The position numbers were made by a program, and so were the translations under genes. From Desulfatiglandales bacterium (GTDB lineage Bacteria; Desulfobacterota; DSM-4660; Desulfatiglandales; Desulfatiglandaceae), in assembly GCA_963662465.1 (NCBI GenBank), contig OY759599.1, positions 4,608,001 to 4,672,000 on the forward strand: a stretch of DNA of 64,000 bases, written 5' to 3'. Positions 1 through 64,000 of the stretch are shown here, in pieces. Position 1 is the first letter of the stretch; the number at the start of each line of letters is the position of its first letter. Below the pieces are notes generated by a model. The model saw only the letters and a program-made list of their open reading frames with translations, did no database searches and was not told the DNA's origin.

Positions 1-379
1 GTTTAGTAAAACAAGTTTTGCAGCTCAGTATTATGGTGTGAGAGAAGCCGCAATGATTGTGCATGATGAGCATATCGGTATCGGTAAAGGCGTATTCCAT
101 TTATTCAGGCTACCGGAAACTCATGAAATTGAAATGCATCGCCTTCTGAACAATCCGGATACAAAAACAGCTGTTCAAGATCTCATCAAAAATAGGGAAG
201 CAGCAGAACAATTTTTATCTGAATTCGGGGAAGACAATGGTGAACAAACCGTTGGCCCTTATCGACTGGATGATACAAGCAAAATCTTAATCCCCAAAAC
301 CTGGGAAAAAGTTGCCGGACAATATGCAGCTGCATTTAAAAATGGCAATAAGACGTTCCCCTATTTCACGACATCATAA
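1..379 (+). CDS. brxE: BrxE-family protein, 5' end outside the window
   Basis: Frame is open from position 2. Motif AA..HDEHIG.G...HLFRLP..E resembles BrxE; first gene of the BREX cluster. Confidence 0.7.
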   Translation, partial: FSKTSFAAQYYGVREAAMIVHDEHIGIGKGVFHLFRLPETHEIEMHRLLNNPDTKTAVQDLIKNREAAEQFLSEFGEDNGEQTVGPYRLDDTSKILIPKTWEKVAGQYAAAFKNGNKTFPYFTTS

Positions 380-1164
380 TGAATAACCACAAACCATACA
401 CCACACAACTAAGCGCCGGCCAGGGAGCAATTGACGAAACCCGAACACTCCTGGATCTGTGGCAGCCGGGAATAAAAGCATCTGCGCTATATCAGACTGC
501 TCTGGATTCTGGTTATTTTTCCAATGTAACCGCAAGGCGGTTACGCAATATTGTGAAGGAATGTTTTTTGCCCAGATACCTCGTTAAAGGGGATTATCCT
601 GCCGTTTTATTAAAAGCACTAAAAAACAACCTTTCCTCAGCAGAATTGTCGAAACTATTTTTTCTTTTCACCGCAAGGGCCAATCCGATTTTGGCGGATT
701 TTGTCAAAATGGTTTATTGGGCCAAATATGTCAGCGGCCAAGATTCAATCAGCAACACGGATGCAAAAAATTTTGTCATTGAAGCAAACCAGAACAGCAA
801 AACCATTCGTTATTGGTCAGAACGTACCATTCAAAGGATGGCGGGTTATCTAACCGGCTGCTGCGCAGACTTTGGCATGCTTGAAAAAGGCCGCAAAAGT
901 GTCCGTAAAATCATACCCTTTCGGATCGAACAAAAGGCAATGGCTTTACTGGCATATGATCTTCATTTTGCCGGTTTTGGTGATAACGCAGTAATTGCGC
1001 ATCCGGACTGGGAGTTGTTCGGATTGGAAAAAGAAGATTTGAAAGAGGAAATGAAACGTCTTTCTCTTAAAGGTTTTTTTATCATTCAATCTGCCGGAGA
1101 CGTTATACGCATTGGATGGAATCATAAAAGTTGGGAGGACCTGATTCATGTCATCGCTAAATGA
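379..1164 (+). CDS. brxA: BREX protein BrxA (DUF1819-like)
   Basis: 261 aa; YTTQL.AG.G...ET..LL..W and WS..T..R...YL.G...DFG motifs; position between brxE and brxB. Confidence 0.75.
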   Translation: MNNHKPYTTQLSAGQGAIDETRTLLDLWQPGIKASALYQTALDSGYFSNVTARRLRNIVKECFLPRYLVKGDYPAVLLKALKNNLSSAELSKLFFLFTARANPILADFVKMVYWAKYVSGQDSISNTDAKNFVIEANQNSKTIRYWSERTIQRMAGYLTGCCADFGMLEKGRKSVRKIIPFRIEQKAMALLAYDLHFAGFGDNAVIAHPDWELFGLEKEDLKEEMKRLSLKGFFIIQSAGDVIRIGWNHKSWEDLIHVIAK

Positions 1165-1552
1165 TGATTTCAAAGAATTGTTGGAACGAATACGGCATGG
1201 CCGCGAACTTGGGCACGCCAGCTTTGAGCCGATTTATTATCTCGTATTTTCACCATCCAAGATTTTGGAAGTGAAACGGCAAATGCCGGCCTGGACAGCC
1301 AAGTTGAAAAATGACGGATGGAATGTACATATCTTTTCAATTATGGAAAATATTGCACAAATACTTGAAAACGCTCCCCTCAGAAAGATATGGCTCACGG
1401 CTGACAGCAAAAACCCAACCAATTGGGAAAAAACCAATCAGTCTTTAGCAAATACATTAAGCAATGGGTCTTTGCAAAAAGCACTCGAACAAAAGCTTGC
1501 TGAATTGGATAATCGAGTAATCTATCATAGGTGTTGGAATGGAAAAAATTAA
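1148..1552 (+). pseudogene. brxB: BrxB (DUF1788-like), apparently C-terminally truncated
   Basis: N-terminus (ASFEPIYYLVF..) fits BrxB. At 134 aa it seems short, and it runs into brxC with a non-homologous-looking tail after about 1510. Confidence 0.55.
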
Positions 1553-4500
1553 AGAACTGTTTGATCCCAAAAAAAATATACGGCGGACCATTGAAAAAGT
1601 CATCACCTATAATGCATCCCAGGAAAACAGGCTGAAAGCCGAGATAACGGAATATGTCGTCACTCATAGTATTGAAGACCAGTTTGAAAAATTGCTTTCA
1701 AGAATGCAGGCAGCGCTGGAAGCCGGAGGTGAAAATGAAGTCGGTGTATGGGTTTCCGGTTTTTATGGTTCCGGAAAAAGCTCATTTACCAAGTATTTAG
1801 GATTGGCCTTTGATGACCAAGTTCAAATTGACGGAACGCCTTTTATAAAGCACTTGCAGGATCGGCTCCATAAAGCCCAGACCAAAGCACTCTTGTCAAC
1901 TGTTTCCAAACGGTTTCCCGCAGCGGTTGTCTTTTTGGACCTTGCCAGTGAAATGCTTGCCGGTGCCACCATGGAAGATGTATCCACGGTGCTTTTTTAT
2001 AAAGTGCTTCAATTTGCAGGTTACTCACGCAATATAAAAGTGGCGGCTTTTGAACGCAGGCTTCAAAAAGATGGCCGGTATGACGAATTCAAACAAAAAG
2101 TCAAGACCGATATAGGTACCGATTGGCCGTCCATTCAAAATGACCCCCTCGTTGTAGACAGCATGATTCCGGATATTGCCCATCAGATGTATCCTGAAAT
2201 ATTTAAAACCTCATCCGCATTTAACACGGAAACAAGCGACTTTATTCAATTTGAAAATGAACGTGTCAAAGAAATGTTAGATATTGTGCGCGATGCCACC
2301 GGCAAACAACATATTCTTTTTATAATTGATGAAGTGGGGCAATATATTGGGTCACGCCAAAATCTTATCCTTAATATGGACGGGCTTGCCAAAAACCTTA
2401 AACAAATCGGCGACGGCAAAGTCTGGATTATCAGTACCGCCCAACAAACACTTACCGAAGATGATCCCAGGGCAGCGCTCAACTCTCCGGCACTTTACAA
2501 ACTAAAAGACCGTTTTCCGATTCAAATTGACCTGGAATCCAGCGATATCAAAGAAATTTGTTACAAGCGATTATTGGGCAAATCTTCAGCAGGCGAAAAA
2601 TTACTGGATAATTGTTTCGTCAAAAACGGTGAGGCATTAAGGCACAATACAAAACTTCAGGACGCCAAGTATTATGACTCTGATTTTAATAAAGAGACCT
2701 TTATAAACCTGTATCCTTTTTTGCCGGCACATTTTGATATCCTTCTTCATCTTTTGGGCGCATTGGCAAAATCCACTGGTGGCATCGGCCTCCGATCAGC
2801 CATTAAAGTGGTGCAGGATATATTAATAGAAGGTATCGCAAATCAACCGTCGGTGGCCGAACAATTGGTGGGTTGGCTGACCACAACCGTCATTATCTAT
2901 GATGCCTTGGAAAAAGACACCCGACGGGCCTTTCCTTCCATTCACCAGGCAGTGGGAAAGGTGCTGATCCGGTTTAATGATTCAAAGATTCATCAAGATG
3001 TTGCCAAGACAGTAGCCATTCTTCAGATTTTGGGCAACCTGCCTGTAACAATTCAAAATGTGTCCAGCTTAATGCACCCAGGCATCACTTCCCCATCCTG
3101 CAAGGATCAAGTGCAAACAGCCGTGAATGAATTAATCAATGATCCGTTTGTCCCGTTTGGGGAACAAGAAGGGAATCTCTGTTTTTTCAGTGAAAAACTT
3201 AATGACATTGAACTGGAGCGCTCCCAAATTCCCTTACGAACCATAGAAACCCGGCGGCTTTTTAATGAAGCATTAAAAGAAGCCTTCAATCCTTTGCCAA
3301 CCACCCGATTAAACGGCACATTGGTGGTCCGGACCGGATTGAAATCCCAGAGCGGATCATTTGCCGCAAGTCTTGCTGGTGAGCGCGAAACCATTCAGAC
3401 CATTGTGGAACTTAGCGCACCAGGTAATTTTGATACGGATCATACCCGAATAATCGATGAGTCCAGGGCGCGCAGTTCTCAATACACAATCTATCTTCTG
3501 GGCAAAGAAGATCCGGTTGTGAATGACAAACTGGCGGAAATGTATCGTTGCCGGGAAATTTGCAATCGCTATCGAAATGAACCCGACCAGGAAGTAAAAG
3601 AATACTGTTCTGCGCAATCAGACCGATCAACAAAACTGGCAAATGAGCTGCAACACCTTATTAAGCGATCCCTTGCCAAAGGAAGTTTTTTGTTTCGTGG
3701 CAAATCAACGGCGGTGGACAACTTGGATCAAGATTTGCTCGAATCATGCAAAAAACATCTTGCAAGTGTTGCCCCCCAGGTGTTTGATAAAAATTCCGAA
3801 GCCCCGGTCCGTGTGGACACCTCTTTGGCTGAAAAATTTTTAAAAGCAGGCAATTTGTCTGCCATCACATCTCAAATTGATCCATTGGATCTTGTGCAGA
3901 CCGTCGGTGCCACCCCATCGATACGCAAAGACCATATTTCTTTGATCAGCATCCGTGACTATATCGACCGCAATGGAACAGTTGAAGGAAAACGTTTGAT
4001 AGAGCACTTCACAAGTGCCCCATTCGGATGGTCTCAAGACACATTACGATATCTTATTGCCGCATTGCTTCTTGCCGGTGAAATCAAGCTAAAGGTTTCC
4101 GGCCGGGAAGTTACCGTGAATGGCCAACAGGCCATTGATGCCCTAAAGACAAACAATACCTTTAAATCCGTTGGGATCTCTCTGCGTGAGGGAAGGCCTT
4201 CTAATGAAATCCTTGCGCGAGCGGCGGAACGTTTGACGGATTTGATCGGCGATACGGTCGTTCCATTGGAAGATGAAATCAGTAAAGCCACAGCAAAGTA
4301 TCTGCCCCAATTTCAATCTAAATACGCCCCATTAGCGGAAAAGCTGGATACTTTAAATCTCCCGGGAGCAGATCGTTTAAAATCGGTTAGCAAAGAGATC
4401 GCAGATATTCTTTTTACCGATGCATCCGATGCCCCGGAACGGCTCGGCGGGGAAGAATCCGGTCTATACGATAATCTAAAATGGGCGGGGATTGTAGATA

Positions 4501-5165
4501 TAGCATTTAAACAAGGGCTGGAAAGCACTATAAAGGAACTGCAGCAGCATCTTACAGCTATTAATTCATTCCCAGAGTCTGGCGTGCCGGGATTATTGCG
4601 GCAAGATCTTGCAGAAGAAATTTCGCTATTAGAAGAACGTCTTTCAACTGAAAATTTTTTCCGAAATGCAACCGAGTTTACCACTGCGCTAACCAGCATT
4701 AAAACATGTGTCCGTGATGCCACAGAAAAAATGAATGAAGTACAGGAAAAAACCATTAAAGAAGCAGAAACAGACCTTAGGCGATTAAACGAATGGCATG
4801 AGCTGACTCAGGAAGAGCAAACCAGCGTTTTATCACAAATTGAAAATTTTAAGATTACGCCGGAAGAAAACATTGATGGAATAAAACAACTTATCACCCA
4901 AGAGTTTAATATTTATACGACGATCCAAGACATACGCAAAAGAATCATCTCCATGGGAGAAGAACGTGCAGCCAAAAAAGAAAAAGAACGGCTGGAAAAA
5001 GCAAAAGAAGAAAACACTTATTTAAAAACGTATTCAATCCCCCTTAAGATTATCTCTCTTCAGCAGCTAAACGATATGCTGAAGAATATTGAGCAAATTC
5101 GAGTGGATGCTATAAAACACGATAAGTTCGAAATACGTTTTATTGTTGAACCGTCATCTGATTGA
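1539..5165 (+). CDS. brxC: BREX P-loop ATPase BrxC
   Basis: 1208 aa; Walker A WVSGFYGSGKS, Walker B IIDEVGQY, YPFLP motif, coiled-coil C-terminus. Confidence 0.92.
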   Translation: MEKIKELFDPKKNIRRTIEKVITYNASQENRLKAEITEYVVTHSIEDQFEKLLSRMQAALEAGGENEVGVWVSGFYGSGKSSFTKYLGLAFDDQVQIDGTPFIKHLQDRLHKAQTKALLSTVSKRFPAAVVFLDLASEMLAGATMEDVSTVLFYKVLQFAGYSRNIKVAAFERRLQKDGRYDEFKQKVKTDIGTDWPSIQNDPLVVDSMIPDIAHQMYPEIFKTSSAFNTETSDFIQFENERVKEMLDIVRDATGKQHILFIIDEVGQYIGSRQNLILNMDGLAKNLKQIGDGKVWIISTAQQTLTEDDPRAALNSPALYKLKDRFPIQIDLESSDIKEICYKRLLGKSSAGEKLLDNCFVKNGEALRHNTKLQDAKYYDSDFNKETFINLYPFLPAHFDILLHLLGALAKSTGGIGLRSAIKVVQDILIEGIANQPSVAEQLVGWLTTTVIIYDALEKDTRRAFPSIHQAVGKVLIRFNDSKIHQDVAKTVAILQILGNLPVTIQNVSSLMHPGITSPSCKDQVQTAVNELINDPFVPFGEQEGNLCFFSEKLNDIELERSQIPLRTIETRRLFNEALKEAFNPLPTTRLNGTLVVRTGLKSQSGSFAASLAGERETIQTIVELSAPGNFDTDHTRIIDESRARSSQYTIYLLGKEDPVVNDKLAEMYRCREICNRYRNEPDQEVKEYCSAQSDRSTKLANELQHLIKRSLAKGSFLFRGKSTAVDNLDQDLLESCKKHLASVAPQVFDKNSEAPVRVDTSLAEKFLKAGNLSAITSQIDPLDLVQTVGATPSIRKDHISLISIRDYIDRNGTVEGKRLIEHFTSAPFGWSQDTLRYLIAALLLAGEIKLKVSGREVTVNGQQAIDALKTNNTFKSVGISLREGRPSNEILARAAERLTDLIGDTVVPLEDEISKATAKYLPQFQSKYAPLAEKLDTLNLPGADRLKSVSKEIADILFTDASDAPERLGGEESGLYDNLKWAGIVDIAFKQGLESTIKELQQHLTAINSFPESGVPGLLRQDLAEEISLLEERLSTENFFRNATEFTTALTSIKTCVRDATEKMNEVQEKTIKEAETDLRRLNEWHELTQEEQTSVLSQIENFKITPEENIDGIKQLITQEFNIYTTIQDIRKRIISMGEERAAKKEKERLEKAKEENTYLKTYSIPLKIISLQQLNDMLKNIEQIRVDAIKHDKFEIRFIVEPSSD

Positions 5166-5182
5166 AAACAAGGAGCAGATGG

Positions 5183-6220
5183 ATGATTAATTCGATTTCA
5201 ATAAAGAATTTTACAGCGTTTAAAGATCTTACCGTCAAGTACGGTAAGGGCATCAATGTGTTTTTAGGCGCTAATAGTACAGGAAAATCTCACCTCCTGA
5301 AACTGATGTATGCCTTGTGCGCCGCCAACAAACCGCTCGAAAAGGAACTTTTCGGCGATCCGCAACACTACATATCCAGTAAATTAAAAGGCGTTTTTAA
5401 GCCGGAAGGGAAAATCGGGCGACTCTGTCGCAATGATGAAAAAGCAATCATTCGTGCGGATTTCATTCCCGATCGATCCATTGAATTTGCATTTTCCAGT
5501 GATATGGATGAAGTCGTTATAACGGACAATCAATCATATGAAAAATATAGCTGGGAGCCGGTGTTTATCCCGCCAAAAGAGATGCTCAGCCTTTTTGAAG
5601 GCTTCTCAAGTCTTTATCTTAAGCGTGAACTCACCATTGATGAGACTTATTTTGATCTTTGCCAGGCCATTGAAACCCCCAAATTGAAAGGTGACCATAG
5701 CAAACAGGCATCTAATCTGTTGAAAAAAATAAAGAACATCTGTGAAGGCGAGTTTTTGCTCGTAAAGCAAAAAAAATTCTATTTCAAGCCGACAAAAGGC
5801 GAAATGCTTGAAGTCGAACTGGCTGCTGAAGGGTTTCGCAAATTGGGCATTCTGCAGCGTTTGATTGAAAATGGTCATATCCTGCCTGGCATAACCGGCC
5901 CGTTATTCTGGGATGAACCGGAATCAAACCTCAACCCCTCCCTCATGAAACAACTGGTGATCATTTTGTTGGAAATGGCGCGTGGGGGGCAGCAGATCTT
6001 TTTGGCAACCCATGATTACGTTGTTTTGAAATGGCTTGAGTTACTAAAGAATAAAGATGAGCAGATTTTTTTCCATGCGTTATATAAAAACGATGATGGA
6101 GAAATCGAACTAAACAGTACGGATGATTACTTAAAAATTTGCCCCAATGCCATTGATACAGCGTATTCTGATCTGATCGACCAGGATATTGAAAATACCA
6201 TGGGAGGCCTGGGCAAATGA
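5183..6220 (+). CDS. ABC/AAA_15-AAA_21-type ATPase
   Basis: GANSTGKS Walker A, AEGFRKLG signature, WDEPESNLNP, ATHD. ATG at 5183 follows AGGAG. Confidence 0.85.
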   Translation: MINSISIKNFTAFKDLTVKYGKGINVFLGANSTGKSHLLKLMYALCAANKPLEKELFGDPQHYISSKLKGVFKPEGKIGRLCRNDEKAIIRADFIPDRSIEFAFSSDMDEVVITDNQSYEKYSWEPVFIPPKEMLSLFEGFSSLYLKRELTIDETYFDLCQAIETPKLKGDHSKQASNLLKKIKNICEGEFLLVKQKKFYFKPTKGEMLEVELAAEGFRKLGILQRLIENGHILPGITGPLFWDEPESNLNPSLMKQLVIILLEMARGGQQIFLATHDYVVLKWLELLKNKDEQIFFHALYKNDDGEIELNSTDDYLKICPNAIDTAYSDLIDQDIENTMGGLGK

Positions 6221-6699
6221 GGGTCAGTGCGGACGGATTTGAGTTCGATTTTACAGATGCAATAGACGCCTTTATATTTGATGAAAAAGATAAACACCTG
6301 CCGACCTATCATGGATTGTCCCATGCCATGAAAGCCGTGGATATTGTTGTTGAACTTGAAAATGAATATCTGTTTGTTGAAGTGAAGGATTTTTACGCGC
6401 CCGAAGACTATCATGACAAGGACCATTTCAAGCATTTGACGGATGCTTTAAAGTATAAATACCGGGACTCGTTTTTATATCGCTGGGCTGAAAACAAAGT
6501 CGAAAAACCTGTCTATTATCTCTGTCTTCTGACCTTGGACAATGCCCTTATTTCGAGGATGAACAAGGAAATCCGCATACATCTGCCCTCCGGCCGGCCA
6601 ATTGATCGTTGGGAAAAAGAACTTTTACATGAATCACTGGTCTTAAATGAAGAACGGTGGAATCATAATTTCCCCAAATGGCCAGTCAGCCGTTCGTAA
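6217..6699 (+). CDS. Hypothetical protein, putative PD-(D/E)xK nuclease partner of the ATPase
   Basis: ATGA overlap with the ATPase; AVDIVVE...LFVEVKD resembles a D..(D/E)xK catalytic motif. Confidence 0.55.
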   Translation: MRVSADGFEFDFTDAIDAFIFDEKDKHLPTYHGLSHAMKAVDIVVELENEYLFVEVKDFYAPEDYHDKDHFKHLTDALKYKYRDSFLYRWAENKVEKPVYYLCLLTLDNALISRMNKEIRIHLPSGRPIDRWEKELLHESLVLNEERWNHNFPKWPVSRS

Positions 6700-6726
6700 C
6701 CCAAAATTTTATAAGGATACCCTTTC

Positions 6727-7400
6727 ATGGCGTTTGATCAGGCCACCAGAAATAAACTCCAGAAATTTGTATCAGAAGCTCGGGGCTTACTTGCAGACGA
6801 ATTTTCCCGGCAAATGCAAAATGATTATGGCATGGACCCGGATACCGGGGCGGTGAGTACTATCGACAGTCTTCCCCGGTTAACGGATGCACAACACCAA
6901 ACCGCAAAATTATTGCGGGAAACAATGGCCCATTACCAGGCATCCGATTCCGGAAATGATGTAAAGGAGATCTTGGGCCGAATCGTCCGGGAGCAGGCGT
7001 TTACGGTTTTAAACCGGCTGTGTGCCCTGCGCATGGCTGAAGCCCGTGGCATTTTAATTGAATCCATTGCAAAAGAGTACAACTCAAAAGGGTTTCAGTT
7101 GTATGCGCGTGTAGCCGGGACCTCTTTGGGTGAAACCGGTGATGCCTATAGGAACTATCTGTTCAGCGTGTTTGATGAATTTGCAATCGATTTGGCCGTT
7201 TTGTTTGACCGATATTCCCCCATGGGCAGGCTTTTTCCAAAAGAATCCGTCCTTTTGAAACTCCTTGACCAAATCAATGATGTTGAGATCGAAACCTTGT
7301 GGGCCGAAGATGAAACCATTGGCTGGATTTATCAGTATTTTAATTCAAAAGAAGAACGGAAGAAAATGCGGGATGAATCCTCCGCCCCGCGAAACAGCCG
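6727..7400 (+). pseudogene. pglX: PglX (BREX methyltransferase) N-terminal fragment; catalytic region deleted
   Basis: REQAFT.LNRL.ALRM.EAR and ETIGWIYQYFN..EERK.MR..S.APRNSR, then homology stops. No FFTP, DPACGS or NPPY motifs. The ORF reads on in junk sequence to 7581. Confidence 0.85.
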
Positions 7401-8756
7401 GGTGAAGGTCTTGGAACCGAATTTCAAACTTCTGCCGAACCCATGGCTCCCATCGCCAAAGTGGTCTGTTCTTTTCTCAATACAAAAGGCGGAACGGTTT
7501 TCTGCGGAGTCGATGAGAATGGAAAAATTGTCGGCATTGAAGATGCCCGCTCCATTGCCTTACGTCTCCAGGCCTTTTTAAATGACGCTATTTCGCCCAA
7601 AGCCTTTTTTTCCGTCAATATCGATGAAGAAGACAGTCGATCGATTATCAACATTGAGGTGCCGCAGGGGAAAGATCGGCCCTATGTATTTGAAGGAGCG
7701 GTTTACATTCGTCAAAAATCGAAAACGCGTACATCTGACGCAATGACGTTAAGGAATATGGTGCAGACCCAATCCATCGAACCCGACCGTTGGGAGCGCC
7801 GGCCGTCCATGGCGCTGGAAGCAGAAGATCTGAACACCAATGAAATTCTTAAAACCATCGAGGATGCAGTTAGATCAGGTCGATTTGACTTCTCGAATGC
7901 GAAGGATCAAATTGCGGTCCTTGCGGAATTGGGGGTCTATCGGTCCTGAATGTACACCCAGGCCGCTGATGTGTTTTTCGCAAAAAATCCTGCCCTCAGG
8001 CATCCCCAGGTCCGGGTTCGCGCCACCCGTTTTGCCGAAGATAAAGGATCGAATGAATTTCTTGATTCCCGGATTTTTCAGGGGCCCCTGGTTCAGGTAC
8101 TAAACAAGGTGCTTGATTTTATGGAGAGAAACCTCCCCATCACTTCACACTTTAACAATGACCGGATTCAGCGGGAGGATAAACCGCAATATCCGGTGTA
8201 TGCGTTGCGCGAAGGACTGGTCAATGCGTTTGCCCACAGAGATTACACCGGTTTTTCAGGAGGTCTTTCAATCGGCATTTATCCTACAAGAATCGAAATT
8301 TGGAACTCCGGACGATTGCCGAAAGAACTGAAGGTAGGGGATTTACGTAAAAACCACCCGTCATTACCGACCAATCCGGATATCGCGCATTTGATTTACA
8401 TCAGGGGCCTGATGGAGCAAATCGGCCGTGGAACACAAAAAGTAATAAACGCATGCCGGGAGCATGGATTGCCCGCCCCTAAATGGCAGGATCAACCATC
8501 CGGCGTGACGCTGACATTATACTCAGCAAAGTCCGCGGTTTCTGATGAGACCCCATTAAATAACCGCCAGAAAGCCTTGATTGAGGCGCTCGCTCCCGGA
8601 GGTGAAATAAGACCTAAAGATTACAGGAAAAATTTCGCATCTGATGTGTCCGAACGCCAGGCACGGCGAGATTTAACGGTTCTCGAAGCATTAGCCTTGC
8701 TGGAGCGAAAGGGGAAAGGGGCGGGCACGCGATATGTGAGAGCTAAGCAGACATGA
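7401..8756 (+). pseudogene. AlbA_2 (Schlafen-like) - HATPase_c_4 - wHTH protein (RecG-annotated family), 5'-truncated, in-frame TGA at 7947-7949
   Basis: GEG..TEF...VCSFLNTKGG.VFCGVDE (AlbA_2); ALREGLVNAFAHRDY and EQIGRGT (HATPase_c_4). ORFs 7443-7949 and 7950-8756 are in the same frame. Confidence 0.8.
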
Positions 8757-9004
8757 ACCGGACATAATCCAGCCATGGCCGGATTAATCCTTAAATATAG
8801 CGTAAAACATTGTAAGTTATATGGAAATTGTTATTACAGAGCAAAACAATTAGGACATTTCCGGACACGAATAGGAACGGCCGGATAATTTCAAAATATG
8901 ATGAAATGATTGTTTAGATGTTTGATTAAACACGAAATTCGCCATTATGTTTGGGGAATTGAATACGTAAAACAGGACATCAAGCGGACATTCGGAGCCA
9001 TGCC

Positions 9005-11530
9005 GTGAAAATTAAAGCATATCTGCAAAATCAAGTTTTCTTGCCGCGGATAAGAAAAAACAGCGTCCTTGTTATCTATGATCCGGAAAAGATTTATCAT
9101 GACGTTTGTCTGGATTTGGCAACCGCTGCCATCGAAGTAATTGACGCCACCGACAGCAGTATTACCAGTCGGGAAAAGGCTTTAAATGCATTAAGAGAAC
9201 TCGGTCGCCCAAATGCGAATTTGGAAGGATTGCTCGTATATGTCCCGGCCCAGGCGCCGGAGACTGAAGAAGACAAACAGAAAGACCCATTTGCACTTTA
9301 TACGGTATGCGGCAGTGTGTTTCCGGATGGGGCCGGAGATGCCTACATGCACCTCTGCTTAAAAGCGAAACCCGATCACGCAACGGAAATCCGCCGCATC
9401 TTCAGCCAGGACCCGACCCCTTCTTTTGCGGTGATTGATGCGGTTGGCGGCGGCAAAGGGTGGCCGAATTTACAAGTGGCGTTAAACGTGGAATCGGCAA
9501 ACGATATCCTTTTTGCCCTTCTGGCACCGGCGGAGTTACAAAAGCAATCATTGGAAGCAAAAGAGGGCTGGGTGTCCGAAGCCAAAGACCTGTTTGCCGT
9601 GTGTTTGGGTTTAAAACTCCTCACGCGGGGCAAGACCTGGTCGAGCATAGCAGACGAACTCTGGCGATTTGTTCTATACAGTGAATTTGTTTTCGATTTG
9701 CCGGGAGATCTGCCGGAATCCCTGGCCAATGTTCCACGTGCAAATGAAGCCGCAAAACCGATTGTTGAAGATCTTTGCGAAAGGCTTCGAAATGACCACC
9801 GGGCCCAGACCACCTATATCCAGCGTGCCCAGGCCATTGAACAGGAACTTGAGCTACCGAGCCACTGCATATCCATTACTGACCTTGGCGTACGGGACAC
9901 CTTCCCTTTTGAAGAAAGGTCTTTTCTGAACCAAGGCATGGAGGCGATTAAAAACAATGATGCCGATGCCGCTCGATACATTTTGAATCAACATACCAAC
10001 AATGTATGGGCCGGTATCGGTGAAAGCCAGGTGCAATGGGGGCTTGTGGGGGCTGCCCTTGCATTATGTGAAGCATGCGATGATTTTGAACGTCAATTGC
10101 CGGATTACTCACGGAACATGGATGCCTTGATCGATTTTTATGTGAGCAGCCTGCGTGAAGTCGATAGGCTTCAAAGGGAATTTGAGCAATCCGTATCCGA
10201 CAGCATGGCCTCTGCTTCCTCGATGAATGAAATCATTGAAAAAGCCCGAAGCAAATACCGCAGCCTGTCATCAAGAGTACAGGACTTATTCATCCGTCAT
10301 GTGGAAAAAACCGGTTGGCCGCCTCTCGGAAGACTATCCAATGCAGACCTTTTTGACAGCAAAATAGCCCCCAAGCTTCAAGAAAGCGGTCATAAAGTCG
10401 CTTTTTTTATGATTGATTCACTCCGCTATGAGCTGGGGGTGGCTTTGGAACAGCAGCTGGCGGAAGACGACCCTGTTGAATTGATTGCTGCGATGGCACA
10501 ATTACCGAGTATCACATCCGTGGGTATGGCCAGTTTGCTGCCGGACGCAGGAAACAATCTTAAACTGACCAAAGAAGACAATAAAGTGACACCTTTTCTT
10601 GGGACTGCAAGAATCACATCCGTAAAACAACGCATGGATGTGATGCGAAATAGATACGGTCAGCGGTTTGAAGAAATGAAATTGGCAGAGTTTATTAAGC
10701 CCCGGAAAAAGATACAGCCCGATGTGGACCTTTTGGTTATTCGAAGCGTTGAAATTGATGCTTACCTGGAAACAGACCCGGAATTGACACTCCGGTTGAT
10801 TCAAGATGCCTTGAAACGAATTCGGGTGGCGATTCACAAATTAAAAGGCATGGGATTCCATGAGGTGGTGATTGCCACGGATCATGGGTTTTTCTTAAAT
10901 CCCCATACGGAAGCCGGAGACGTCTGCACAAAGCCAAACGGAGATTGGTTGTTTGTTCATGATCGCCTGGCATTGGGAAATGGTGTTTCAGACAGTGCCA
11001 ATTTTATATTATCTGCGAGTCATTTGGGGATGCGGGGGGATTTTGAAAAGGTCGCTGGTCCGCGCAGTTTAGTTGCCTATCGTGCGGGGGAGCTGTATTT
11101 CCACGGTGGCATTTCTTTGCAGGAATGCATTGTCCCGGTGATTACCATCCGCTTGAGTAAAGAACAGCCCAGAAAAGAAAAAGCCAGAATCAAAATATCC
11201 TATAAAACTGATGCCAAGCATATTACATCGCGATTCCCGGTCATTGATGTGGAATATGAAAAAAAGCAGATGGAAATGTTTGTTCAGGAAAATGAAATTG
11301 AACTGCTGCTTGAGGCCCATGATAAAAATAGCAATGTGGTGGGGGAAGCAAAAGCCGGCGGCATTGTCAATCCGGCAACCGGAACCATTACGATCAAGGC
11401 CGGGGAACGTCTGAAAGTAACATTGAAAATGCAGGAAGAGTATCACGGAAAATTCACCGTGAAGGCCATGAACCCGTCAACATTGGCAATCTTCGACAAA
11501 CTGGATTTAAAAACCGATTATGTGGTGTAG
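9005..11530 (+). CDS. pglZ: BREX phosphatase-domain protein PglZ
   Basis: 841 aa; IDSLRYELG, LPSITSVGMASLLP, ATDHGF and HGGISLQEC motifs. Confidence 0.92.
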   Translation: MKIKAYLQNQVFLPRIRKNSVLVIYDPEKIYHDVCLDLATAAIEVIDATDSSITSREKALNALRELGRPNANLEGLLVYVPAQAPETEEDKQKDPFALYTVCGSVFPDGAGDAYMHLCLKAKPDHATEIRRIFSQDPTPSFAVIDAVGGGKGWPNLQVALNVESANDILFALLAPAELQKQSLEAKEGWVSEAKDLFAVCLGLKLLTRGKTWSSIADELWRFVLYSEFVFDLPGDLPESLANVPRANEAAKPIVEDLCERLRNDHRAQTTYIQRAQAIEQELELPSHCISITDLGVRDTFPFEERSFLNQGMEAIKNNDADAARYILNQHTNNVWAGIGESQVQWGLVGAALALCEACDDFERQLPDYSRNMDALIDFYVSSLREVDRLQREFEQSVSDSMASASSMNEIIEKARSKYRSLSSRVQDLFIRHVEKTGWPPLGRLSNADLFDSKIAPKLQESGHKVAFFMIDSLRYELGVALEQQLAEDDPVELIAAMAQLPSITSVGMASLLPDAGNNLKLTKEDNKVTPFLGTARITSVKQRMDVMRNRYGQRFEEMKLAEFIKPRKKIQPDVDLLVIRSVEIDAYLETDPELTLRLIQDALKRIRVAIHKLKGMGFHEVVIATDHGFFLNPHTEAGDVCTKPNGDWLFVHDRLALGNGVSDSANFILSASHLGMRGDFEKVAGPRSLVAYRAGELYFHGGISLQECIVPVITIRLSKEQPRKEKARIKISYKTDAKHITSRFPVIDVEYEKKQMEMFVQENEIELLLEAHDKNSNVVGEAKAGGIVNPATGTITIKAGERLKVTLKMQEEYHGKFTVKAMNPSTLAIFDKLDLKTDYVV

Positions 11531-11533
11531 ATC

Positions 11534-13657
11534 ATGGATGAATTGGACAAGAAGTTAGGTTCTGTTTTTGAAGGCCGGATCGTCCGAAAAGACCTGTTGC
11601 ATCGAATCAAAAAGGGTACCAATGTCCCCACATTTGTGTTGGAGTTCTTGTTGGCGCGGTATTGTGCCAGTGATGAACCGGATGAAATCCAGGCAGGTAT
11701 GGAAGCTGTACTGGCAACGCTTCAGGATAATTATGTCAGACCCGATGAAGCCAATGCAGCCCAATCCAAAGTGGCAACCAATGGGAAGCATAAGTTTATC
11801 GACAAAGTACACGTTCGATATGTCGAGAAGGAAAAACGTCATTGGGCGTCTTTGGAAAATTTTAATTCCCAGCGCATTGCCATCGGCGAAAAATTTTATC
11901 GGGACAATGACCGGTTGCTGGAAGGCGGTATCTGGGCGGAAGTTACCGTTTCCTATAATGAATATGATGAGGATAACTATGCCTTTATCATTGATGATCT
12001 GCGCCCGATTCAATTGAGCCGATTCGATTTTGAACGATATGGTGAAGATCGGAAAAAACTTACGCGGGATGAGTGGCTGGATGTTATTTTGCGGTCCGTT
12101 GGATTAGAACCCTCTAAACTTTCACCCAGAATCAAATTTCATTACATTGCACGCCTTGCCCCGCTGGTACAGGCCAATTTTAATTTTATTGAACTGGGTC
12201 CCCGGGGGACCGGGAAATCATATTTCTTCAGTGAATTTTCACCTTATTCCACCTTGATCAGTGGCGGCCAATCAACAAAATCAGTCCTTTTCTATAATAA
12301 TGCCAGGAAAAAAATGGGATTGGTCGGCTTTTGGGATACTGTGGCGTTTGATGAAGTCGCAGGCATCAAAATTAAAGACCCGGATACCATCCAGATCATG
12401 AAGGATTATATGGCTAACGGGCGGTTTTCGCGCGGCGTGGAGGTGATTGCCGATGCCAGCATGGCCTTTGTCGGCAATATTGATCACTCCATAGAACAGA
12501 TTGTCAGATCCACCGAATATGATCTTTTCTTACCCCTGCCAAAGGAATTTGACCTGGCAATCATGGATCGTTTTGCCTGCTATCTGCCGGGATGGGAAAT
12601 CCCTAAAAACACATCCGCATATCTGACCAACAATTATGGATTCATCACAGATTACCTGGCTGAGGCCTTTCACTATCAATTAAAGCACCAAAACAAATAT
12701 GAAGTGGTGAACCATCGTGTTCGATTGGGCAAAGCCATTGAAGGCCGTGATGAAATCGGTATCAAGAAAACATTATGTGCGTTCTTAAAGATCCTTCATC
12801 CGATTGATGACCCCACGGACAAGGAGTTTGAAGAGTATGTGGCCTATGCAGTGGAGGCCCGGCGCAGAATAAAAGAACAGATGAACAAGCGGAAGCCCGA
12901 TGATGAATTTGCAAACATTAATCTTTCCTTTTTCACCGCAGATGGAAAAGAAATCATTGTTTATTGCCCTGAATCCAAAAACATCAAGGCTACCCAACAG
13001 CCTAAGCGCAAAAGCCTTGATATAGATTTTGACGATGAAGACGCCGGCGTTCAGGAAAAAGACCAGGTTGGTGCGGCAGAAAAAGCAAAGCCTGAAGAGG
13101 TGGAAACGCCTGCCGATATTTCAGAACCTGTAGCTGAGGAAAAGGATGATGAATCTAAGCCGGACCCAGAAATGCTCGATCTTAAAGAGCAGCATTATAC
13201 GATTTTTTATGGTGATATGGGTTTTAGCTATGAAACCATTATCGGGCCATATTTGAAAGGCGCAAAAGAAATCACCGTCGAAGACCCGTATATCCGTGTG
13301 ACGCACCAAATCCAGAATTTTATCCGCTTGTGCGAAACTATTGTTAAGCAAGCAACCATCCGCAAAATTAATCTCATCACCAGCTATGATGATAAAATAA
13401 ACATTTCCGAAATGCGGGATAGCCTGGAAGAACTCAAACAAAGCCTGCTTGAAATCGATATTCTTTTAGATATTAAACTGGACCCCAATATGCATGACCG
13501 GGAAATTCGAATCGACAACGGATGGGTCATCAAAATCGGCCGGGGTTTGGATTTTTATCAAAAACCCAGTTCCTGGTTTGAAATCGGTGTAAATGATCTG
13601 TCTTTACGCAAATGCCTTGAGACAAAGGTTGATATTTATAAGGCAGATAAGAATTGA
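11534..13657 (+). CDS. brxL: BrxL-family ATPase with C-terminal MIT_C (PLD-like) domain
   Basis: ELGPRGTGKS and VAFDEV motifs; C-terminus EDPYIR..HQ..NF and HDREIR.DNGW.IKIGRGLD; no Lon protease domain visible. Confidence 0.88.
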   Translation: MDELDKKLGSVFEGRIVRKDLLHRIKKGTNVPTFVLEFLLARYCASDEPDEIQAGMEAVLATLQDNYVRPDEANAAQSKVATNGKHKFIDKVHVRYVEKEKRHWASLENFNSQRIAIGEKFYRDNDRLLEGGIWAEVTVSYNEYDEDNYAFIIDDLRPIQLSRFDFERYGEDRKKLTRDEWLDVILRSVGLEPSKLSPRIKFHYIARLAPLVQANFNFIELGPRGTGKSYFFSEFSPYSTLISGGQSTKSVLFYNNARKKMGLVGFWDTVAFDEVAGIKIKDPDTIQIMKDYMANGRFSRGVEVIADASMAFVGNIDHSIEQIVRSTEYDLFLPLPKEFDLAIMDRFACYLPGWEIPKNTSAYLTNNYGFITDYLAEAFHYQLKHQNKYEVVNHRVRLGKAIEGRDEIGIKKTLCAFLKILHPIDDPTDKEFEEYVAYAVEARRRIKEQMNKRKPDDEFANINLSFFTADGKEIIVYCPESKNIKATQQPKRKSLDIDFDDEDAGVQEKDQVGAAEKAKPEEVETPADISEPVAEEKDDESKPDPEMLDLKEQHYTIFYGDMGFSYETIIGPYLKGAKEITVEDPYIRVTHQIQNFIRLCETIVKQATIRKINLITSYDDKINISEMRDSLEELKQSLLEIDILLDIKLDPNMHDREIRIDNGWVIKIGRGLDFYQKPSSWFEIGVNDLSLRKCLETKVDIYKADKN

Positions 13658-13687
13658 TTTTGATGAGACATCAGCTCCGAGTTATTG

Positions 13688-14275
13688 AATAGGACATATG
13701 AAAGGGTTAAGTCTGCCGTTGACTCTTGGTCCTTATCACCGGGAAGTTTATGAATCAGATGTCGTTGGGGAGTCCGTTGATAGTACGGACGCGGTTTAAT
13801 TCCCGATTAAACCGTGAGGCCAACATTAGGGATTATCACTCTGGGTAAGACCTTCCCGTCGCTCCCATCGAACGGGATTGCCAGAGGTAGGTTGCTCGAT
13901 ACACCGCAAGGTGGTCGGGAGAAGGGCCTGAGGCCGGGGGTCAGACCCGTTTTTCTCCCTGGAGGGGAGGATTAGGCCGAGGTGGCGTGCATGTTGGGGG
14001 AGGGGTTGCTAATTCTCTGCACCCCGTTGACCGAAAGTCATCTGAGTCATGAGTATGCGGGTATAACTCATGGTGGGCATGCATAGGTGTTAGGTATGGG
14101 GAGGATCTGAAAGGCACGGATAGGTGACCGAGGGAAGCCTTATAGCGCCCTGCGCATCAAAGTGACACACGATGTGTAGTAGGTTTTGGGAGACCGAAGG
14201 TTCTATGAGGTGGCAGCGCAGCCGTAAGGGCTGCACCGGTGATGCCCAGGATGAGATCGGTGGAGGGAAAAGGAA
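13688..14275 (+). ncRNA. Candidate large structured RNA (possibly group II intron D1-D3-like remnant)
   Basis: More than 10 stems, including 13702-13727, 13772-13790, 13791-13815, 13839-13886, 13902-13913 (GCAA loop), 13987-14084, 14048-14072 and 14218-14234. G-U pairs point to the + strand; no credible ORF. Confidence 0.55.
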
Positions 14276-14279
14276 GAAC

Positions 14280-14396
14280 ATGAAGTGCCGGTCATGTGGC
14301 CACAGATTCGCCGGAGAATTCTACGAAAGCTGCCCGGAGTGCTACAGTGTCAACACCGAAGGCACCGCCGATGAGAAGTACGATGGGTATCGGTGA
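14280..14396 (+). CDS. Small putative zinc-ribbon protein (38 aa)
   Basis: MKCRSCGHRFAGEFYESCPECY (CxxC-x11-CxxC); purine-rich RBS upstream. Confidence 0.45.
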   Translation: MKCRSCGHRFAGEFYESCPECYSVNTEGTADEKYDGYR

Positions 14397-15273
14397 TAAA
14401 ACGGATGAATTCAAACTGGGAATATCTTGACAATATAGCCAGGGATTTGTTTCCACTAAAATGCTGTAATACTTAATGAATATAACAAAAAGTGGCAGTT
14501 TGGCCGGCGACAAGGCATTAAGAAAAAGTCAGAAAAAACAGGTAAAGTCGAAAAATGAGAATAAGCAAGAAAAAAGAGGGACAAGAAATAGAGAGAGTTC
14601 AAAAATCAATATATTTGAAATCATAAAAACAGATTTTTTTCATGTCTTTTTGGGAATTAGGATGAAAAGTCTGGTGTCGTTATCTGTAAAGTGAGAGCAG
14701 CCGCTCGAAAGTGGCAAGAATGAAGAAAATTTTTGGTTTTGTTAGAGCCCTAAGAGCCCAAAAGGCGACGGCTTAATAGGGTTTGCATATCTCTACGCCC
14801 ATCAACAATCAATAAAATGTAGACATTGATTTCCATTATTCTGTAAATGATACGATACGGCTTAAAGAAGATTTCACGGTATTCGCGAATTCCCAATGCG
14901 GCCAATTCCGGAGGATATACACCTCACAGGGGAGAGTCAGACAAACTAACGAGTGCCGCTTCGATTTTTTCTAGAATATGATTCGCGCTATTCTGTGTGT
15001 CATGCCGCGCTATGTAGTCATAGATTTCTTCCAGGTCACGTGCAGCGTGTTCAGTCATCAGGACTTCGAAAGGCATCAACGATTTCTCCGGTTCTGACGA
15101 AGCCGTTTGACTACATCGGTGGCAGGTTCTACTTTGCCATATTCTATCTGCTGATTTCCAAGGGCTAGGATTTTCAGCAAAGCCATGGTTTCCTGGGTTT
15201 GCTCATAGAAGGTACAACCCTATGGTTTATCCTCTGAACCCGAATACCGGAAGACCCGGTTGCGGCAATCTCC

Positions 15274-15648
15274 TTACACTTCCTTTTCCCGGCAGCTTTT
15301 CAAAACCCGCGCCACCGCCGCTGTGAAACTCTTCCGGTCAAAGGGCTTTTCCATCCATTCCGTTTGCGTCACACGCATTTCGGCAATCCGCGGCTCGCCG
15401 CTTTGAAGGACCACATCAAGTTCCGTGGTCTCCACGTCCACGAGGGGAAACCCGAAAAACGATCCGACAATGAAACCGGGATCCCGGCCGAAAAGGGTTT
15501 CAGCAGCCGGGTTCACCAGACGAACGATGCCCTCCGCATCCGCAACGATTATGGCATCGCTGTTGTTGAATATGACCTGTGCCAGTTGACGTTCGCCGGC
15601 CCTGAGGGTCATGGTTTCCACATCTTGACGGGTGATATCGGTCATCAT
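15274..15648 (-). pseudogene. PAS domain fused to a receiver C-terminal remnant; probable internally deleted hybrid kinase
   Basis: PAS (DAIIVAD.EG.VRLVNPAAE.LFG..FGFP..EMRV...W) joined directly to KPF...AV.RVL, the last elements of a REC domain. Confidence 0.6.
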
Positions 15649-15664
15649 ATGTAACGCTTCCCTA

Positions 15665-17179
15665 TTATTTAAAAAGCTCTTTGACCCGGTCTATTTCTTC
15701 CGGTGCGGAAAAAACAGGATGGCCCGAGAGGATTCCGGTCACATTGCTGAAGGATTTCCCGATATGCATGCCTTCGCCGTCGATGTTGAATTCCCGGATA
15801 TCCTTGTCGTGCATGGAGCCCCGCATCTTGAGCGCCGTGATCCCGCGGCGCATCTCTCCGAACATCTCCACGTACCGAAGCAGGATAATCGTGTCGGTAA
15901 TGGTGGAGATGTGCGCCTCCGTCACCGACGTTCCCCCCATGAGTTCGCCGGTGGTGGATGTGAAGAGCCCCGCAACCTCCTGATGCTTGATAAAGGAGGT
16001 GAGGGCGATGACGAATTCCCGAAATCCCTTGATGGTGGAGACGCGCTCCAGGGCCGAAAGGCTGTCTACGATCACCCGGTGGGGTTTGAACTCCCGGATG
16101 ATGCTCTTGATGATGATCAGATGATCCTCCAGGCCTTCCGCTTCCGGATACCGGCATACCACCTTGAGTGTGCCGTCATTCTCCATCTGTTCAAAGTCTA
16201 TGCCCCAGCCGGTGGCATTTCTGAAAAGCTGCTCCCGGCTCTCCTCAAAGGCCAATATGAGCGCCTTCTGATTGTTTTTCGCCGCTTCCGCCGCAAACCC
16301 GGCGGAAAGCATGGTCTTTCCACATCCCGTGGCGCCGGATACCAGAATGATGGAGTCCCGAAAAAACCCGCCGCCGCACATCTTGTCCAGATCGGCGTTT
16401 CCGGAGCTGATACGGACGGTGGAAGAGCGCTGTTTCAATTCAATCCCCGATAGCGGTATGGCGACGATGCCGGTGTTCTTGATCACCGTAAACGGGTACT
16501 CTCCCTTCTGGTGGCTGGTGCCGCGGAATTTGAGGATCTCCATGGTGCGGCGGCGCTTTTCCGCCTCCAGAACATTGCGCAGGATGATCACGTTGTCGGC
16601 CACGAATTCCTCGATGCCGAACCGTGCGATAGCGCCATACTCCTCCGTGCGCTCCGCCGTGATGATAGCCGTCACGCCCATCTGTTTCACCGCGGCGGCT
16701 ATTTTGAAGAGTTCGTTGCGCACCATGCCCGCGTCGCTGAACCTCCCGAAGATCGATCCGATGGAATCCATGCTGACCCGCCTGGCGCCAATCTTTCCAA
16801 CAGCATATTCGATACGGGCCAGGAGGGCGCCAAGGTCATATTCTCCGGCAATGACGTGATCTTCTCCCACCACAGGAGAGGCATCCACAAAGGCCCACTT
16901 CCCTTCCAGCTCCCACTTTGCCACATCCCAGCCCAGAGAAATCACGTTCTTTCGGATATCATCGGGCGGTTCCTCGAAGGTGATAAAAACCCCCGGTTCT
17001 TCCTTTTTGAGGATCCCTTCGGAAAGAAACTGGACCGCAAACACCGTCTTGGCGCTTCCCGATGTGCCGGCGATGAGGGTGGTCCGCCCCTTCGGGAGCC
17101 CCCCTTCACTGATCATGTCGAATCCTTCAATGCCGGTCTCAATTTTCTCGATGCCTATGATTTTTTCCATCTCAGTCAT
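15665..17179 (-). CDS. kaiC: Circadian clock ATPase/kinase KaiC (double domain)
   Basis: Two RecA domains ([19 protein letters not shown] in both), [11 protein letters not shown] phosphosite motif, KMRGS.HDK, ILSG.P A-loop-like tail. Confidence 0.97.
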
Positions 17180-17484
17180 GCTTGATCTCCTTTCCCTTGA
17201 TTGTCGTCCGTCACGGGGGAGAGATCCAGTCCGAGGAGAACCTTCTCCGAATTGGAGAGATCGCCGATGATCCGCCTGAGCGGGGGCGGCAGGTCTTTGA
17301 TCAGGGTCGGCGTGGCGAGTATTTTTTCATTTTCCGCCAGCTGTGGACTCTCTAGTACATCAATGATCTGGAGATCGTAGAGATCTTTCAAATCCCGCTC
17401 GCAAATCTTCTGCAAATTTGAGATGGCGCGCTCTGATCTCGGCGTTTTCCCGGTGATATAAAGGCGCAACTTGAATTTGTTCAT
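17176..17484 (-). CDS. kaiB: Circadian clock protein KaiB
   Basis: [36 protein letters not shown]; overlaps the kaiC start. Confidence 0.97.
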
Positions 17485-17503
17485 TTTTCCCTCCGATAAA
17501 TGA

Positions 17504-18610
17504 TTATGATGGCTGTTCTGTTATTGTTTTTGGATTTGTAGAGATGCCGGCGCCCTGGGCACGGTTTCGATAAAATGACACCAGATGCCCCATAAGTTCA
17601 AGCACCATGATCCATCCTTCCCCGGTATAGGCCTTTTTCTTTTCAGCGGTAGCGGTTTCCCGGGCCTTCTCTTTGAGGGCGGTGGTGTGAATATCAACGA
17701 TATCACGGGGCCCTGCCTTGTAAAACCCCAGGCTTTCAGCCATTGAGGAGAGGCGCCCGGATATATCATGTTTTACTTTGAAGGCCTGCTGATCCAGGGC
17801 CAGATCCATCAGCGCTTTATAGCCGTCCACCAGATGGCGGAAGGTATCGGGAAACCCCTCCATCAGGGTCATTGTACCGTACATTTTGGCGGTGACACCG
17901 GTTTGGGGAGGAGAAGAAAGCGTGGCCAGGGAACGCAATTCCTTCTCCCGTCGTTCTCGATCCTTCGCCTGCTCCAACGCCGCATGAGTTCTCTTTAGTT
18001 GCTCCGCCTTCTCTTCCAACTCCCGGGTACGCGCTTCCACCAGTTCTTCCAGATGCCGGCGGTGCCCATCCAGTTCCTCCCGAACTTCGCTCAGATCACG
18101 GTTTTTCTGAATGGCGTCTTCATATCCGGAAAGGAGAAGGTTCAACATCTGCCTGCGACTTGCATATATGACTCGCCGCTCGTCCCCCACGGCCAGGTCC
18201 AGACCCCCTTCGGAATCCATTTCCCTTTGCAGCGGATGCCACTGGAGAATCGACGCTACTTTTGCGAGCAATTCCCCTTCTTGATACGGTTTAGTCAGGA
18301 AATAGTCCGCCATCACTTCAAGGGCACGAATAACGTCCGTTACGTTGGATAGCACCGTAAGCAGTACCACCGGAACTTCTCTTAAGGCATCATCGCCCTT
18401 GATGGCCTCGCACATCTCATATCCGTCCATCACCGGCATCTGAACATCGGACAGAATCAGATCGGGTCGGTCCTTTCGAGCCGCGGCAAGCCCTTCGCTG
18501 CCGTTTACCGCCACCCGGACCCCATAACTGTGCTCCCTGAGCAAGGCCTTGAGCAACATGGCCTGGGTCGGGCTGTCTTCAACGATCAGAATTTGGGGGA
18601 CTTCTTTCAT
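17504..18610 (-). CDS. Response regulator with C-terminal KaiA/RsbU_N-like helical domain (KaiA3-like)
   Basis: REC (D55, KP), coiled coil, then PRDIVDIH...[13 protein letters not shown], similar to the KaiA C-terminal helices; immediately upstream of kaiB. Confidence 0.75.
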
Positions 18611-18627
18611 GCCCGCTTCCTCTTTTG

Positions 18628-18655
18628 GATTGTTGATTGTCGATTGTTGATTGTT
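18628..18655. repeat. Heptamer tandem repeat (GATTGTT)x4
   Basis: gattgtt gattgtc gattgtt gattgtt. Confidence 0.85.
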
Positions 18656-20175
18656 TATAAAAGTCGCTCCACCGCCGCCCTGAAACTTTTCATTGCAAGC
18701 GGTTTTTCAAGAAAATCCGATGCGCCCAGACGCATGGCTTCCAGAACGTTTTCCTTTTCTCCAAAGCCCGTCACCATAATAACCCTGCAGTCAGGATTGA
18801 TCTCTCGAACCTTTTTCAATAATTCCAGACCACTCATGCCGGGCATATTGATATCGGTGATGAGTAACGGAAAAGGCTTTTTCCGGAATGCCTCAAGGGC
18901 CTTTTCCGGGTCTCCATACCCTTCGCACCCCAGGTTCATCCCCCGCAGAAATCTCATCATAATATCCACCAGCATCGGTTCATCGTCCACCACCATGATG
19001 CGGTTGGAATCCTTCCGCATGACCGCTAAACATTCGTCCACGACCCTGGCATCATAGCTGCTACCCCTTCCCCGGTTCAATTCTTCAATGACGATCTTTT
19101 TGGGAAGGGCGGGCCGGTAAGGCCTGTGGGTAATCATGGCGTCCACCACATCGGCCACCGCCAGAATGCGCGCCCAGGGGTGAATCTCCGCATCCTTAAG
19201 TCCGTGAGGATACCCTTTTCCGTCCAGCCGTTCATGGTGCTGCGATACCACCTCGGCCACGGGCCACGGAAACGGGATGCGATGCAGGGCCTGAAATGCC
19301 GTTTCAGGGTGCCGGCGGATAATGCCGAACTCGTTGTCGGACAACTTCCCCGGCTTGCTCAGGATACCCGATGAGATAACGACCTTTCCCAGATCGTGGA
19401 GTATGCCGCAAACCTTGAGGCCTTCGATGTCTTCCGCGGACATCCCCATTCTTTCCGCAATGCGAACCGCCAACTCCGTGACCCCTCGGGCATGCCCGGC
19501 CGTATAGGGATCACGGCTTTCCAGCAGTTCACTGATGGCCTGGGTGGTACCCACGAAGCTGGAGGTGAGTTCTTCGGTTTTCTCCCTAACCAGGCTCTCC
19601 AGTCTATCGTTCAATCCCTGGAGTTCAGCCTGGGTGTTCCTGAGCTGTCGGTTCTGTTCCAGAGCATTCTGATAGATAGAAAAAAAGAGGGTCAGGATCT
19701 GTTCGTGCCGGGAAGTTACCCGATGGATTTTGCCATCTACGAGGAGATCGAATTCTTTCGGTGTCTCCGGGGTTCTTTCTCCGGGAGGTGCATTTAAAAT
19801 GGCCTTCACGGATGAAAGAAAAAAGGTCTCATCATAGGGTTTGATCATATAGTAATCGGCGCCGGCGTTAATGGCCCGCACCACATCTTCCGGATTGGAG
19901 AGCGATGAAATAAGCATGATGGGGATTTTCCCGAGCAATGGATCGTGCTTTACGGCATGGGTCATCTCGCATCCGTCCATCTCCGGCATGACGATATCGC
20001 TGACAATGAGCGCCGGTTGTCGCTTGCCCGCTGCCGCAAGCCCTTCAATGCCGTTGACGGCCACCATAGTGGAATACCCCTGCTCATCCAGGATAAATTT
20101 AAATTGCGCCGCCTGTGTGGGGCTGTCTTCCACAATCAGAATGTCAAGTGGGTCTATCATCATCTTTTCCTTCAT
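18655..20175 (-). CDS. REC - HD-GYP phosphodiesterase - REC
   Basis: LHDLGK and HHERLDGKGYP motifs; N- and C-terminal receiver domains. Confidence 0.92.
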   Translation of the reverse strand: MKEKMMIDPLDILIVEDSPTQAAQFKFILDEQGYSTMVAVNGIEGLAAAGKRQPALIVSDIVMPEMDGCEMTHAVKHDPLLGKIPIMLISSLSNPEDVVRAINAGADYYMIKPYDETFFLSSVKAILNAPPGERTPETPKEFDLLVDGKIHRVTSRHEQILTLFFSIYQNALEQNRQLRNTQAELQGLNDRLESLVREKTEELTSSFVGTTQAISELLESRDPYTAGHARGVTELAVRIAERMGMSAEDIEGLKVCGILHDLGKVVISSGILSKPGKLSDNEFGIIRRHPETAFQALHRIPFPWPVAEVVSQHHERLDGKGYPHGLKDAEIHPWARILAVADVVDAMITHRPYRPALPKKIVIEELNRGRGSSYDARVVDECLAVMRKDSNRIMVVDDEPMLVDIMMRFLRGMNLGCEGYGDPEKALEAFRKKPFPLLITDINMPGMSGLELLKKVREINPDCRVIMVTGFGEKENVLEAMRLGASDFLEKPLAMKSFRAAVERLL

Positions 20176-20205
20176 TATACTTATTTAAGGCATGATATTG
20201 GGAAT

Positions 20206-22518
20206 CTAAGCGAGCTTGTACTGGGCCACAATGGCCTTGATTTCTTCTGCCAGTTCGTTAAGTCCGGCTGCCGCCTTCTCAGCCTGCTGAGTCCCTGCTT
20301 CCGTCTGGCCGGCCGCCTGGTCGATGCTTTCCATGGCCGAATTCACCTGGTCCATGCCCGCCAGCTGCTGGCGCGTACTGGCGGCAATCTGCCGGGCCGC
20401 TTCCTCTACCTTCTGAATGCGGCTCGCGATGGCTTCAATGGCCTCTCCCGTGGAGCGGGCCAGCTGTTGTCCCACCTCGGTACGCCTGGTCCCTTCTTCC
20501 GTCACCATGACAGCGGTATTGGTGGCTTTCTGAATGTCTCCCAGGATATCTTTTACCTGGGCCGTGGCCTGGCGCGACTGTTCCGCCAGGCTCCGGACTT
20601 CCCCCGCCACCACGGCGAACCCTTTTCCCGCCTCCCCCGCACGGGCCGCTTCAATAGCCGCATTCAACGCCAGCAGGTTGGACTGATCCGCGATATCGTT
20701 CACAGTGGCGATGATCGCCCCGATCTGCTGGGTCTGTTCACTGAGGGCCAGGATGGTCTCAGCGATATTGGCCACCTGCTCTTTGATGTTGTCCATTCCC
20801 GTTACGGTTTCCTTGACCGCCTCAAGGCCCCGCTTTGAAGCCTCCGTGGACTCCTCCACCATGCGGGACACCAGTGTCACCCGTTCATGTGACTGTTCCG
20901 CCGTCTGACGAACTTCCTGCACCGTCGTGCTGGTCTCGTTGACCGAGGCCGCCTGCTGGCTGACGGTGGCGGCCTGCTGGCTGGTGGTGGCCAGGATCTC
21001 ACTGGCCGCCGAAGAAATATTAGAAGTGGCTTCCCGCATGCGGGTAGCGAGATTGCGAAGTCCACTGGTCATAGCGTTGAGGTTCATGCCCAGGATGTCC
21101 AGATCGTCCTGACCGGTCACCGTTAACTGCCCGGTCAAATCCCCCTTGCCCACTTTTTCCACAAAGGTCACGTAGTTTCGAACCGTATCTTCCAGATACG
21201 CCTTCACCTTTCGTTCTTCAGCCGCCTTTTGCTCCACGTCCTCCATGGAGGTTTTCAGTTTTAGCACCATGCCGTTAAACGCATCGGCCAGAATGCGCAG
21301 CTCATCTTTTGATGTCACATGGGCTTCCACATCCAGCTTGCCGGATCTCACGGCCTGGGCCGTGTTCGTGATCTGTCGTATCGGCCGTGACAGGGTGGCG
21401 GCGATCCATAAGGCAAGAAGGGCCACGATGGCCGCCGCAACGCCACCGATCACCCAGGTCATATTCCGGAGATGCCGGGACAATGCAAAGGCGTTGGCTT
21501 CATCCACCTCGGCCAGGATGGCCCATTTCAACCCCCCCATGTTGAGGGGGGCATAGGAAGATAGCACCTTTTTTCCTCTATAATCCATGACCAGACCTGT
21601 ACCGCTTTCACCGGCCAGGGCCTTGCGGGAAGCCTCAGTATCCACGCCGTTTTCCGCAACGGTTCCCACCAGGGAAGCCTTCACCGAATGGGTTTCCCGA
21701 TTCAGAAGAGAATCCGATCGCATCCGTTTATCCGGTCCCACCAGGTAGGATTCTTCCCCCTTGGCGATTTTGGAACCAGAGGTCATGATATCGTTGATCA
21801 GGGTAAAGGGAATCTGATATACGAGGCTGCCGGCACGGACCGGACCGTTGTATATGGGCGCACCGGCGAACATGGCCGGTTCACCGTCCATGAGGCCCAC
21901 ATCCGCAAAGATAACATCACCATTTTTGGCGGATTTCAGTTGTTGAAAAAGATTCCCCAGGTTGGTGTCCTTGAAAACATCCGATGTGATATTCAGGCCG
22001 AAAATCTTTCCCTTGTTGGTGCTGTAAACCACATTTCCCTCATTGTTCACCAGGATAACATCCTCAATTTCCAGTATTTTCTTGTGTCCGGGAAGAGAGG
22101 CGTGACGCTCCTGATGGATTGCACTGTATCCGCTGCCGTCTTCCGCATTGAGAACGTCCGGTTTTCCCAGGTAGAGCGAACGAACTTTCTCCGGCCCCAC
22201 GAAGCGAAATCCATTGGTTAGATCTCCTATGCCATAAACGACATCCGGTTCTTTGGACATCTGGGCTAGATCCGCCACCCATCGCTCTATATTCCGGGTG
22301 ATTTGGCTCTTCTTCAGAAATGTTTCTTCCGCCATCTGAGAAAACGCCTCCTGACGCAGTGCCTTCTGGGCTTCCTCATAAAAAAGCACCCCCAGAACCG
22401 CAAGCGGGACCAGTGAAAACAACAGAAACCATACTAAGAGTTTTCCCTGAATGCTTCGAAAAAAATTGAGTGACCCCGCGGTTTCAACGGACATGTTCAC
22501 GCCTTCATCTTTCATCAT
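20206..22518 (-). CDS. Methyl-accepting chemotaxis protein (Cache-like, HAMP)
   Basis: Two TM segments, [34 protein letters not shown]. Confidence 0.93.
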
Positions 22519-22536
22519 GGTTTATCCTCCGGAAGG

Positions 22537-23793
22537 TCAATACGTGGGCTGCCATTTGCCATCCTTGACCTTGATAATGTGGATGGTTCGAATGCCGTCT
22601 CCCTTTTTGTCAAAAACCATCATGCCGGCAGTGCCCCGCCACATTTTCATGTGAGCCAGACCCTCACGGATTTTGTTGCGGTTTTCCTGAACCTGGGCCG
22701 GATCACTGGTGATTCCTTCTTTCCTCATGATATTCACCAGAAACTGCAGGATATCGTACACCACCACATCGAACTGTTCCGCCTGACATTCCATGTCCGC
22801 GTATTTTTCTTTGCATCGCTTTGAAAATGCGTTCACATATTTGGAGACTTGAGGATTGGGGTCGCTCGGGTTAAACAGGGCGTTGGACCACACCCCTTCC
22901 GCCGCTTCCCCGGCCAGTTGGATGACGGTGGGTGTCCCCACGGTACTCCCCCCCAGGATCGGTTGGATCAACCCGCTAAGCCGTATTTCCTTAATGAGGG
23001 CGCCGGCCTCAAAAGGAAAAGCGGCAATACAGATACCGTCCGGTTTCAACGCCTGCACCTTTTTCACCTGTTCGCTGAAATTCTTTTCCCCGGTTTCAAA
23101 AGTAATGGGGTTTTCCAGGTCCAAAACCTTGACGTTTTGATCCTTGAATATCCTGGGCCACAGTTTTTCCCCAAGTGGTCGAGTAGACACATCCTTTCGG
23201 TCATACAGGATGGCAACGGTTTTGATGTGATTGGCCTTTATCCATGCTTGAGCTACGCTCACCTCTTTTTTTTCGGCGCTGACGGTCATGCGAAAGGCAT
23301 AGGGATATGCTTTGAGATCGCTCAGCCCCGGTTTAGAAGATGCAGTGGCAATAATAGGCACCTTCTCCTCGTTGGTCACTGAACGAAGGGTTTCAAAAGT
23401 ACCGCTGAAAAGCGGCCCGATCACGGCCAGAACCCGGTCCGAATTTGCCAGTTCCCGGTAGGCGGTGGTGGCCTTTGCCGCGTCCCCGCCCGTATCGAGG
23501 GCGAACATTTCCACCGGTGTTCCGTTCACCCCGCCCCGAAGGTTTATTTTTTCAACGGCCATCTCCATTGCCACAATCTGTTTCTTCCCCCAGTCCGGGC
23601 TGGGGCCGGTCATAGGCGCCAGAAGCCCCACTTTGATAGGACCTGGTTCCGCCGCGGCCGGACAGAGGAAGAACAACATCATGAAACCCATCAACGCCAT
23701 TACAATGGCCAAACTTTTAACCAAATTTTTCATAACCATTTCCCTCCTTAAAAGATTGGATTTCACTTTTTTGTAAAAGTCAGTTCTCAACAA
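22537..23793 (-). CDS. Periplasmic solute-binding protein (LivJ/PBP1 family); true start may be a later Met
   Basis: Signal peptide, IKVGLLAPMTG, IN..GGVNG, VLAVIGP. Confidence 0.88.
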   Translation of the reverse strand: MLRTDFYKKVKSNLLRREMVMKNLVKSLAIVMALMGFMMLFFLCPAAAEPGPIKVGLLAPMTGPSPDWGKKQIVAMEMAVEKINLRGGVNGTPVEMFALDTGGDAAKATTAYRELANSDRVLAVIGPLFSGTFETLRSVTNEEKVPIIATASSKPGLSDLKAYPYAFRMTVSAEKKEVSVAQAWIKANHIKTVAILYDRKDVSTRPLGEKLWPRIFKDQNVKVLDLENPITFETGEKNFSEQVKKVQALKPDGICIAAFPFEAGALIKEIRLSGLIQPILGGSTVGTPTVIQLAGEAAEGVWSNALFNPSDPNPQVSKYVNAFSKRCKEKYADMECQAEQFDVVVYDILQFLVNIMRKEGITSDPAQVQENRNKIREGLAHMKMWRGTAGMMVFDKKGDGIRTIHIIKVKDGKWQPTY

Positions 23794-24181
23794 CTATGAC
23801 GCCTTCCAGAACCCCTTTGCACAAGTTGAGGATCATATCGCCATCCACCGGCTTGTTGAGTACTTCGAATTCCGCGCCCTGGTCGGCCACGTGCTGCAGT
23901 TCCTCAAAGAATTCCCCGTAAAACGCCGTCACAATATAAACCGGAATGTCTTTATTCAGCTTTTGAATTTCACGAAGCGTCTCCACGCCATTCATTCCGG
24001 GCATCTTCAAATCGAGAAAGACCAGGTGGTAGCTTTGGCGTTTTAAAATTTCAATGCCGTCCATACCCGACGACGCCGTGTCCACCTGGTAGCCGCTATC
24101 TTCCAGGGCCAGTTCAAAGGATTTACGAATGGCGTCTTCATCATCAATCACAAGGATTCGTTTTGTCATTTTCTCCTCCAT
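23780..24181 (-). CDS. Single-domain response regulator
   Basis: ILVIDDE, FLDLKMPGMNG, KP. Confidence 0.9.
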   Translation of the reverse strand: MEEKMTKRILVIDDEDAIRKSFELALEDSGYQVDTASSGMDGIEILKRQSYHLVFLDLKMPGMNGVETLREIQKLNKDIPVYIVTAFYGEFFEELQHVADQGAEFEVLNKPVDGDMILNLCKGVLEGVIVVEN

Positions 24182-24196
24182 CTCATGTCACCTCAA

Positions 24197-26392
24197 TCAC
24201 ACGGGCAACCGCACCGTGAAAACACTCCCTTTACCGACTTCGCTTCGGCATTCAATGGCGCCGCCGTGCTTTTCAATAATTCCCCGGCTCACGGACAATC
24301 CCAAACCTGTTCCTTTACCCACCGGCTTGGTGGTATAGAAAGGATCAAAGATCTTCGCTTCTATATCTTTCGGTATCCCGCTTCCGGTATCCTTCACCCG
24401 GACCCTCACAAAACCGTCCGAATCCCCATCGATGTGAACATCGATGGCACGGGTTTTTGTATCTGTCATGGCATCCAGCGCATTTCCGATGAGGTTCAGG
24501 AAAATCTGTTGGATATTGCCGGCGTTGACGGATACATCCGGACAGCCGGGCGATGTGGTCACGTTGAATGAAACCCCATCCTTTTCAATGCGATAGGAAA
24601 GGAGTTTGTGCACACGTTCAATGATTTCCCCGCAGCTGATCCGTTCAGTGTTGCCTTCATCATCCGGCCTCATGCGGCAAAAGGTCTGCAGGTTCTTAAC
24701 GATATCGATACACCGCCGCGTTTCCCGCTCCATGTCATGAAGAACCGAAAAGAGCTTGGATTCCGGATCCACATGTTTTTTGCAGTACTGCGCAAAATTG
24801 AGCATCCCCATCATGGGATTGTTCAGTTCGTGGGCGATCCCCGCCGTCAGCGTTCCCAGCGCCCCCAGTTTCTCCGCCTGAATCAACTGGGCCTGAGACT
24901 CTTTCAGGGCTACAGTACGCTCCTCCACCCGCTTTTCCAGATTGTCATGGGCGCTTTTGAGCTGATTTTCCGTCTCTTTAAGAAGGCTGATGTCCACAAA
25001 GCTCTCCAGCAGGTGACGTCGGCCTTTGAGGATGATGGGCGCCACGGTTTTGAGAATGGGCACTTCCCTGCCATCGCCGGTAATGAGAATCCGTTCCGAA
25101 TTGTCCACTTCCTCATGGAGATCGGTAATGGGACATCGCCCGATTTCCGCGGGGCATATGAACTGATGACAAAGGGAGCCCAGCACCTTTTCTCCCTCAA
25201 CGCTGATCATTTTGATGGCGGTCGGGTTGGCATCCACAATCAAATGGTTCTCAGGATCAATCACCACAATACCGGCGGAAGCATAATCGAAAATGATCCG
25301 CATCTGCGCCTCCCGTTCCGCCAAATCCTTTTCCATCTGTTTCCGCACTGAGATGTCCCGAATGACCCCTACGGTCCCCATGAAATCCCGGCTTTCCGCA
25401 TTGGGGTTGATCTCCCACATGCCGGAACTGTTCACCTCCACGATCAGATAATCGGAACTGAGCGCCTCAATGTATCCCGGCTCAGAGGATGCCTTGTTCC
25501 GGGGCACCAGGCAAACTTCAAGCCCTTCAGTTTTTCGTATCCCCGTCCGCTGTTCATTAAAAAGTTTGGGCGCCTTTTTATCGCCGGTTTTTGTTCCCTT
25601 TAATTTTTCCAGAACCATTGCACGGTCCACCCGCTGAGCATCCGCGGGCATAATGATGATGCTGAAATGCTGACCGATGAGGTCTTCAGGCATATACCCC
25701 AAACGATTGATAGCTTCGTTAACAAAGGTAAATCTACCCTGGGGATCGATACGGTACACAATATCCGGAATGGTCTTGACCAAGCTTCGGAATCGATTTT
25801 CCGAAAACCGCAATTCACAGACCCGATCCTCCAGCTTTTCATTGAGTTCCCGGAGTTCCTCCTGGGCCTTCAAAAGCTCTGTGTTCCGCTGCACGGCATT
25901 TTCGTAAGTGGAGAGCAGCAGGTTCATGATCCGCGTGCTGGTGGAGCGCACTTTCCGAAGCTTTCCCCCGACGACAATCTCGAGCTCCTCCCACTGCTCA
26001 TCTCTTTTCACCACTGGGGTATGGGTCAGGACGTCCTTCACACGGGAGAGCAGGGCGGTTTCATCAAAAGGCTTGGTCAGGTAGTAATCCGCTTTGGCAT
26101 CAAGACCTTTCAGGATATCTTCCGGGTCAGAAAGGGTGGTCAACAAAATGATCGGGATTTGCGCCAGATCCGAATCATCCTTGATGCAGCAGCACATCTC
26201 ATAACCGCTCATTTCGGGCATCATAACGTCGCTGATAATCAAGTGGGGATGCTCTTTCGATGCCGCCTCCAAACCTTGCCGCCCATTTGGGGCCACATGA
26301 ACCCCATAGCCCGCCTGTTCCAGCAGAAACTTGAGGTACATGGACTGGGTGGGACTGTCCTCCACCACCAGAATGCGGGATTTATTAACCAT
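24197..26392 (-). CDS. REC-PAS-PAS histidine kinase
   Basis: REC; two PAS domains; AGIAHELNNP H-box; KPVGKGTGLGLS. Confidence 0.93.
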   Translation of the reverse strand: MVNKSRILVVEDSPTQSMYLKFLLEQAGYGVHVAPNGRQGLEAASKEHPHLIISDVMMPEMSGYEMCCCIKDDSDLAQIPIILLTTLSDPEDILKGLDAKADYYLTKPFDETALLSRVKDVLTHTPVVKRDEQWEELEIVVGGKLRKVRSTSTRIMNLLLSTYENAVQRNTELLKAQEELRELNEKLEDRVCELRFSENRFRSLVKTIPDIVYRIDPQGRFTFVNEAINRLGYMPEDLIGQHFSIIIMPADAQRVDRAMVLEKLKGTKTGDKKAPKLFNEQRTGIRKTEGLEVCLVPRNKASSEPGYIEALSSDYLIVEVNSSGMWEINPNAESRDFMGTVGVIRDISVRKQMEKDLAEREAQMRIIFDYASAGIVVIDPENHLIVDANPTAIKMISVEGEKVLGSLCHQFICPAEIGRCPITDLHEEVDNSERILITGDGREVPILKTVAPIILKGRRHLLESFVDISLLKETENQLKSAHDNLEKRVEERTVALKESQAQLIQAEKLGALGTLTAGIAHELNNPMMGMLNFAQYCKKHVDPESKLFSVLHDMERETRRCIDIVKNLQTFCRMRPDDEGNTERISCGEIIERVHKLLSYRIEKDGVSFNVTTSPGCPDVSVNAGNIQQIFLNLIGNALDAMTDTKTRAIDVHIDGDSDGFVRVRVKDTGSGIPKDIEAKIFDPFYTTKPVGKGTGLGLSVSRGIIEKHGGAIECRSEVGKGSVFTVRLPV

Positions 26393-26816
26393 TGTGCCTC
26401 TCCTGAGATGTCGCCTTGGGTTTAACCTTGACCAGACTCTTGACCTTCAGCAAAAACTCGGTTTCCCAGTTGGGTGGCTCAAAACCAAACCCTTCCGGCT
26501 TTGCCAGCACATCCAGGGCACCGGCCTGAATCGCCTCAAAGGCCACATTTATTTCCCGGAAATTGGTGTTGGCCGTCACCACGATAATGGGCGTGGGATT
26601 TTCCGACATGATCCGCCGGGTGGCCGCCAGCCCATCCATGACCGGCATGGCCACATCCATGGTAATCAGATCCGGTTTCAGGCGGAGGGTCATGTCAATG
26701 GCTTCCAGGCCGTTCACGGCTTCCCCCACCACCTCTATTTCCGGATCAGCATCGAGAAGCTCCTTTAAAATTAGACGGATGGTTTTCGAATCATCCACGA
26801 TCAATATGCGAATCAT
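26385..26816 (-). CDS. Stand-alone receiver resembling the CheB REC domain
   Basis: ITMDVAMPVMDG..ATRRIM...PTPIIVV; no methylesterase domain. Confidence 0.85.
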   Translation of the reverse strand: MIRILIVDDSKTIRLILKELLDADPEIEVVGEAVNGLEAIDMTLRLKPDLITMDVAMPVMDGLAATRRIMSENPTPIIVVTANTNFREINVAFEAIQAGALDVLAKPEGFGFEPPNWETEFLLKVKSLVKVKPKATSQERHNG

Positions 26817-27865
26817 AAGATTAACTCCTTAATTTTATGGGCGATCTTATTCAGCGCCAGCACTTCAGTGACCGCACCCATGGCAATGGCTTCCTTGGGC
26901 ATGCCGAAAACAATGGAACTGGCCTCATCCTGGGCGATGGTATAGGCCCCGGCCTGTTTCATGGCGTATAACCCATTGGCACCATCCCTGCCCATTCCAG
27001 TCATCAACACGCCCACAGCGGTCGGACCATACTGTTTTGCCACTGAGTTGAAGAGGGCCGTCACCGAAGGTCGGTGCCCGTCCAATGGATTTTCCACCAG
27101 AAGCGCCACCTTTTTTTGAGGGCTGACCTGCAGATGTACCCCGTCCGGAGCAATGTACACGGTGCCCGACAGGAGGGGTTCCCCCGCATCCGCCAGTTTC
27201 ACCCGCAACGCAATGGTCTCATTGAGCCATCGGGCCAGGCCGCCGGTAAATCCTTTGCTGATATGCTGAACCACCAGCACCGGCACGGAAAAGGTGGCCG
27301 GCAGTTCACCCAAAACCGTCCGAAGGGCCGGCGGTCCGCCCGTTGAGGTGCCGACGGCAAGGATTTGGTATGCCGGTTGAACGGGCCTTGACACCTGATT
27401 GCGGTAACCGACCGGTTCCGGATGTTTCGGGATATGCCATCTGCGCCGGATCACTTTCACATCCGCCATGGCCTTGACCACATTGATGAGTTCATCCGCA
27501 TCCGGGTCATCGCTCCGAAGTCCCCGGGGTTTTCTGATGACCATCAATGCGCCGGACTCCACCCCTTTATAAGTCGCCCCCAGACGAATATCCGATTCGG
27601 TGCTGGTCAGCACCACAATGGGCACCGGGGTTTCAGACATGATCCGGCGAATGGCCTCATAACCGTCCATGTGCGGCATCTGAATATCCATGGTGACCAC
27701 GTTCGGTTGCAGCCGGGCCACCATGGCCACCGCTTCCTCTCCATTTCGCGCTTCTCCCACCACCTTCAGTTCCGGATCGGTGGTCAAAATGGCGCGAATC
27801 AAATGTCTGAGCGTCGGTGAATCATCGACAATTAAGACGTTGATCATATCAACATTCCTATCCAA
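26813..27865 (-). CDS. cheB: Chemotaxis methylesterase CheB (WspF-like)
   Basis: REC plus GTSTGGP, VQHI and MTGMGRDGA motifs. Confidence 0.95.
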   Translation of the reverse strand: MDRNVDMINVLIVDDSPTLRHLIRAILTTDPELKVVGEARNGEEAVAMVARLQPNVVTMDIQMPHMDGYEAIRRIMSETPVPIVVLTSTESDIRLGATYKGVESGALMVIRKPRGLRSDDPDADELINVVKAMADVKVIRRRWHIPKHPEPVGYRNQVSRPVQPAYQILAVGTSTGGPPALRTVLGELPATFSVPVLVVQHISKGFTGGLARWLNETIALRVKLADAGEPLLSGTVYIAPDGVHLQVSPQKKVALLVENPLDGHRPSVTALFNSVAKQYGPTAVGVLMTGMGRDGANGLYAMKQAGAYTIAQDEASSIVFGMPKEAIAMGAVTEVLALNKIAHKIKELIL

Positions 27866-30248
27866 TTAACCGTTCTATGGTTTCCAGCAGTTCCTGCTGA
27901 TCGAAACTCCCTTTGGTGATATAGACATCCGCTCCCGCTTCCATCCCCTTCAGTTTGTCTTCAGGAGATTCCAGCGATGTGACCAGAACAATGGGGAGAT
28001 GCTCAAAGCGCTTGTCCTGCCTGACTTTTTCGGTCAGCTCAAAGCCGTTCATGCGGGGCATTTCAATATCAAACACCACCGCATCAAAGGATTCCCCCTG
28101 CATCTTTTCCCATCCTTCCATGCCGTCGGCGGCCTGGGAAACCTGATACCCCGCATTTTCCAGGATATTCCTCTCCAGGGTCCGGGTGGTTATGGAATCA
28201 TCCACCACCAGCACTTTCTTCTGAACCGTTTTTTTGGCACGGACGTTCATAAACAGCGAACTTCCCCGCAACCCCTGGGCTGAATGAATAATGCTCCCCG
28301 CATTCAGTATCATGACCACCTGACCGGTCCCCAGGATCGTGGCGCCTGAAATATTCCGTACCCGCTGCAACTGAGCCCCCAGGTTTTTGACCACCACCTC
28401 CTGTGCACCCAAAAATTCATCCACCTGAAAGGCGAGCTTTTTCTCCACCGCCCCCAGAACCACCACCCCGATTTTCTTACCGCTGTTTTCGCTCTCTTCT
28501 CGAACCGGAAGTTCCAGAATCTCCGCCATGGAAATCAGGGGCAACGCCTTGTCCCCAATACGAACAGCGGGTTTTCCTTCCATACGCCTGATCTCTTCCG
28601 GTTTAAACTGCATGATTCGTTCAACGGTGGTGTTGGGAACCGCCACGGTTTGACCCGCCACCTTCAGCATCAACACGTGGCTGGTGGCCAGGGTCAACGG
28701 AAGGATCAGGGTAAAGGAGGTCCCTTTGTCCACTTCGGTTCGGGTTTTCACCTGTCCATGCAGTTTTTGAAGCTGTTCCCGCACCACATCCATGCCGACA
28801 CCCCGGCCGGAGAGATCCGTGACCGTCACATGGGTGGAAAGGCCCGATTGAAACACCAGGTCAATGGTCTCCTCAGCGCTTAGGTTTTCCGCATCCGCCG
28901 GCGTGATGAGATTGTTTTTCACCGCCGCCCGGCGCACCGCCGCTAGATTGATGCCCGCACCATCATCGCTCACCTCCAGAACAATGTGGTTTCCACTTTG
29001 GGAGGCTTTGAGCTGAATGGTTCCCTGTTTGGTTTTCCCCTTTTTCACACGCTGATCCGGTGCTTCGATGCCGTGGTCTATGGCATTTCGAAGCAGGTGG
29101 GTCAGGGGGTCCTTCAACCCTTCAAGAACCTGCCGGTCAATTTCAGTCTCGGCGCCCCGCAGGACCAGTCGGACTTCTTTCCCCTTTTCCCGACCGATAT
29201 CGCGGATCATTCGCGGGAACAGATCAAACAGGGTGGCAATGGGCACCATGCGAACGCGCTGCACACCGTTCTGCATATCATCTGTCAGAAGGGCCAGGTG
29301 ACGGTAGTCACTCTCCAGTGACTCGGAGAGGCGGTTGATGGTTCGACCCACCTGGTGCAGGTGATTTTCATTGATGGAAAAGAAGTCGAGAAGCGCCGCC
29401 AATTCCGAATCTTTTAGAGTGCGACGTTCCAAAGCCCGTTTCCGGGCCCGGGATTTCCGCCATAATTTCTCCCAGCCGCCCATGACCCTTTGAACGGACT
29501 TTAATTCCCCGAGGCGCTGTTCCATCCGCATTCGGCTCACGAGCAATTCGCCCATTCCCGCCATGAGGGCATCCAGCTTTTCTGTTTTGACACGAATGGT
29601 ATCTCCGCCCATATCCCGTGAAAACCCCTTTTGCCGTCTGACATCTTCATCCCGGGATGAGTTTCCGGTGTTTTCCACGGGTTCACATGCCGTTGACAGG
29701 GCTTCCCGCCGCACAACCTCACCCGCGGGAATTTTGGTCGTCGGCTCTTTTTCACTTCCCCCTGGTCGCAATTCAGCCCCTTCCGGTTTTTTATCCGATG
29801 GGACTGGGGTTGACGTCTTGACCTTATCTTTTTTGTCGGTCAATTCTCCCCGCAGTGCTTCATCCAGTGCGCTCATGACCGATTTTCGGTCCTCAAAAGA
29901 AAGCACCTCTCCCTGGAGATGCAGGCGCATGGATTCCGTCAGGAGATCGGTGGCGCGAAGCAGTCGATCCACCAGTTGAGATGAAGACTGCAATTCCCCT
30001 TTTTTAAGGGCCCCCAGAACATCCTCCATCTTGTGGGCCACCGTACCGATGTCCTTCAAATCGACGGCACGGGCGGACCCCTTAATGCTGTGGGCCGACC
30101 GAAACAGGGATTTCAGCAGGTCATCTTTTTCGCCTCCCGGCAGGTCCTTTTCCAGTTCCAGAAGGCCCTTGTTCAATGCGGCTGCATGTTCTTCCAGTTC
30201 CACCCTGAAGGTGGCCACCAATTGACGCTGAAGTTCTTGGCGATCCAT
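27858..30248 (-). CDS. cheA: Hybrid CheA-REC kinase (WspE-like)
   Basis: Hpt FRSAHSIKG, HLLRNAIDHG, SGRGVGMDVV, CheW domain, C-terminal REC. Confidence 0.95.
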   Translation of the reverse strand: MDRQELQRQLVATFRVELEEHAAALNKGLLELEKDLPGGEKDDLLKSLFRSAHSIKGSARAVDLKDIGTVAHKMEDVLGALKKGELQSSSQLVDRLLRATDLLTESMRLHLQGEVLSFEDRKSVMSALDEALRGELTDKKDKVKTSTPVPSDKKPEGAELRPGGSEKEPTTKIPAGEVVRREALSTACEPVENTGNSSRDEDVRRQKGFSRDMGGDTIRVKTEKLDALMAGMGELLVSRMRMEQRLGELKSVQRVMGGWEKLWRKSRARKRALERRTLKDSELAALLDFFSINENHLHQVGRTINRLSESLESDYRHLALLTDDMQNGVQRVRMVPIATLFDLFPRMIRDIGREKGKEVRLVLRGAETEIDRQVLEGLKDPLTHLLRNAIDHGIEAPDQRVKKGKTKQGTIQLKASQSGNHIVLEVSDDGAGINLAAVRRAAVKNNLITPADAENLSAEETIDLVFQSGLSTHVTVTDLSGRGVGMDVVREQLQKLHGQVKTRTEVDKGTSFTLILPLTLATSHVLMLKVAGQTVAVPNTTVERIMQFKPEEIRRMEGKPAVRIGDKALPLISMAEILELPVREESENSGKKIGVVVLGAVEKKLAFQVDEFLGAQEVVVKNLGAQLQRVRNISGATILGTGQVVMILNAGSIIHSAQGLRGSSLFMNVRAKKTVQKKVLVVDDSITTRTLERNILENAGYQVSQAADGMEGWEKMQGESFDAVVFDIEMPRMNGFELTEKVRQDKRFEHLPIVLVTSLESPEDKLKGMEAGADVYITKGSFDQQELLETIERLIG

Positions 30249-30273
30249 TTTTTTCTCCGGTTAAATTGGCGCC

Positions 30274-32505
30274 TTAATTCAGGCGATACCGCTTCACAAT
30301 CCCCTTCAACTGCTCAGCCAGGACATTAAGATTTCGTACCGATTCCTCCACCTGCCGCGTACCTTCCTCAGTCTGGCCGGTGGCCTGATTAATGTTTTCC
30401 ATGGCGTTTGAAATCTGGTCCATACCGGCCAGCTGTTCCTGGGTACTTACGGCGATCTGTGAAATGGTCTGGGTCACCTTTTTGATATTCTCGTTGATGG
30501 CGGAAATGGCGGCCCCCGCCTTTTCCGCCTGTTTAACCCCCGCATCCGCCCGCTTGCTCCCTTCTTCCGTCACCATCACCGCCGCATTGGTGGATTTCTG
30601 AATCTCGCCCAGAATCTCCCGGACCTTGGACGTGGCCTGTCGTGACTGGTCCGCCAGGCTGCTCACTTCTCCGGCCACCACCGCAAAGCCCTTGCCCGCC
30701 TCGCCGGCCCGAGCCGCCTCGATGGTGGCGTTCAGGGCCAAGAGGTTGGACTGGTCCGCAATATCATTGACCGTTTCGATGATGTCTCCGATCTGTTGGG
30801 TCTGTTCGCTGAGGGCCAGAATATTTTCAGCAATGCCGGCCACCTGTTCCTTGATGCGGTTGACCCCGGCCGATGTCTCTCCCACGGCTAGAAGCCCCGA
30901 TTCCGCTTCGACCATGGACTCCCTGGCCATTTCAGCCACCTGGAGGCTCCGCTCAGAACTTTGCTTCGCGGTCTGCCGTGCCTGATCCACCGTAGTGGCG
31001 GTCTGGTTGACACCGGCCGCCTGCTCGCCGGCCGTGGCGGCCTGCTCCTGGGTAGCCGCCAAAATCTCAGCGGTAGCCGATGTCATGTTCTGTACCCCCT
31101 GGGCGACCTGGCTTGCCAGCTCTCTCAGGTTCCGGGTCATCTCGTTCAGATGATTCCCCAGGGCCGCCAACTCATCCTCGTTGTCCGGCGGTGTCACAAC
31201 AGCCGTGAGGTCACCCTTTCCAACCGCCTCCACAAAGGTTACATAATTTTTGACCGTCGCTTCAAGGTACTCTTTGGTCTTGCGGTCCGCTTCGGCCCGG
31301 TGTTCCACCGCCTCATTCATTTGGTTCAAATTGGCCACCATCTGATTAAAGGCTTCGGCCAAAAGACCGGATTCATCCTTTGCGTCCACCTTGGCCCTGA
31401 CCGCCAGATCGCCGGCGCTGATTTTTTCCGCCGCTTCCTTTAGTACCCCTATGGGTCTCGCGATTCGGGCCACCACGATCCAGAGAAGCACCAGGGCCAG
31501 GGCCGTTAAAGCCACACCGATCATGATCATACGCCACATAAGCCGGGTGGCTTCCTGAGTGACCACAACAAGTGGCAGATTGATATTGACGGACCAGGGC
31601 TTTTTGGTTTGACCGATGTGAACCGGTACGAATAACTCGATACGCCCTTCGTTACTTTCAATTACAGTTTTTCCTGACTGAACATTTTGCAGATCCACCT
31701 GCCAGTTCTGGTGTGTTTTCCGCATGTGTACACCAACATCCTCATTTAACCCGTCCGAAGCAGCAATCAAACCATCGTAAGTAATCAGATTGATCGTGGC
31801 GATTCCGGGAAAGGGGTTATGCTGCTTCAGATAGTCACCAAAATCCTTCAAATCCATGTCCGCCCCTGCGATACCTAGAAAAACACCGTTTTCCACGATG
31901 GGCGCCACCAGGGATGTCATCAATACTTCCTTCCCCTGAACCGGATATAGATAGGGCTCAATGATGCATTCCCGCTGCCGTTTTTTCGGCAGTTGATAAT
32001 AGTCGCCGGCTCCCTGAACCTCGTAGTTTTCAGGCGTCTCCACCTTGATCTCCCCTGAAGATCCTCGATTCCAGTAGACGATAAACCTACCCGTTGCGTC
32101 ATAGGGAAATCGGCTTTTATATTGTTCATCTTTGCCATCAAAGGCACCGGGTTCCCACAGGGTGTAGGTTCCGACAAAATCAGGATTCTTTTCCGTCACC
32201 CTTTTGAGCATCCCGTTGACCTGTTCCCGGGTAAGGCTTTTTCCGCCCTCTTTTTCCTTAACTCCCACTGAACCAAGCGCCTGTGCCAGGGTGCGCGCCG
32301 CATCCAGCGGCACCTCAAATTGGGTTTTAATAAAATTGGCCATCCCCTTCCCACCGGCCAAGACCTCCTTTTCCGCTGTCTCAAGGGCGGTCTTTCGCTG
32401 GGTAACAGCGGCGTAGGCCACAATCAGACCACAGGTAAGTAACATACAGATTCCCACCCACAGAACGATTTTCACTTTAATGGATCGACCTCTAAACTGC
32501 GCCAT
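30274..32505 (-). CDS. Methyl-accepting chemotaxis protein (dCache)
   Basis: EPYLYPV..MTS..API dCache motif, HAMP, MCP signalling domain. Confidence 0.93.
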
Positions 32506-32520
32506 ATGGCTATCTCCTGT

Positions 32521-33099
32521 TTAAACGGTTTCTTCCCTTACAATAATTCCCGGATGGGAGATGAGCTTTTCCATATCCAGAATCATGAGCATGTCCGAAG
32601 TCACCCCTTTAATAAACTCCTGGCCCCTGGCCGAAAGGGTTCCCGATGCCGCTTGCACCATTGCCGGTAAAATCTGCTCCAGTTTGGGCCGGTCTTCCGC
32701 CAGGATACAGAATTCCATGAGCATTCTCTCCGGTACGGTTTCGCCGCGGATCAACAGCACGTGGGCCTTTTCCATATTCATCTCAACGCTGATTCCCAGA
32801 TAGGCGGCAATATCCATAATGGAATAGATCCGGCCCCGGAGGTTGACCGCCCCCACAATGAAATCCGGCGTACACGGAACCGGTGACCACATCTCCCGCT
32901 TCAAGGGTTGAATCTCCTGAATATAGTGAAGGTCCACCCCGAAACGTTCTTCACCAATGGAAAAGGAAAGGAGCCGCAACACATCTTTTAAATCGGATTG
33001 TGTGTCCCCGCTCCGCGCCAGAATCCGGGCCCGGTCTTCCAGAATTTTTTGAATACTCACATCCAGGGGTATTTCGCTCGTCATGAGTGACCCTTTCAT
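32521..33099 (-). CDS. cheW: CheW adaptor
   Basis: PVPCTPDFIVGAVNLRG.I..IMD. Confidence 0.88.
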   Translation of the reverse strand: MKGSLMTSEIPLDVSIQKILEDRARILARSGDTQSDLKDVLRLLSFSIGEERFGVDLHYIQEIQPLKREMWSPVPCTPDFIVGAVNLRGRIYSIMDIAAYLGISVEMNMEKAHVLLIRGETVPERMLMEFCILAEDRPKLEQILPAMVQAASGTLSARGQEFIKGVTSDMLMILDMEKLISHPGIIVREETV

Positions 33100-34647
33100 C
33101 TATTTTAGCGTTTTCGCCATGGTCAGCAGTGTCCTTGCGGTCAGATCATCCGCACCCGGCAGAATCGTTTCCGGCGCCATTGCGGAGGCCAGGGCAATGG
33201 CCTGCCGGCGATGTCGTTCCGATTTCTCTTTCTGATTCAGCTGTCGATAGAGCATTGCCATACTCACGTGTGCCAGTGCAAAGCCGGGCTCCAGAAAAAG
33301 CGCCCGCTTGAGACGTTCCATGGCCCTTTTATTGTCGCCTGATTCCTGATGGACCAACCCCAGGGTATAATAAACCTCCGCTCTGAGGGGATTAATTTCG
33401 ATAGCCTGTTCGCAGAAAGAGCGGGCTTCTTCCATCTGTCCCACGTTGGCGTGGACCCGGCCCAACTGGTAGAGGCTGTCCGCATCCCGAGGGTTTTCGG
33501 CGAGGCAGCGAAAAAACAGATCTTTGGCCTCTTCATACCTCTTCCGTCGAATCAGATTCCTGCCCAGCTCCGCCAAATCAGGCTTGTCAGGTGGCGTGGG
33601 CAGGTCGGCACGCTCTGCCACCGGTACCGGCATGGTCGTCATCACAAAAGGCGTTTTCTTTAAACCGGCTGAAAAAACATCCTGCTCTATTATGGCAGAT
33701 ACCGGTTTAGATGCGTTTGAGGTTGTTTTTTCAAAGGCCCCCTCCTGAAAACGCCGCACGAACGGGGCAGGCTCATTCAATTTCCGGTATACGGTTCCGC
33801 CTGAAAATACATGGTACCCGTACTGGTCAAACACCGGTATACTGGTCTCGGAGGCTCCCATCATCAACCAACCGCCCGGGACCAGGCACTGGTAAAACCG
33901 TGAGACCACATGGCGTACCACATCTTCAGAGTAGTAGATGGCCACATTCCGGCACAGAATCAGGTCCATGGCGTTGGTGTTGGTAAAAAGAGAAGGATAA
34001 ACCGGTTCGTTCAAATTGAGGTATTCAAAGTGCACATTTTTGCGAATTCGGGGAATCGCTTCGTATTCATCACCTTCCCGGTTGAAATACCGGGCCTGAA
34101 ACAGGGGGTCGGTCTGTCGAAAGGACCAGGGCCGATAGCGAGCCATCTTCCCCTTATGAAGCACTTTTTTGTTGATATCCGTTCCCAGAATGCAGATGTT
34201 CCACTGATCTATGTCGGGAACCAGCTCCGCCAGAAGCATGGAAAGGGTATAGGCTTCTTCACCGGACGCACACCCGGCACTCCAGATGCGGATGCGCCGG
34301 TCATGCCCGTGGGCGGCAATGATCTGGGGCAGGAGATGCCGCCTCAGCGCTTTAATCTGGTTTTCGTCCCTGAAAAAATAGGTCTCCCCCACCGTCAGTT
34401 CTTCGATCAGCGCGTCCCACGGGGGACTGTCCGTTTCAGTTGCCTGAAGCATTTGAAAATACCGGTCCAGGTCGTCCTGGGCCGCTTTTTCGCACAGCAT
34501 GGTGATGCCCCGAGCCAGGGCGTTCCGCCGTTTGATTCCGAACAGCATGCCGGTCCTCTGCAGGACCAGTTTCTGAAACCGGTCATACTGATCATTGCTC
34601 AGAAAATGCTGAAATTTAGGCGTCGTATTCATGAATTCAGTCATCAA
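33100..34647 (-). CDS. cheR: CheR methyltransferase with TPR repeats (WspC-like)
   Basis: LTVGETYFFRD, IWSAGCASGEE, CRNVAIY, C-terminal TPRs. Confidence 0.93.
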   Translation of the reverse strand: MMTEFMNTTPKFQHFLSNDQYDRFQKLVLQRTGMLFGIKRRNALARGITMLCEKAAQDDLDRYFQMLQATETDSPPWDALIEELTVGETYFFRDENQIKALRRHLLPQIIAAHGHDRRIRIWSAGCASGEEAYTLSMLLAELVPDIDQWNICILGTDINKKVLHKGKMARYRPWSFRQTDPLFQARYFNREGDEYEAIPRIRKNVHFEYLNLNEPVYPSLFTNTNAMDLILCRNVAIYYSEDVVRHVVSRFYQCLVPGGWLMMGASETSIPVFDQYGYHVFSGGTVYRKLNEPAPFVRRFQEGAFEKTTSNASKPVSAIIEQDVFSAGLKKTPFVMTTMPVPVAERADLPTPPDKPDLAELGRNLIRRKRYEEAKDLFFRCLAENPRDADSLYQLGRVHANVGQMEEARSFCEQAIEINPLRAEVYYTLGLVHQESGDNKRAMERLKRALFLEPGFALAHVSMAMLYRQLNQKEKSERHRRQAIALASAMAPETILPGADDLTARTLLTMAKTLK

Positions 34648-35189
34648 CCCGCCTCGGGTTCTTCAAATTCGATGACGGCTCCGGTGTCAACCTCATCGGC
34701 TTCCAGCGCCAGATAGACCTCATCATTTTTTCGAATCACCGCATTCAACAGCGGGGACTTCCTAAGGGTGCCTTCAGGTTTGGCCACATGATCCTCGGAA
34801 ACAGCGATCACCTCCTCCACCGTTTCGGCAATGACACCCAGTTTTCGATTCTGTGTTTGCATCACCAGTATCCGATGATCCGGATGTACCCCTACCCGCG
34901 ACAATCCCAGCCTTTTTCTCAAGTTGATGACCGGTATCACCGTTCCCCCCAGATTGATGAGTCCGGAAATCCACTCCGGCGCTTCCGGTACCGGGACCAG
35001 TGCCGCCATGCGGATCACACGCGCCACTTTTTCCAGTGGAAAAGCCAGTTGCCGATTACCAATGCGAAATGTCAGAAAATGGCCCGCCATTCCCTCCAAA
35101 TACGGGTCTCGGATTTCCCGCGGCGCCGGCTTTTTATCCGTGGGTGCTTTTGGTGTCTTTGTCATCTCTTTTTTTTCTCCAGTTTTCAA
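34644..35189 (-). CDS. cheW: CheW adaptor
   Basis: [25 protein letters not shown]. Confidence 0.9.
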
Positions 35190-37255
35190 GAACGTGTGTA
35201 CTGTTCAACGATCCGCCTGAGCTGTTCGGCCTGGGCATTCAAGTCTTGAACCGCCCCTTCCACCTGCTGAATCCCCGCTTCACTCTGGGTCGTTGCCTGG
35301 TCAATGTTCTCCATGGCAGCGCTGATCTGGTCCATCCCCGCCAGTTGTTCCTGGGCGCTGACCGCAATCTGTTGTATCGTTCGGGTCACGCCTTCTATAT
35401 TTCGATTGATGCTTTGAATGGCCTTACCTGCCTTCTCGGCCTGCAACACCCCTTTGTCAGCACGTTTTGCCCCCTCTTCCGTCACCATCACCGCCGTGTT
35501 ACTCGCCTTCTGGATCTGTCCAAGGATCTCCTGAACCCTAGCGGTGGCATCTCTTGACTGCACCGCCAGACTCCGCACCTCACCGGCCACCACGGCAAAT
35601 CCTTTGCCCGCCTCGCCGGCCCGGGCCGCCTCGATGGCCGCGTTCAGTGCCAGCAGATTTGACTGATCCGCGATGTCGTTCACCGTCTCGATGATCTCAC
35701 CGATCTGCTGCGTCTGTTCGCTGAGGGAAAGGATGGTCGCCGCAATGCTTTCCACCTGCTCCTTGATGCGGTTGACACCCTCCAGAGTGCTTTCCACCGC
35801 CCTGAACCCCTCATCGGCCTCTTTGGAAGATTCCTCTGCGACTCTAGCCACCTGCTGAGCGCGTTCCGCTGACTGTTTAGCGGTCTGCCGGGCCTGCTCC
35901 ACGGTGCCGGCAGTCTGGTTCACGGCGGCCGCCTGCTCGCCGGCGCCGGCGGCCTGTTCACTGGTGGTGGCCAGGATCTCACTGGTGGCCGTCGTAATAT
36001 TCCTCACTGCGACACCGATCTGCCCTTGGAGAAAATCGTTGGCGCTCTGAAGTGCCCGTTCAATTTCTTTGAGGTCGCTCACATCCGTGATATATTCCAC
36101 ACCGCCCACCACATTTCCTGACACATCCAAGAGCGGCACACCCATGTAATGAATGGGCATATTTCCGGTTCCCACTAATACGGTCTGTCCCGAGGTGGCC
36201 TTTTTTTGTTCCATGGCCTGCCTTACGCGGCACTCATCCGTATTACAGTGTTCGTTCCTGAACAGGTCATAGCAGTTTTTCCCGATGCCCTTTTCAACGG
36301 TGGTTTGCGCAAACGCGGCGGCTTTTTGGTTCATGAATTGAATGTTAAATTGCCGATCAATCGCCGTAACCGGGACAGGCGCATTATTCAGATAATTCTC
36401 CATTTGATTCATCGTCCGCTGAAGACTCTCGACCATCTGATTGAAGGCATCCGCCAATACCTTCGTCTCATCTCCGGAATCGATCCTGAGCCGCTCCGTC
36501 AAATCTCCCCCGGCCACCCGCCCGGCAAACCCAACCACCGCATTGAGGGGTTTAATGATGGACCTGATCGTTTTCATTGAAAAGGAGATGCAGATAACAA
36601 GGAGTAACGCGAGTGCAATCCACAGGGCTTTTTTTGTCATGGAAACAGCCCATGCCGACAATTTTCCCACCCCGGCGGAAAACATTGCGGTCGTACGATC
36701 CATTTCTTCATTGGTTTTATCAATATCCGCTAATAGCGCTTTCTTTTCAACTGAATCTTCGGTTTTGGTGTATTTTTCCGCTAATGCCCGGTACCGAACT
36801 GCCAATGCGTTTGCATGTTGTGAGATCTCAACGAGTGACACCACCAGCGGCTGAGAAGAGAGAAAACCGACAATGGTTATGATATCAAGGGCTTCATCGT
36901 CATTCACGGAAGGAAACCAGTGGGCCATATTCTTCGCGATTTCCGCCTTTGGTTTAATCTTCAGATCCTTGATGATCGATCCAAAAATGCCACTCAACTT
37001 CATGGTGATTTCCATGTGCGAATTAAATTTGTTATAAAATGCCGCATCTCCGGTTCTGACATACTCCCCAAAGGAATACGCGGCCTCATAAAAGTTGACC
37101 GTATGATCGCGTTCGGACCGGGTGATTAGAAGTGCCCGGTCTACGACCTTTAAAGATACCAGTCCGATAGCCGTGATAATGAGACAGGCGATGACCGGAA
37201 TACTGACCAGGGCAAAAATTTTCTTTGCGATTGAGTCTGAAATAGAAAACCTCAT
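35186..37255 (-). CDS. Methyl-accepting chemotaxis protein with HAMP and cytoplasmic PAS
   Basis: TM-helical sensor-TM-HAMP, PAS ([10 protein letters not shown]...EC), MCP domain. Confidence 0.92.
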
Positions 37256-37317
37256 GTATCCTCCTTTTTAACTTCAGGTCTTTTCATCATAACTTCCATG
37301 GATCAGCCTCTTGCTTC

Positions 37318-37559
37318 GTAACCGTTCACGGTTGCCGGTTTACAGTTGCCGGTTCACGGTTTTTCAATGAATTATGGGTTTCCTTCATACAGATTTACAC
37401 TTTCTTGATGAATCGTTTTTTCAATTTTAATGAAGGATGCGGAATTATGTTGGGATTGATAACCGCAATTTTTTAAATCTTCACAAGAGAACCCCATAAT
37501 CTTCCGTTATCCTCTGTTTTTCAACCGTAAACCGGCAACCGTAAACCGTGAACGGTTAC
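37318..37559. repeat. Long imperfect palindrome with heptamer-repeat arms (MITE-like)
   Basis: Outer 16 bp GTAACCGTTCACGGTT perfectly inverted; inner ATTATGGGTTTCCTT / AAGAGAACCCCATAAT. Confidence 0.75.
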
Positions 37560-39502
37560 CTTGCGTCATCCAAAACGTTTCTGACCGTGCCAGCCATTTC
37601 CAATTTCATAACCGGCTTAATTAATAACGCGTTGATACCGATTGCCCCTGCTATTTCTTCCGATATCCTTCTACTGTATCCGGTACAGAGAATCACCGGA
37701 AGATGGGGGCGAATCTTTTTCATCTCGATGGCCAGTAAATCCCCGGTCATGTGCGGCATGGTCATATCCGTAATCACCAGATCAAAGCGGTCCGGGTCGG
37801 ACTTGAACAATTCCAATGCCGCCACGGGGTTGGTTCGTGCGGTAACCCGGTATCCCAGAGCCGTCAGAATTTGCTCAATAAGGCCGGCAATGGCAGCCTC
37901 ATCGTCGATGACCAATACCGATTCGTCGCCGGTGGGCACTGCTTTTTTTTCAGATTTTGGGGCCGATTTTACCGGGTTGGTTTCCATGACCGGGAAATAT
38001 ACATCAAAAATGCTCCCCTTGCCGGGTTCGCTCTTGACCGTGATCACCCCTTTGCATCCATCCACAATCCCTTTGATGACGGACAATCCCAAACCGGTTC
38101 CTTCCCCTTTACCCTTGGTGGTGAAGTACGGATCAAATATTTTCGCAAGGATATCCGGGCTGATCCCGCAACCGGTGTCTTCAACGCGTAATTGCAGATA
38201 GTTGCCGGGTAATAGGGTTGGATGGCGTTTTGCAAAACGATCATCCCATGGAACCTCCTTCAACCGAACCGTAATAACACCCACATCATATGCCATGGCG
38301 TGGGTGGCATTGGTACAGAGGTTCATGATCACCTGATGAACCTGGGTCGGATCCGCCAGAATGGCCGCATCGCTTTCGAAGGCGCCTCTGATCTCTATGG
38401 AGCTGGGGGTGGATGCCTTCAACATCTTGAGGACTTCTTTCAAAATGTATTTGACCCGGATGGGCCTGACGACCGCATCCGATTGCCTGGCAAAGGTCAG
38501 GATCTGCTTGACCAGCTCTTTTGCGCGAGTCCCCGCCTTATAGATCTGATTCAGATCAGCGTACAGATCGCTTCCTTCAGCGACGCTCATCTTTCCCAGT
38601 TCCGCATAGCCGATGACAGCTGAAAGGATGTTATTGAAATCATGGGCAATGCCGCCTGCCAGGGTGCCGATGGCCTCCATCTTCTGGGCCTGCTGAAGTC
38701 GGGCCTCCGCATTGCGATGTTCGGTAATGTCTTTTAACAGACCGACCATTCCGGTGACCTCTCCGGAGGGATTGAGGTTGGGGGCGCCACTGAGGTTGAA
38801 AAGACGCGACGTGCCGTCTTTGTTCAGCATGGAAATAATTTGATCTCTGATGATATTTTTGCCATTCCTGACCCTTTTAAATAAATAGATACATGCCCCG
38901 GCATCTTTTTCTTTCACGAAGTCCACAAAGTATTTTCCCAGGGTCTCGTCATTCCCGTACCCCATTATTTCTCTCCATGCGGGATTCACATAGGTAAATG
39001 ACCCATCCACCCCCAGGGTGTAAATAATATCCGGTGCATTTTCGCTGAGAGATCTGAACTTCTCTTCGCTCTTGCGAAGTGTTTCCTCCGAGCGCGCCCT
39101 CCCCAGGGCGTAGCGGATGGAACGCTGCAGCAAATCGGCGGTGAGTGTGGTCTTATTGAGGTAGTCGGAAGCCCCCATTTCCATGGCCGCCATATCCACC
39201 CGGGTGTCCCCCTGGCTGGTGAGCAGAATCATGGGGGCACGGATCTCCAGGTCAACGGCACGCCGCAGCAGTTCCAAACCGTTTCGTTCGCCTAAACGGT
39301 AATCGAGCAAATAGACGTCATGCCGATGCTTCTCCATTGCCGCCAGTCCCGCCTCGTAAGTCGCAGCCCATTCGAATTCAAATGGAGACTCCCCCGGCCC
39401 AGCAAGAAGATCACGGGTCAGAATATAGTCATCTTCATCGTCATCCACCAGGAGGATGCGAATCTTTGCGGGATTGTTGATTGTTGATGGTTGATTTTCG
39501 AT
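37556..39502 (-). CDS. REC-PAS-histidine kinase-REC hybrid; start codon uncertain
   Basis: AGGIAHDFNN H-box, two REC domains. Frame is open upstream of GTG 39448 through KIRILLV, but only ATC/ATT codons are available as starts. Confidence 0.85.
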   Translation of the reverse strand: MENQPSTINNPAKIRILLVDDDEDDYILTRDLLAGPGESPFEFEWAATYEAGLAAMEKHRHDVYLLDYRLGERNGLELLRRAVDLEIRAPMILLTSQGDTRVDMAAMEMGASDYLNKTTLTADLLQRSIRYALGRARSEETLRKSEEKFRSLSENAPDIIYTLGVDGSFTYVNPAWREIMGYGNDETLGKYFVDFVKEKDAGACIYLFKRVRNGKNIIRDQIISMLNKDGTSRLFNLSGAPNLNPSGEVTGMVGLLKDITEHRNAEARLQQAQKMEAIGTLAGGIAHDFNNILSAVIGYAELGKMSVAEGSDLYADLNQIYKAGTRAKELVKQILTFARQSDAVVRPIRVKYILKEVLKMLKASTPSSIEIRGAFESDAAILADPTQVHQVIMNLCTNATHAMAYDVGVITVRLKEVPWDDRFAKRHPTLLPGNYLQLRVEDTGCGISPDILAKIFDPYFTTKGKGEGTGLGLSVIKGIVDGCKGVITVKSEPGKGSIFDVYFPVMETNPVKSAPKSEKKAVPTGDESVLVIDDEAAIAGLIEQILTALGYRVTARTNPVAALELFKSDPDRFDLVITDMTMPHMTGDLLAIEMKKIRPHLPVILCTGYSRRISEEIAGAIGINALLIKPVMKLEMAGTVRNVLDDAR

Positions 39503-39505
39503 TGA
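39472..39505. repeat. Heptamer tandem repeat (GATTGTT-type)
   Basis: gattgtt gattgtt gatggtt gattttc gattga. Confidence 0.8.
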
Positions 39506-39519
39506 AACCCCCTTGCTCG

Positions 39520-40692
39520 TTACTGGTTACCGGATACTGGTTGTCGCTCAGCGGGAAGAAGAAGGGTCACCGTGGTTCCCTCCCCCTCCCTGGATGTCAC
39601 TCCCAGGCTTCCTTTATGGTTTTTAACGATGCCATAGGCGGTGGTGAGCCCCAGACCCATCCCTTTCTGAGAACCCCTCCGCTTGCTCGAAAAATAGGGA
39701 TCCATAACTCTGGGCAGATTCTCCTTGGAAATGCCGGACCCTTTGTCCTCGATGGTCACCGCCACATAAGGCCCCGGCGCCAGATGAAACACCTCATTTT
39801 CCGTTTCCAATGTCACATTCCGGGCCTTTATCTCCAGAACGCCCCCTTCCGGCATGGCTTCGTATCCGTTGGTGCAGACATTGGTGAAAACATGCACCAT
39901 CTGACCATGATCAAAGACCGCGGGCCAGAGATCATCGGGCATCCGCAAGGCAACACGGCCTTGGAACTTCTCCGCACAACGGTTGACGCACTCCTCGATA
40001 ACCGGCCCAAGGGAGCTGGTTCTGAAGTAGGGCATGCTCCCTTTGGAGATCTCCAGAAACCGCCGGGTCAGGTCCTTCATCTGCAAGGCCGCATTGTATG
40101 CCATGGTCAGGTTTTCATGTGCCCTGTTTTCATGGCCCGGTGTCCCCGGTTCCATATCCATCAGGACGAGATCCATATAACCCATGATCCCGGCAAGAAG
40201 GTTATTGTAATCGTGGGCGATCCCTCCGGCAAGGATACTGAGGGTTTCGAACTTTTCGGTTCTGAGCACCTCCTGTTGCATGGCCTTCAGGGCCTCTTCC
40301 GCCTGTTTTCGATCCAGGGCATACCGGATGGAGCGTTCCAGAAGCGTTCCCCGAAGCTCGGTTTTATCCAGAAAGTCCGCTGCTCCGGCCGCCATGGCGG
40401 CCATGTCCACGTCCCGGTCTCCCTGCCCCGTCAGCAGAATAAGCGGGGACTTGCAGCCCAATGCCCCGGCCTCCCGCAGCAGTTCCAGCCCGTTTCCGGC
40501 CCCCAGACGGTAATCCAGCAAATAGACATGATGCCGACATGCTTCGATCTCCTGGAGACCTTCCTCATAGGTGGACACCCAGTCCACCTCAAAAACCCCA
40601 TGAGCGGTTTCCAGAATCAGATCGCGCACCAATACGAAATCGTCTTCATCATCGTCCACCACAAGAATCTTTATGATATCTTCACCCATCAT
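39520..40692 (-). CDS. REC-histidine kinase
   Basis: ILVVDDDEDD, LLDYRLG, AGGIAHDYNN, GMGLGL; start placed at 40692 after GGAG. Confidence 0.9.
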   Translation of the reverse strand: MMGEDIIKILVVDDDEDDFVLVRDLILETAHGVFEVDWVSTYEEGLQEIEACRHHVYLLDYRLGAGNGLELLREAGALGCKSPLILLTGQGDRDVDMAAMAAGAADFLDKTELRGTLLERSIRYALDRKQAEEALKAMQQEVLRTEKFETLSILAGGIAHDYNNLLAGIMGYMDLVLMDMEPGTPGHENRAHENLTMAYNAALQMKDLTRRFLEISKGSMPYFRTSSLGPVIEECVNRCAEKFQGRVALRMPDDLWPAVFDHGQMVHVFTNVCTNGYEAMPEGGVLEIKARNVTLETENEVFHLAPGPYVAVTIEDKGSGISKENLPRVMDPYFSSKRRGSQKGMGLGLTTAYGIVKNHKGSLGVTSREGEGTTVTLLLPAERQPVSGNQ

Positions 40693-40732
40693 TTTCTCCA
40701 AACCGTCGTTCAATTTCCACTGTTCGTTGTTC

Positions 40733-40766
40733 ATCAATCGCCAATCAACAATCATCAATCATCAAC
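40733..40766. repeat. Heptamer tandem repeat (AACAATC orientation)
   Basis: atcaatc gccaatc aacaatc atcaatc atcaac. Confidence 0.8.
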
Positions 40767-41210
40767 GGTAGGCAGCTGAACAATCTGGACCCAGTATTTG
40801 TCCAGAGCCCCCAGGGTCTCCACCAGGCCTTCAAAGGTTACCGGTTTGGTGATGAAAGAGCTGGCGCCCAGATCGTAGGACATCAAGATATCCCGCTCGG
40901 CCTGGGAGGTGGTGAGTACAATCACCGGAATCCCGCGAAGCTTGGGATCCGCCTTGATAATTTTCAACGCCTCGCGACCGTCCATGCGCGGCATATTCAG
41001 ATCCAGGAGAATGATGTCCGGCCGGGGGTATTTTTTCAAATCGTCGTATTTCCCCCGCCGGTTCAGGTAATCCAGCAGCTCCTCGCCATCCTCCACGAAT
41101 GCCAGACTATTGGCGACGCGCTTTTCCTCGAAAGCCTCGGCCACCAGCATGCGATCATCGGCATCGTCTTCCGCCATCAGGATATGAATAACCTTGCACT
41201 GCTCGTTCAT
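40755..41210 (-). CDS. Single-domain response regulator, Rcp1-like
   Basis: LLDLNMPRMDGRE, LTTS.AE.DI..SYDLGA.SFI.KPV, YW. Confidence 0.92.
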   Translation of the reverse strand: MNEQCKVIHILMAEDDADDRMLVAEAFEEKRVANSLAFVEDGEELLDYLNRRGKYDDLKKYPRPDIILLDLNMPRMDGREALKIIKADPKLRGIPVIVLTTSQAERDILMSYDLGASSFITKPVTFEGLVETLGALDKYWVQIVQLPTVDD

Positions 41211-41228
41211 TTGTCAGCTCCTATGGTT

Positions 41229-41357
41229 GATTGTCGATTGTTGATTGTTGATTGTTGATTGGTGATTGGTGATTGGTGATTGTTGATTGAAGCGACTGCC
41301 GGCGCCTGATCGCCCATTTTCTACTGTTCGTCAATCGACAATCATCAATCGACAATC
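41229..41357. repeat. Inverted pair of heptamer arrays
   Basis: Nine GATTGTT-type units at 41229-41290 and four reverse units at 41330-41357. Confidence 0.88.
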
Positions 41358-43543
41358 CTGTGGGGAAGGTCCACCTCAAAGGCTGACCCCACCCCCGGTT
41401 TCGATGTCACCGTAATGCGACCCCCGTGGACCTCCACAATCCTTCGGCAAATGGCAAGGCCCATGCCGACGCCCCCGTACCTGCCCATGGGGTGGAGCCG
41501 CTGAAAAGGCTCAAAGATTCGGTCTTTGTACTTCTCATCAAATCCGATGCCATTGTCCTCAACCGTTATCCGGCAATGGCCGCCGATTTCAAGGGCAAAT
41601 ACCTTGACCATCGGTGAAACCCCATCCCGCGCGAACTTGAACGCGTTGTCCATGAGGTGATGAAAGAGGTTCGTGATCCGTAATGCGTCTCCCTCAAGAA
41701 AGGGCAAATCCCCGATCTCCACGCACCCTCCCAGCCCCTTGTATCGGTTTTCAGCCAGCTCCAATGACACCTCCCTTACCAAACGGTCCATATCAACCGT
41801 CACCCATGAAAGGGAACCGGATCGAATACGGGAAAAGAGCAAAAGGCTATTGAGCATTTTCCGCATGCGGTCCGTGGACCGCTGCATGCGATCGATGTAG
41901 TCCTTTCCTTTTAGGCCCAGTTCGTTTGAATATCCCTTTTTCAGGCGATCCCCAAAGGTCCGCACCTTGCGAAGAGGCTCCTGCAAGTGGTGAGAGGCGG
42001 CAAAGGTAAGGTGCTCCAGTTCCTGATTGGTCCGGGTCAGTTCAAACATGGCCCTTTCCAGTTTTTTCTGGGTCTCTTTCTGCTGGGAAATATCCACTCC
42101 CACACCCACCAGACCCATTTTTTCGCCCACATCAAAACGTCTTCCCGTCAAATGGAAGGGGCTTTTCTTCCCGTCCTTTGAGAGAAAGGAGGCCTCCGTA
42201 GAGGCTTCCCCTTCACGAAACACCTCTTCAATGGAATTTGCCACCCGTTTTCCCTCTTCAGGGTCGAACAATTGGACGGGGTTTGCCTTTGACATCTCAT
42301 CTGCGGTAAGGCCGCAGACTTTTTCCAAATTTCTGTTCCAGCGGAGCAATTTCCCCTGACGATCAAAATGATAAAATACGCCGGGCATGCTCTCGATGAG
42401 GGAATCCCTGAACCGTTTTTCTTGAAACAGGGCCGTTTCCTTCTCCATCCGTTCAATATTCTCCATTTCCAAAGAGGCAATGGTTTTTTGAAGCGATTGG
42501 GTCATCGCATTAAAAGACTGGGCCAATTCACCGAATTCATCCGTCCGGTCCAGTTCAAGGGGGTCCCCCAGATCTCCCGCCTCGATTTTCCGGGCCTTTC
42601 GGGCCAGCACTTCGAGAGGCTTCACGATAAGCCGGTGGGTCATCAACCCCATCAGGACCACCGCTGCCAGGGCCAGGGCAAAAACGATCCCCAGCTTCCA
42701 TAAGAGCACGTAGGTGGGCTTGAGGATCTCCCTTTGTGACTTTTCCGTAATCACATGAAAGACCCGGTTGCCGAAGGGGACCGCCTCACTGGCCATTACC
42801 ACCTCATCCCCATGGAGTCCCAGAACGATCTTTTCGCTCGAAGGCGGAAGAGTGAACCCCGTGCCCCTGAGCACCACTGATGGGTCGGCGTGGGCAACGA
42901 TGCGGTTTCCGTCCGTCATATAAATCACCCCCCCGGGACCGGCATGAATCTGATCGATCACATGCCACATCTCCTTAAGGCGGATCTCCGCCAGAAGCAC
43001 GGCCCAGAGCTTTCCGGTCCGCACCTGCATGACGGGAAGGGCCACCCTCATTCGGGGTTCACCGGTCTCAGGATCAAACAGCACGGGGCCATGGCAGGCC
43101 CGGCCCAATGACAGCTGGGGAAGGTTCTCTTTGAGAAACGCCGTATCCGCGAAGGTTTGTCCCCTGGTAACGCAATCCCCATAAAAAGAGGCACAGCCCA
43201 GAACCTGGCCACCGGGGGTCACCAGCAGGATTTCGGCAAAGAGCGATGCATGGTTTTTGTGCTTGTGAGAAAGCAGCATGGACAGGGCCTCATCCCGCTG
43301 GGAACGATCCATGACCTCTAAATCCGCTACATCCAGGAAGATATACAGATGCTCATTTATGGACTTGAAGAACCCCGCGACTCTGGTGGATGCCATCCCG
43401 GTTGTGTTCGCCAGCTCAAGTGCGGCCTGTTCAAACCCGGACACATAGCTGTTTCGGATCACCAGCAAGCCCAGGAGAATCAACGGACCCAAAGCCAGTG
43501 CGGCGAAAATCAGTCGGAATTTTGTTCTCACGCTTCCTTTCAT
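41345..43543 (-). CDS. Cache-HAMP-PAS sensor histidine kinase (Cph1-like transmitter)
   Basis: AASHHLQEPLRK, IFEPFQRLH, GVGMGLAICRRIVE. Confidence 0.92.
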   Translation of the reverse strand: MKGSVRTKFRLIFAALALGPLILLGLLVIRNSYVSGFEQAALELANTTGMASTRVAGFFKSINEHLYIFLDVADLEVMDRSQRDEALSMLLSHKHKNHASLFAEILLVTPGGQVLGCASFYGDCVTRGQTFADTAFLKENLPQLSLGRACHGPVLFDPETGEPRMRVALPVMQVRTGKLWAVLLAEIRLKEMWHVIDQIHAGPGGVIYMTDGNRIVAHADPSVVLRGTGFTLPPSSEKIVLGLHGDEVVMASEAVPFGNRVFHVITEKSQREILKPTYVLLWKLGIVFALALAAVVLMGLMTHRLIVKPLEVLARKARKIEAGDLGDPLELDRTDEFGELAQSFNAMTQSLQKTIASLEMENIERMEKETALFQEKRFRDSLIESMPGVFYHFDRQGKLLRWNRNLEKVCGLTADEMSKANPVQLFDPEEGKRVANSIEEVFREGEASTEASFLSKDGKKSPFHLTGRRFDVGEKMGLVGVGVDISQQKETQKKLERAMFELTRTNQELEHLTFAASHHLQEPLRKVRTFGDRLKKGYSNELGLKGKDYIDRMQRSTDRMRKMLNSLLLFSRIRSGSLSWVTVDMDRLVREVSLELAENRYKGLGGCVEIGDLPFLEGDALRITNLFHHLMDNAFKFARDGVSPMVKVFALEIGGHCRITVEDNGIGFDEKYKDRIFEPFQRLHPMGRYGGVGMGLAICRRIVEVHGGRITVTSKPGVGSAFEVDLPHRIVD

Positions 43544-43556
43544 TCTTCAGCTCCCA

Positions 43557-44540
43557 TCACCGGATGATTTCATCGGCCTGCTTCAGAACGGCATCGGGGA
43601 TCTGTAAACCGATCAATCCGGCCGTCTTCAGGTTGACGGCCAGAAAAAACCGGGCGCGTTCCACGGGGAGTACGGCGGGGGATGTCCCCTTCAGAATCTT
43701 GTAGGCCAGGTGACTCAACTGCTCTCCCATGGCCTCTGCATTCAGACCGTACGACATCAATGCTCCGGCCCTGGCCCAGTCGGCCGAGTGGGTCTTGAGC
43801 GGCTTTTTGTCGTTAAGACAGGCCGCCACAAAAGGCTCAAGATAGGCCCCCCAGAAAGGGGAAGGCAACTGCCACACGGCCTGGACGTCCACCGGAATGT
43901 GCTTCAAAACGGTCAAAACATCCGCGTTGGAATGACACTCCCCGATCACCATTTCGATTTTCCGGTCGTCCGCCGCTTTTTTCAGGTCCTTCATCGTGAG
44001 AACCATGGCCTTGTCGTCGGGGTTGAAGGGGACATAGATCCGGTGCAAACCGGGAACCATTTTGGCCAGCCAGGCCAGGGCTTTGATCCCGGCGCCACCC
44101 ACATAAATGCCGGTGAAACGCCCTTCGGGCGCTTTCAGACTTCTCACCAGCCCGGCGCCCACCGGATCAGCCGCCGGCGCAAACAGGATCGGAACATCCA
44201 TCCCCTGGGTTGCCTTTTTGACCGTCAGGGTGACCGGGGTGGTCAAGGAGACGATCAGGTCGGGTTTCTCGGCAAGGATTCGTTTGACGGCCCCATCCAC
44301 CTTATCCATGCTGCCTAAAGGACCTTCGTAGAGGTAGCGGATGTTGTCGTTTTCCTGATAGCCCAATTGGGCCAGACCTGCTTTCAGACCCGCCACCGTA
44401 TCTTTCAGCACCGGGGTCACATTCACGATCCCCACAACGGCCTTGCGGGGTTTTTCCGTCCGGTCTTCGCAGGCCGCCGGTAAGACCATGAGCAGGCTGA
44501 CGGCGATGAGAAGCCTTCCTCGTGATAAGTTCATATTCAT
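43557..44540 (-). CDS. Solute-binding lipoprotein (ABC_sub_bind-like)
   Basis: Lipobox-like AAC, DPVGAGLV.SL..P, GALMSYG, VNLKTA..IGL.IP. Confidence 0.88.
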   Translation of the reverse strand: MNMNLSRGRLLIAVSLLMVLPAACEDRTEKPRKAVVGIVNVTPVLKDTVAGLKAGLAQLGYQENDNIRYLYEGPLGSMDKVDGAVKRILAEKPDLIVSLTTPVTLTVKKATQGMDVPILFAPAADPVGAGLVRSLKAPEGRFTGIYVGGAGIKALAWLAKMVPGLHRIYVPFNPDDKAMVLTMKDLKKAADDRKIEMVIGECHSNADVLTVLKHIPVDVQAVWQLPSPFWGAYLEPFVAACLNDKKPLKTHSADWARAGALMSYGLNAEAMGEQLSHLAYKILKGTSPAVLPVERARFFLAVNLKTAGLIGLQIPDAVLKQADEIIR

Positions 44541-44986
44541 TCTCCCGGAAGTTCCACGATCTGGATCCAGTATTTTCCAAGGGTCTTCACTACCTCAACC
44601 AGTCCATCGAAGGTCACCGGTTTGACGATGAACGAGTTCACCCCCAGATCATAGCTTTTCAGGATATCCTCCTCAGCCTTGGAGGTGGTCAACACCACAA
44701 CGGGAATGCGCCGAAGATTCGGATCAGCCTTGATCTCTCCCAGGGCTTCCCGACCGTCCTTTCGGGGCATGTTCAGGTCCAGGAGGATCAATCCCGGCCG
44801 GGGGGAATCGTTCGGATTCACATATTTTCCCCTGCGAAGAAGGTAGTCCATCAACTCCTCTCCATCCTCCACGAACCGCAGGTCATTGGTCAGCCGGCAC
44901 TCGTCAAAGGCATCCTGGGTCAACAGACGATCGTCCGGATCATCATCGGCCATGAGGATCATAATCGGATTTGTGGATTTATCCAT
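44537..44986 (-). CDS. Single-domain response regulator, Rcp1-like
   Basis: Close paralogue of 40755-41210. Confidence 0.92.
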   Translation of the reverse strand: MDKSTNPIMILMADDDPDDRLLTQDAFDECRLTNDLRFVEDGEELMDYLLRRGKYVNPNDSPRPGLILLDLNMPRKDGREALGEIKADPNLRRIPVVVLTTSKAEEDILKSYDLGVNSFIVKPVTFDGLVEVVKTLGKYWIQIVELPGE

Positions 44987-45071
44987 GTTTCGACGTCTCC
45001 TTTTGTTGTTGGGCGGCCGTCATTTGGTTGTCACTGCCCCCTGACGACTATCTTCCAACCTTGGCCTTCTT

Positions 45072-45120
45072 TTCAATCAACAATCATCAATCAACAATCA
45101 TCAATCAACAATCATCAATC
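45072..45120. repeat. Heptamer tandem repeat with 14-bp period
   Basis: (AACAATC ATCAATC)x3; supplies the stop codon of the upstream kinase. Confidence 0.88.
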
Positions 45121-47423
45121 CCAACGGGCAGGGTCACAATGAAGGTGGATCCCCGGCCCGGTTCACTTTTGACGGCAATGCTTCCGCCGTGCCGTTCCAC
45201 GATCTTGCGGCAGACCGTCAGCCCGATGCCCGTTCCCGGGTACTCGGATCGGCCGTGCAGCCGCTGAAACGGCTGAAAGATGCGCTCCGCATACTTTTCT
45301 TCAAACCCGATACCGTTGTCTTCCACATGGATGCGGCACAGGGCGCCCTTTTCGGACGCGTCCATAACGGCATAAATTTTCACCAGAGGCGTTACCTCCG
45401 GTCTCCGATATTTAAAGGCATTGCTCAGAAGGTTCTGCATCAATTGGCGAATCTGCGACGGATCAGCTTCAATGACCGGCAGATCCCCGATTTCAAAGAG
45501 CCCCCCGCATTCATCGATGGCCACCTCCAGATCGGAGAGTACCTTCTGTATCTCCCGTGAGAGATCCACCGGGACAAAAGTCTCTCCCTGTGTGGTGACC
45601 CGGGAAAGGGAAAGCAGGTCCTGGATCATGGTGGCCATCCTTCGACCCGCCCCCTGCATGCGGGCCAGATAATCGCGTCCTTTTTCATCTACCTGGTCTC
45701 CATATCGGGCCACGAACCGGTCTCCGAAGGCCTGGACCTTTCGCAGGGGCTCTTGAAGATCGTGAGACGCCACATAAGCGAACTGCTCCAGTTCCTGGTT
45801 AGATCGCATCAATTTTGCGGTACGATCTTCCACCATCTGTTCCAGATGCACTCGATGCTGCCGCAGTTCAGTAATGTTTTCAATGCCGGCGATCAGGTTG
45901 ACCGGCCGGCCTTCCTTATCTCGAACCAGGGAAACGGACACCTTGACCCAGACCTCGTGACCCTGTTTGTGAATCAATCGCTCCTCTCGATGGTAGTGGG
46001 GGATCTCCCCCTTCAGGAGCCGGGCCAACTGGAGCAATTCTTCCTCCAGGTCCAGGGGATGAACCAGGGATTGAAAGGGTTTTCCGATCAAAGTCTTCTC
46101 ATCATACCCCACAATCTCACAGAAGGCGCCATTGACCTGAACGAAGCAGCCATCCGTATCACCCATGACCATGCCGATGGCGGCCGTATTGAAAAAGCCG
46201 CGAAATCGTTCCTCGCTTTCCCTGAGAGCCGTCTCTTCCCGTTTTCGTTGGGCGGCCATTTCATTAAAAGCGGCGGCCAACTGCGCCATCTCATCCCTGC
46301 CCGCTACCGGTATCCGGTAATCCAGCCGGCCTTGTCCGATCTCGCCTGCGCCCCGGATCAGCTCGGCAATGGGTTTCGTGATGGAGCGGGACATGAAAAG
46401 GACGATCAGAATGGCCACCGCGATCAAAAAAAGGGAGACCACCAGTATCCGGTTTCTCAGGGAAAAAGCCGGTGCCAGCACCTCTTGAACGTCATGACCC
46501 ACCACAAGGATCCATCCCAGCCCCTGAAACCCCCGATATCCTTGGGAGCGGGCATAGGAATAGAGAATTTTTTTCCCTTCCGAATCCCCCAGAAAGGTAC
46601 CATTCTCACGCCTTATCTTCTTGAAAAACCCGGTCCCTGACAGATCTTCCAGGAATTGAAAGGCCTTGGTGCTGTAAATCAGCCTCCCGTCTTCCGTGAT
46701 CACCTGGACGCGGGTGGTTTCATATTTTTTTGTGGCCATCTCGGCCTCCCGCACAATCCCCTTGGTATCCACCACCGCCTTCATGACCCCGGCAAAGTCC
46801 CCCGTTGCATCCACAATCCTGATGCCAAGGGAGATGGCGTAGGTGCGAGAGCTTTCGTCATACGCCACATTGCCCACGGAAAACCCACTCTCCCTGGCCA
46901 CCTGCCACCAGGATTCATCATCCTGGCGGTAATCCAAAGTCTTATGGGTTTCCGCGATAACGGCGCCAAACCGATTGGTGACAAAGATCTCCCCGAAGAC
47001 CGGGTATCCATAGCGTCTCTCATAGTATTGCGCAATTTCCTTTCTGATGCTGTCGGAAAGGGGATTTTCAATCAGGCCTTTCATGAAAGGGGTGATCTCT
47101 CCCCCTGGGACCGAAACCCATGCCTTTTCTTTTCCATCAATCCATGCTGAAACATTGCCGAATTCCTCAAACTGCCGGTTGGATTCCATCAGAATCTTCT
47201 GAAACAGAAAATGAGACGTATGGACGCGAAGGGCCTCGCCCTTCAGATAGATGTCGCGGTTAATGGTTTTCAACATCTCCTCGGCCAGGAATATGGAGGT
47301 TTTGCCCACGGAATTTTCCAACGACTTCTCACCGGTATGCACCGAATAGAGGCCCATAACCGTCATAAGCAGAACAACCGGAACAAACCCGGCCAGCAGT
47401 TTAACACCTATTTTCATGTTCAT
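45105..47423 (-). CDS. dCache-HAMP-PAS sensor histidine kinase (Cph1-like transmitter)
   Basis: FAYVASHDLQEPLRK, FQRLHGRSEYPGTGIGL. Confidence 0.93.
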   Translation of the reverse strand: MNMKIGVKLLAGFVPVVLLMTVMGLYSVHTGEKSLENSVGKTSIFLAEEMLKTINRDIYLKGEALRVHTSHFLFQKILMESNRQFEEFGNVSAWIDGKEKAWVSVPGGEITPFMKGLIENPLSDSIRKEIAQYYERRYGYPVFGEIFVTNRFGAVIAETHKTLDYRQDDESWWQVARESGFSVGNVAYDESSRTYAISLGIRIVDATGDFAGVMKAVVDTKGIVREAEMATKKYETTRVQVITEDGRLIYSTKAFQFLEDLSGTGFFKKIRRENGTFLGDSEGKKILYSYARSQGYRGFQGLGWILVVGHDVQEVLAPAFSLRNRILVVSLFLIAVAILIVLFMSRSITKPIAELIRGAGEIGQGRLDYRIPVAGRDEMAQLAAAFNEMAAQRKREETALRESEERFRGFFNTAAIGMVMGDTDGCFVQVNGAFCEIVGYDEKTLIGKPFQSLVHPLDLEEELLQLARLLKGEIPHYHREERLIHKQGHEVWVKVSVSLVRDKEGRPVNLIAGIENITELRQHRVHLEQMVEDRTAKLMRSNQELEQFAYVASHDLQEPLRKVQAFGDRFVARYGDQVDEKGRDYLARMQGAGRRMATMIQDLLSLSRVTTQGETFVPVDLSREIQKVLSDLEVAIDECGGLFEIGDLPVIEADPSQIRQLMQNLLSNAFKYRRPEVTPLVKIYAVMDASEKGALCRIHVEDNGIGFEEKYAERIFQPFQRLHGRSEYPGTGIGLTVCRKIVERHGGSIAVKSEPGRGSTFIVTLPVGIDDC

Positions 47424-47457
47424 TGGCTGGTTTCCTTATTAAATCCCAAAATCGTAT

Positions 47458-48561
47458 CTACCGGAGAAACGCGATCTTCCCATCAACAATGCGGGCCGGA
47501 TGAAGGGGAATGATGATATCCCGTGTTCCGGGCTTCATTTCAATTTCCCCGAAGATCCCAGGATAGATGAACCCCGCCGCCAGCAATTTTCGAAGGCTTT
47601 CCCGGGTAATCTCCCTGCCCTCCAGGAGACCCGCCAGCAGCTTGACCATATCGTACCCGCTGGCTGCCTGATGCGTCAGCACCTTTCCATAGCGGGCATC
47701 ATATTTCTCTTTGACTTCCCGGGCAAAGAGGAAATTGTCGTTATAGATCAGGGGAGCGGGCACATAGACGCCATTCACTTCAGGGTTCCCCGCCAAAGCG
47801 GTTACGCCGGATGCGCCCAGAATATGTCCGGGGTATTCAGTCGCTTTGAGTGCCCGAATGCCCTCCTCCTCGTTCTTGACAAAGCCCACCACAAAGACGG
47901 CTTCCGTGTTTCGGATTTTGGCGATGGCCGACGTCCAATCGGGGTTTCTGATTGAAAAGGGAGCCGCGACTACGGTGCCGCCCGAAGCCTCAAACCCCTT
48001 TTTGAGAGCAGAAAAAGCAGAGATCCCGTACTCCTCATCCTGGTAAAAAATGCCCAGTTTGTGAACCTTCAAGCGTTCCAGAATAAAAAGGATCGCACGG
48101 GCTTCATCCTCCGGCATGGTATAATACTTGTAGCACCATGGGTTAACCCGGGTAAATTCCGACGTGGCCACCACCAGACCCGCAAGCACCACCTGATTTT
48201 CCCTGGCCAGGGGGGCCAGCTTCATGGCAATCGCACTGTTGGTGGCCACATAGAACAATGGATGGTTTTCCTTTTCAATGTTTTCGAAGGCCCGAGCCCC
48301 TTCCTCCGGGTCTGATTTACTGTCCCGGACGATCAATTCCATTTCCCTTCCGTTGATGCCGCCCCAGGCATTGACCTCGGATATCGCCATTTGCATCCCG
48401 TCTCTCACATCCACCAGATGAGAAGCGGGACCCGACATGGATATAATAGCCCCGATCTGAATTTTCTCTTTTTCCCACAGGCGCAGGACCAACAGCACCG
48501 GCAAAAGCACCAACAGGACCAAAACCGCGACAAGACTCCAAATCCATTTTTGTTTTCCCAT
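47458..48561 (-). CDS. Periplasmic solute-binding protein (LivJ/PBP1 family)
   Basis: IQIGAIISMSG, VNAWGGINGR.MELIVRDSKSDP. Confidence 0.88.
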   Translation of the reverse strand: MGKQKWIWSLVAVLVLLVLLPVLLVLRLWEKEKIQIGAIISMSGPASHLVDVRDGMQMAISEVNAWGGINGREMELIVRDSKSDPEEGARAFENIEKENHPLFYVATNSAIAMKLAPLARENQVVLAGLVVATSEFTRVNPWCYKYYTMPEDEARAILFILERLKVHKLGIFYQDEEYGISAFSALKKGFEASGGTVVAAPFSIRNPDWTSAIAKIRNTEAVFVVGFVKNEEEGIRALKATEYPGHILGASGVTALAGNPEVNGVYVPAPLIYNDNFLFAREVKEKYDARYGKVLTHQAASGYDMVKLLAGLLEGREITRESLRKLLAAGFIYPGIFGEIEMKPGTRDIIIPLHPARIVDGKIAFLR

Positions 48562-48590
48562 ATTTTATCCCCATCCGGCCGGACCGGCCA

Positions 48591-48974
48591 TCAGTTTGAT
48601 ACACTCTCGATGGCTCTCATCCTGTTTGCCATATGATCCAGGCTCATTTTCAGGATACTCCGATCCACCGGTTTGGCCAGATATTGATCGATCCCCTGTT
48701 TCCGGACCGCCAGTTCCAGATCCCGCGTATTAAAACCGGTCATGGCAATAATGTGGATACGGGGATTCAACATTCTGAACCCGGGAATCAGCGTATGGCC
48801 CTGGCAATCGGGCAGAAAGATATCCAGCAACACCCCATCGAAGGACCCTTCTCCCAGTTTTTTGACGGCCTCTTTGCCCGTATAGGCGTTTTCAGCCCTG
48901 TAACCCCATTTTAGAATGCGCTGTTTCAGCATTTTCCCCAGCATTGGATCATCTTCTACAATAAGGATTTTCAT
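48591..48974 (-). CDS. Single-domain response regulator
   Basis: ILIVEDD, LLDIFLPD, KP. Confidence 0.88.
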   Translation of the reverse strand: MKILIVEDDPMLGKMLKQRILKWGYRAENAYTGKEAVKKLGEGSFDGVLLDIFLPDCQGHTLIPGFRMLNPRIHIIAMTGFNTRDLELAVRKQGIDQYLAKPVDRSILKMSLDHMANRMRAIESVSN

Positions 48975-49030
48975 GAAGCGTCCTCGAAAAAAAGCGGTTT
49001 ACGGCTCAAAGCTTCCCTACACCCTATTTA

Positions 49031-49047
49031 TGCAAAAAATGGGCCGT
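49031..49047 (-). promoter_or_regulatory. Sigma54 (-24/-12) promoter
   Basis: Minus strand ACGGCCCATTTTTTGCA = GG-N10-GC with TTGCA, about 57 bp upstream of ATG 48974. Confidence 0.65.
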
Positions 49048-49136
49048 TTGTTGGCGACATAATATAACATACTGTTTACAAACGTGAATTTATAAATGAA
49101 AAGACGTGGAATTAAAAAAATGAACCATGACGATTA

Positions 49137-49220
49137 TGCCATATTTGACACAGCAGAGGAATAAAAACGGGCTAACGTATTGGAATATTGAAAGATTAAA
49201 AGACTACGCCATAAACGGCA
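49137..49220. promoter_or_regulatory. Two putative enhancer (UAS) sites
   Basis: TGCCATATTTGACA (49137-49150) and CGCCATAAACGGCA (49207-49220): similar 14-bp dyads upstream of the sigma54 motif. Confidence 0.45.
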
Positions 49221-49230
49221 TAACATCGGC

Positions 49231-51126
49231 CTATATCAGCTGATATCGTTTCAGCTTTCGATAAAATGTTCGTTCGGGGATCTCTAGAACGGCCGCGGTT
49301 TTCCCCTTGTGCCAGCGATTCCGGTCCAGAACCTGCGAGATATATCGCTTTTCAAAGTCCTCGAGAGCCTGCCGCAAACCCACCCCATCGGCAACCGGAA
49401 CCTCCCCGTTCTGAACGACTTCAGGTCCGGCCGGGACCGACGGTCCCTCCAAAAAATCAATCTGTTTAACGGTAAAATATCGATGCAGAACATTTTGAAG
49501 TTCCCGGACATTTCCCGGCCAATCATGGCTGCAAAGGGTCCCCATCAAATGCCCCGGCACGGTCCGCGGCTTTTCCGAGCCATAATGAACCCGGGTGAAG
49601 TGATCGATCAGGAGGGGAATGTCATCTCTTCGGTCTCTCAAAGGCGGCAATCGAATGCCAACCACATGGATCCTGTAGAAAAAATCCTCCCTCATGGCGC
49701 CCGCCGCCACAAGAGCGGCCAGATCCCTGTTGGTGGCGGCGATAATCCGAACATCCCTTTTTAACATGATGCTGCTCCCCACCGGCGAGTAACCGCCCCC
49801 CTCGATGGCCCGCAACAGTTTCACCTGCATGCCGGGGGTCAACTCCCCGACCTCGTCCAAGAAAAGGGTGCCCCCCTGTGAGAGGCCGAAGAAACCGTGG
49901 GTCTCCACGCCGGCCCCGGTAAAGGCGCCGCGCTTGTGACCGAAAAATTCACTTTCAAACAGCGCCTCGGGAATGGCGCCGCAGTTGACCGGCACAAAGG
50001 GCGCCTCGACGCGATCACTGAGATCGTGAATGGCACGGGCCACCAGTTCCTTCCCCGTACCCGATTCTCCTTCAATCACCACATTCGCATCCGTCTTCGA
50101 GACGTTCAGGATATGATCATACACTGCCTGCATAGCCGGACTCTTCCCCACCAGATTCCCGAATCGGTAACGTTCTTTGATGGCGGCCTTCAGCTTGATA
50201 TATTCCGTCCTGAGATGTTCCGCTTCGTTTTCCACGGCAGCTTCACGGGCCTTTGTCTCGGTGATATCCCGCACCGTGGCCAGGCAGGCGGGTCCCGCAT
50301 CCCAATCGACGGGGCTCAAGTGCCACTGGGTCCAGATTTCACATCCATCAACCCCGGCATAGGGCGCCTCGAAATCGTCCACGGATTTCCCTTCCCCAAC
50401 CTGCTTCAAAATGTTCAGAAATATTTCTCTATGGGGAGAGGGAAAGTTATGGGCCAGGTCTCCACCCAGAAGCGTCTCCCTGGAAATTTCCAACAGGGCG
50501 GCCAGGGCGGGGTTCACAAACTGAACACGTCCCTGTTGCAGAATAATGATGCCATCCGATGATTTTTCGGCAAGTATCCGGTAGTGCTCTTCGCTGGCTC
50601 GCAACTGCGCCTCGCGTGCCATCAACGCCTGTTCCTTCAGCTTGCGGCCTTCGATTTCGGCGTGAAGCCGCCTGTTGGCCTCGGACAGTTCAGCCGTTCG
50701 CACCGCCACCTGGGACTCCAACCGTTCGCCGGCCTTACAAAGCAGCGCCTCATGCCGCTTTTGCTCCAGGGAATATCGAATGGATCGTTCAAGAAGTTCC
50801 GAGTTCAGGCTATTTTTGACCAGATAATCGGCGGCGCCGGTTTCCACCGCGGCCATATCGATATTGTGATCGCCCATCCCGGTCAAAATGATCAAAGGCG
50901 CTTTACACCCCATGTCAATGGCGGTTCGAACCAGGTCAAGGCCGTCCTTCTCCCCGAGGCGATAGTCCACGAGATAGATATCGTGTCTTGATTTCTCGAT
51001 TTCTTCCAGGGCTTCCCGGTAGGTTGAAACCCACTCAAGGATGAAATCGCCTCGGGCCTCGTGGAGGAGATCCCGGGTCAGGAGATAATCCTCCTCATCA
51101 TCTTCCACCAACAGTACCTTCACCAT
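49231..51126 (-). CDS. Sigma54-dependent activator REC-PAS-AAA-HTH (NtrC/Fis family)
   Basis: GESGTGKE, intact GAFTGA, WPGNVRELQN, HTH; start placed at MVKVLLVEDD. Confidence 0.93.
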   Translation of the reverse strand: MVKVLLVEDDEEDYLLTRDLLHEARGDFILEWVSTYREALEEIEKSRHDIYLVDYRLGEKDGLDLVRTAIDMGCKAPLIILTGMGDHNIDMAAVETGAADYLVKNSLNSELLERSIRYSLEQKRHEALLCKAGERLESQVAVRTAELSEANRRLHAEIEGRKLKEQALMAREAQLRASEEHYRILAEKSSDGIIILQQGRVQFVNPALAALLEISRETLLGGDLAHNFPSPHREIFLNILKQVGEGKSVDDFEAPYAGVDGCEIWTQWHLSPVDWDAGPACLATVRDITETKAREAAVENEAEHLRTEYIKLKAAIKERYRFGNLVGKSPAMQAVYDHILNVSKTDANVVIEGESGTGKELVARAIHDLSDRVEAPFVPVNCGAIPEALFESEFFGHKRGAFTGAGVETHGFFGLSQGGTLFLDEVGELTPGMQVKLLRAIEGGGYSPVGSSIMLKRDVRIIAATNRDLAALVAAGAMREDFFYRIHVVGIRLPPLRDRRDDIPLLIDHFTRVHYGSEKPRTVPGHLMGTLCSHDWPGNVRELQNVLHRYFTVKQIDFLEGPSVPAGPEVVQNGEVPVADGVGLRQALEDFEKRYISQVLDRNRWHKGKTAAVLEIPERTFYRKLKRYQLI

Positions 51127-51778
51127 TGTCATCCTCGTAGAGAGACATCTCGGGATATAATTCCTTGGCGCATTTGGGGCAGATACCGTGGCTGAATTGA
51201 ATCCCCGCATGTTCATCAAAATAGGCTTCAAGCCGTTTCCAGTATCCGTCATCGTCTCGAATATTTTTGCAGTGCGAGCAGATGGGCAGGATGCCCCTGA
51301 GGGTTTTGATCTCCTCCAGCGCTTCTGAAAGTTCCCTGTTCGTTTTTTCCAGATGGGCGTTTTTCGCCTCGAGTTCCAAACTGAGACGCCTCAGGGTCAG
51401 GTGTGTTTCAATCCGGGCCAGCACTTCCTCCGTTTGAAAGGGTTTGCTGATATAATCCACCCCTCCCGCGCTGAACCCTTTCACTTTGTCCGCCACTTCG
51501 CCCAAGGCACTGAGAAAAATCACCGGCACGTCTTTGAGCCCCATGTGCGTTTTTAGCGCCTTGCACACCTCGTAGCCGTCCATTTCGGGCATAAGGATAT
51601 CCAGTAAAATAAGATCGGGCGCTTCCATATTCGCCGCTTCCAGGGCAGCCTTTCCGCTCAGGGCGGGGCGGACCCTGTATCCCTCATTTCCCAAGGCGTC
51701 CACCAGAAGTCTTACATTCTCACGGGTGTCGTCCACAACCAAAATATCCGCTTTGTAATGGTTCATTTCCATGCTCAT
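51098..51778 (-). CDS. Response regulator with Cys/His-rich C-terminal domain
   Basis: REC plus LPICSHCK.IRDD.GYW...SHGICP.C. Confidence 0.9.
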   Translation of the reverse strand: MSMEMNHYKADILVVDDTRENVRLLVDALGNEGYRVRPALSGKAALEAANMEAPDLILLDILMPEMDGYEVCKALKTHMGLKDVPVIFLSALGEVADKVKGFSAGGVDYISKPFQTEEVLARIETHLTLRRLSLELEAKNAHLEKTNRELSEALEEIKTLRGILPICSHCKNIRDDDGYWKRLEAYFDEHAGIQFSHGICPKCAKELYPEMSLYEDDNGEGTVGGR

Positions 51779-54351
51779 TCCTCAGATTTTCCTTTCATCA
51801 AGGACAGGATTGTCTCGTATTCAAAATTGTGGGCCCACGCTTGAAGCTTTACGGCAAAACGGGGATCCTCTTCTCCGATCCGTGCGATCAGTGAATCGAT
51901 GGCCTCCATATGGGCCCGCACTAAGGCGTCCGTGAGTTCTTCCCTCAAGCTTGGGGGGAGCGCCGCACATCGTGCCGGCCAGTTGTGAATTTCTTCGGCA
52001 GACCTCCCCTCTTCAGGACGTACGCTCGCCTCATACACCCAACTGACCCCCAAGTGTTTTTCCATGGCATGATAGATGTCCGCTTCCCTGAACGGCTTGG
52101 CGATATAGTCATCGCACCCTGCCGCCAATATGGCCTCCTGTTCGCTCTTCAAACTACCGGCGCTGACGGCAATGACTTTGACCGGCGGGTCACTACTGCC
52201 GGAAGACTTGATGACCCGTGTGGCCTCATAGCCGTCCATCACCGGCATCCGCATATCCATGAAGATAAGATGGGGATGCCATTCTTTCCACGCCTCAACA
52301 GCCTTTTTTCCATCTTCGGCCTCCTGAAGGTCAAACCCGAAAATCTCAAGGAGCCGCATGAGGAGCAACCGGTTCATGGGGTTGTCATCCACCACCAGAA
52401 TGCGATAACGGGGTTGCCCCGCCTGCAGGGCGATAACGTTTCGGGAGGGCGCAATGGTTTTCTCCGTCGCCATTTGAGGCGCCTTTACATGGATATCAAA
52501 CCGGAACAGCGCCCCTCTTCCCACCTCGCTTTCCGCGCTCATTTGACCGCCCATAAGTTCAACAAAGCTTCGGCTGATGGTCAACCCCAACCCGGTCCCC
52601 TCTTTGGCCAGGCGACCGGTTTCGGTCTGTTCAAAGGCATCGAAAATTTTCGTCAATTCTCCGGGGCGGATCCCCATACCCGTGTCTTCCACTTCAAAGT
52701 GGAGCCGCGGGGGCAAGTCTTCCCCGTGAAAGGGCTCGCCATTGATATTCCCCGCGGCCACGCGCACTGTAATGCCGCCCTTCTCCGTAAACTTCAAGGC
52801 GTTGTTAAGGAGATTGATGAGTATTTGTCGCAGCCTGACCGGGTCGGTCCGGATAAAATGCGGAACATTTTCTTCCCGTTCAAAAACGCATGTCAGTTGT
52901 TTGCCGACGGCAATGATGCTGAACATGTCTTCGATCTCATCCAGCATGGCATGGAGGTCAAAGTCGGATTCATTCAGGCGGACCCGCCCCGCTTCAATGG
53001 TGGAAAGATCCAGGACCTGATTGATGAGCGCCAAGAGATGCTCGCCGCCCTGACGGATGGTGTCAAGATATGCCATGTCTTGAGGGGAGAGAGTCTTGCT
53101 CCGGGTCAACAACTGGGCAAACCCCAGGATACCATTGAGCGGGGTGCGGAGTTCGTGGCTCATGTTAGCCAGGAAGACACTCTTGGCCCGGTTGGCATTT
53201 TCCGCCACCCGCCTGGCCTCATGCAGGGTGGTTTCATCCTCATTGCGTTTTTCCACAAAATAGGAAACCGATTGCGCCATACTCGCGATTTCATCCTTTC
53301 CTTCAACGGGAATGGGAAGGGGATTCCCCTGCACGTGGGCTGTCATGCTCTGCTCAAGGGCCAGAATACGACCGATGACCGAACGACGGATAAACAGGAA
53401 AATAAGGATGGCACTAATAAGAATGACAAGGGGAATCAACAGGAAGAGACTTCCGATCAGCGCTATTTCTTCCGTCACTTTTTGACTTTGCCGCTGGATT
53501 GCCGTGGAAATCTTTGAAAATACCCGTTCGGTCTGTTTCACCAGTTCATCGGACAAAAATGCATTTTGAACCAGCCTGTCTTGAATCAATATTTTTTGTC
53601 GCAAATGGGTTTCCGCCAGGGCCAGCAGCCCTTTCTTGCCCACGCCGTAGTGCTCCAATGTATTTAAATAACGATTAAACGATGACATATCAAGCGAGGC
53701 GACCCGCAACGCGTCACCAATCCTTTTTTTTAATTCAAGGATCTGGCCCTGATATTCTTCCAGTCGCTGACGGTCCGGTATGTTCGGCACATCCCGCAAC
53801 AGGCTGAAAGCCCGAATGAACAATTCTTGAATATGTCGGGAGGATGCCGCCCGCACCGGATAGCTTTCCATGGTCAGCGATTCCCAAATCCGTCTCATAT
53901 GAATGGAAAGTTGAAGAACACGCTGCCTGACTTCCATATCCTCCTTTATCAGGTATACAAGGGCTTGGAGGTTCTCAAAAATTTGTTGCGATCTTCTTGA
54001 CAGATCCGGCGCCTCAGCCACATTTGCCGCTTTCAGCTCGGAGAGGAGGCCCCGAATTTTTGTTAAATCCGCCGTTATTCGGTATGAAACCGATTCAAGG
54101 AGAAGCGGATTTTCACAAAGAACAAGCTCGGATCCGTCGGAGATCAATCCTTCCACTTCCTTTGCCAATTTGGAGACGGCAATCAGCAGGGGGAGGTCTT
54201 CCTTGGAAATTGTTTGGAACAACATGGCCGATTTGTCAAAATAGTGTTTGGCCACGCTGCTGGAAACAAACGCCACCAGGACGATCAACGCCAGCCCCAG
54301 GAAAACCTTGAGCGAGATGCCGGGGGCGATATTTTTTCCGAACCATTTCAT
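51775..54351 (-). CDS. Membrane hybrid sensor kinase (helical periplasmic sensor, HAMP, HK, REC)
   Basis: FLANMSHELRTPLN, GTGLGL, REC; ATGA overlap with the upstream SBP stop. Confidence 0.92.
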   Translation of the reverse strand: MKWFGKNIAPGISLKVFLGLALIVLVAFVSSSVAKHYFDKSAMLFQTISKEDLPLLIAVSKLAKEVEGLISDGSELVLCENPLLLESVSYRITADLTKIRGLLSELKAANVAEAPDLSRRSQQIFENLQALVYLIKEDMEVRQRVLQLSIHMRRIWESLTMESYPVRAASSRHIQELFIRAFSLLRDVPNIPDRQRLEEYQGQILELKKRIGDALRVASLDMSSFNRYLNTLEHYGVGKKGLLALAETHLRQKILIQDRLVQNAFLSDELVKQTERVFSKISTAIQRQSQKVTEEIALIGSLFLLIPLVILISAILIFLFIRRSVIGRILALEQSMTAHVQGNPLPIPVEGKDEIASMAQSVSYFVEKRNEDETTLHEARRVAENANRAKSVFLANMSHELRTPLNGILGFAQLLTRSKTLSPQDMAYLDTIRQGGEHLLALINQVLDLSTIEAGRVRLNESDFDLHAMLDEIEDMFSIIAVGKQLTCVFEREENVPHFIRTDPVRLRQILINLLNNALKFTEKGGITVRVAAGNINGEPFHGEDLPPRLHFEVEDTGMGIRPGELTKIFDAFEQTETGRLAKEGTGLGLTISRSFVELMGGQMSAESEVGRGALFRFDIHVKAPQMATEKTIAPSRNVIALQAGQPRYRILVVDDNPMNRLLLMRLLEIFGFDLQEAEDGKKAVEAWKEWHPHLIFMDMRMPVMDGYEATRVIKSSGSSDPPVKVIAVSAGSLKSEQEAILAAGCDDYIAKPFREADIYHAMEKHLGVSWVYEASVRPEEGRSAEEIHNWPARCAALPPSLREELTDALVRAHMEAIDSLIARIGEEDPRFAVKLQAWAHNFEYETILSLMKGKSEE

Positions 54352-55973
54352 TTTTTTCCTTGTTTCCAATAGACCGTATCCAGGGGCGACATCAACCCCC
54401 AGATGCTTTGATGGGTCCAGCCAAGGTTCTTGTCATAGGCAATGGCAAAAAACGGCTGGAGAATCGGGTAGACCGGAAGTTCGTCGGTAATAATTTTCTG
54501 GAATTTTTCATACAGCGCATACCGCTTTTCAAAATCAAGTTCCGAACCCGCCTGCTCCATGAGCGCATCCACCTCCGGGTTGCGGTACCCTTGTGTGTTG
54601 GACCAGATAACGCCCTTGCGGATATTGGAACTCAAATAGGTTCGGTGGACCCCGATCACAGGATCCCCCCAGTTAAAGACGTCGTCGATGGTCATCTGAA
54701 AATCCCAGTTGGACACTTTCCGCATCCAGTCATTGAAATCTTCCGGATGCTCGATGACGGCTTCCACCCCCAGGTTTCTCAGAAAGAGCTGCCCCAGGTA
54801 TTCAGAAATTTTCCGGTTGATCCCGGCCCTTTCAGGCATGTATGTCATGCGAAAAGAAAACCTTTTTCCTGTTTCATCACGGGGATATCCGGCCTCATCC
54901 AACAGCCGGTTCGCTTTTTCAAAATCCTGCTCATACAAATTCACATGGGATGAGTAAAAAGGACTGTTGGATGAAATCGGTCCGGTCTCCATGGCCGTTT
55001 CCCCTTTAAACATGGTGTCCACAATAAATTTACGATCGATGGCGTAGGCCATGGCCTTCCGTACCCGCACGTCATTGAAGGGCTTCCGCTGAAGGTTAAA
55101 TGCCAGCCAGTACATGGGCCCGATGCCTTTAAAGCCGTTTTTGACCACCACCAGATGATCCAGACTCCGCAGGTGATTCAGCTCATTCAAATCCTGGAAA
55201 CTCGCCATCATGTGAATGTCACCGGTTTCCATTCCCAGACCTTCTTCCAGGGTGTTGCGGATGATCTTAATGGTCAGACGATCCATATACGGGCGGTCTT
55301 TGATGAAAAAGTCTTTATTCTTTACAAGCCGAATCTCTTTTCCAGGCACAAAGGCCTCCAGTTTGAAAGGACCGGATCCAATGGGCTTCATGTTGGACGG
55401 GTGGTTCTTTACATTTTCCACGCTCCCATAAACATGCTTTGGGAGGATGGGAAGCAGGGCCGAAGACATGGCCGACAGAATAGCCGGATGCGGCTTTTTC
55501 AAGCGAATAACGACAGTATGGGCATCCGGCATGTCCACACCCGTAACCGGCGCCAGCATGGATTGAAAGGGGTGAAAGGCCTTTACGGTCATGATAGAAA
55601 AGGCCACATCCTCGCTTGTGATGGGCTTGCCGTCGTGAAAAACCGCGTTTTTCACCAGATGGAGCGTCACCGACAGGCCGTCCTTCGAGATCTCCCACTT
55701 TTCAGCCAGATAGGGATACGGATGCCATTCAGTATCGAATCGAAGGAGTCCCGCAAAGATCTGGGCGCCTGGAAAAGCAGTAACCAGACCGGACTGGATG
55801 GCCGGATTCAAATGGGGCGGCGAATCATAAAGACTGACCACGAGTTCTCCACCCGACGGGGGCGGCGAAGGGACCGGGTTTTCCGCATGGACCCCCGAAG
55901 ACCCCAACAAAATGGCGGCCGCGGCCAGGACATAACAAATGATCCGCAATTGTTTTAAGCGCCGAATAAGCAT
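54348..55973 (-). CDS. Family 5 (Dpp/Opp-like) solute-binding protein
   Basis: PYLAEKWEIS.DG, FHDGKPITSEDV.FS, PIGSGPFKL, VRKAMAYAIDR. Confidence 0.92.
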   Translation of the reverse strand: MLIRRLKQLRIICYVLAAAAILLGSSGVHAENPVPSPPPSGGELVVSLYDSPPHLNPAIQSGLVTAFPGAQIFAGLLRFDTEWHPYPYLAEKWEISKDGLSVTLHLVKNAVFHDGKPITSEDVAFSIMTVKAFHPFQSMLAPVTGVDMPDAHTVVIRLKKPHPAILSAMSSALLPILPKHVYGSVENVKNHPSNMKPIGSGPFKLEAFVPGKEIRLVKNKDFFIKDRPYMDRLTIKIIRNTLEEGLGMETGDIHMMASFQDLNELNHLRSLDHLVVVKNGFKGIGPMYWLAFNLQRKPFNDVRVRKAMAYAIDRKFIVDTMFKGETAMETGPISSNSPFYSSHVNLYEQDFEKANRLLDEAGYPRDETGKRFSFRMTYMPERAGINRKISEYLGQLFLRNLGVEAVIEHPEDFNDWMRKVSNWDFQMTIDDVFNWGDPVIGVHRTYLSSNIRKGVIWSNTQGYRNPEVDALMEQAGSELDFEKRYALYEKFQKIITDELPVYPILQPFFAIAYDKNLGWTHQSIWGLMSPLDTVYWKQGKK

Positions 55974-56225
55974 GTTTTCCCCCTTACCTTATAATGGAAG
56001 GTTTTCAAGCTGATTTTAAACGCCCAATATAACCTTTTTTCCGCTAAATGCGAAACAAAACACGTTGCGCTTTCCATGCCGCCTCATCTTCCCTGCTTTC
56101 CCCCTGCGATAGAATGGGTATTGAAAAAACAATCATAAATGGTATAGAGTGACGTGGTATTTCACGGCATTCTCTGCGCATAGCGTCATAATGCCTCTTT
56201 TAAGGCTTAGGTTTGGTAACTGCTC

Positions 56226-56522
56226 ATGTCTGAAATTCTCGTAATTGTCGCCATTGCCCTGGGGATCATCATGCTGCCCAGATTGACGGGCAGACGGGCT
56301 GAAAAACAAGGCCGCCAAACCAGCGGCATTTCAAAGATGACCGGCTGGATGCGCCTGGCAGTCATGGCTTCGATTTTATGGCCGGCCATTATGGTCTTTT
56401 TTCTAAAGCCCTGGAACGACCATTGGCCCATGTTTTTCTGTATCGCCATCGGGCCCGTGGCGTTATCCTGGGGAATTTTCTGGGTGCTTTCGGGTTTTCG
56501 GAAGAACAGAACGAACCGTTAG
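56226..56522 (+). CDS. Small membrane protein
   Basis: 98 aa with three hydrophobic segments. Confidence 0.6.
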   Translation: MSEILVIVAIALGIIMLPRLTGRRAEKQGRQTSGISKMTGWMRLAVMASILWPAIMVFFLKPWNDHWPMFFCIAIGPVALSWGIFWVLSGFRKNRTNR

Positions 56523-56542
56523 TTCCGTTGAAAGGTGAATCC

Positions 56543-58348
56543 ATGAGACTGACCATCGCCAAAAAATTATGGTTAAGCTTTGGCATCCTGATACTTGTCC
56601 TCGGCATCAGCGGTTCGATTTCCTACCTGCAAATCCAAAAGCTGAACGACGCCCTGAGACTGTTTATGGTGGTGCAGGAACCCCTTGAAGAGGCACTGCT
56701 GGAAATGGAAGTCAATATCGGTGAATCCGCCATTTCAGTTTTTGGGTTTGTCAGAGACGGCAACCCGGCGCACATCGAAAGCCTGCATCACTTCCAGGAA
56801 ATTATTGAGGAAGTTCTCACCGGGTTTAATTCCCTGGCGGCAACGAAGGCTGAAAAAGAGTTCGGCCGAAAAACCAATGCCTTTTTCCTGAAGCATAAGG
56901 CATTATCCCAAGATATCATCACCCTTGCCGGGGCCATGCGACAAGAACAGGCGCATTTCACAAAACTGGCGGATCAAGTCAATGCCTTAATCGACCTGAA
57001 CCTGTCAGGATCTTCCGACAAATCGGATTTGAGAGCGACGCTACAGAGAGAAGCCACTCTACTCATGAAAATCTCCTTTCATCGCGTCTTTGCAGCCATC
57101 GAGGGTTATATCATTCAACGGGCGCCGCTGATGAAAAAGGAAATCTCGGCAGCGGAAGATGCTTTTCTTAAATGGAACCGCATATACGCCGGTTCCGGAT
57201 TATCGCGGGCGTCGAAAACCTCCCTGAATGAATTGGACGAGCTATACCGCCGGACAAAGGCCTCCGGAAACGAACTGGTCCGCCTGGCGGACCAGCTGCA
57301 GACCAGGACAGAACAGTTTGAGAAGGATCTTCTGACAATCAAACAGATACTGAACGATGATATCCAACCCCTGCTCCGCCGGGAAACCGAAAGAACCGCT
57401 GAAAACGCCCTCCAATCCGGCGCCGTTGCTCTGTCCGTTACACTGGCCATGACCCTTTTTGCGCTAATGGCCACAGGCGGCGCCACATGGATCATCACCA
57501 GGGGGATTATCCGCTCCGCTCAGCAGTTGAAGGAAGGCTCAAAAGCATTCGGTCAAGGGAATCTGGACCACAACATCGCGGTAAAAAGCGACGACGAGTT
57601 AAAGGAAGTGGCCATCGCCTTCAACCGCATGGCGGGAAAACGAAAAAAAGCGGAAAAACAGCTCCAGGAAAGCGCGGACAAGATCAAGCTGTTCTCATAC
57701 TCCGTCTCCCACGATCTCAAGAGCCCGGCAATCGGTATCCATGGCCTGGCCATTCTTCTACTGAAACAATCGGAACATCTGTTGGATGATAAAGGAAAGC
57801 GAACCTGCGAGCAAATCGTAAAGACATCCGCGCTGATTGAGGAACTGGTCAATAACATCAACGCCTTCATTTCATCCAAGGAAGCCCCCCTGAACCTTGA
57901 AAAAGTACGGATCGGAGAAATCCTTAACACCGTAAAAGAAGAGTTTTCACCCCGGCTTGATGCACGCGGCATAAAATGGTCTCAGCCTGAACACCTGCCT
58001 GAAATAAAGGCCGACCGGTTATCCATGATCCGAGTGATTCGGAACCTGGTGGACAATGCGCTGAAATATGGGGGAACGGAATTGAGCAGCATCATTATTG
58101 AACATGAAGAAACCACCGAATTTCAGATCCTCTCCCTGACGGACGATGGCGTCGGCCTGGAAGGTGACGACCTGGAAGGTATCTTCGAAGTGTTCAAGCG
58201 GGAAAAAACCTCCCAGGGCACCCAGGGCGCCGGCCTGGGGCTTGCCATCGTAAAGGAGATCATGGCGCGTCATGGTGGGAAAATCCGGGCCAAGCAAGGC
58301 GAGGGAAGAGGGATCACATTTTCCTGTTCCATATCCAAAATCCTGTAG
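56543..58348 (+). CDS. HAMP sensor histidine kinase
   Basis: Start MRLTIAKK after AGGTG; SVSHDLKSP, GAGLGLAIVKEI. Confidence 0.9.
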   Translation: MRLTIAKKLWLSFGILILVLGISGSISYLQIQKLNDALRLFMVVQEPLEEALLEMEVNIGESAISVFGFVRDGNPAHIESLHHFQEIIEEVLTGFNSLAATKAEKEFGRKTNAFFLKHKALSQDIITLAGAMRQEQAHFTKLADQVNALIDLNLSGSSDKSDLRATLQREATLLMKISFHRVFAAIEGYIIQRAPLMKKEISAAEDAFLKWNRIYAGSGLSRASKTSLNELDELYRRTKASGNELVRLADQLQTRTEQFEKDLLTIKQILNDDIQPLLRRETERTAENALQSGAVALSVTLAMTLFALMATGGATWIITRGIIRSAQQLKEGSKAFGQGNLDHNIAVKSDDELKEVAIAFNRMAGKRKKAEKQLQESADKIKLFSYSVSHDLKSPAIGIHGLAILLLKQSEHLLDDKGKRTCEQIVKTSALIEELVNNINAFISSKEAPLNLEKVRIGEILNTVKEEFSPRLDARGIKWSQPEHLPEIKADRLSMIRVIRNLVDNALKYGGTELSSIIIEHEETTEFQILSLTDDGVGLEGDDLEGIFEVFKREKTSQGTQGAGLGLAIVKEIMARHGGKIRAKQGEGRGITFSCSISKIL

Positions 58349-58731
58349 ATTCATCTTACAGATCTGCGATCTAAGAAATCCTATTCATCGTGTTCAAGAC
58401 AATGAGGATGCCCACAGTGACTGATAACCCTTTGCCCATTTTTGAAAACTATATCATATTATCATATCATTTACGGTCACAAGCCGGGATAATTGCCTTT
58501 ATCTGAGGAGGAATGACACTGAAAGCGTACAAAACCTTTGCGACCGTGCAAGAGACCAAAAAACTCGTCCTGGACGATGTGCCTTTCGATAGGAGACAGC
58601 GAGGTGAATGAGCTTTTATGCCAATACCAAAAAAACGGCGCCCCTTTGGGTCTGGTTGAACGTTTTGTCGATTTGCCGTAATTTTTATTAGGTTGCAGCC
58701 TTAATTTGTTCTTGTTTTGAAGAGTTCCAGG

Positions 58732-59034
58732 TTAAACCGAGAATCCAAAATGGCTCCCATCTGACATTTCAATATCCAGTTGCAATTTACATCCTGCTGC
58801 TTCAATATATTTTTTGAGAGTTGACAACTTAATGTCTTGACCATTTTTCTCCATGCCTGCAATCGTTGGTTGCTTTACCCCCATAGCATTGGCAACATCA
58901 CTTTGGGTTAATTGAACTTTTTCTCGAAGTTCCGCCAGGTGAATATTCAGCAACATTTCAGATGCCATATCTTTTGCTTTTTTAACAACTTCCGGCTTTT
59001 CCCGTGCCATTAGTTCTTTTAGCGTCTTAGCCAT
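58732..59034 (-). CDS. HigA-like XRE HTH antitoxin (orphan)
   Basis: LAELRE...TQ.DVA.AMGVKQPTIAGMEK.GQD.KLSTLK.Y.EA.G; RBS AGGAGG. Confidence 0.85.
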   Translation of the reverse strand: MAKTLKELMAREKPEVVKKAKDMASEMLLNIHLAELREKVQLTQSDVANAMGVKQPTIAGMEKNGQDIKLSTLKKYIEAAGCKLQLDIEMSDGSHFGFSV

Positions 59035-59052
59035 TAGTCCACCTCCTTTGCA

Positions 59053-59082
59053 ATTAATTATAGGTTGCACCCTATAATTAAT
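59053..59082. promoter_or_regulatory. Perfect 12-bp inverted repeat, probable autoregulatory operator
   Basis: ATTAATTATAGG-ttgcac-CCTATAATTAAT directly upstream of the antitoxin RBS. Confidence 0.65.
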
Positions 59083-59349
59083 CAAGAAGGTTTGCAAAAT
59101 TTATTTTATATCTCTGTAAAAACATAACGGCGCAACCAAATCTTGATTCAACCGAATTTCTTGACGGTATATCAGCAACGATTAAAGATATCTCCACCAA
59201 AATTTACCCTGTAATCCTAGTCAAGATATTATTCATTATCCTACGCTATTTTCTTTTAACCTATTTACATAGTATCATTTTTTGATATAAAAAGGCTCAT
59301 TTTTATTATTCACGAAACAAGTCATTTTTGCATTGCGAGGTCTTTTCTT

Positions 59350-60663
59350 ATGCCGCTGTCAATTAGGGAGTGTTTAAAACGGGGTCCATCGACATCAAGG
59401 GAAATCCAGACCGAAACTAAATTGTCTCAGGCGGCTGTATCCCGTCAACTCCAAGGCATGAGGGACAGCATCATAAAGTTGAGGCGTGGACGGTCAATAA
59501 GTTATGCCATGACGCGAAACGCTTTCGGGGGGAGCGACAAATTACCTTTGAGCATTGTAGATCCTAATGGGAATTCTATTTTAGCGGCATTGATACGCCC
59601 GCTGATCCACGGTGGTTTTTTTATGGAACCCGCCACACAAATACCTTCACTTTTGTTGGGAGAAAGATGCGATGGCTTGTATGAAGATTTGCCGTATTTT
59701 CTGCTTGATTTGAGTCCGCAGGGCTTTCTCGGTCGGCGGATTGCCAAAGAAATGGCTGCCCAATCACCTGATTTTCCAGCTGATCCGAGACGGTGGAATA
59801 CAAACCATATTGGACGTTATTTGATATCAAATGGCGACGATCTCCCTGGAAACTTCAAATTTGGCGAGCAGGCACGATTGCGACTCAGACTAAACCCTAT
59901 TCCCGTTTCGGATGACGAATATCCGTATCTCGCCGATAGCGTTATGAGTGGTATACCGCCTGGTTCTTCCGCCGGCGGGGAACAGCCAAAATTTACTGCT
60001 TTCAGCAAGAGCAACCTTTGTCATGTCATTGTAAAGTTTTCACCGAAAGGAGAGAATGAAACAGCAAGGCGATGGCGCGATATTTTGATTACCGAATATC
60101 ACGCAACAGCAGTACTCCATAATGAGGGGTTGCCGGCCGCTGAGACGAGACTCATTGAAAATGGCGATAGGCTTTTTTTGGAAAGTAAACGATTTGACCG
60201 GGCAGGAGAATACGGGAGGATCTCAATGGTATCTCTTCAGGCCATCGATGCTGAATTTGTCGGTCTTGGAAGTCAGTGGCCTCAAGTGATTGATGCCTTA
60301 TTTGAAAAAGACTTGGTTGCCCGGCAAGATGTCGCTAATGTGAAAGCCTTATGGTGTTTTGGAAACTTGATTAATAACAATGACATGCATTTGGGGAATC
60401 TAAGCTTCGCAATAGAAGGAAATGTGTTTAGGTTATTGCCGGCCTATGACATGTGTTCCATGGGTTTTGCACCCGGAAGCGGCGGCGATATTTCCCCCTT
60501 TAATTTTGTCCCGAAAAAACCCGAAGGTCTTAAACTTAATGGAATCTTTAGCTCGACAAAAAGTATAGCCCGTGATTTCTGGGAACGCGTTGCAAGAGAT
60601 GAAAGGATATCTGAAGCGTTTAAAAAATTCTTAGACAAAGGGTACCCCGTTGATTTGATGTGA
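59350..60663 (+). CDS. yjjJ: HipA-family kinase toxin, YjjJ-like (N-terminal HTH)
   Basis: SQAAVSR HTH, GFLGR, GSSAGGEQPKF, NNDMHLGNLSF, PAYDM. Confidence 0.85.
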   Translation: MPLSIRECLKRGPSTSREIQTETKLSQAAVSRQLQGMRDSIIKLRRGRSISYAMTRNAFGGSDKLPLSIVDPNGNSILAALIRPLIHGGFFMEPATQIPSLLLGERCDGLYEDLPYFLLDLSPQGFLGRRIAKEMAAQSPDFPADPRRWNTNHIGRYLISNGDDLPGNFKFGEQARLRLRLNPIPVSDDEYPYLADSVMSGIPPGSSAGGEQPKFTAFSKSNLCHVIVKFSPKGENETARRWRDILITEYHATAVLHNEGLPAAETRLIENGDRLFLESKRFDRAGEYGRISMVSLQAIDAEFVGLGSQWPQVIDALFEKDLVARQDVANVKALWCFGNLINNNDMHLGNLSFAIEGNVFRLLPAYDMCSMGFAPGSGGDISPFNFVPKKPEGLKLNGIFSSTKSIARDFWERVARDERISEAFKKFLDKGYPVDLM

Positions 60664-60690
60664 AAACCGGCCTCGATCATCGTTTCGGCC

Positions 60691-60788
60691 ACCCGGCAAT
60701 AAATTGCCGGGCTATTGTCTGTCGCCCCGATGGGGCTTATACAGTCCCGTAGGGACGGCAGATAATAGCCTGGGGTTTTAACCCCGGG
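60691..60788. repeat. REP-like palindrome cluster
   Basis: CCCGGCAATAAATTGCCGGG, GCCCCGATGGGGC, GTCCCGTAGGGAC, CCTGGGGTTTTAACCCCGGG. Confidence 0.75.
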
Positions 60789-60834
60789 AAATGGCCGGAA
60801 CGATGATCAAAGCCCCGATTTCAAAAAATTTTAT

Positions 60835-61110
60835 CGGCTACGGACACAAGCCGGGACAATTTAAAAATGCGGGCTCATCGTGGATTCGCGTGAGATTTGG
60901 CTTCTGAGCCGATTGTAGGTGCGACTTCAGTCGCACATTAAGCCGACCCTGTGCGACTGAAGTCGCACCTACAGCCCGAACCGAAACAATCTCAAAGCGC
61001 GATTTCACGTTAATCCGCGATGAACCAAAATGCGCTTGTTCCCAAGCGCTGAGTAGGAAGGAATCAAAATAGAGCTTTGGCTACGCTGTCCCGCTTTGTG
61101 TCCGTAGCCG
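60835..61110. repeat. Nested inverted repeats with a central GTAG-type REP doublet
   Basis: Outer 60835-60858/61087-61110, middle 60875-60896/61002-61023, inner perfect 24-bp 60914-60937/60950-60973. Confidence 0.85.
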
Positions 61111-61230
61111 TCATTGGGAGTCTTCACTTTCCCGGTCATTGGTTGTTCCGTCCGTCCTTTTTACCCCGTGAAATCTTTCTTCCTTTTTATTTCACCGGGG
61201 CGTCAATCGCCCTTCGAACTTCCGTTGCCC

Positions 61231-61259
61231 TTGACAAAAACCCGTTATACACATAATAT
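61231..61259 (+). promoter_or_regulatory. Sigma70-type promoter of the TA pair
   Basis: TTGACA followed after 17 bp by TAATAT (or after 15 bp by CATAAT). Confidence 0.55.
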
Positions 61260-61279
61260 GCGCACAAAAGGAGAATATC

Positions 61280-61540
61280 ATGAGAAAGACCAGAGTGAAC
61301 ATCACGTTGGATAACGATCTTGCCAGATTTCTCAAAGGGTTTTCCCTCTCCCAAAGATTATCCATGTCGGAATTAATCAACCAGTGGGCTTTGAGTCTAA
61401 AACGGTCTCAGGAAAACCAGGGGATGGAGACCCTTTTATCCTCCCCTGAATTTTACCAGTCCCTTACGGAAACCCTTGAGAAATGCCGCTCCGGAAAGAT
61501 GAAGTGGTACAGCCGCGAAAAGGCCCTTGGCAATGAATGA
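61280..61540 (+). CDS. Putative RHH-type antitoxin
   Basis: RVNITLD..L...SMSELIN; AGGAG RBS; overlaps the toxin gene. Confidence 0.7.
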   Translation: MRKTRVNITLDNDLARFLKGFSLSQRLSMSELINQWALSLKRSQENQGMETLLSSPEFYQSLTETLEKCRSGKMKWYSREKALGNE

Positions 61541-61865
61541 GACCTATTCGGAACCATTCGTCAAATCCCTCAGAAAATTTGCCTCCATCAGAAAAAGAAT
61601 TGTGAATAAGATCGACAACATCATCCAGGACCCTCTCATAGGTGAACCATTGAAATACGATCTCTGCGGCTTATACAGCGTCCCGGTGGCAAAGCGGTTT
61701 CTCATTATCTACAGCTATTGCAGAATATGCCGAAAAAAGGGCGCCGATAAGATCCTCTTATGCCACGATTGCTCAGATATGCCTGCCGAAACCGTTCGCT
61801 TTTTTGATCTTGGTCCACATGACAAAGCTTATTCAGGTTTCTGGAAAGCACCCGTAACCGGCTGA
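61527..61865 (+). CDS. RelE/ParE-like toxin with Cys-rich insertion
   Basis: F.KSL.K..I..DP..GEPLKYDL.G.YS, CxxC..CxxC, GPHDKAY. Confidence 0.75.
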   Translation: MAMNETYSEPFVKSLRKFASIRKRIVNKIDNIIQDPLIGEPLKYDLCGLYSVPVAKRFLIIYSYCRICRKKGADKILLCHDCSDMPAETVRFFDLGPHDKAYSGFWKAPVTG

Positions 61866-62195
61866 ACATCTGCAGGGTGCAGATGTTCCCCATCCTGCCC
61901 CCTGACAACTGACAACTGAACGGGTGATCACGTTAATCCACCAAGACCCGAACTTATATGGACGCCGTCTTCTAATCTTGTTCATCGTGTTAAATCCTGT
62001 GAATCGTGTTCAAAACGGGGAGGAGGCCAACAATGACGGATACCCCTTTCCCTTATAAATAAAATCCCCGACATCAGGTACGGCCACCGGAGGATCGTCT
62101 TGAGATGTATCCGGCGGCGCAAACCGGCCTGGCCCGGCTTGAGCGAAGTCGTCTTCCCGTCCATTTAAAGAGACAAGGCATGCCTTGTCTCTACC

Positions 62196-64000
62196 CTACC
62201 CTTCCCGGGTGATCTCAGTTTCCTTCTCCTCCATGGCCAGCAGGATCCGCTTCCCTTCACCACAACTGTCGTCAATGTGCCTTGCATTCAAGATCAGGGT
62301 TTTCTTTCCCACGCCGGGAAGCGCCGCCGTCATTCCAAAGTTTTCAAAGCCCTTCTCCCTGGGAAGGACCTCCTCCAGGAGCCGGCGCAGGTCCGGGTTG
62401 TCCCACCCGCCGGAACAGAGGGTGTAGAAATGCCGACCGATCGTATCCTCGGGACCTGTTTCAAAGCAGGCGTAAAATGAGCGGTTGGCGGAAATCACCC
62501 GAAGGTCCGCATCCAGCACCAACAGGAGCTCCCGAAGGGTATCCACGATCTCTTCCGCATACCTTCAGGCCTCTTCCATGGCCGATTCCACCGCCTTTCT
62601 GGAAGAAACATCCACCAGGGTAATAACCACCCCGTCGATCACATTGTCCACGGTGCGATAGGGAAGGATGCGAAGTTCGTATGCCGCCCCCTCCGAGGAT
62701 GCCGCCTGGCCCTCATGAATCTTGAGGGTGTCAAGGACCTTTCGGGCCTCCCGAATGAGGGGATAATCCTCGAGCCGTGAGGCAATATCCGCCAGGGGCC
62801 TCCCCACGTCCGTGCTGATGAGCCGGAAAATCCTGGCGGCCTGGGGGGTGAAGCGTTTGATTAAGAGTTCGGGGTCCAGAAAGATGGTGGCGATATCCGT
62901 GGAGGCCAGGAGGTTGCTCAAATCGTCATTGGTTTTGGTGAGCTCTTCCAGTTTTTTTTGCAGCTCCATGTTCACCGTCATCAACTCCTTATTGGTGGAT
63001 TGAAGCTCTTCCTTGGAGGTCTCCAGCTCTTCGTTGGTACTCTGAAGCTCTTCGTTCACCGACTGAAGCTCCTCGTTGGTGCTTTTCAGTTCCTCGTTGG
63101 AGGTTTCCTGTTCCTCCATGAGGGTCTGAAGATATTCCCGGGTGGAGGCCAGCTCCTGCTGAAGACCCGCCACCGTCTGGTCGGTCCGGTCCGCGGCGCC
63201 GAGCCTCTTCACCAGTTCTTTTTCCGACGGTTTGGGAAGGTTTTCTTCTTCAAAGATCACCAGCATCATGGGTTCGGAGACCCCTTTTTCATGAAAGGGC
63301 CGGGCGATGATATTTACCTTCCGAATCTCCCGATCCACTTCCAGTTGAAGCCCCGAGACCCGCACCGCCTCCTTCCGCCGGAAGGCGTTGTGAAGGGCCG
63401 ATGCCAGGTGGCTGCGAAGGGGTTCCCGAATCATTTTCAGAATATGAAAGGTGGCCTTCCCAATGGGGGGGGGTGAGATACCGTTCGGTCCGTCCCATGA
63501 AATGAGCGATTTCGTAGTTCCGGTTGATGAGCACCCCCGGGGGCGCGTAGGCATCCAGAATGATGCGCTCCGCCGCCTGTTGCAGGTCCGGGACGCCGGG
63601 AGTCTCCTTCCGAGGGGCGTCGGCGCCCGGAATGAGAAAGGGAAGGCCGCTTTCAAGGGGATATTCCATAGCCCGCTCAAAGGGCTTTTCATTCTTTTGA
63701 AAGATTTTTCCCTTGCTGTCAATGGTGCTGAAAAGATCCCGGAATTCCCCGATGCTCTCGGAGGTTCCCAAGAAGAGGATGCCGTTCTTGTTCATGGCGT
63801 AGTGGAACAGGGGCAGCAGTTTTTTCTGAAGAATCCCTTCCATATAGATGAGCAGGTTGCGGCAGCTCAACAGGTCGATTTTGGAAAAGGGGGGATCCTT
63901 GATCACGTTGTGCGATGAAAAGACGATCATGTCGCGAATGGTCTTGCTGATCCGATAACTCTCGTCCTCCTTTGTGAAAAACCGTTTGAGCCGCTCCTTT
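62196..64000 (-). pseudogene. CheR - coiled coil - PAS (CheB/CheR fusion type), 5' end outside the window; frameshift and nonsense codon
   Basis: DPPFSKIDLLSCRNLLIY, EELQSTNEE repeats, PAS. +1 frameshift in the C9 run at 63465-63473; in-frame TGA at 62565-62567. Confidence 0.85.

Follow-up and report, generated by a model that had tools for sequence, protein, structure and literature searches.

A probable doubly truncated remnant of an ORF-less group II intron behind a BREX-type operon

The ornately structured segment behind the BREX-type operon of this Desulfatiglandales genome is very probably (we put it at about 0.92) the inactive, doubly truncated middle of an ORF-less group II intron of ~715 nt. 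It occupies positions 13774–14251 of the window, the 64,000-nt stretch of DNA analyzed here, to which all coordinates refer. The window copy corresponds to nucleotides ~30–505 of the complete intron, lacking 29 nt at the 5′ end and 210 nt at the 3′ end, and with them the 5′ splice site, IBS1, the strand that closes domain I (D1), the conserved domain IV (D4) hairpin, D5, and D6. Without a splice site, catalytic domain, or branch point, the remnant cannot splice, and it is probably functionless. The D1–D3 secondary structure is nevertheless present except for the D1-closing helices, and its stems appear to persist because the piece is young, being 94–96% identical to relatives that bear D5 and D6. 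The homology, the missing parts, the junctions, and a form of this locus that has lost less are direct observations, whereas the deletion mechanism, mobilization in trans, and the lack of function are inferred.

Composition and boundaries of the span

A sequence-only reading of the window had treated 13688–14275 as one structured unit of ~580 nt. This unity was not borne out: the span consists of four parts, namely a REP-like repeat (13701–13729), a spacer (13730–13773), the intron piece (13774–14251), and, from 14241 onward, coding sequence that belongs to a truncated gene, so that both ends belong to other elements. The features are as follows, with D2, J2/3, D3, and D4 named according to their position and their counterparts in known introns.

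11534–13657, + strand: brxL, last gene of the BREX-type operon (Pfam BrxL_N, BrxL_ATPase, and MIT_C; TIGR02688 above cutoff); context only
13701–13729, no strand: dispersed REP-like imperfect palindrome outside the intron, with stand-alone matches in relatives and in this genome
13730–13773, no strand: non-intron spacer in place of the ~29 nt with which the intron should begin (splice site and D1-closing strand); no alignment to the intact 5′ ends of L113, L117, L126, or L142; same junction in record 7 of run X3
13774–14133, + strand: D1 minus its first ~29 nt; 94–96% identity to L113/L141 over 13773–14240, with covarying helices
14009–14013, + strand: EBS1 loop (CUAAU), assigned from the family EBS1–IBS1 pairing; its IBS1 partner is absent at the window copy
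14113–14133, + strand: orphaned 3′ strands of the D1-closing helices
14134–14214, + strand: D2, assigned by position and motif; basal helix 14138–14145/14203–14210; local fold z −3.41
14215–14217, + strand: probable J2/3 linker AGC; AGCG motif ahead of D3 in 22/22 rows
14218–14234, + strand: miniature D3 of a 6-bp stem and 5-nt loop that lacks both internal loop and distal stem; shared with L113/L119 and L141, and with L117 in a version with a compensatory change
14236–14251, + strand: D4 stub, 5′ strand of the basal stem only; relatives run on from 14251 into D4–D6
14241–14251, + strand: deletion junction, an 11-nt microhomology common to intron D4 and the small gene, placed by pairwise comparison and by loose ends (intron-type behind 14251, gene-type before 14241)
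14241–14396, + strand: 3′ part of a small Cys-rich (CxxC...CxxC) gene, by DNA identity to paralogues L002 and L007

The repeat, for which "REP-like" is a label of the present analysis, occurs on its own (query positions ~1–49) at 25 places spread over 15 of 100 relatives, with unrelated flanks, and at three further places in this genome; its hairpin folds with a z of only −1.19. The spacer behind it has no homologue among the introns compared. At the other end, the small gene has lost ~51 codons from its 5′ side, and an internal ATG at 14280 would give a 38-aa product. Its DNA is 82% identical to L002, whose frame is 105 aa, and 73% identical to L007. The 38-aa piece has no Pfam match and the L002 protein no NCBIfam match. 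L002:1355–1672 and L007 represent a family of small acidic proteins with one or more CxxC...CxxC motifs. The sequence-only reading had also pointed to two stretches of group II-like sequence; one of these was misjudged, as GGTGGAGGGAAAAGG is part of the truncated gene and lies outside the intron.

The placement behind a BREX operon holds, with upstream genes that are BREX-like (BrxA, BrxC, PglZ, and BrxL). Within this operon, pglX (6727–8756) is cut at 284 aa with an N-terminal match to a 1210-aa model; its frame leaves the PglX match at residue ~225, after which follow the ORFs of an inserted RecG-C/ATPase-like gene. Because of this truncation the BREX system may be inactive. Beyond the small gene, on the minus strand at 14750–15186, lie pieces that we take to be a broken RelE/ParE-type toxin and a Phd-type antitoxin, for which no NCBIfam match was found. 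Far from this locus, at 60692–60788, are two Acido-Lenti-1 matches in inverted orientation.

Relatives and conserved structure of the family

Two close relatives, L113/L119 (identical, and hence one locus) and L141, are 93–95% identical to the window over 13770–14263, and a third, L117, is 78% identical over 13783–14253. None of them carries an RT, and each goes on with D4, a D5 that has the CGC triad, and D6, with the D5 of L113/L119/L141 ~565 nt past the anchor. Scores with the Rfam model Intron_gpII are 30.6–32.1 bits for L113/L119/L141 and 32.1–32.9 bits (E 0.004–0.007) for L113/L119 and L117, placing intact relatives below the gathering score of 40 bits. A D5 hairpin appears in the folds of both L113 and L117, and a bulged A is present in D6 of L117. 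The complete introns measure 715 nt (L113) and 711 nt (L117), start with GGGCG and GCGCG, and pair EBS1 with IBS1 at 5/5 and 4/5 positions, respectively. At the 3′ end the copies share ...CCCACU and then diverge; a CU end (branch A at −7) and an AC end both fit. L141 has lost its 5′ end independently and L142 has lost its 3′ part; L126/L142 look like a fifth short-D3 copy, with D3 itself outside the available sequence. These D5/D6-bearing relatives bear out the suggestion, made from the window alone, that the segment is the decayed 5′ half (D1–D3) of a group II intron, and the absence of a GUGYG start, an RT ORF, and D5 is confirmed for the window copy.

The wider family includes RT-bearing introns. 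In this genome, four equal matches of 75% proved to be four copies of a 1.93-kb RT intron (L008:1004–2931 and L009–L011), three of them complete and one cut at its 3′ side, with a GGGCG start, a CGC triad, and a probable CU end. Their ORF matches TIGR04416 at 392 bits against a cutoff of 300, D5/D6 score 37.9 bits with Intron_gpII in 3/4 loci (again below Rfam gathering), and nhmmer aligns the window to the four-copy intron over 13812–14228 with E 2e-27. A search for D5 motifs in this genome returned only three RT-intron copies and one unrelated match. A D4 hairpin common to ORF-less and RT-bearing members (92% over 37 nt), absent from the window copy, is a putative RT-binding site. The sequence-only reading had held that an intron whose relatives carry RT and D5 would reduce its candidate to a remnant; the close relatives have D5/D6, and the wider family has an RT.

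We also surveyed other sequence collections. Outside this genome, an RT search of 401 genomes of the phylum found only other introns (34–45% identity), and one of viral contigs found a single 60% relative without its 5′ half. A pattern scan of genome contigs gave 35 loci, five of which are genuine homologues: three that encode an RT, one that has D5/D6 but no ORF, and one fragment. With a second pattern, 33 loci were found in metagenome contigs, of which 13 have an RT and a 3′ end, one is an RT fragment, and seven are ORF-less with D5; nine others are cut by contig ends, one is truncated at the 3′ side, and two are false matches. Phage and plasmid blastn searches gave no match, and viral pattern scans returned either no loci or, in one case, five loci lacking nhmmer, RT, or D5 support. 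A pattern for the short D3 recovered only the window among 209 genomes of the class, many of them incomplete.

Several members show features of their own. A second ORF-less form, of ~900 nt and with a long D3, is represented by L099, L118, L124, and L136, so that the ORF has been lost in at least two size classes of the family; in L136, a 27-nt palindrome is inserted into a D1 loop that is invariant elsewhere (alignment columns 129–155). The short-D3 copies of L141 and L117 both adjoin (at L141:~560–615 and in the 3′ flank of L117) what are presumably RAYT/Y1 transposase remains and REP-like repeats, and in L141 a repeat of this kind occupies the place where the intron 5′ end would be expected.

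The predicted structure was evaluated in an alignment of 22 D1–D3 sequences (the window and 21 homologues, with near-duplicates, fragments, and short or degraded contigs left out). RNAalifold predicted 134 pairs, 77 with double changes. For 80 pairs taken from this structure, 96.6% of cells pair and 53/80 covary, with a covariation score of 0.536 versus 0.225 for shuffled and 0.11–0.13 for slid controls, values somewhat inflated by the relatedness of the sequences and by scoring the structure on the alignment that yielded it. Covariation, named beforehand as a check, is thus present in the wider family. The D2 basal helix is paired in 97.7% of cells and shows compensatory changes. A test independent of the alignment-derived structure is provided by EBS1: in 19 members (the window, L141, and L131 have no 5′ exon and were left out), the loop pairs with the last five bases of the 5′ exon at 91/95 positions, compared with 67.8 ± 3.2 after shuffling (0/2000 as good), which fixes the 5′ splice site at GGGCG. 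In the two D1-closing helices the window forms only 2/4 and 1/9 pairs, whereas L113 and L117 form 4/4 and, in that register, 5/9.

All 14 stems listed in the sequence-only reading do occur in the sequence at the places given, but as family features they fared unevenly. Seven hold across the 22 members (the CCGT/ACGG core, GCGGTTT/AAACCGT, CTCTGG/CCAGAG, TCCCGT/ACGGGA, CACC/GGTG, GTGCATG, and TGAC/GTCA); GCAGCC/GGCTGC is confined to the short-D3 subfamily; and CATGAGT/ACTCATG is weak in that register (6/7 pairs in only 5–10 rows), although RNAalifold does find a helix at this place. Three found no support: GTTGG/CCAAC, whose 5′ arm is non-intron flank and which pairs in 1/22 rows at three of five positions; GGGAGAAG/TTTCTCCC, in place of which the family pairs TTCTCC with GGAGGA; and CACCGGT/ATCGGTG, which spans the deletion junction. 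Closure of the whole RNA by an 8-bp complement (13736–13743/14236–14243) was rejected, as it was chosen post hoc and the 3′ strand pairs at the end of D4 in intact introns. The + strand orientation proposed for the RNA is that of the intron sense strand to which it is homologous. The excess folding stability it was expected to show is modest and appears on both strands (z −2.78 for the 588-nt span on the + strand, with 1/100 shuffles as good, and −2.41 on the − strand); it is weaker for the 468-nt core (z −1.65, 5/100 shuffles as good).

History of the locus and rival explanations

Fragmented introns, truncated at either end through incomplete reverse transcription or rearrangement, are described as common in bacteria in the available text of PMC2504315 and PMC4424553. 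A less deleted form of the present locus is found in record 7 of run X3, which covers 13300–14251 (the brxL end, the repeat, the same 5′ junction, and D1–D3) with eight differences and two gaps; in an X3 contig, a 232-nt loose end behind 14251 opens with intron D4 sequence, as read from its first 30 letters. Because this locus shares the 5′ junction yet continues into D4, the 5′ loss came first and the 3′ loss later. Alignment of the window with homologues of the small gene breaks off before 14241, and 14241–14251 matches the intron and the L002 paralogue at 10/11 positions each. Run X1 agrees with the assembly over 13300–14412 and may be the source sample. RNA runs X9 and X10 include contigs over the intron part but were rejected as evidence of transcription, which contigs cannot show; the X9 contig comes from another copy, since it has intron-type ends on both sides.

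We propose that intact family members fold as D1–D6, read the 5′ exon with EBS1, and presumably splice and spread, to which the distinct insertion sites with matched EBS1/IBS1 among intact relatives point indirectly. The ORF-less members, which retain the conserved D4 hairpin, would probably borrow an RT/maturase in trans from long-D3 RT relatives such as L008. One copy would have inserted behind brxL, its first ~29 nt being lost either at insertion, through incomplete cDNA synthesis, or afterward. Later, a deletion between the 11-nt look-alikes in D4 and in the small gene, presumably then located downstream, may have removed the rest of D4, D5, D6, and the start of the gene.

Three other explanations were weighed against this truncated intron. 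The remnant might have been exapted: D1–D3 could now give the BREX operon a structured 3′ trailer or a regulatory RNA, one conceivable effect being a more stable brxL mRNA. It shares its strand with brxL and lies 116 nt past the stop codon, the scan for terminator-like sites found none in between, and most of its local helices are intact. A promoter scan found no site on the + strand (two sites found versus 2.7 expected), and read-through from brxL could transcribe the remnant. However, the piece was not found at the brxL locus in 208 genomes of the order and class (many incomplete), the related X3 locus keeps the intron's 3′ continuation, other copies of the subfamily stand in unrelated contexts, and the pglX truncation suggests that the operon itself may be dead. 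No functional link of the piece to BREX was found, and we regard exaptation as very unlikely. The second possibility raised in the sequence-only reading, an undescribed stand-alone large ncRNA of ~580 nt (ROOL/GOLLD/OLE-like), would suit the fold z-score on the + strand and the Rfam scan, which gave no covariance-model match inside 13688–14275, either at gathering or at E ≤ 10 (HEARO, GOLLD, ROOL, and OLE included). It is refuted by the D5/D6-bearing relatives at 93–95% identity: every close homologue with enough flank is an intron or an intron fragment, and the ends of the span belong to neighboring elements, which leaves this reading with hardly any probability.

Chlamydomonas tscA is a piece of a trans-splicing tripartite intron, and the window piece could analogously be a middle segment that contributes most of D1, D2, D3, and the first part of D4, with the ends transcribed separately. 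The retained anatomy, from the 3′ part of D1 to the D4 stub, suits such an arrangement, and an isolated 49-nt 5′ stub of the RT intron, identical to it across the end of the exon and the ~40 nt that follow, is present at G000:C1:2169853–2169901. Yet the closing strand of this stub fits the RT intron and not the window piece. Even with four substitutions allowed, the genome contains no match to the missing 5′ piece; the missing 3′ 210 nt is matched best in RT-intron copies and otherwise only by short D5-like stretches; and microhomology accounts for the 3′ break. The genome search for the missing pieces largely refutes the tripartite reading, the least credible of those considered. Circular permutation was also rejected, as relatives have the collinear order and no D5 lies upstream in the window. 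The evidence thus favors the doubly truncated intron remnant.

Short domain III and affinities of the family

In the window, L113/L119, L141, and L117, D3 is only 17 nt, whereas the other 18 of the 22 aligned rows have a long D3 with an internal loop. As it is common to the window and its relatives, at four distinct sites, the short D3 is a subfamily trait and not decay of the window copy. The basal internal (E) loop of D3, described in the available text of PMC8637638 as a shared group II feature, is absent from L113/L119 and L117. No short-D3 copy with its own RT occurred among the loci fetched, and no described short-D3 or GGGCG/CGC lineage was found in the literature searched, which included few subscription papers.

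ORF-less bacterial group II introns mobilized in trans are known, such as the ORF-less copies of B.c.I7 in the portions available of PMC2504315 and the review PMC4424553. Like them, the present subfamily has a six-domain ribozyme without an RT ORF, several unrelated sites, and a related RT intron at hand; unlike them, it is marked by a 17-nt D3, a start of the GGGCG type, and a probable CU end, and the window copy is doubly truncated. The CGC triad, short D5, 5–6-nt EBS1, and endonuclease-less RT resemble group IIC (GsI-IIC and O.i.I1, as described in part of PMC4748821), and the best PDB match of the family RT is the GsI-IIC RT (E 1e-72). In contrast, D1 of L113, at ~390 nt, is larger than the D1 of group IIC. 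In a sampled FastTree phylogeny with a weak backbone and no labelled references, the family RTs group by themselves with 0.98 support, apart from the large CGC clade, and for this reason we do not file the family as class C. Judged by eye, hairpins precede some copies and not clearly others (compare IIC insertion behind terminator or attC hairpins). The text available of Miura et al. 2022 (PMC8919778) places the bacterial g6, U1, and U2 IEP types as unclassified lineages near class C, and the family may be one of these types, known here by description only; that of PMC3552965 gives no RNA features for comparison. Circularly permuted (CP) group II RNAs, as the accessible part of Roth et al. 2021 (PMC8637638) describes them, place D5/D6 ahead of D1, use an AGC triad, and keep an E-loop in D3. 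The family resembles these in its splice-site motifs GGGCG and, probably, NU and in having no ORF. It differs in its collinear domain order and its CGC triad, and no D5 flanks the piece in the window, whether upstream or downstream.

A tentative picture of the parent, to which we give somewhat less than even odds, is an active, trans-mobilized, D3-minimal ribozyme of ~710 nt (GGGCG...CU, CGC-triad, sub-Rfam-threshold) that has shed the conserved internal loop and distal stem of D3, possibly selected to escape D3-homing introns and possibly a relative of the CP lineage, in which identical boundary motifs occur.

As a dead intron fragment, the window feature itself matters little. It does carry a caution, that ornate, Rfam-negative candidates for new ncRNAs can be D1–D3 pieces of intron lineages that score below threshold. 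Its main value lies in the intact relatives reached from it. The internal loop and distal stem of D3 are thought to accelerate catalysis, and L113 and L117, as compact complete ORF-less introns with a naturally minimal D3, allow a direct test of whether that loop is dispensable in splicing and mobility.

Follow-up and report, generated by a model that had tools for sequence, protein, structure and literature searches.

The window, the whole 64,000-nucleotide stretch analysed, carries a run of 17 co-oriented genes on its minus strand (37255..15274), in which an ACF chemosensory cluster in Wsp order is followed by kaiA3-kaiB-kaiC (Table 1). The 16 genes listed by the first-pass annotation were all recovered in the order it gave, and a 124-aa PAS ORF was added at the 3′ end. 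Pfam returns the order MCP, CheW, CheR-TPR, CheW, MCP, CheA (Hpt-dimer-ATPase-CheW-REC), REC-CheB and REC, continuing with REC-PAS-PAS-HK, REC, Peripla_BP_6, MCP, REC-HD-REC, REC, KaiB and KaiC. About 41 kb of the window consists of signalling genes, all on one strand; beyond kaiC come the PAS remnant, a parE-like gene that is broken, and the genes of a BREX system.

Table 1. Genes of the chemosensory-kai run, in order of transcription
Feature	Position	Strand	Evidence and remarks
MCP1	35186..37255	-	two TM helices, HAMP, PAS, MCP signalling domain; possibly of 40H class
CheW, WspB position	34644..35189	-	Pfam
CheR-TPR methyltransferase, WspC-like	33100..34647	-	Pfam
CheW, WspD position	32521..33099	-	Pfam
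MCP2	30274..32505	-	PDC/dCache sensor, HAMP, signalling domain
Hybrid CheA-REC, ACF type	27858..30248	-	Hpt His in motif AHSIKG; REC Asp727
REC-CheB methylesterase	26813..27865	-	Pfam
Stand-alone receiver, similar to CheB receiver	26385..26816	-	
Output 1: receiver-plus-linker, PAS-PAS histidine kinase	24197..26392	-	Asp55, His520
Stand-alone receiver	23780..24181	-	Asp57
Peripla_BP_6 solute-binding protein	22537..23793	-	Pfam; permease gene not alongside
MCP3	20206..22518	-	dCache, HAMP, signalling domain
Output 2: receiver-plus-linker, HD-GYP phosphodiesterase, second receiver	18655..20175	-	HD and GYP motifs intact
Output 3: KaiA3-type protein	17504..18610	-	ACF-type receiver, linker, coiled coil, KaiA C-terminal four-helix domain
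KaiB	17176..17484	-	Pfam
Double-domain KaiC, KaiC3 type	15665..17179	-	both EE pairs, S425/T426 sites, short C-terminus
PAS remnant, 124 aa	15274..15648	-	45-48% identity to PAS part of REC-PAS-REC-GGDEF gene

Gaps at the 16 junctions within the run range from -14 to +44 bp, individual values of which may shift slightly because gene starts are mechanical first-start calls, and 300 bp lie ahead of the first MCP. It is from this spacing only that we infer a single operon. Promoter scans (18 hits versus 11.9±3.2 by chance; 10 versus 6.2 in a second scan) and terminator scans (26 versus 23.4±4.0; 8 versus 10.2) were near chance and uninformative. Public RNA runs contain little of the stretch (0.09-0.10 of words), their contigs come mostly from relatives ∼90% alike and cannot prove a single transcript, and none of the listed RNA pieces bridges the HD-GYP-to-kaiA3 junction; they speak neither for nor against co-transcription.

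The chemosensory genes show marks of the ACF class. Hybrid CheA with a C-terminal REC and 40H chemoreceptors are features of that class; in all three MCPs the distance from hairpin tip to C-terminus is 141 residues, which fits 20 heptads per arm. The cluster has a CheR-TPR fusion, a CheA with C-terminal REC that groups with other CheA-REC proteins of CheR-TPR clusters, and multidomain response regulators (REC-PAS-HK, REC-HD-GYP-REC and REC-KaiA). Assignment to flagellar (F-class) chemotaxis, with CheA lacking REC, canonical CheR and nothing but single-domain outputs, was rejected. The receiver at 23780..24181 is likely the target of the kinase encoded just before it, and the solute-binding protein likely carries a ligand to MCP3; this SBP-MCP pair recurs in L146, L174, L177 and L180. 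MCP2 is missing from the corresponding spot in G099.

No flagellar or pilin family was detected among the 53 window sequences scanned by Pfam, as the first-pass annotation had remarked. Since Flagellin_N-domain genes and pilT are encoded elsewhere in the genome, this absence is weak evidence, and it was dropped from the argument. Elsewhere in the genome a CheA without REC lies near the Flagellin_N genes, and genome-wide there are 9 CheA and 16 CheB matches.

The annotation had called the third output's C-terminal domain KaiA-like, and the profile search bears this out: with a profile built from the domain and 20 relatives, KaiA chains are the top seven PDB matches (best E 8e-4). Pfam gave no match to the domain (among 21 relatives, 4 match KaiA weakly), and a single-sequence PDB search found nothing meaningful. 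The predicted model (pLDDT 84) aligns with KaiA structures at Z 10.6 (rmsd 3.4, 105 aligned) and Z 10.4 (rmsd 2.5, 90 aligned), a score tied by stressosome 3zta (Z 10.9); with Foldseek, KaiA takes the first 6 rows, but with E values of at least 0.018. The receiver residues of the third output are intact (E11, D12, D55, T85, K107).

By sequence, the three kai genes are of a known type, KaiA3-KaiB3-KaiC3. The locus has a receiver with a phospho-acceptor Asp, a four-helix C-domain, kaiA3-kaiB-kaiC synteny and a KaiC of KaiC3 type. The window KaiC shares 68-69% identity with the genes in the KaiC3 position of Crocosphaera-type loci, and 55% with the canonical KaiC found there, the typing having been made through Microcystis, Crocosphaera and Chloroherpetonaceae loci rather than Synechocystis Sll0485 itself. 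The 124-aa PAS ORF is likely the leftover of a deleted output gene; the REC-PAS-REC-GGDEF gene that it resembles is the last gene of related clusters.

The N-terminal receiver-plus-linker module of KaiA3 is common to the cluster's histidine kinase and HD-GYP outputs. Of the 267 REC-containing ORFs in the genome, just 4 besides KaiA3 itself reach 54-60% identity to its receiver, with the next best at 43%, and 3 of these 4 lie ≤10 kb behind a co-oriented CheA-REC, against a baseline of 24/262. Among 36 non-KaiA3 module genes, collected by similarity alone, 30 have a co-oriented cheA or cheB upstream, and all 18 cheA genes seen beside such genes encode CheA-REC hybrids; in the phylum sample the same upstream arrangement of cheA or cheB was found in 4 of 5 genomes. 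These comparisons establish a shared receiver family and its tie to CheA-REC clusters.

Few KaiA3-domain proteins carry the module (7/198), and in the close group the N-terminus is mainly PAS (28/43). A single origin of six module-KaiA fusions was rejected (p-AU 0.0017), and we take the module to have joined the KaiA domain more than once; in a narrower test of the window, L037 and L019, one origin was not rejected (p 0.098). The distant fusions are P0109, P0119 and P0175, whose neighbourhoods lie outside the context comparison. In 13 genomes of G119's order, examined for the P0119 context, only a KaiA-less relative behind cheB was found, and 251 genomes of L019's order yielded no new strong KaiA3 locus.

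The window KaiC falls within a 16-row clade (SH-aLRT 100), across which KaiC is 86-100% identical. At 8 of the 11 loci of this clade, which are kin, a co-oriented cheA lies ≤10 kb upstream, versus 0 of 33 distant rows; some che gene is present at 11/11 versus 7/33. Three CheA lineages are tied to the clade, and the CheC/CheD-type che-kai link is probably one event. At CheC/CheD-type loci the N-terminus of KaiA3 is a PAS domain (two rows lack annotation at that end); at the ACF-linked loci (window, G099, L019, L037) it is an ACF receiver. In L037 the module is retained beside cheW and cheR orthologues (76% and 84%) in rearranged order. A confinement of CheC/CheD-type clusters to non-flagellated genomes was ruled out by Flagellin_N and FliMN matches in 4/5.

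Exact synteny, the check proposed with the annotation, is not conserved across relatives. The KaiA3BC module is patchy (10/401 phylum genomes), and at most KaiA3BC loci cheA is not nearby. Five relatives (G098, G053, G097, G054 and G052; 83-98% complete) carry related ACF clusters, with CheA 47-83% identical, and gave no KaiA3 match and no KaiC above the cut-off; a paralogous cluster in the same genome likewise lacks kaiA3. In the reading favoured below, the Kai module is an optional add-on output of the chemosensory cluster.

We favour, with a probability of roughly 0.55, the reading that CheA phosphorylates KaiA3 and thereby gates a Kai switch or timer. Because the gene run is unbroken and the KaiA receiver resembles those of the other outputs, chemical signals would likely switch the Kai timer directly. 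The three membrane MCPs would control CheA, with CheR/CheB adaptation, one of them probably being fed by the amino-acid-type binding protein. The hybrid CheA would pass phosphate to the three module outputs, namely the second histidine kinase, the HD-GYP c-di-GMP phosphodiesterase and KaiA3, so that receptor signals would gate the KaiA3-KaiB-KaiC3 switch or timer. Phosphorylation of KaiA3 Asp55 would alter the stimulation of KaiC autophosphorylation by the KaiA3 C-terminal dimer, KaiB would reset the KaiA3-KaiC step, and the state of KaiC may be read by a PAS kinase or GGDEF output, the type of gene directly 3′ of kaiC in most relatives. Here no more than a remnant of that gene is left, so an output, if there is one, would act in trans.

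The kai cassette may instead have merely landed in a recombining signalling island, to be driven by another kinase or none, its ACF receiver acquired by shuffling; we consider this possible, if doubtful. The cluster tail differs among close relatives, five relatives lack a detected KaiA3/KaiC3, and the ∼41 kb of one-strand signalling genes and the remnant, parE-like and BREX genes after kaiC suit such an island. The KaiA3 receiver is no copy of its neighbours' and does not group with the receivers of its own cluster; its nearest group comprises kinases of G052 and G054 and an orphan gene of the same genome (SH-aLRT 96), and therefore its specificity for the cluster's CheA is not guaranteed. 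Counting against transfer from CheA to KaiA3 are this grouping, the ACF clusters without a detected KaiA3 or KaiC3, the single origin left unrejected in the narrower test, the kinship of the loci, the remnant after kaiC, the usual placement of kaiC close to signalling genes outside cyanobacteria (PMC3164672), and the 9 CheA and 16 CheB matches in the genome. Mere co-location is opposed by the repeated independent fusion of module and KaiA domain, by the N-terminal domain of KaiA3 changing with the che class of the neighbouring cluster, by the 8/11 versus 0/33 contrast, and by the intact receiver residues and conserved KaiC. The phosphotransfer part of the original proposal thus has comparative support in receiver type, repeated fusion and clade-specific neighbourhood; nothing tested supports its entrained clock.

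Most likely the Kai module delays or remembers a chemical cue instead of keeping a 24 h rhythm. A self-sustained near-24 h KaiA3B3C3 oscillator, its phase reset by chemoreceptor input, seems quite unlikely: CheR/CheB adaptation makes signals transient, and the module is patchy in the phylum. All three Kai proteins are nevertheless intact and KaiC keeps its ST sites, and, in the accessible text of the respective papers, Synechocystis KaiA3B3C3 oscillates in vitro, damped and temperature-compensated (PMC11372060), whereas Rhodospirillum rubrum group III KaiC with Synechococcus KaiA, its own KaiA3 left out, did not (PMC12081879). Flow in the opposite direction, in which the Kai timer gates the chemosensory outputs, either through a KaiA3 receiver that serves as a phosphate sink or through binding of the PAS outputs by KaiB, is highly improbable. 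Related clusters do close with a solo kaiB and the REC-PAS-REC-GGDEF gene even where no KaiC3 was found, and KidA PAS domains bind KaiB according to the part of PMC9478674 consulted; however, this kaiB-GGDEF pair is absent from the window cluster, and its KaiA follows response-regulator architecture, the KaiA domain standing where the output would be. Unlikely, too, is the broader proposal that chemoreceptor arrays are a recurrent, independently evolved Kai input, in which direct phosphorylation of KaiA3 by an ACF CheA would reset a self-sustained KaiA3B3C3 rhythm in a bacterium that is not photosynthetic. It would imply a clock set by chemicals, not light, and a KaiA N-terminal domain swapped to suit the upstream chemosensory class.

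If CheA does phosphorylate KaiA3, the input kinase so far missing for the KaiA3-type clock would be supplied, and the KaiA domain would join the known outputs of chemosensory pathways, which bears on the role of Kai proteins outside cyanobacteria. The locus points to a specific donor, an ACF CheA, and to Asp55 of KaiA3 as acceptor, and it brings two positive controls of its own, the kinase and HD-GYP receivers, which share a family with the KaiA3 receiver; since the proteins needed are all soluble, the question is testable in vitro. In titles and abstract openings, with few subscription papers covered, no report of a kai-chemosensory link was found.

The window cluster shares with Pseudomonas Wsp the gene order MCP-W-R-W-A-B, which we take to be the Wsp order. 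Unlike Wsp, it has three MCPs, an SBP and three receiver-plus-linker outputs, and HD-GYP where WspR has GGDEF. As in ACF pathways that have a CheR-TPR (Wsp of Pseudomonas; Munoz-Martinez et al. 2012, PMC3447774, accessible text), it combines CheR-TPR, a hybrid CheA-REC and multidomain response regulators that have kinase and c-di-GMP outputs, but the output domains listed there do not include KaiA. With KaiBC hourglass timers and kaiC-kinase operons (Rhodobacter KaiC2; Ramlibacter, PMC3164672) it shares a kaiC beside histidine kinase or GGDEF genes outside the cyanobacteria; in contrast to those systems a KaiA-type activator is present, and the window KaiC matches cyanobacterial KaiC at E 1e-180 versus E 1e-95 for 568-aa KaiC entries. 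There is also a close likeness to KaiA3-KaiB3-KaiC3 of Synechocystis sp. PCC 6803 (Kobler et al. 2024, PMC11372060), with which the locus shares a phospho-Asp receiver fused to a KaiA-like C-domain, the kaiA3-kaiB-kaiC order and a short KaiC. The accessible text of that paper states that KaiA3 retains its Asp with the cognate kinase unidentified, and does not include Desulfobacterota among the genera it names. The window KaiA3 C-domain also shares 53% identity with a Microcystis receiver gene that lies upstream of kaiB at a locus with no kaiC, a layout given for Microcystis in the same text. Relative to Synechocystis KaiA3, the window protein has a receiver of the ACF output family and is longer by a linker and a coiled coil (368 aa against about 290), and its locus lies behind a complete chemosensory cluster.

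The genes from the first MCP to the PAS remnant, 17 ORFs in all, form a single run on the minus strand, as the first-pass annotation had described up to kaiC. Neighbouring ORFs are separated by -14 to +44 bp, and Pfam recovered the domains named in that annotation, the KaiA-like one excepted. Ahead of the first ORF 300 bp are free, and the gene spacing suggests that the run may be co-transcribed; consensus scans gave promoter and terminator numbers close to those expected by chance, and public RNA contigs favour neither answer. The CheA Hpt His, the Asp of the output receivers, and the HD and GYP motifs are intact, as are both EE pairs and S425/T426 of KaiC. The source genome is a single 8.16 Mb contig with 9 matches to CheA and 16 to CheB; outside the window it also carries pilT and genes with a Flagellin_N domain, so that the lack of motility genes within it says little. 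The gene order MCP-W-R-W-A-B matches that of the Wsp cluster, and in all three MCPs the hairpin tip lies 141 residues from the C-terminal end, a length that suits a putative 40H receptor class. The chemosensory half is of the ACF class: it has a CheR-TPR and several multidomain response regulators, which passages of PMC3447774 give as class marks, and its CheA is a CheA-REC hybrid.

Features of the window, the source genome (G000) and one related locus
Feature	Location	Strand	Remarks
ACF-kai run	37255..15274	-	
CheA-REC	27858..30248	-	
PAS-PAS kinase	24197..26392	-	carries receiver-plus-linker module
HD-GYP	18655..20175	-	carries module
KaiA3	17504..18610	-	module, coiled coil, KaiA-like C-domain
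KaiC	15665..17179	-	
Upstream signalling genes	37556-55973	-	13 further co-oriented genes (kinases, receivers, SBP-kinase pairs, one sigma-54 activator); order identical in genome G099; parts duplicated 30-50 kb before window, 74-89% similar
BREX system	379-13657	+	BrxA, BrxC, PglZ, BrxL; insertions of AAA_21 ATPase and Schlafen AlbA_2/HATPase_c_4 genes; GC lower, 42-48%
parE-like toxin gene of a toxin-antitoxin pair	14750-15076	-	internal TGA stop
Further TA-type genes	58732-61865		HTH, HipA-like, ParE-like
CheB-CheR-PAS gene	62196-63930	-	window end; apparently broken into several ORFs; also L125
Second kai locus (L002, L126)	G000:C1:4602975-4605386	-	~18 kb past kaiC; KaiC2-like gene with an extended C-terminus (38% identity) and two kaiB, followed by HK-REC, cheR, multi-REC kinases
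Paralogous ACF cluster (L146)	G000:C1:1959680-1977050		CheA 71%; ends in solo kaiB and REC-PAS-REC-GGDEF gene, as do L011 and L175-L178
CheC/CheD-type cluster	L018 6977-9034		of the che cluster only cheC-cheD remain, 6 bp ahead of kaiA3

A profile of the KaiA3 C-domain (141 residues, window plus 20 relatives) placed KaiA chains as the top seven in PDB (E 8e-4 to 0.04). The domain model (pLDDT 84) matched KaiA (Z 10.4-10.6) and a stressosome domain (Z 10.9) about equally well, and the top six Foldseek rows were all KaiA, but with E of at least 0.018. The closest named locus, L017, reaches 99% in the KaiA domain. Among the C-domain relatives are Microcystis receiver genes (53% identity) upstream of kaiB without kaiC, the layout given for Microcystis KaiA3 in part of PMC11372060, and Crocosphaera-type loci carrying both Kai systems. 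Against the two KaiC types of the latter loci the window KaiC shows 68-69% identity (KaiA3-linked) and 55% identity (canonical). The window kai genes are therefore a KaiA3-KaiB3-KaiC3 module. Its distribution is patchy (3/105 family and 10/401 phylum genomes, the source genome counted in both), and a KaiA domain of this type is held by 1434 clusters at 50% identity. The BREX region stands between the two kai loci of the source genome; in G099 the 17 kb that follow kaiC do not contain it.

Gene neighbourhoods were annotated for 20 loci from genomes, for 80 of the 100 from metagenomes and for 8 phylum matches. In a quick tree the window KaiC sits in a 16-row clade (SH-aLRT 100) of Nitrospirota and several Thermodesulfobacteriota groups. 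Among rows whose upstream flank is 6 kb or longer, with window-derived loci and 20 duplicates left out, a co-oriented cheA was found within 10 kb upstream in 8/11 close loci versus 0/33 distant rows, and any che gene nearby in 11/11 versus 7/33; among those 33 are two canonical kaiA genes along with several cyanobacterial loci that are nearly identical, kin are not independent, and G099, whose cheA lies 14 kb upstream, was scored as lacking it. Of the eight close loci with cheA, seven have the cluster layout mcp-cheW-cheY-cheB-cheA-cheC-cheD, truncated in some by the end of the contig, and these linkages probably represent one event; the ACF clusters of L019 and of the window lineage belong to two other CheA subclades. 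In L039 and L051 kaiA3 starts a few bases past cheD. CheC/CheD-type clusters stand ahead of PAS-KaiA3-kaiB-kaiC in L018, L020, L022, L039, L048, L049, L051 and L117, and in several the MCP N-terminal parts resemble, by eye, poly-HAMP repeats. Receptor-less cheR/cheB with a sensor kinase recur upstream of KaiA3BC across several lineages (L021, L054, L077, L090, L016, L119).

Against the 267 REC-containing ORFs of the genome, the KaiA3 receiver matched four at 54-60% identity with the same linker (next, 43%): the cluster's kinase and HD-GYP, a kinase behind the paralogous CheA-REC, and one orphan. Three of the four lie behind CheA-REC, the baseline among REC ORFs being 24/262. The module was fetched from other genomes by similarity, with the best 21-31 candidates per genome scored; 30 of the 36 non-KaiA3 module genes among these lie behind a cheA or cheB, in several clusters directly 3' of cheB, while 3 more are orphans and the remaining 3 sit on short contigs, and all 18 cheA seen nearby are CheA-REC hybrids. 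These contexts point to the module as the likely cognate receiver of ACF CheA. Fusion of the module to KaiA domains appears to have recurred, which counts for coupling. Only 7/198 KaiA-domain proteins carry the module; N-termini in the close KaiA3 group are PAS in 28/43 and an ordinary receiver in 6, and the L019 protein retains PAS with the module added in front. One origin for six fusion receivers was rejected (p-AU 0.0017; quick tree, long branches present), and was not rejected for the three of known context (p 0.098). We give a probability of roughly 55% to a reading in which CheA would pass phosphate to KaiA3, in parallel with the kinase and the c-di-GMP phosphodiesterase, and the Kai module would respond to chemical cues as a slow switch or a timer.

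The main rival, co-location without coupling, we hold to be rather unlikely, but several observations count in its favour. Five genomes with related ACF clusters (G098, G053, G097, G054, G052; 83-98% complete) yielded neither a KaiA3 match nor a KaiC passing the cut-off, with a profile that had found the source genome and nine others in the phylum. At their ends several of these clusters instead carry a solo kaiB next to a gene for a REC-PAS-REC-GGDEF protein; the last ORF of the run is a 124-aa remnant related to the latter gene, so that the output gene usual after kaiC has probably been lost here. A single divergent clade (SH-aLRT 99) unites five such solo KaiBs with one from L037 and is also present in G053, where no double-domain KaiC match was found, with an identical layout in G054; solo KaiB is a possible KaiC-independent adaptor. 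Furthermore, the KaiA3 receiver clusters with kinases of other clusters, apart from its neighbours. Finally, kaiC outside cyanobacteria commonly adjoins signalling genes, according to part of PMC3164672.

The chemically entrained clock first suggested, taken as a true circadian oscillator, appears quite improbable: Synechocystis KaiA3B3C3 shows damped oscillation (part of PMC11372060), but R. rubrum KaiC gave none with Synechococcus KaiA (part of PMC12081879). Among the entries listed in a literature search, neither che-Kai coupling nor KaiA as a chemosensory output domain was found, and portions of the main text of PMC8113500 and bioRxiv 10.1101/2023.11.27.568837 do not describe such coupling. 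Both halves, the ACF cluster and KaiA3-KaiB3-KaiC3, are known families.
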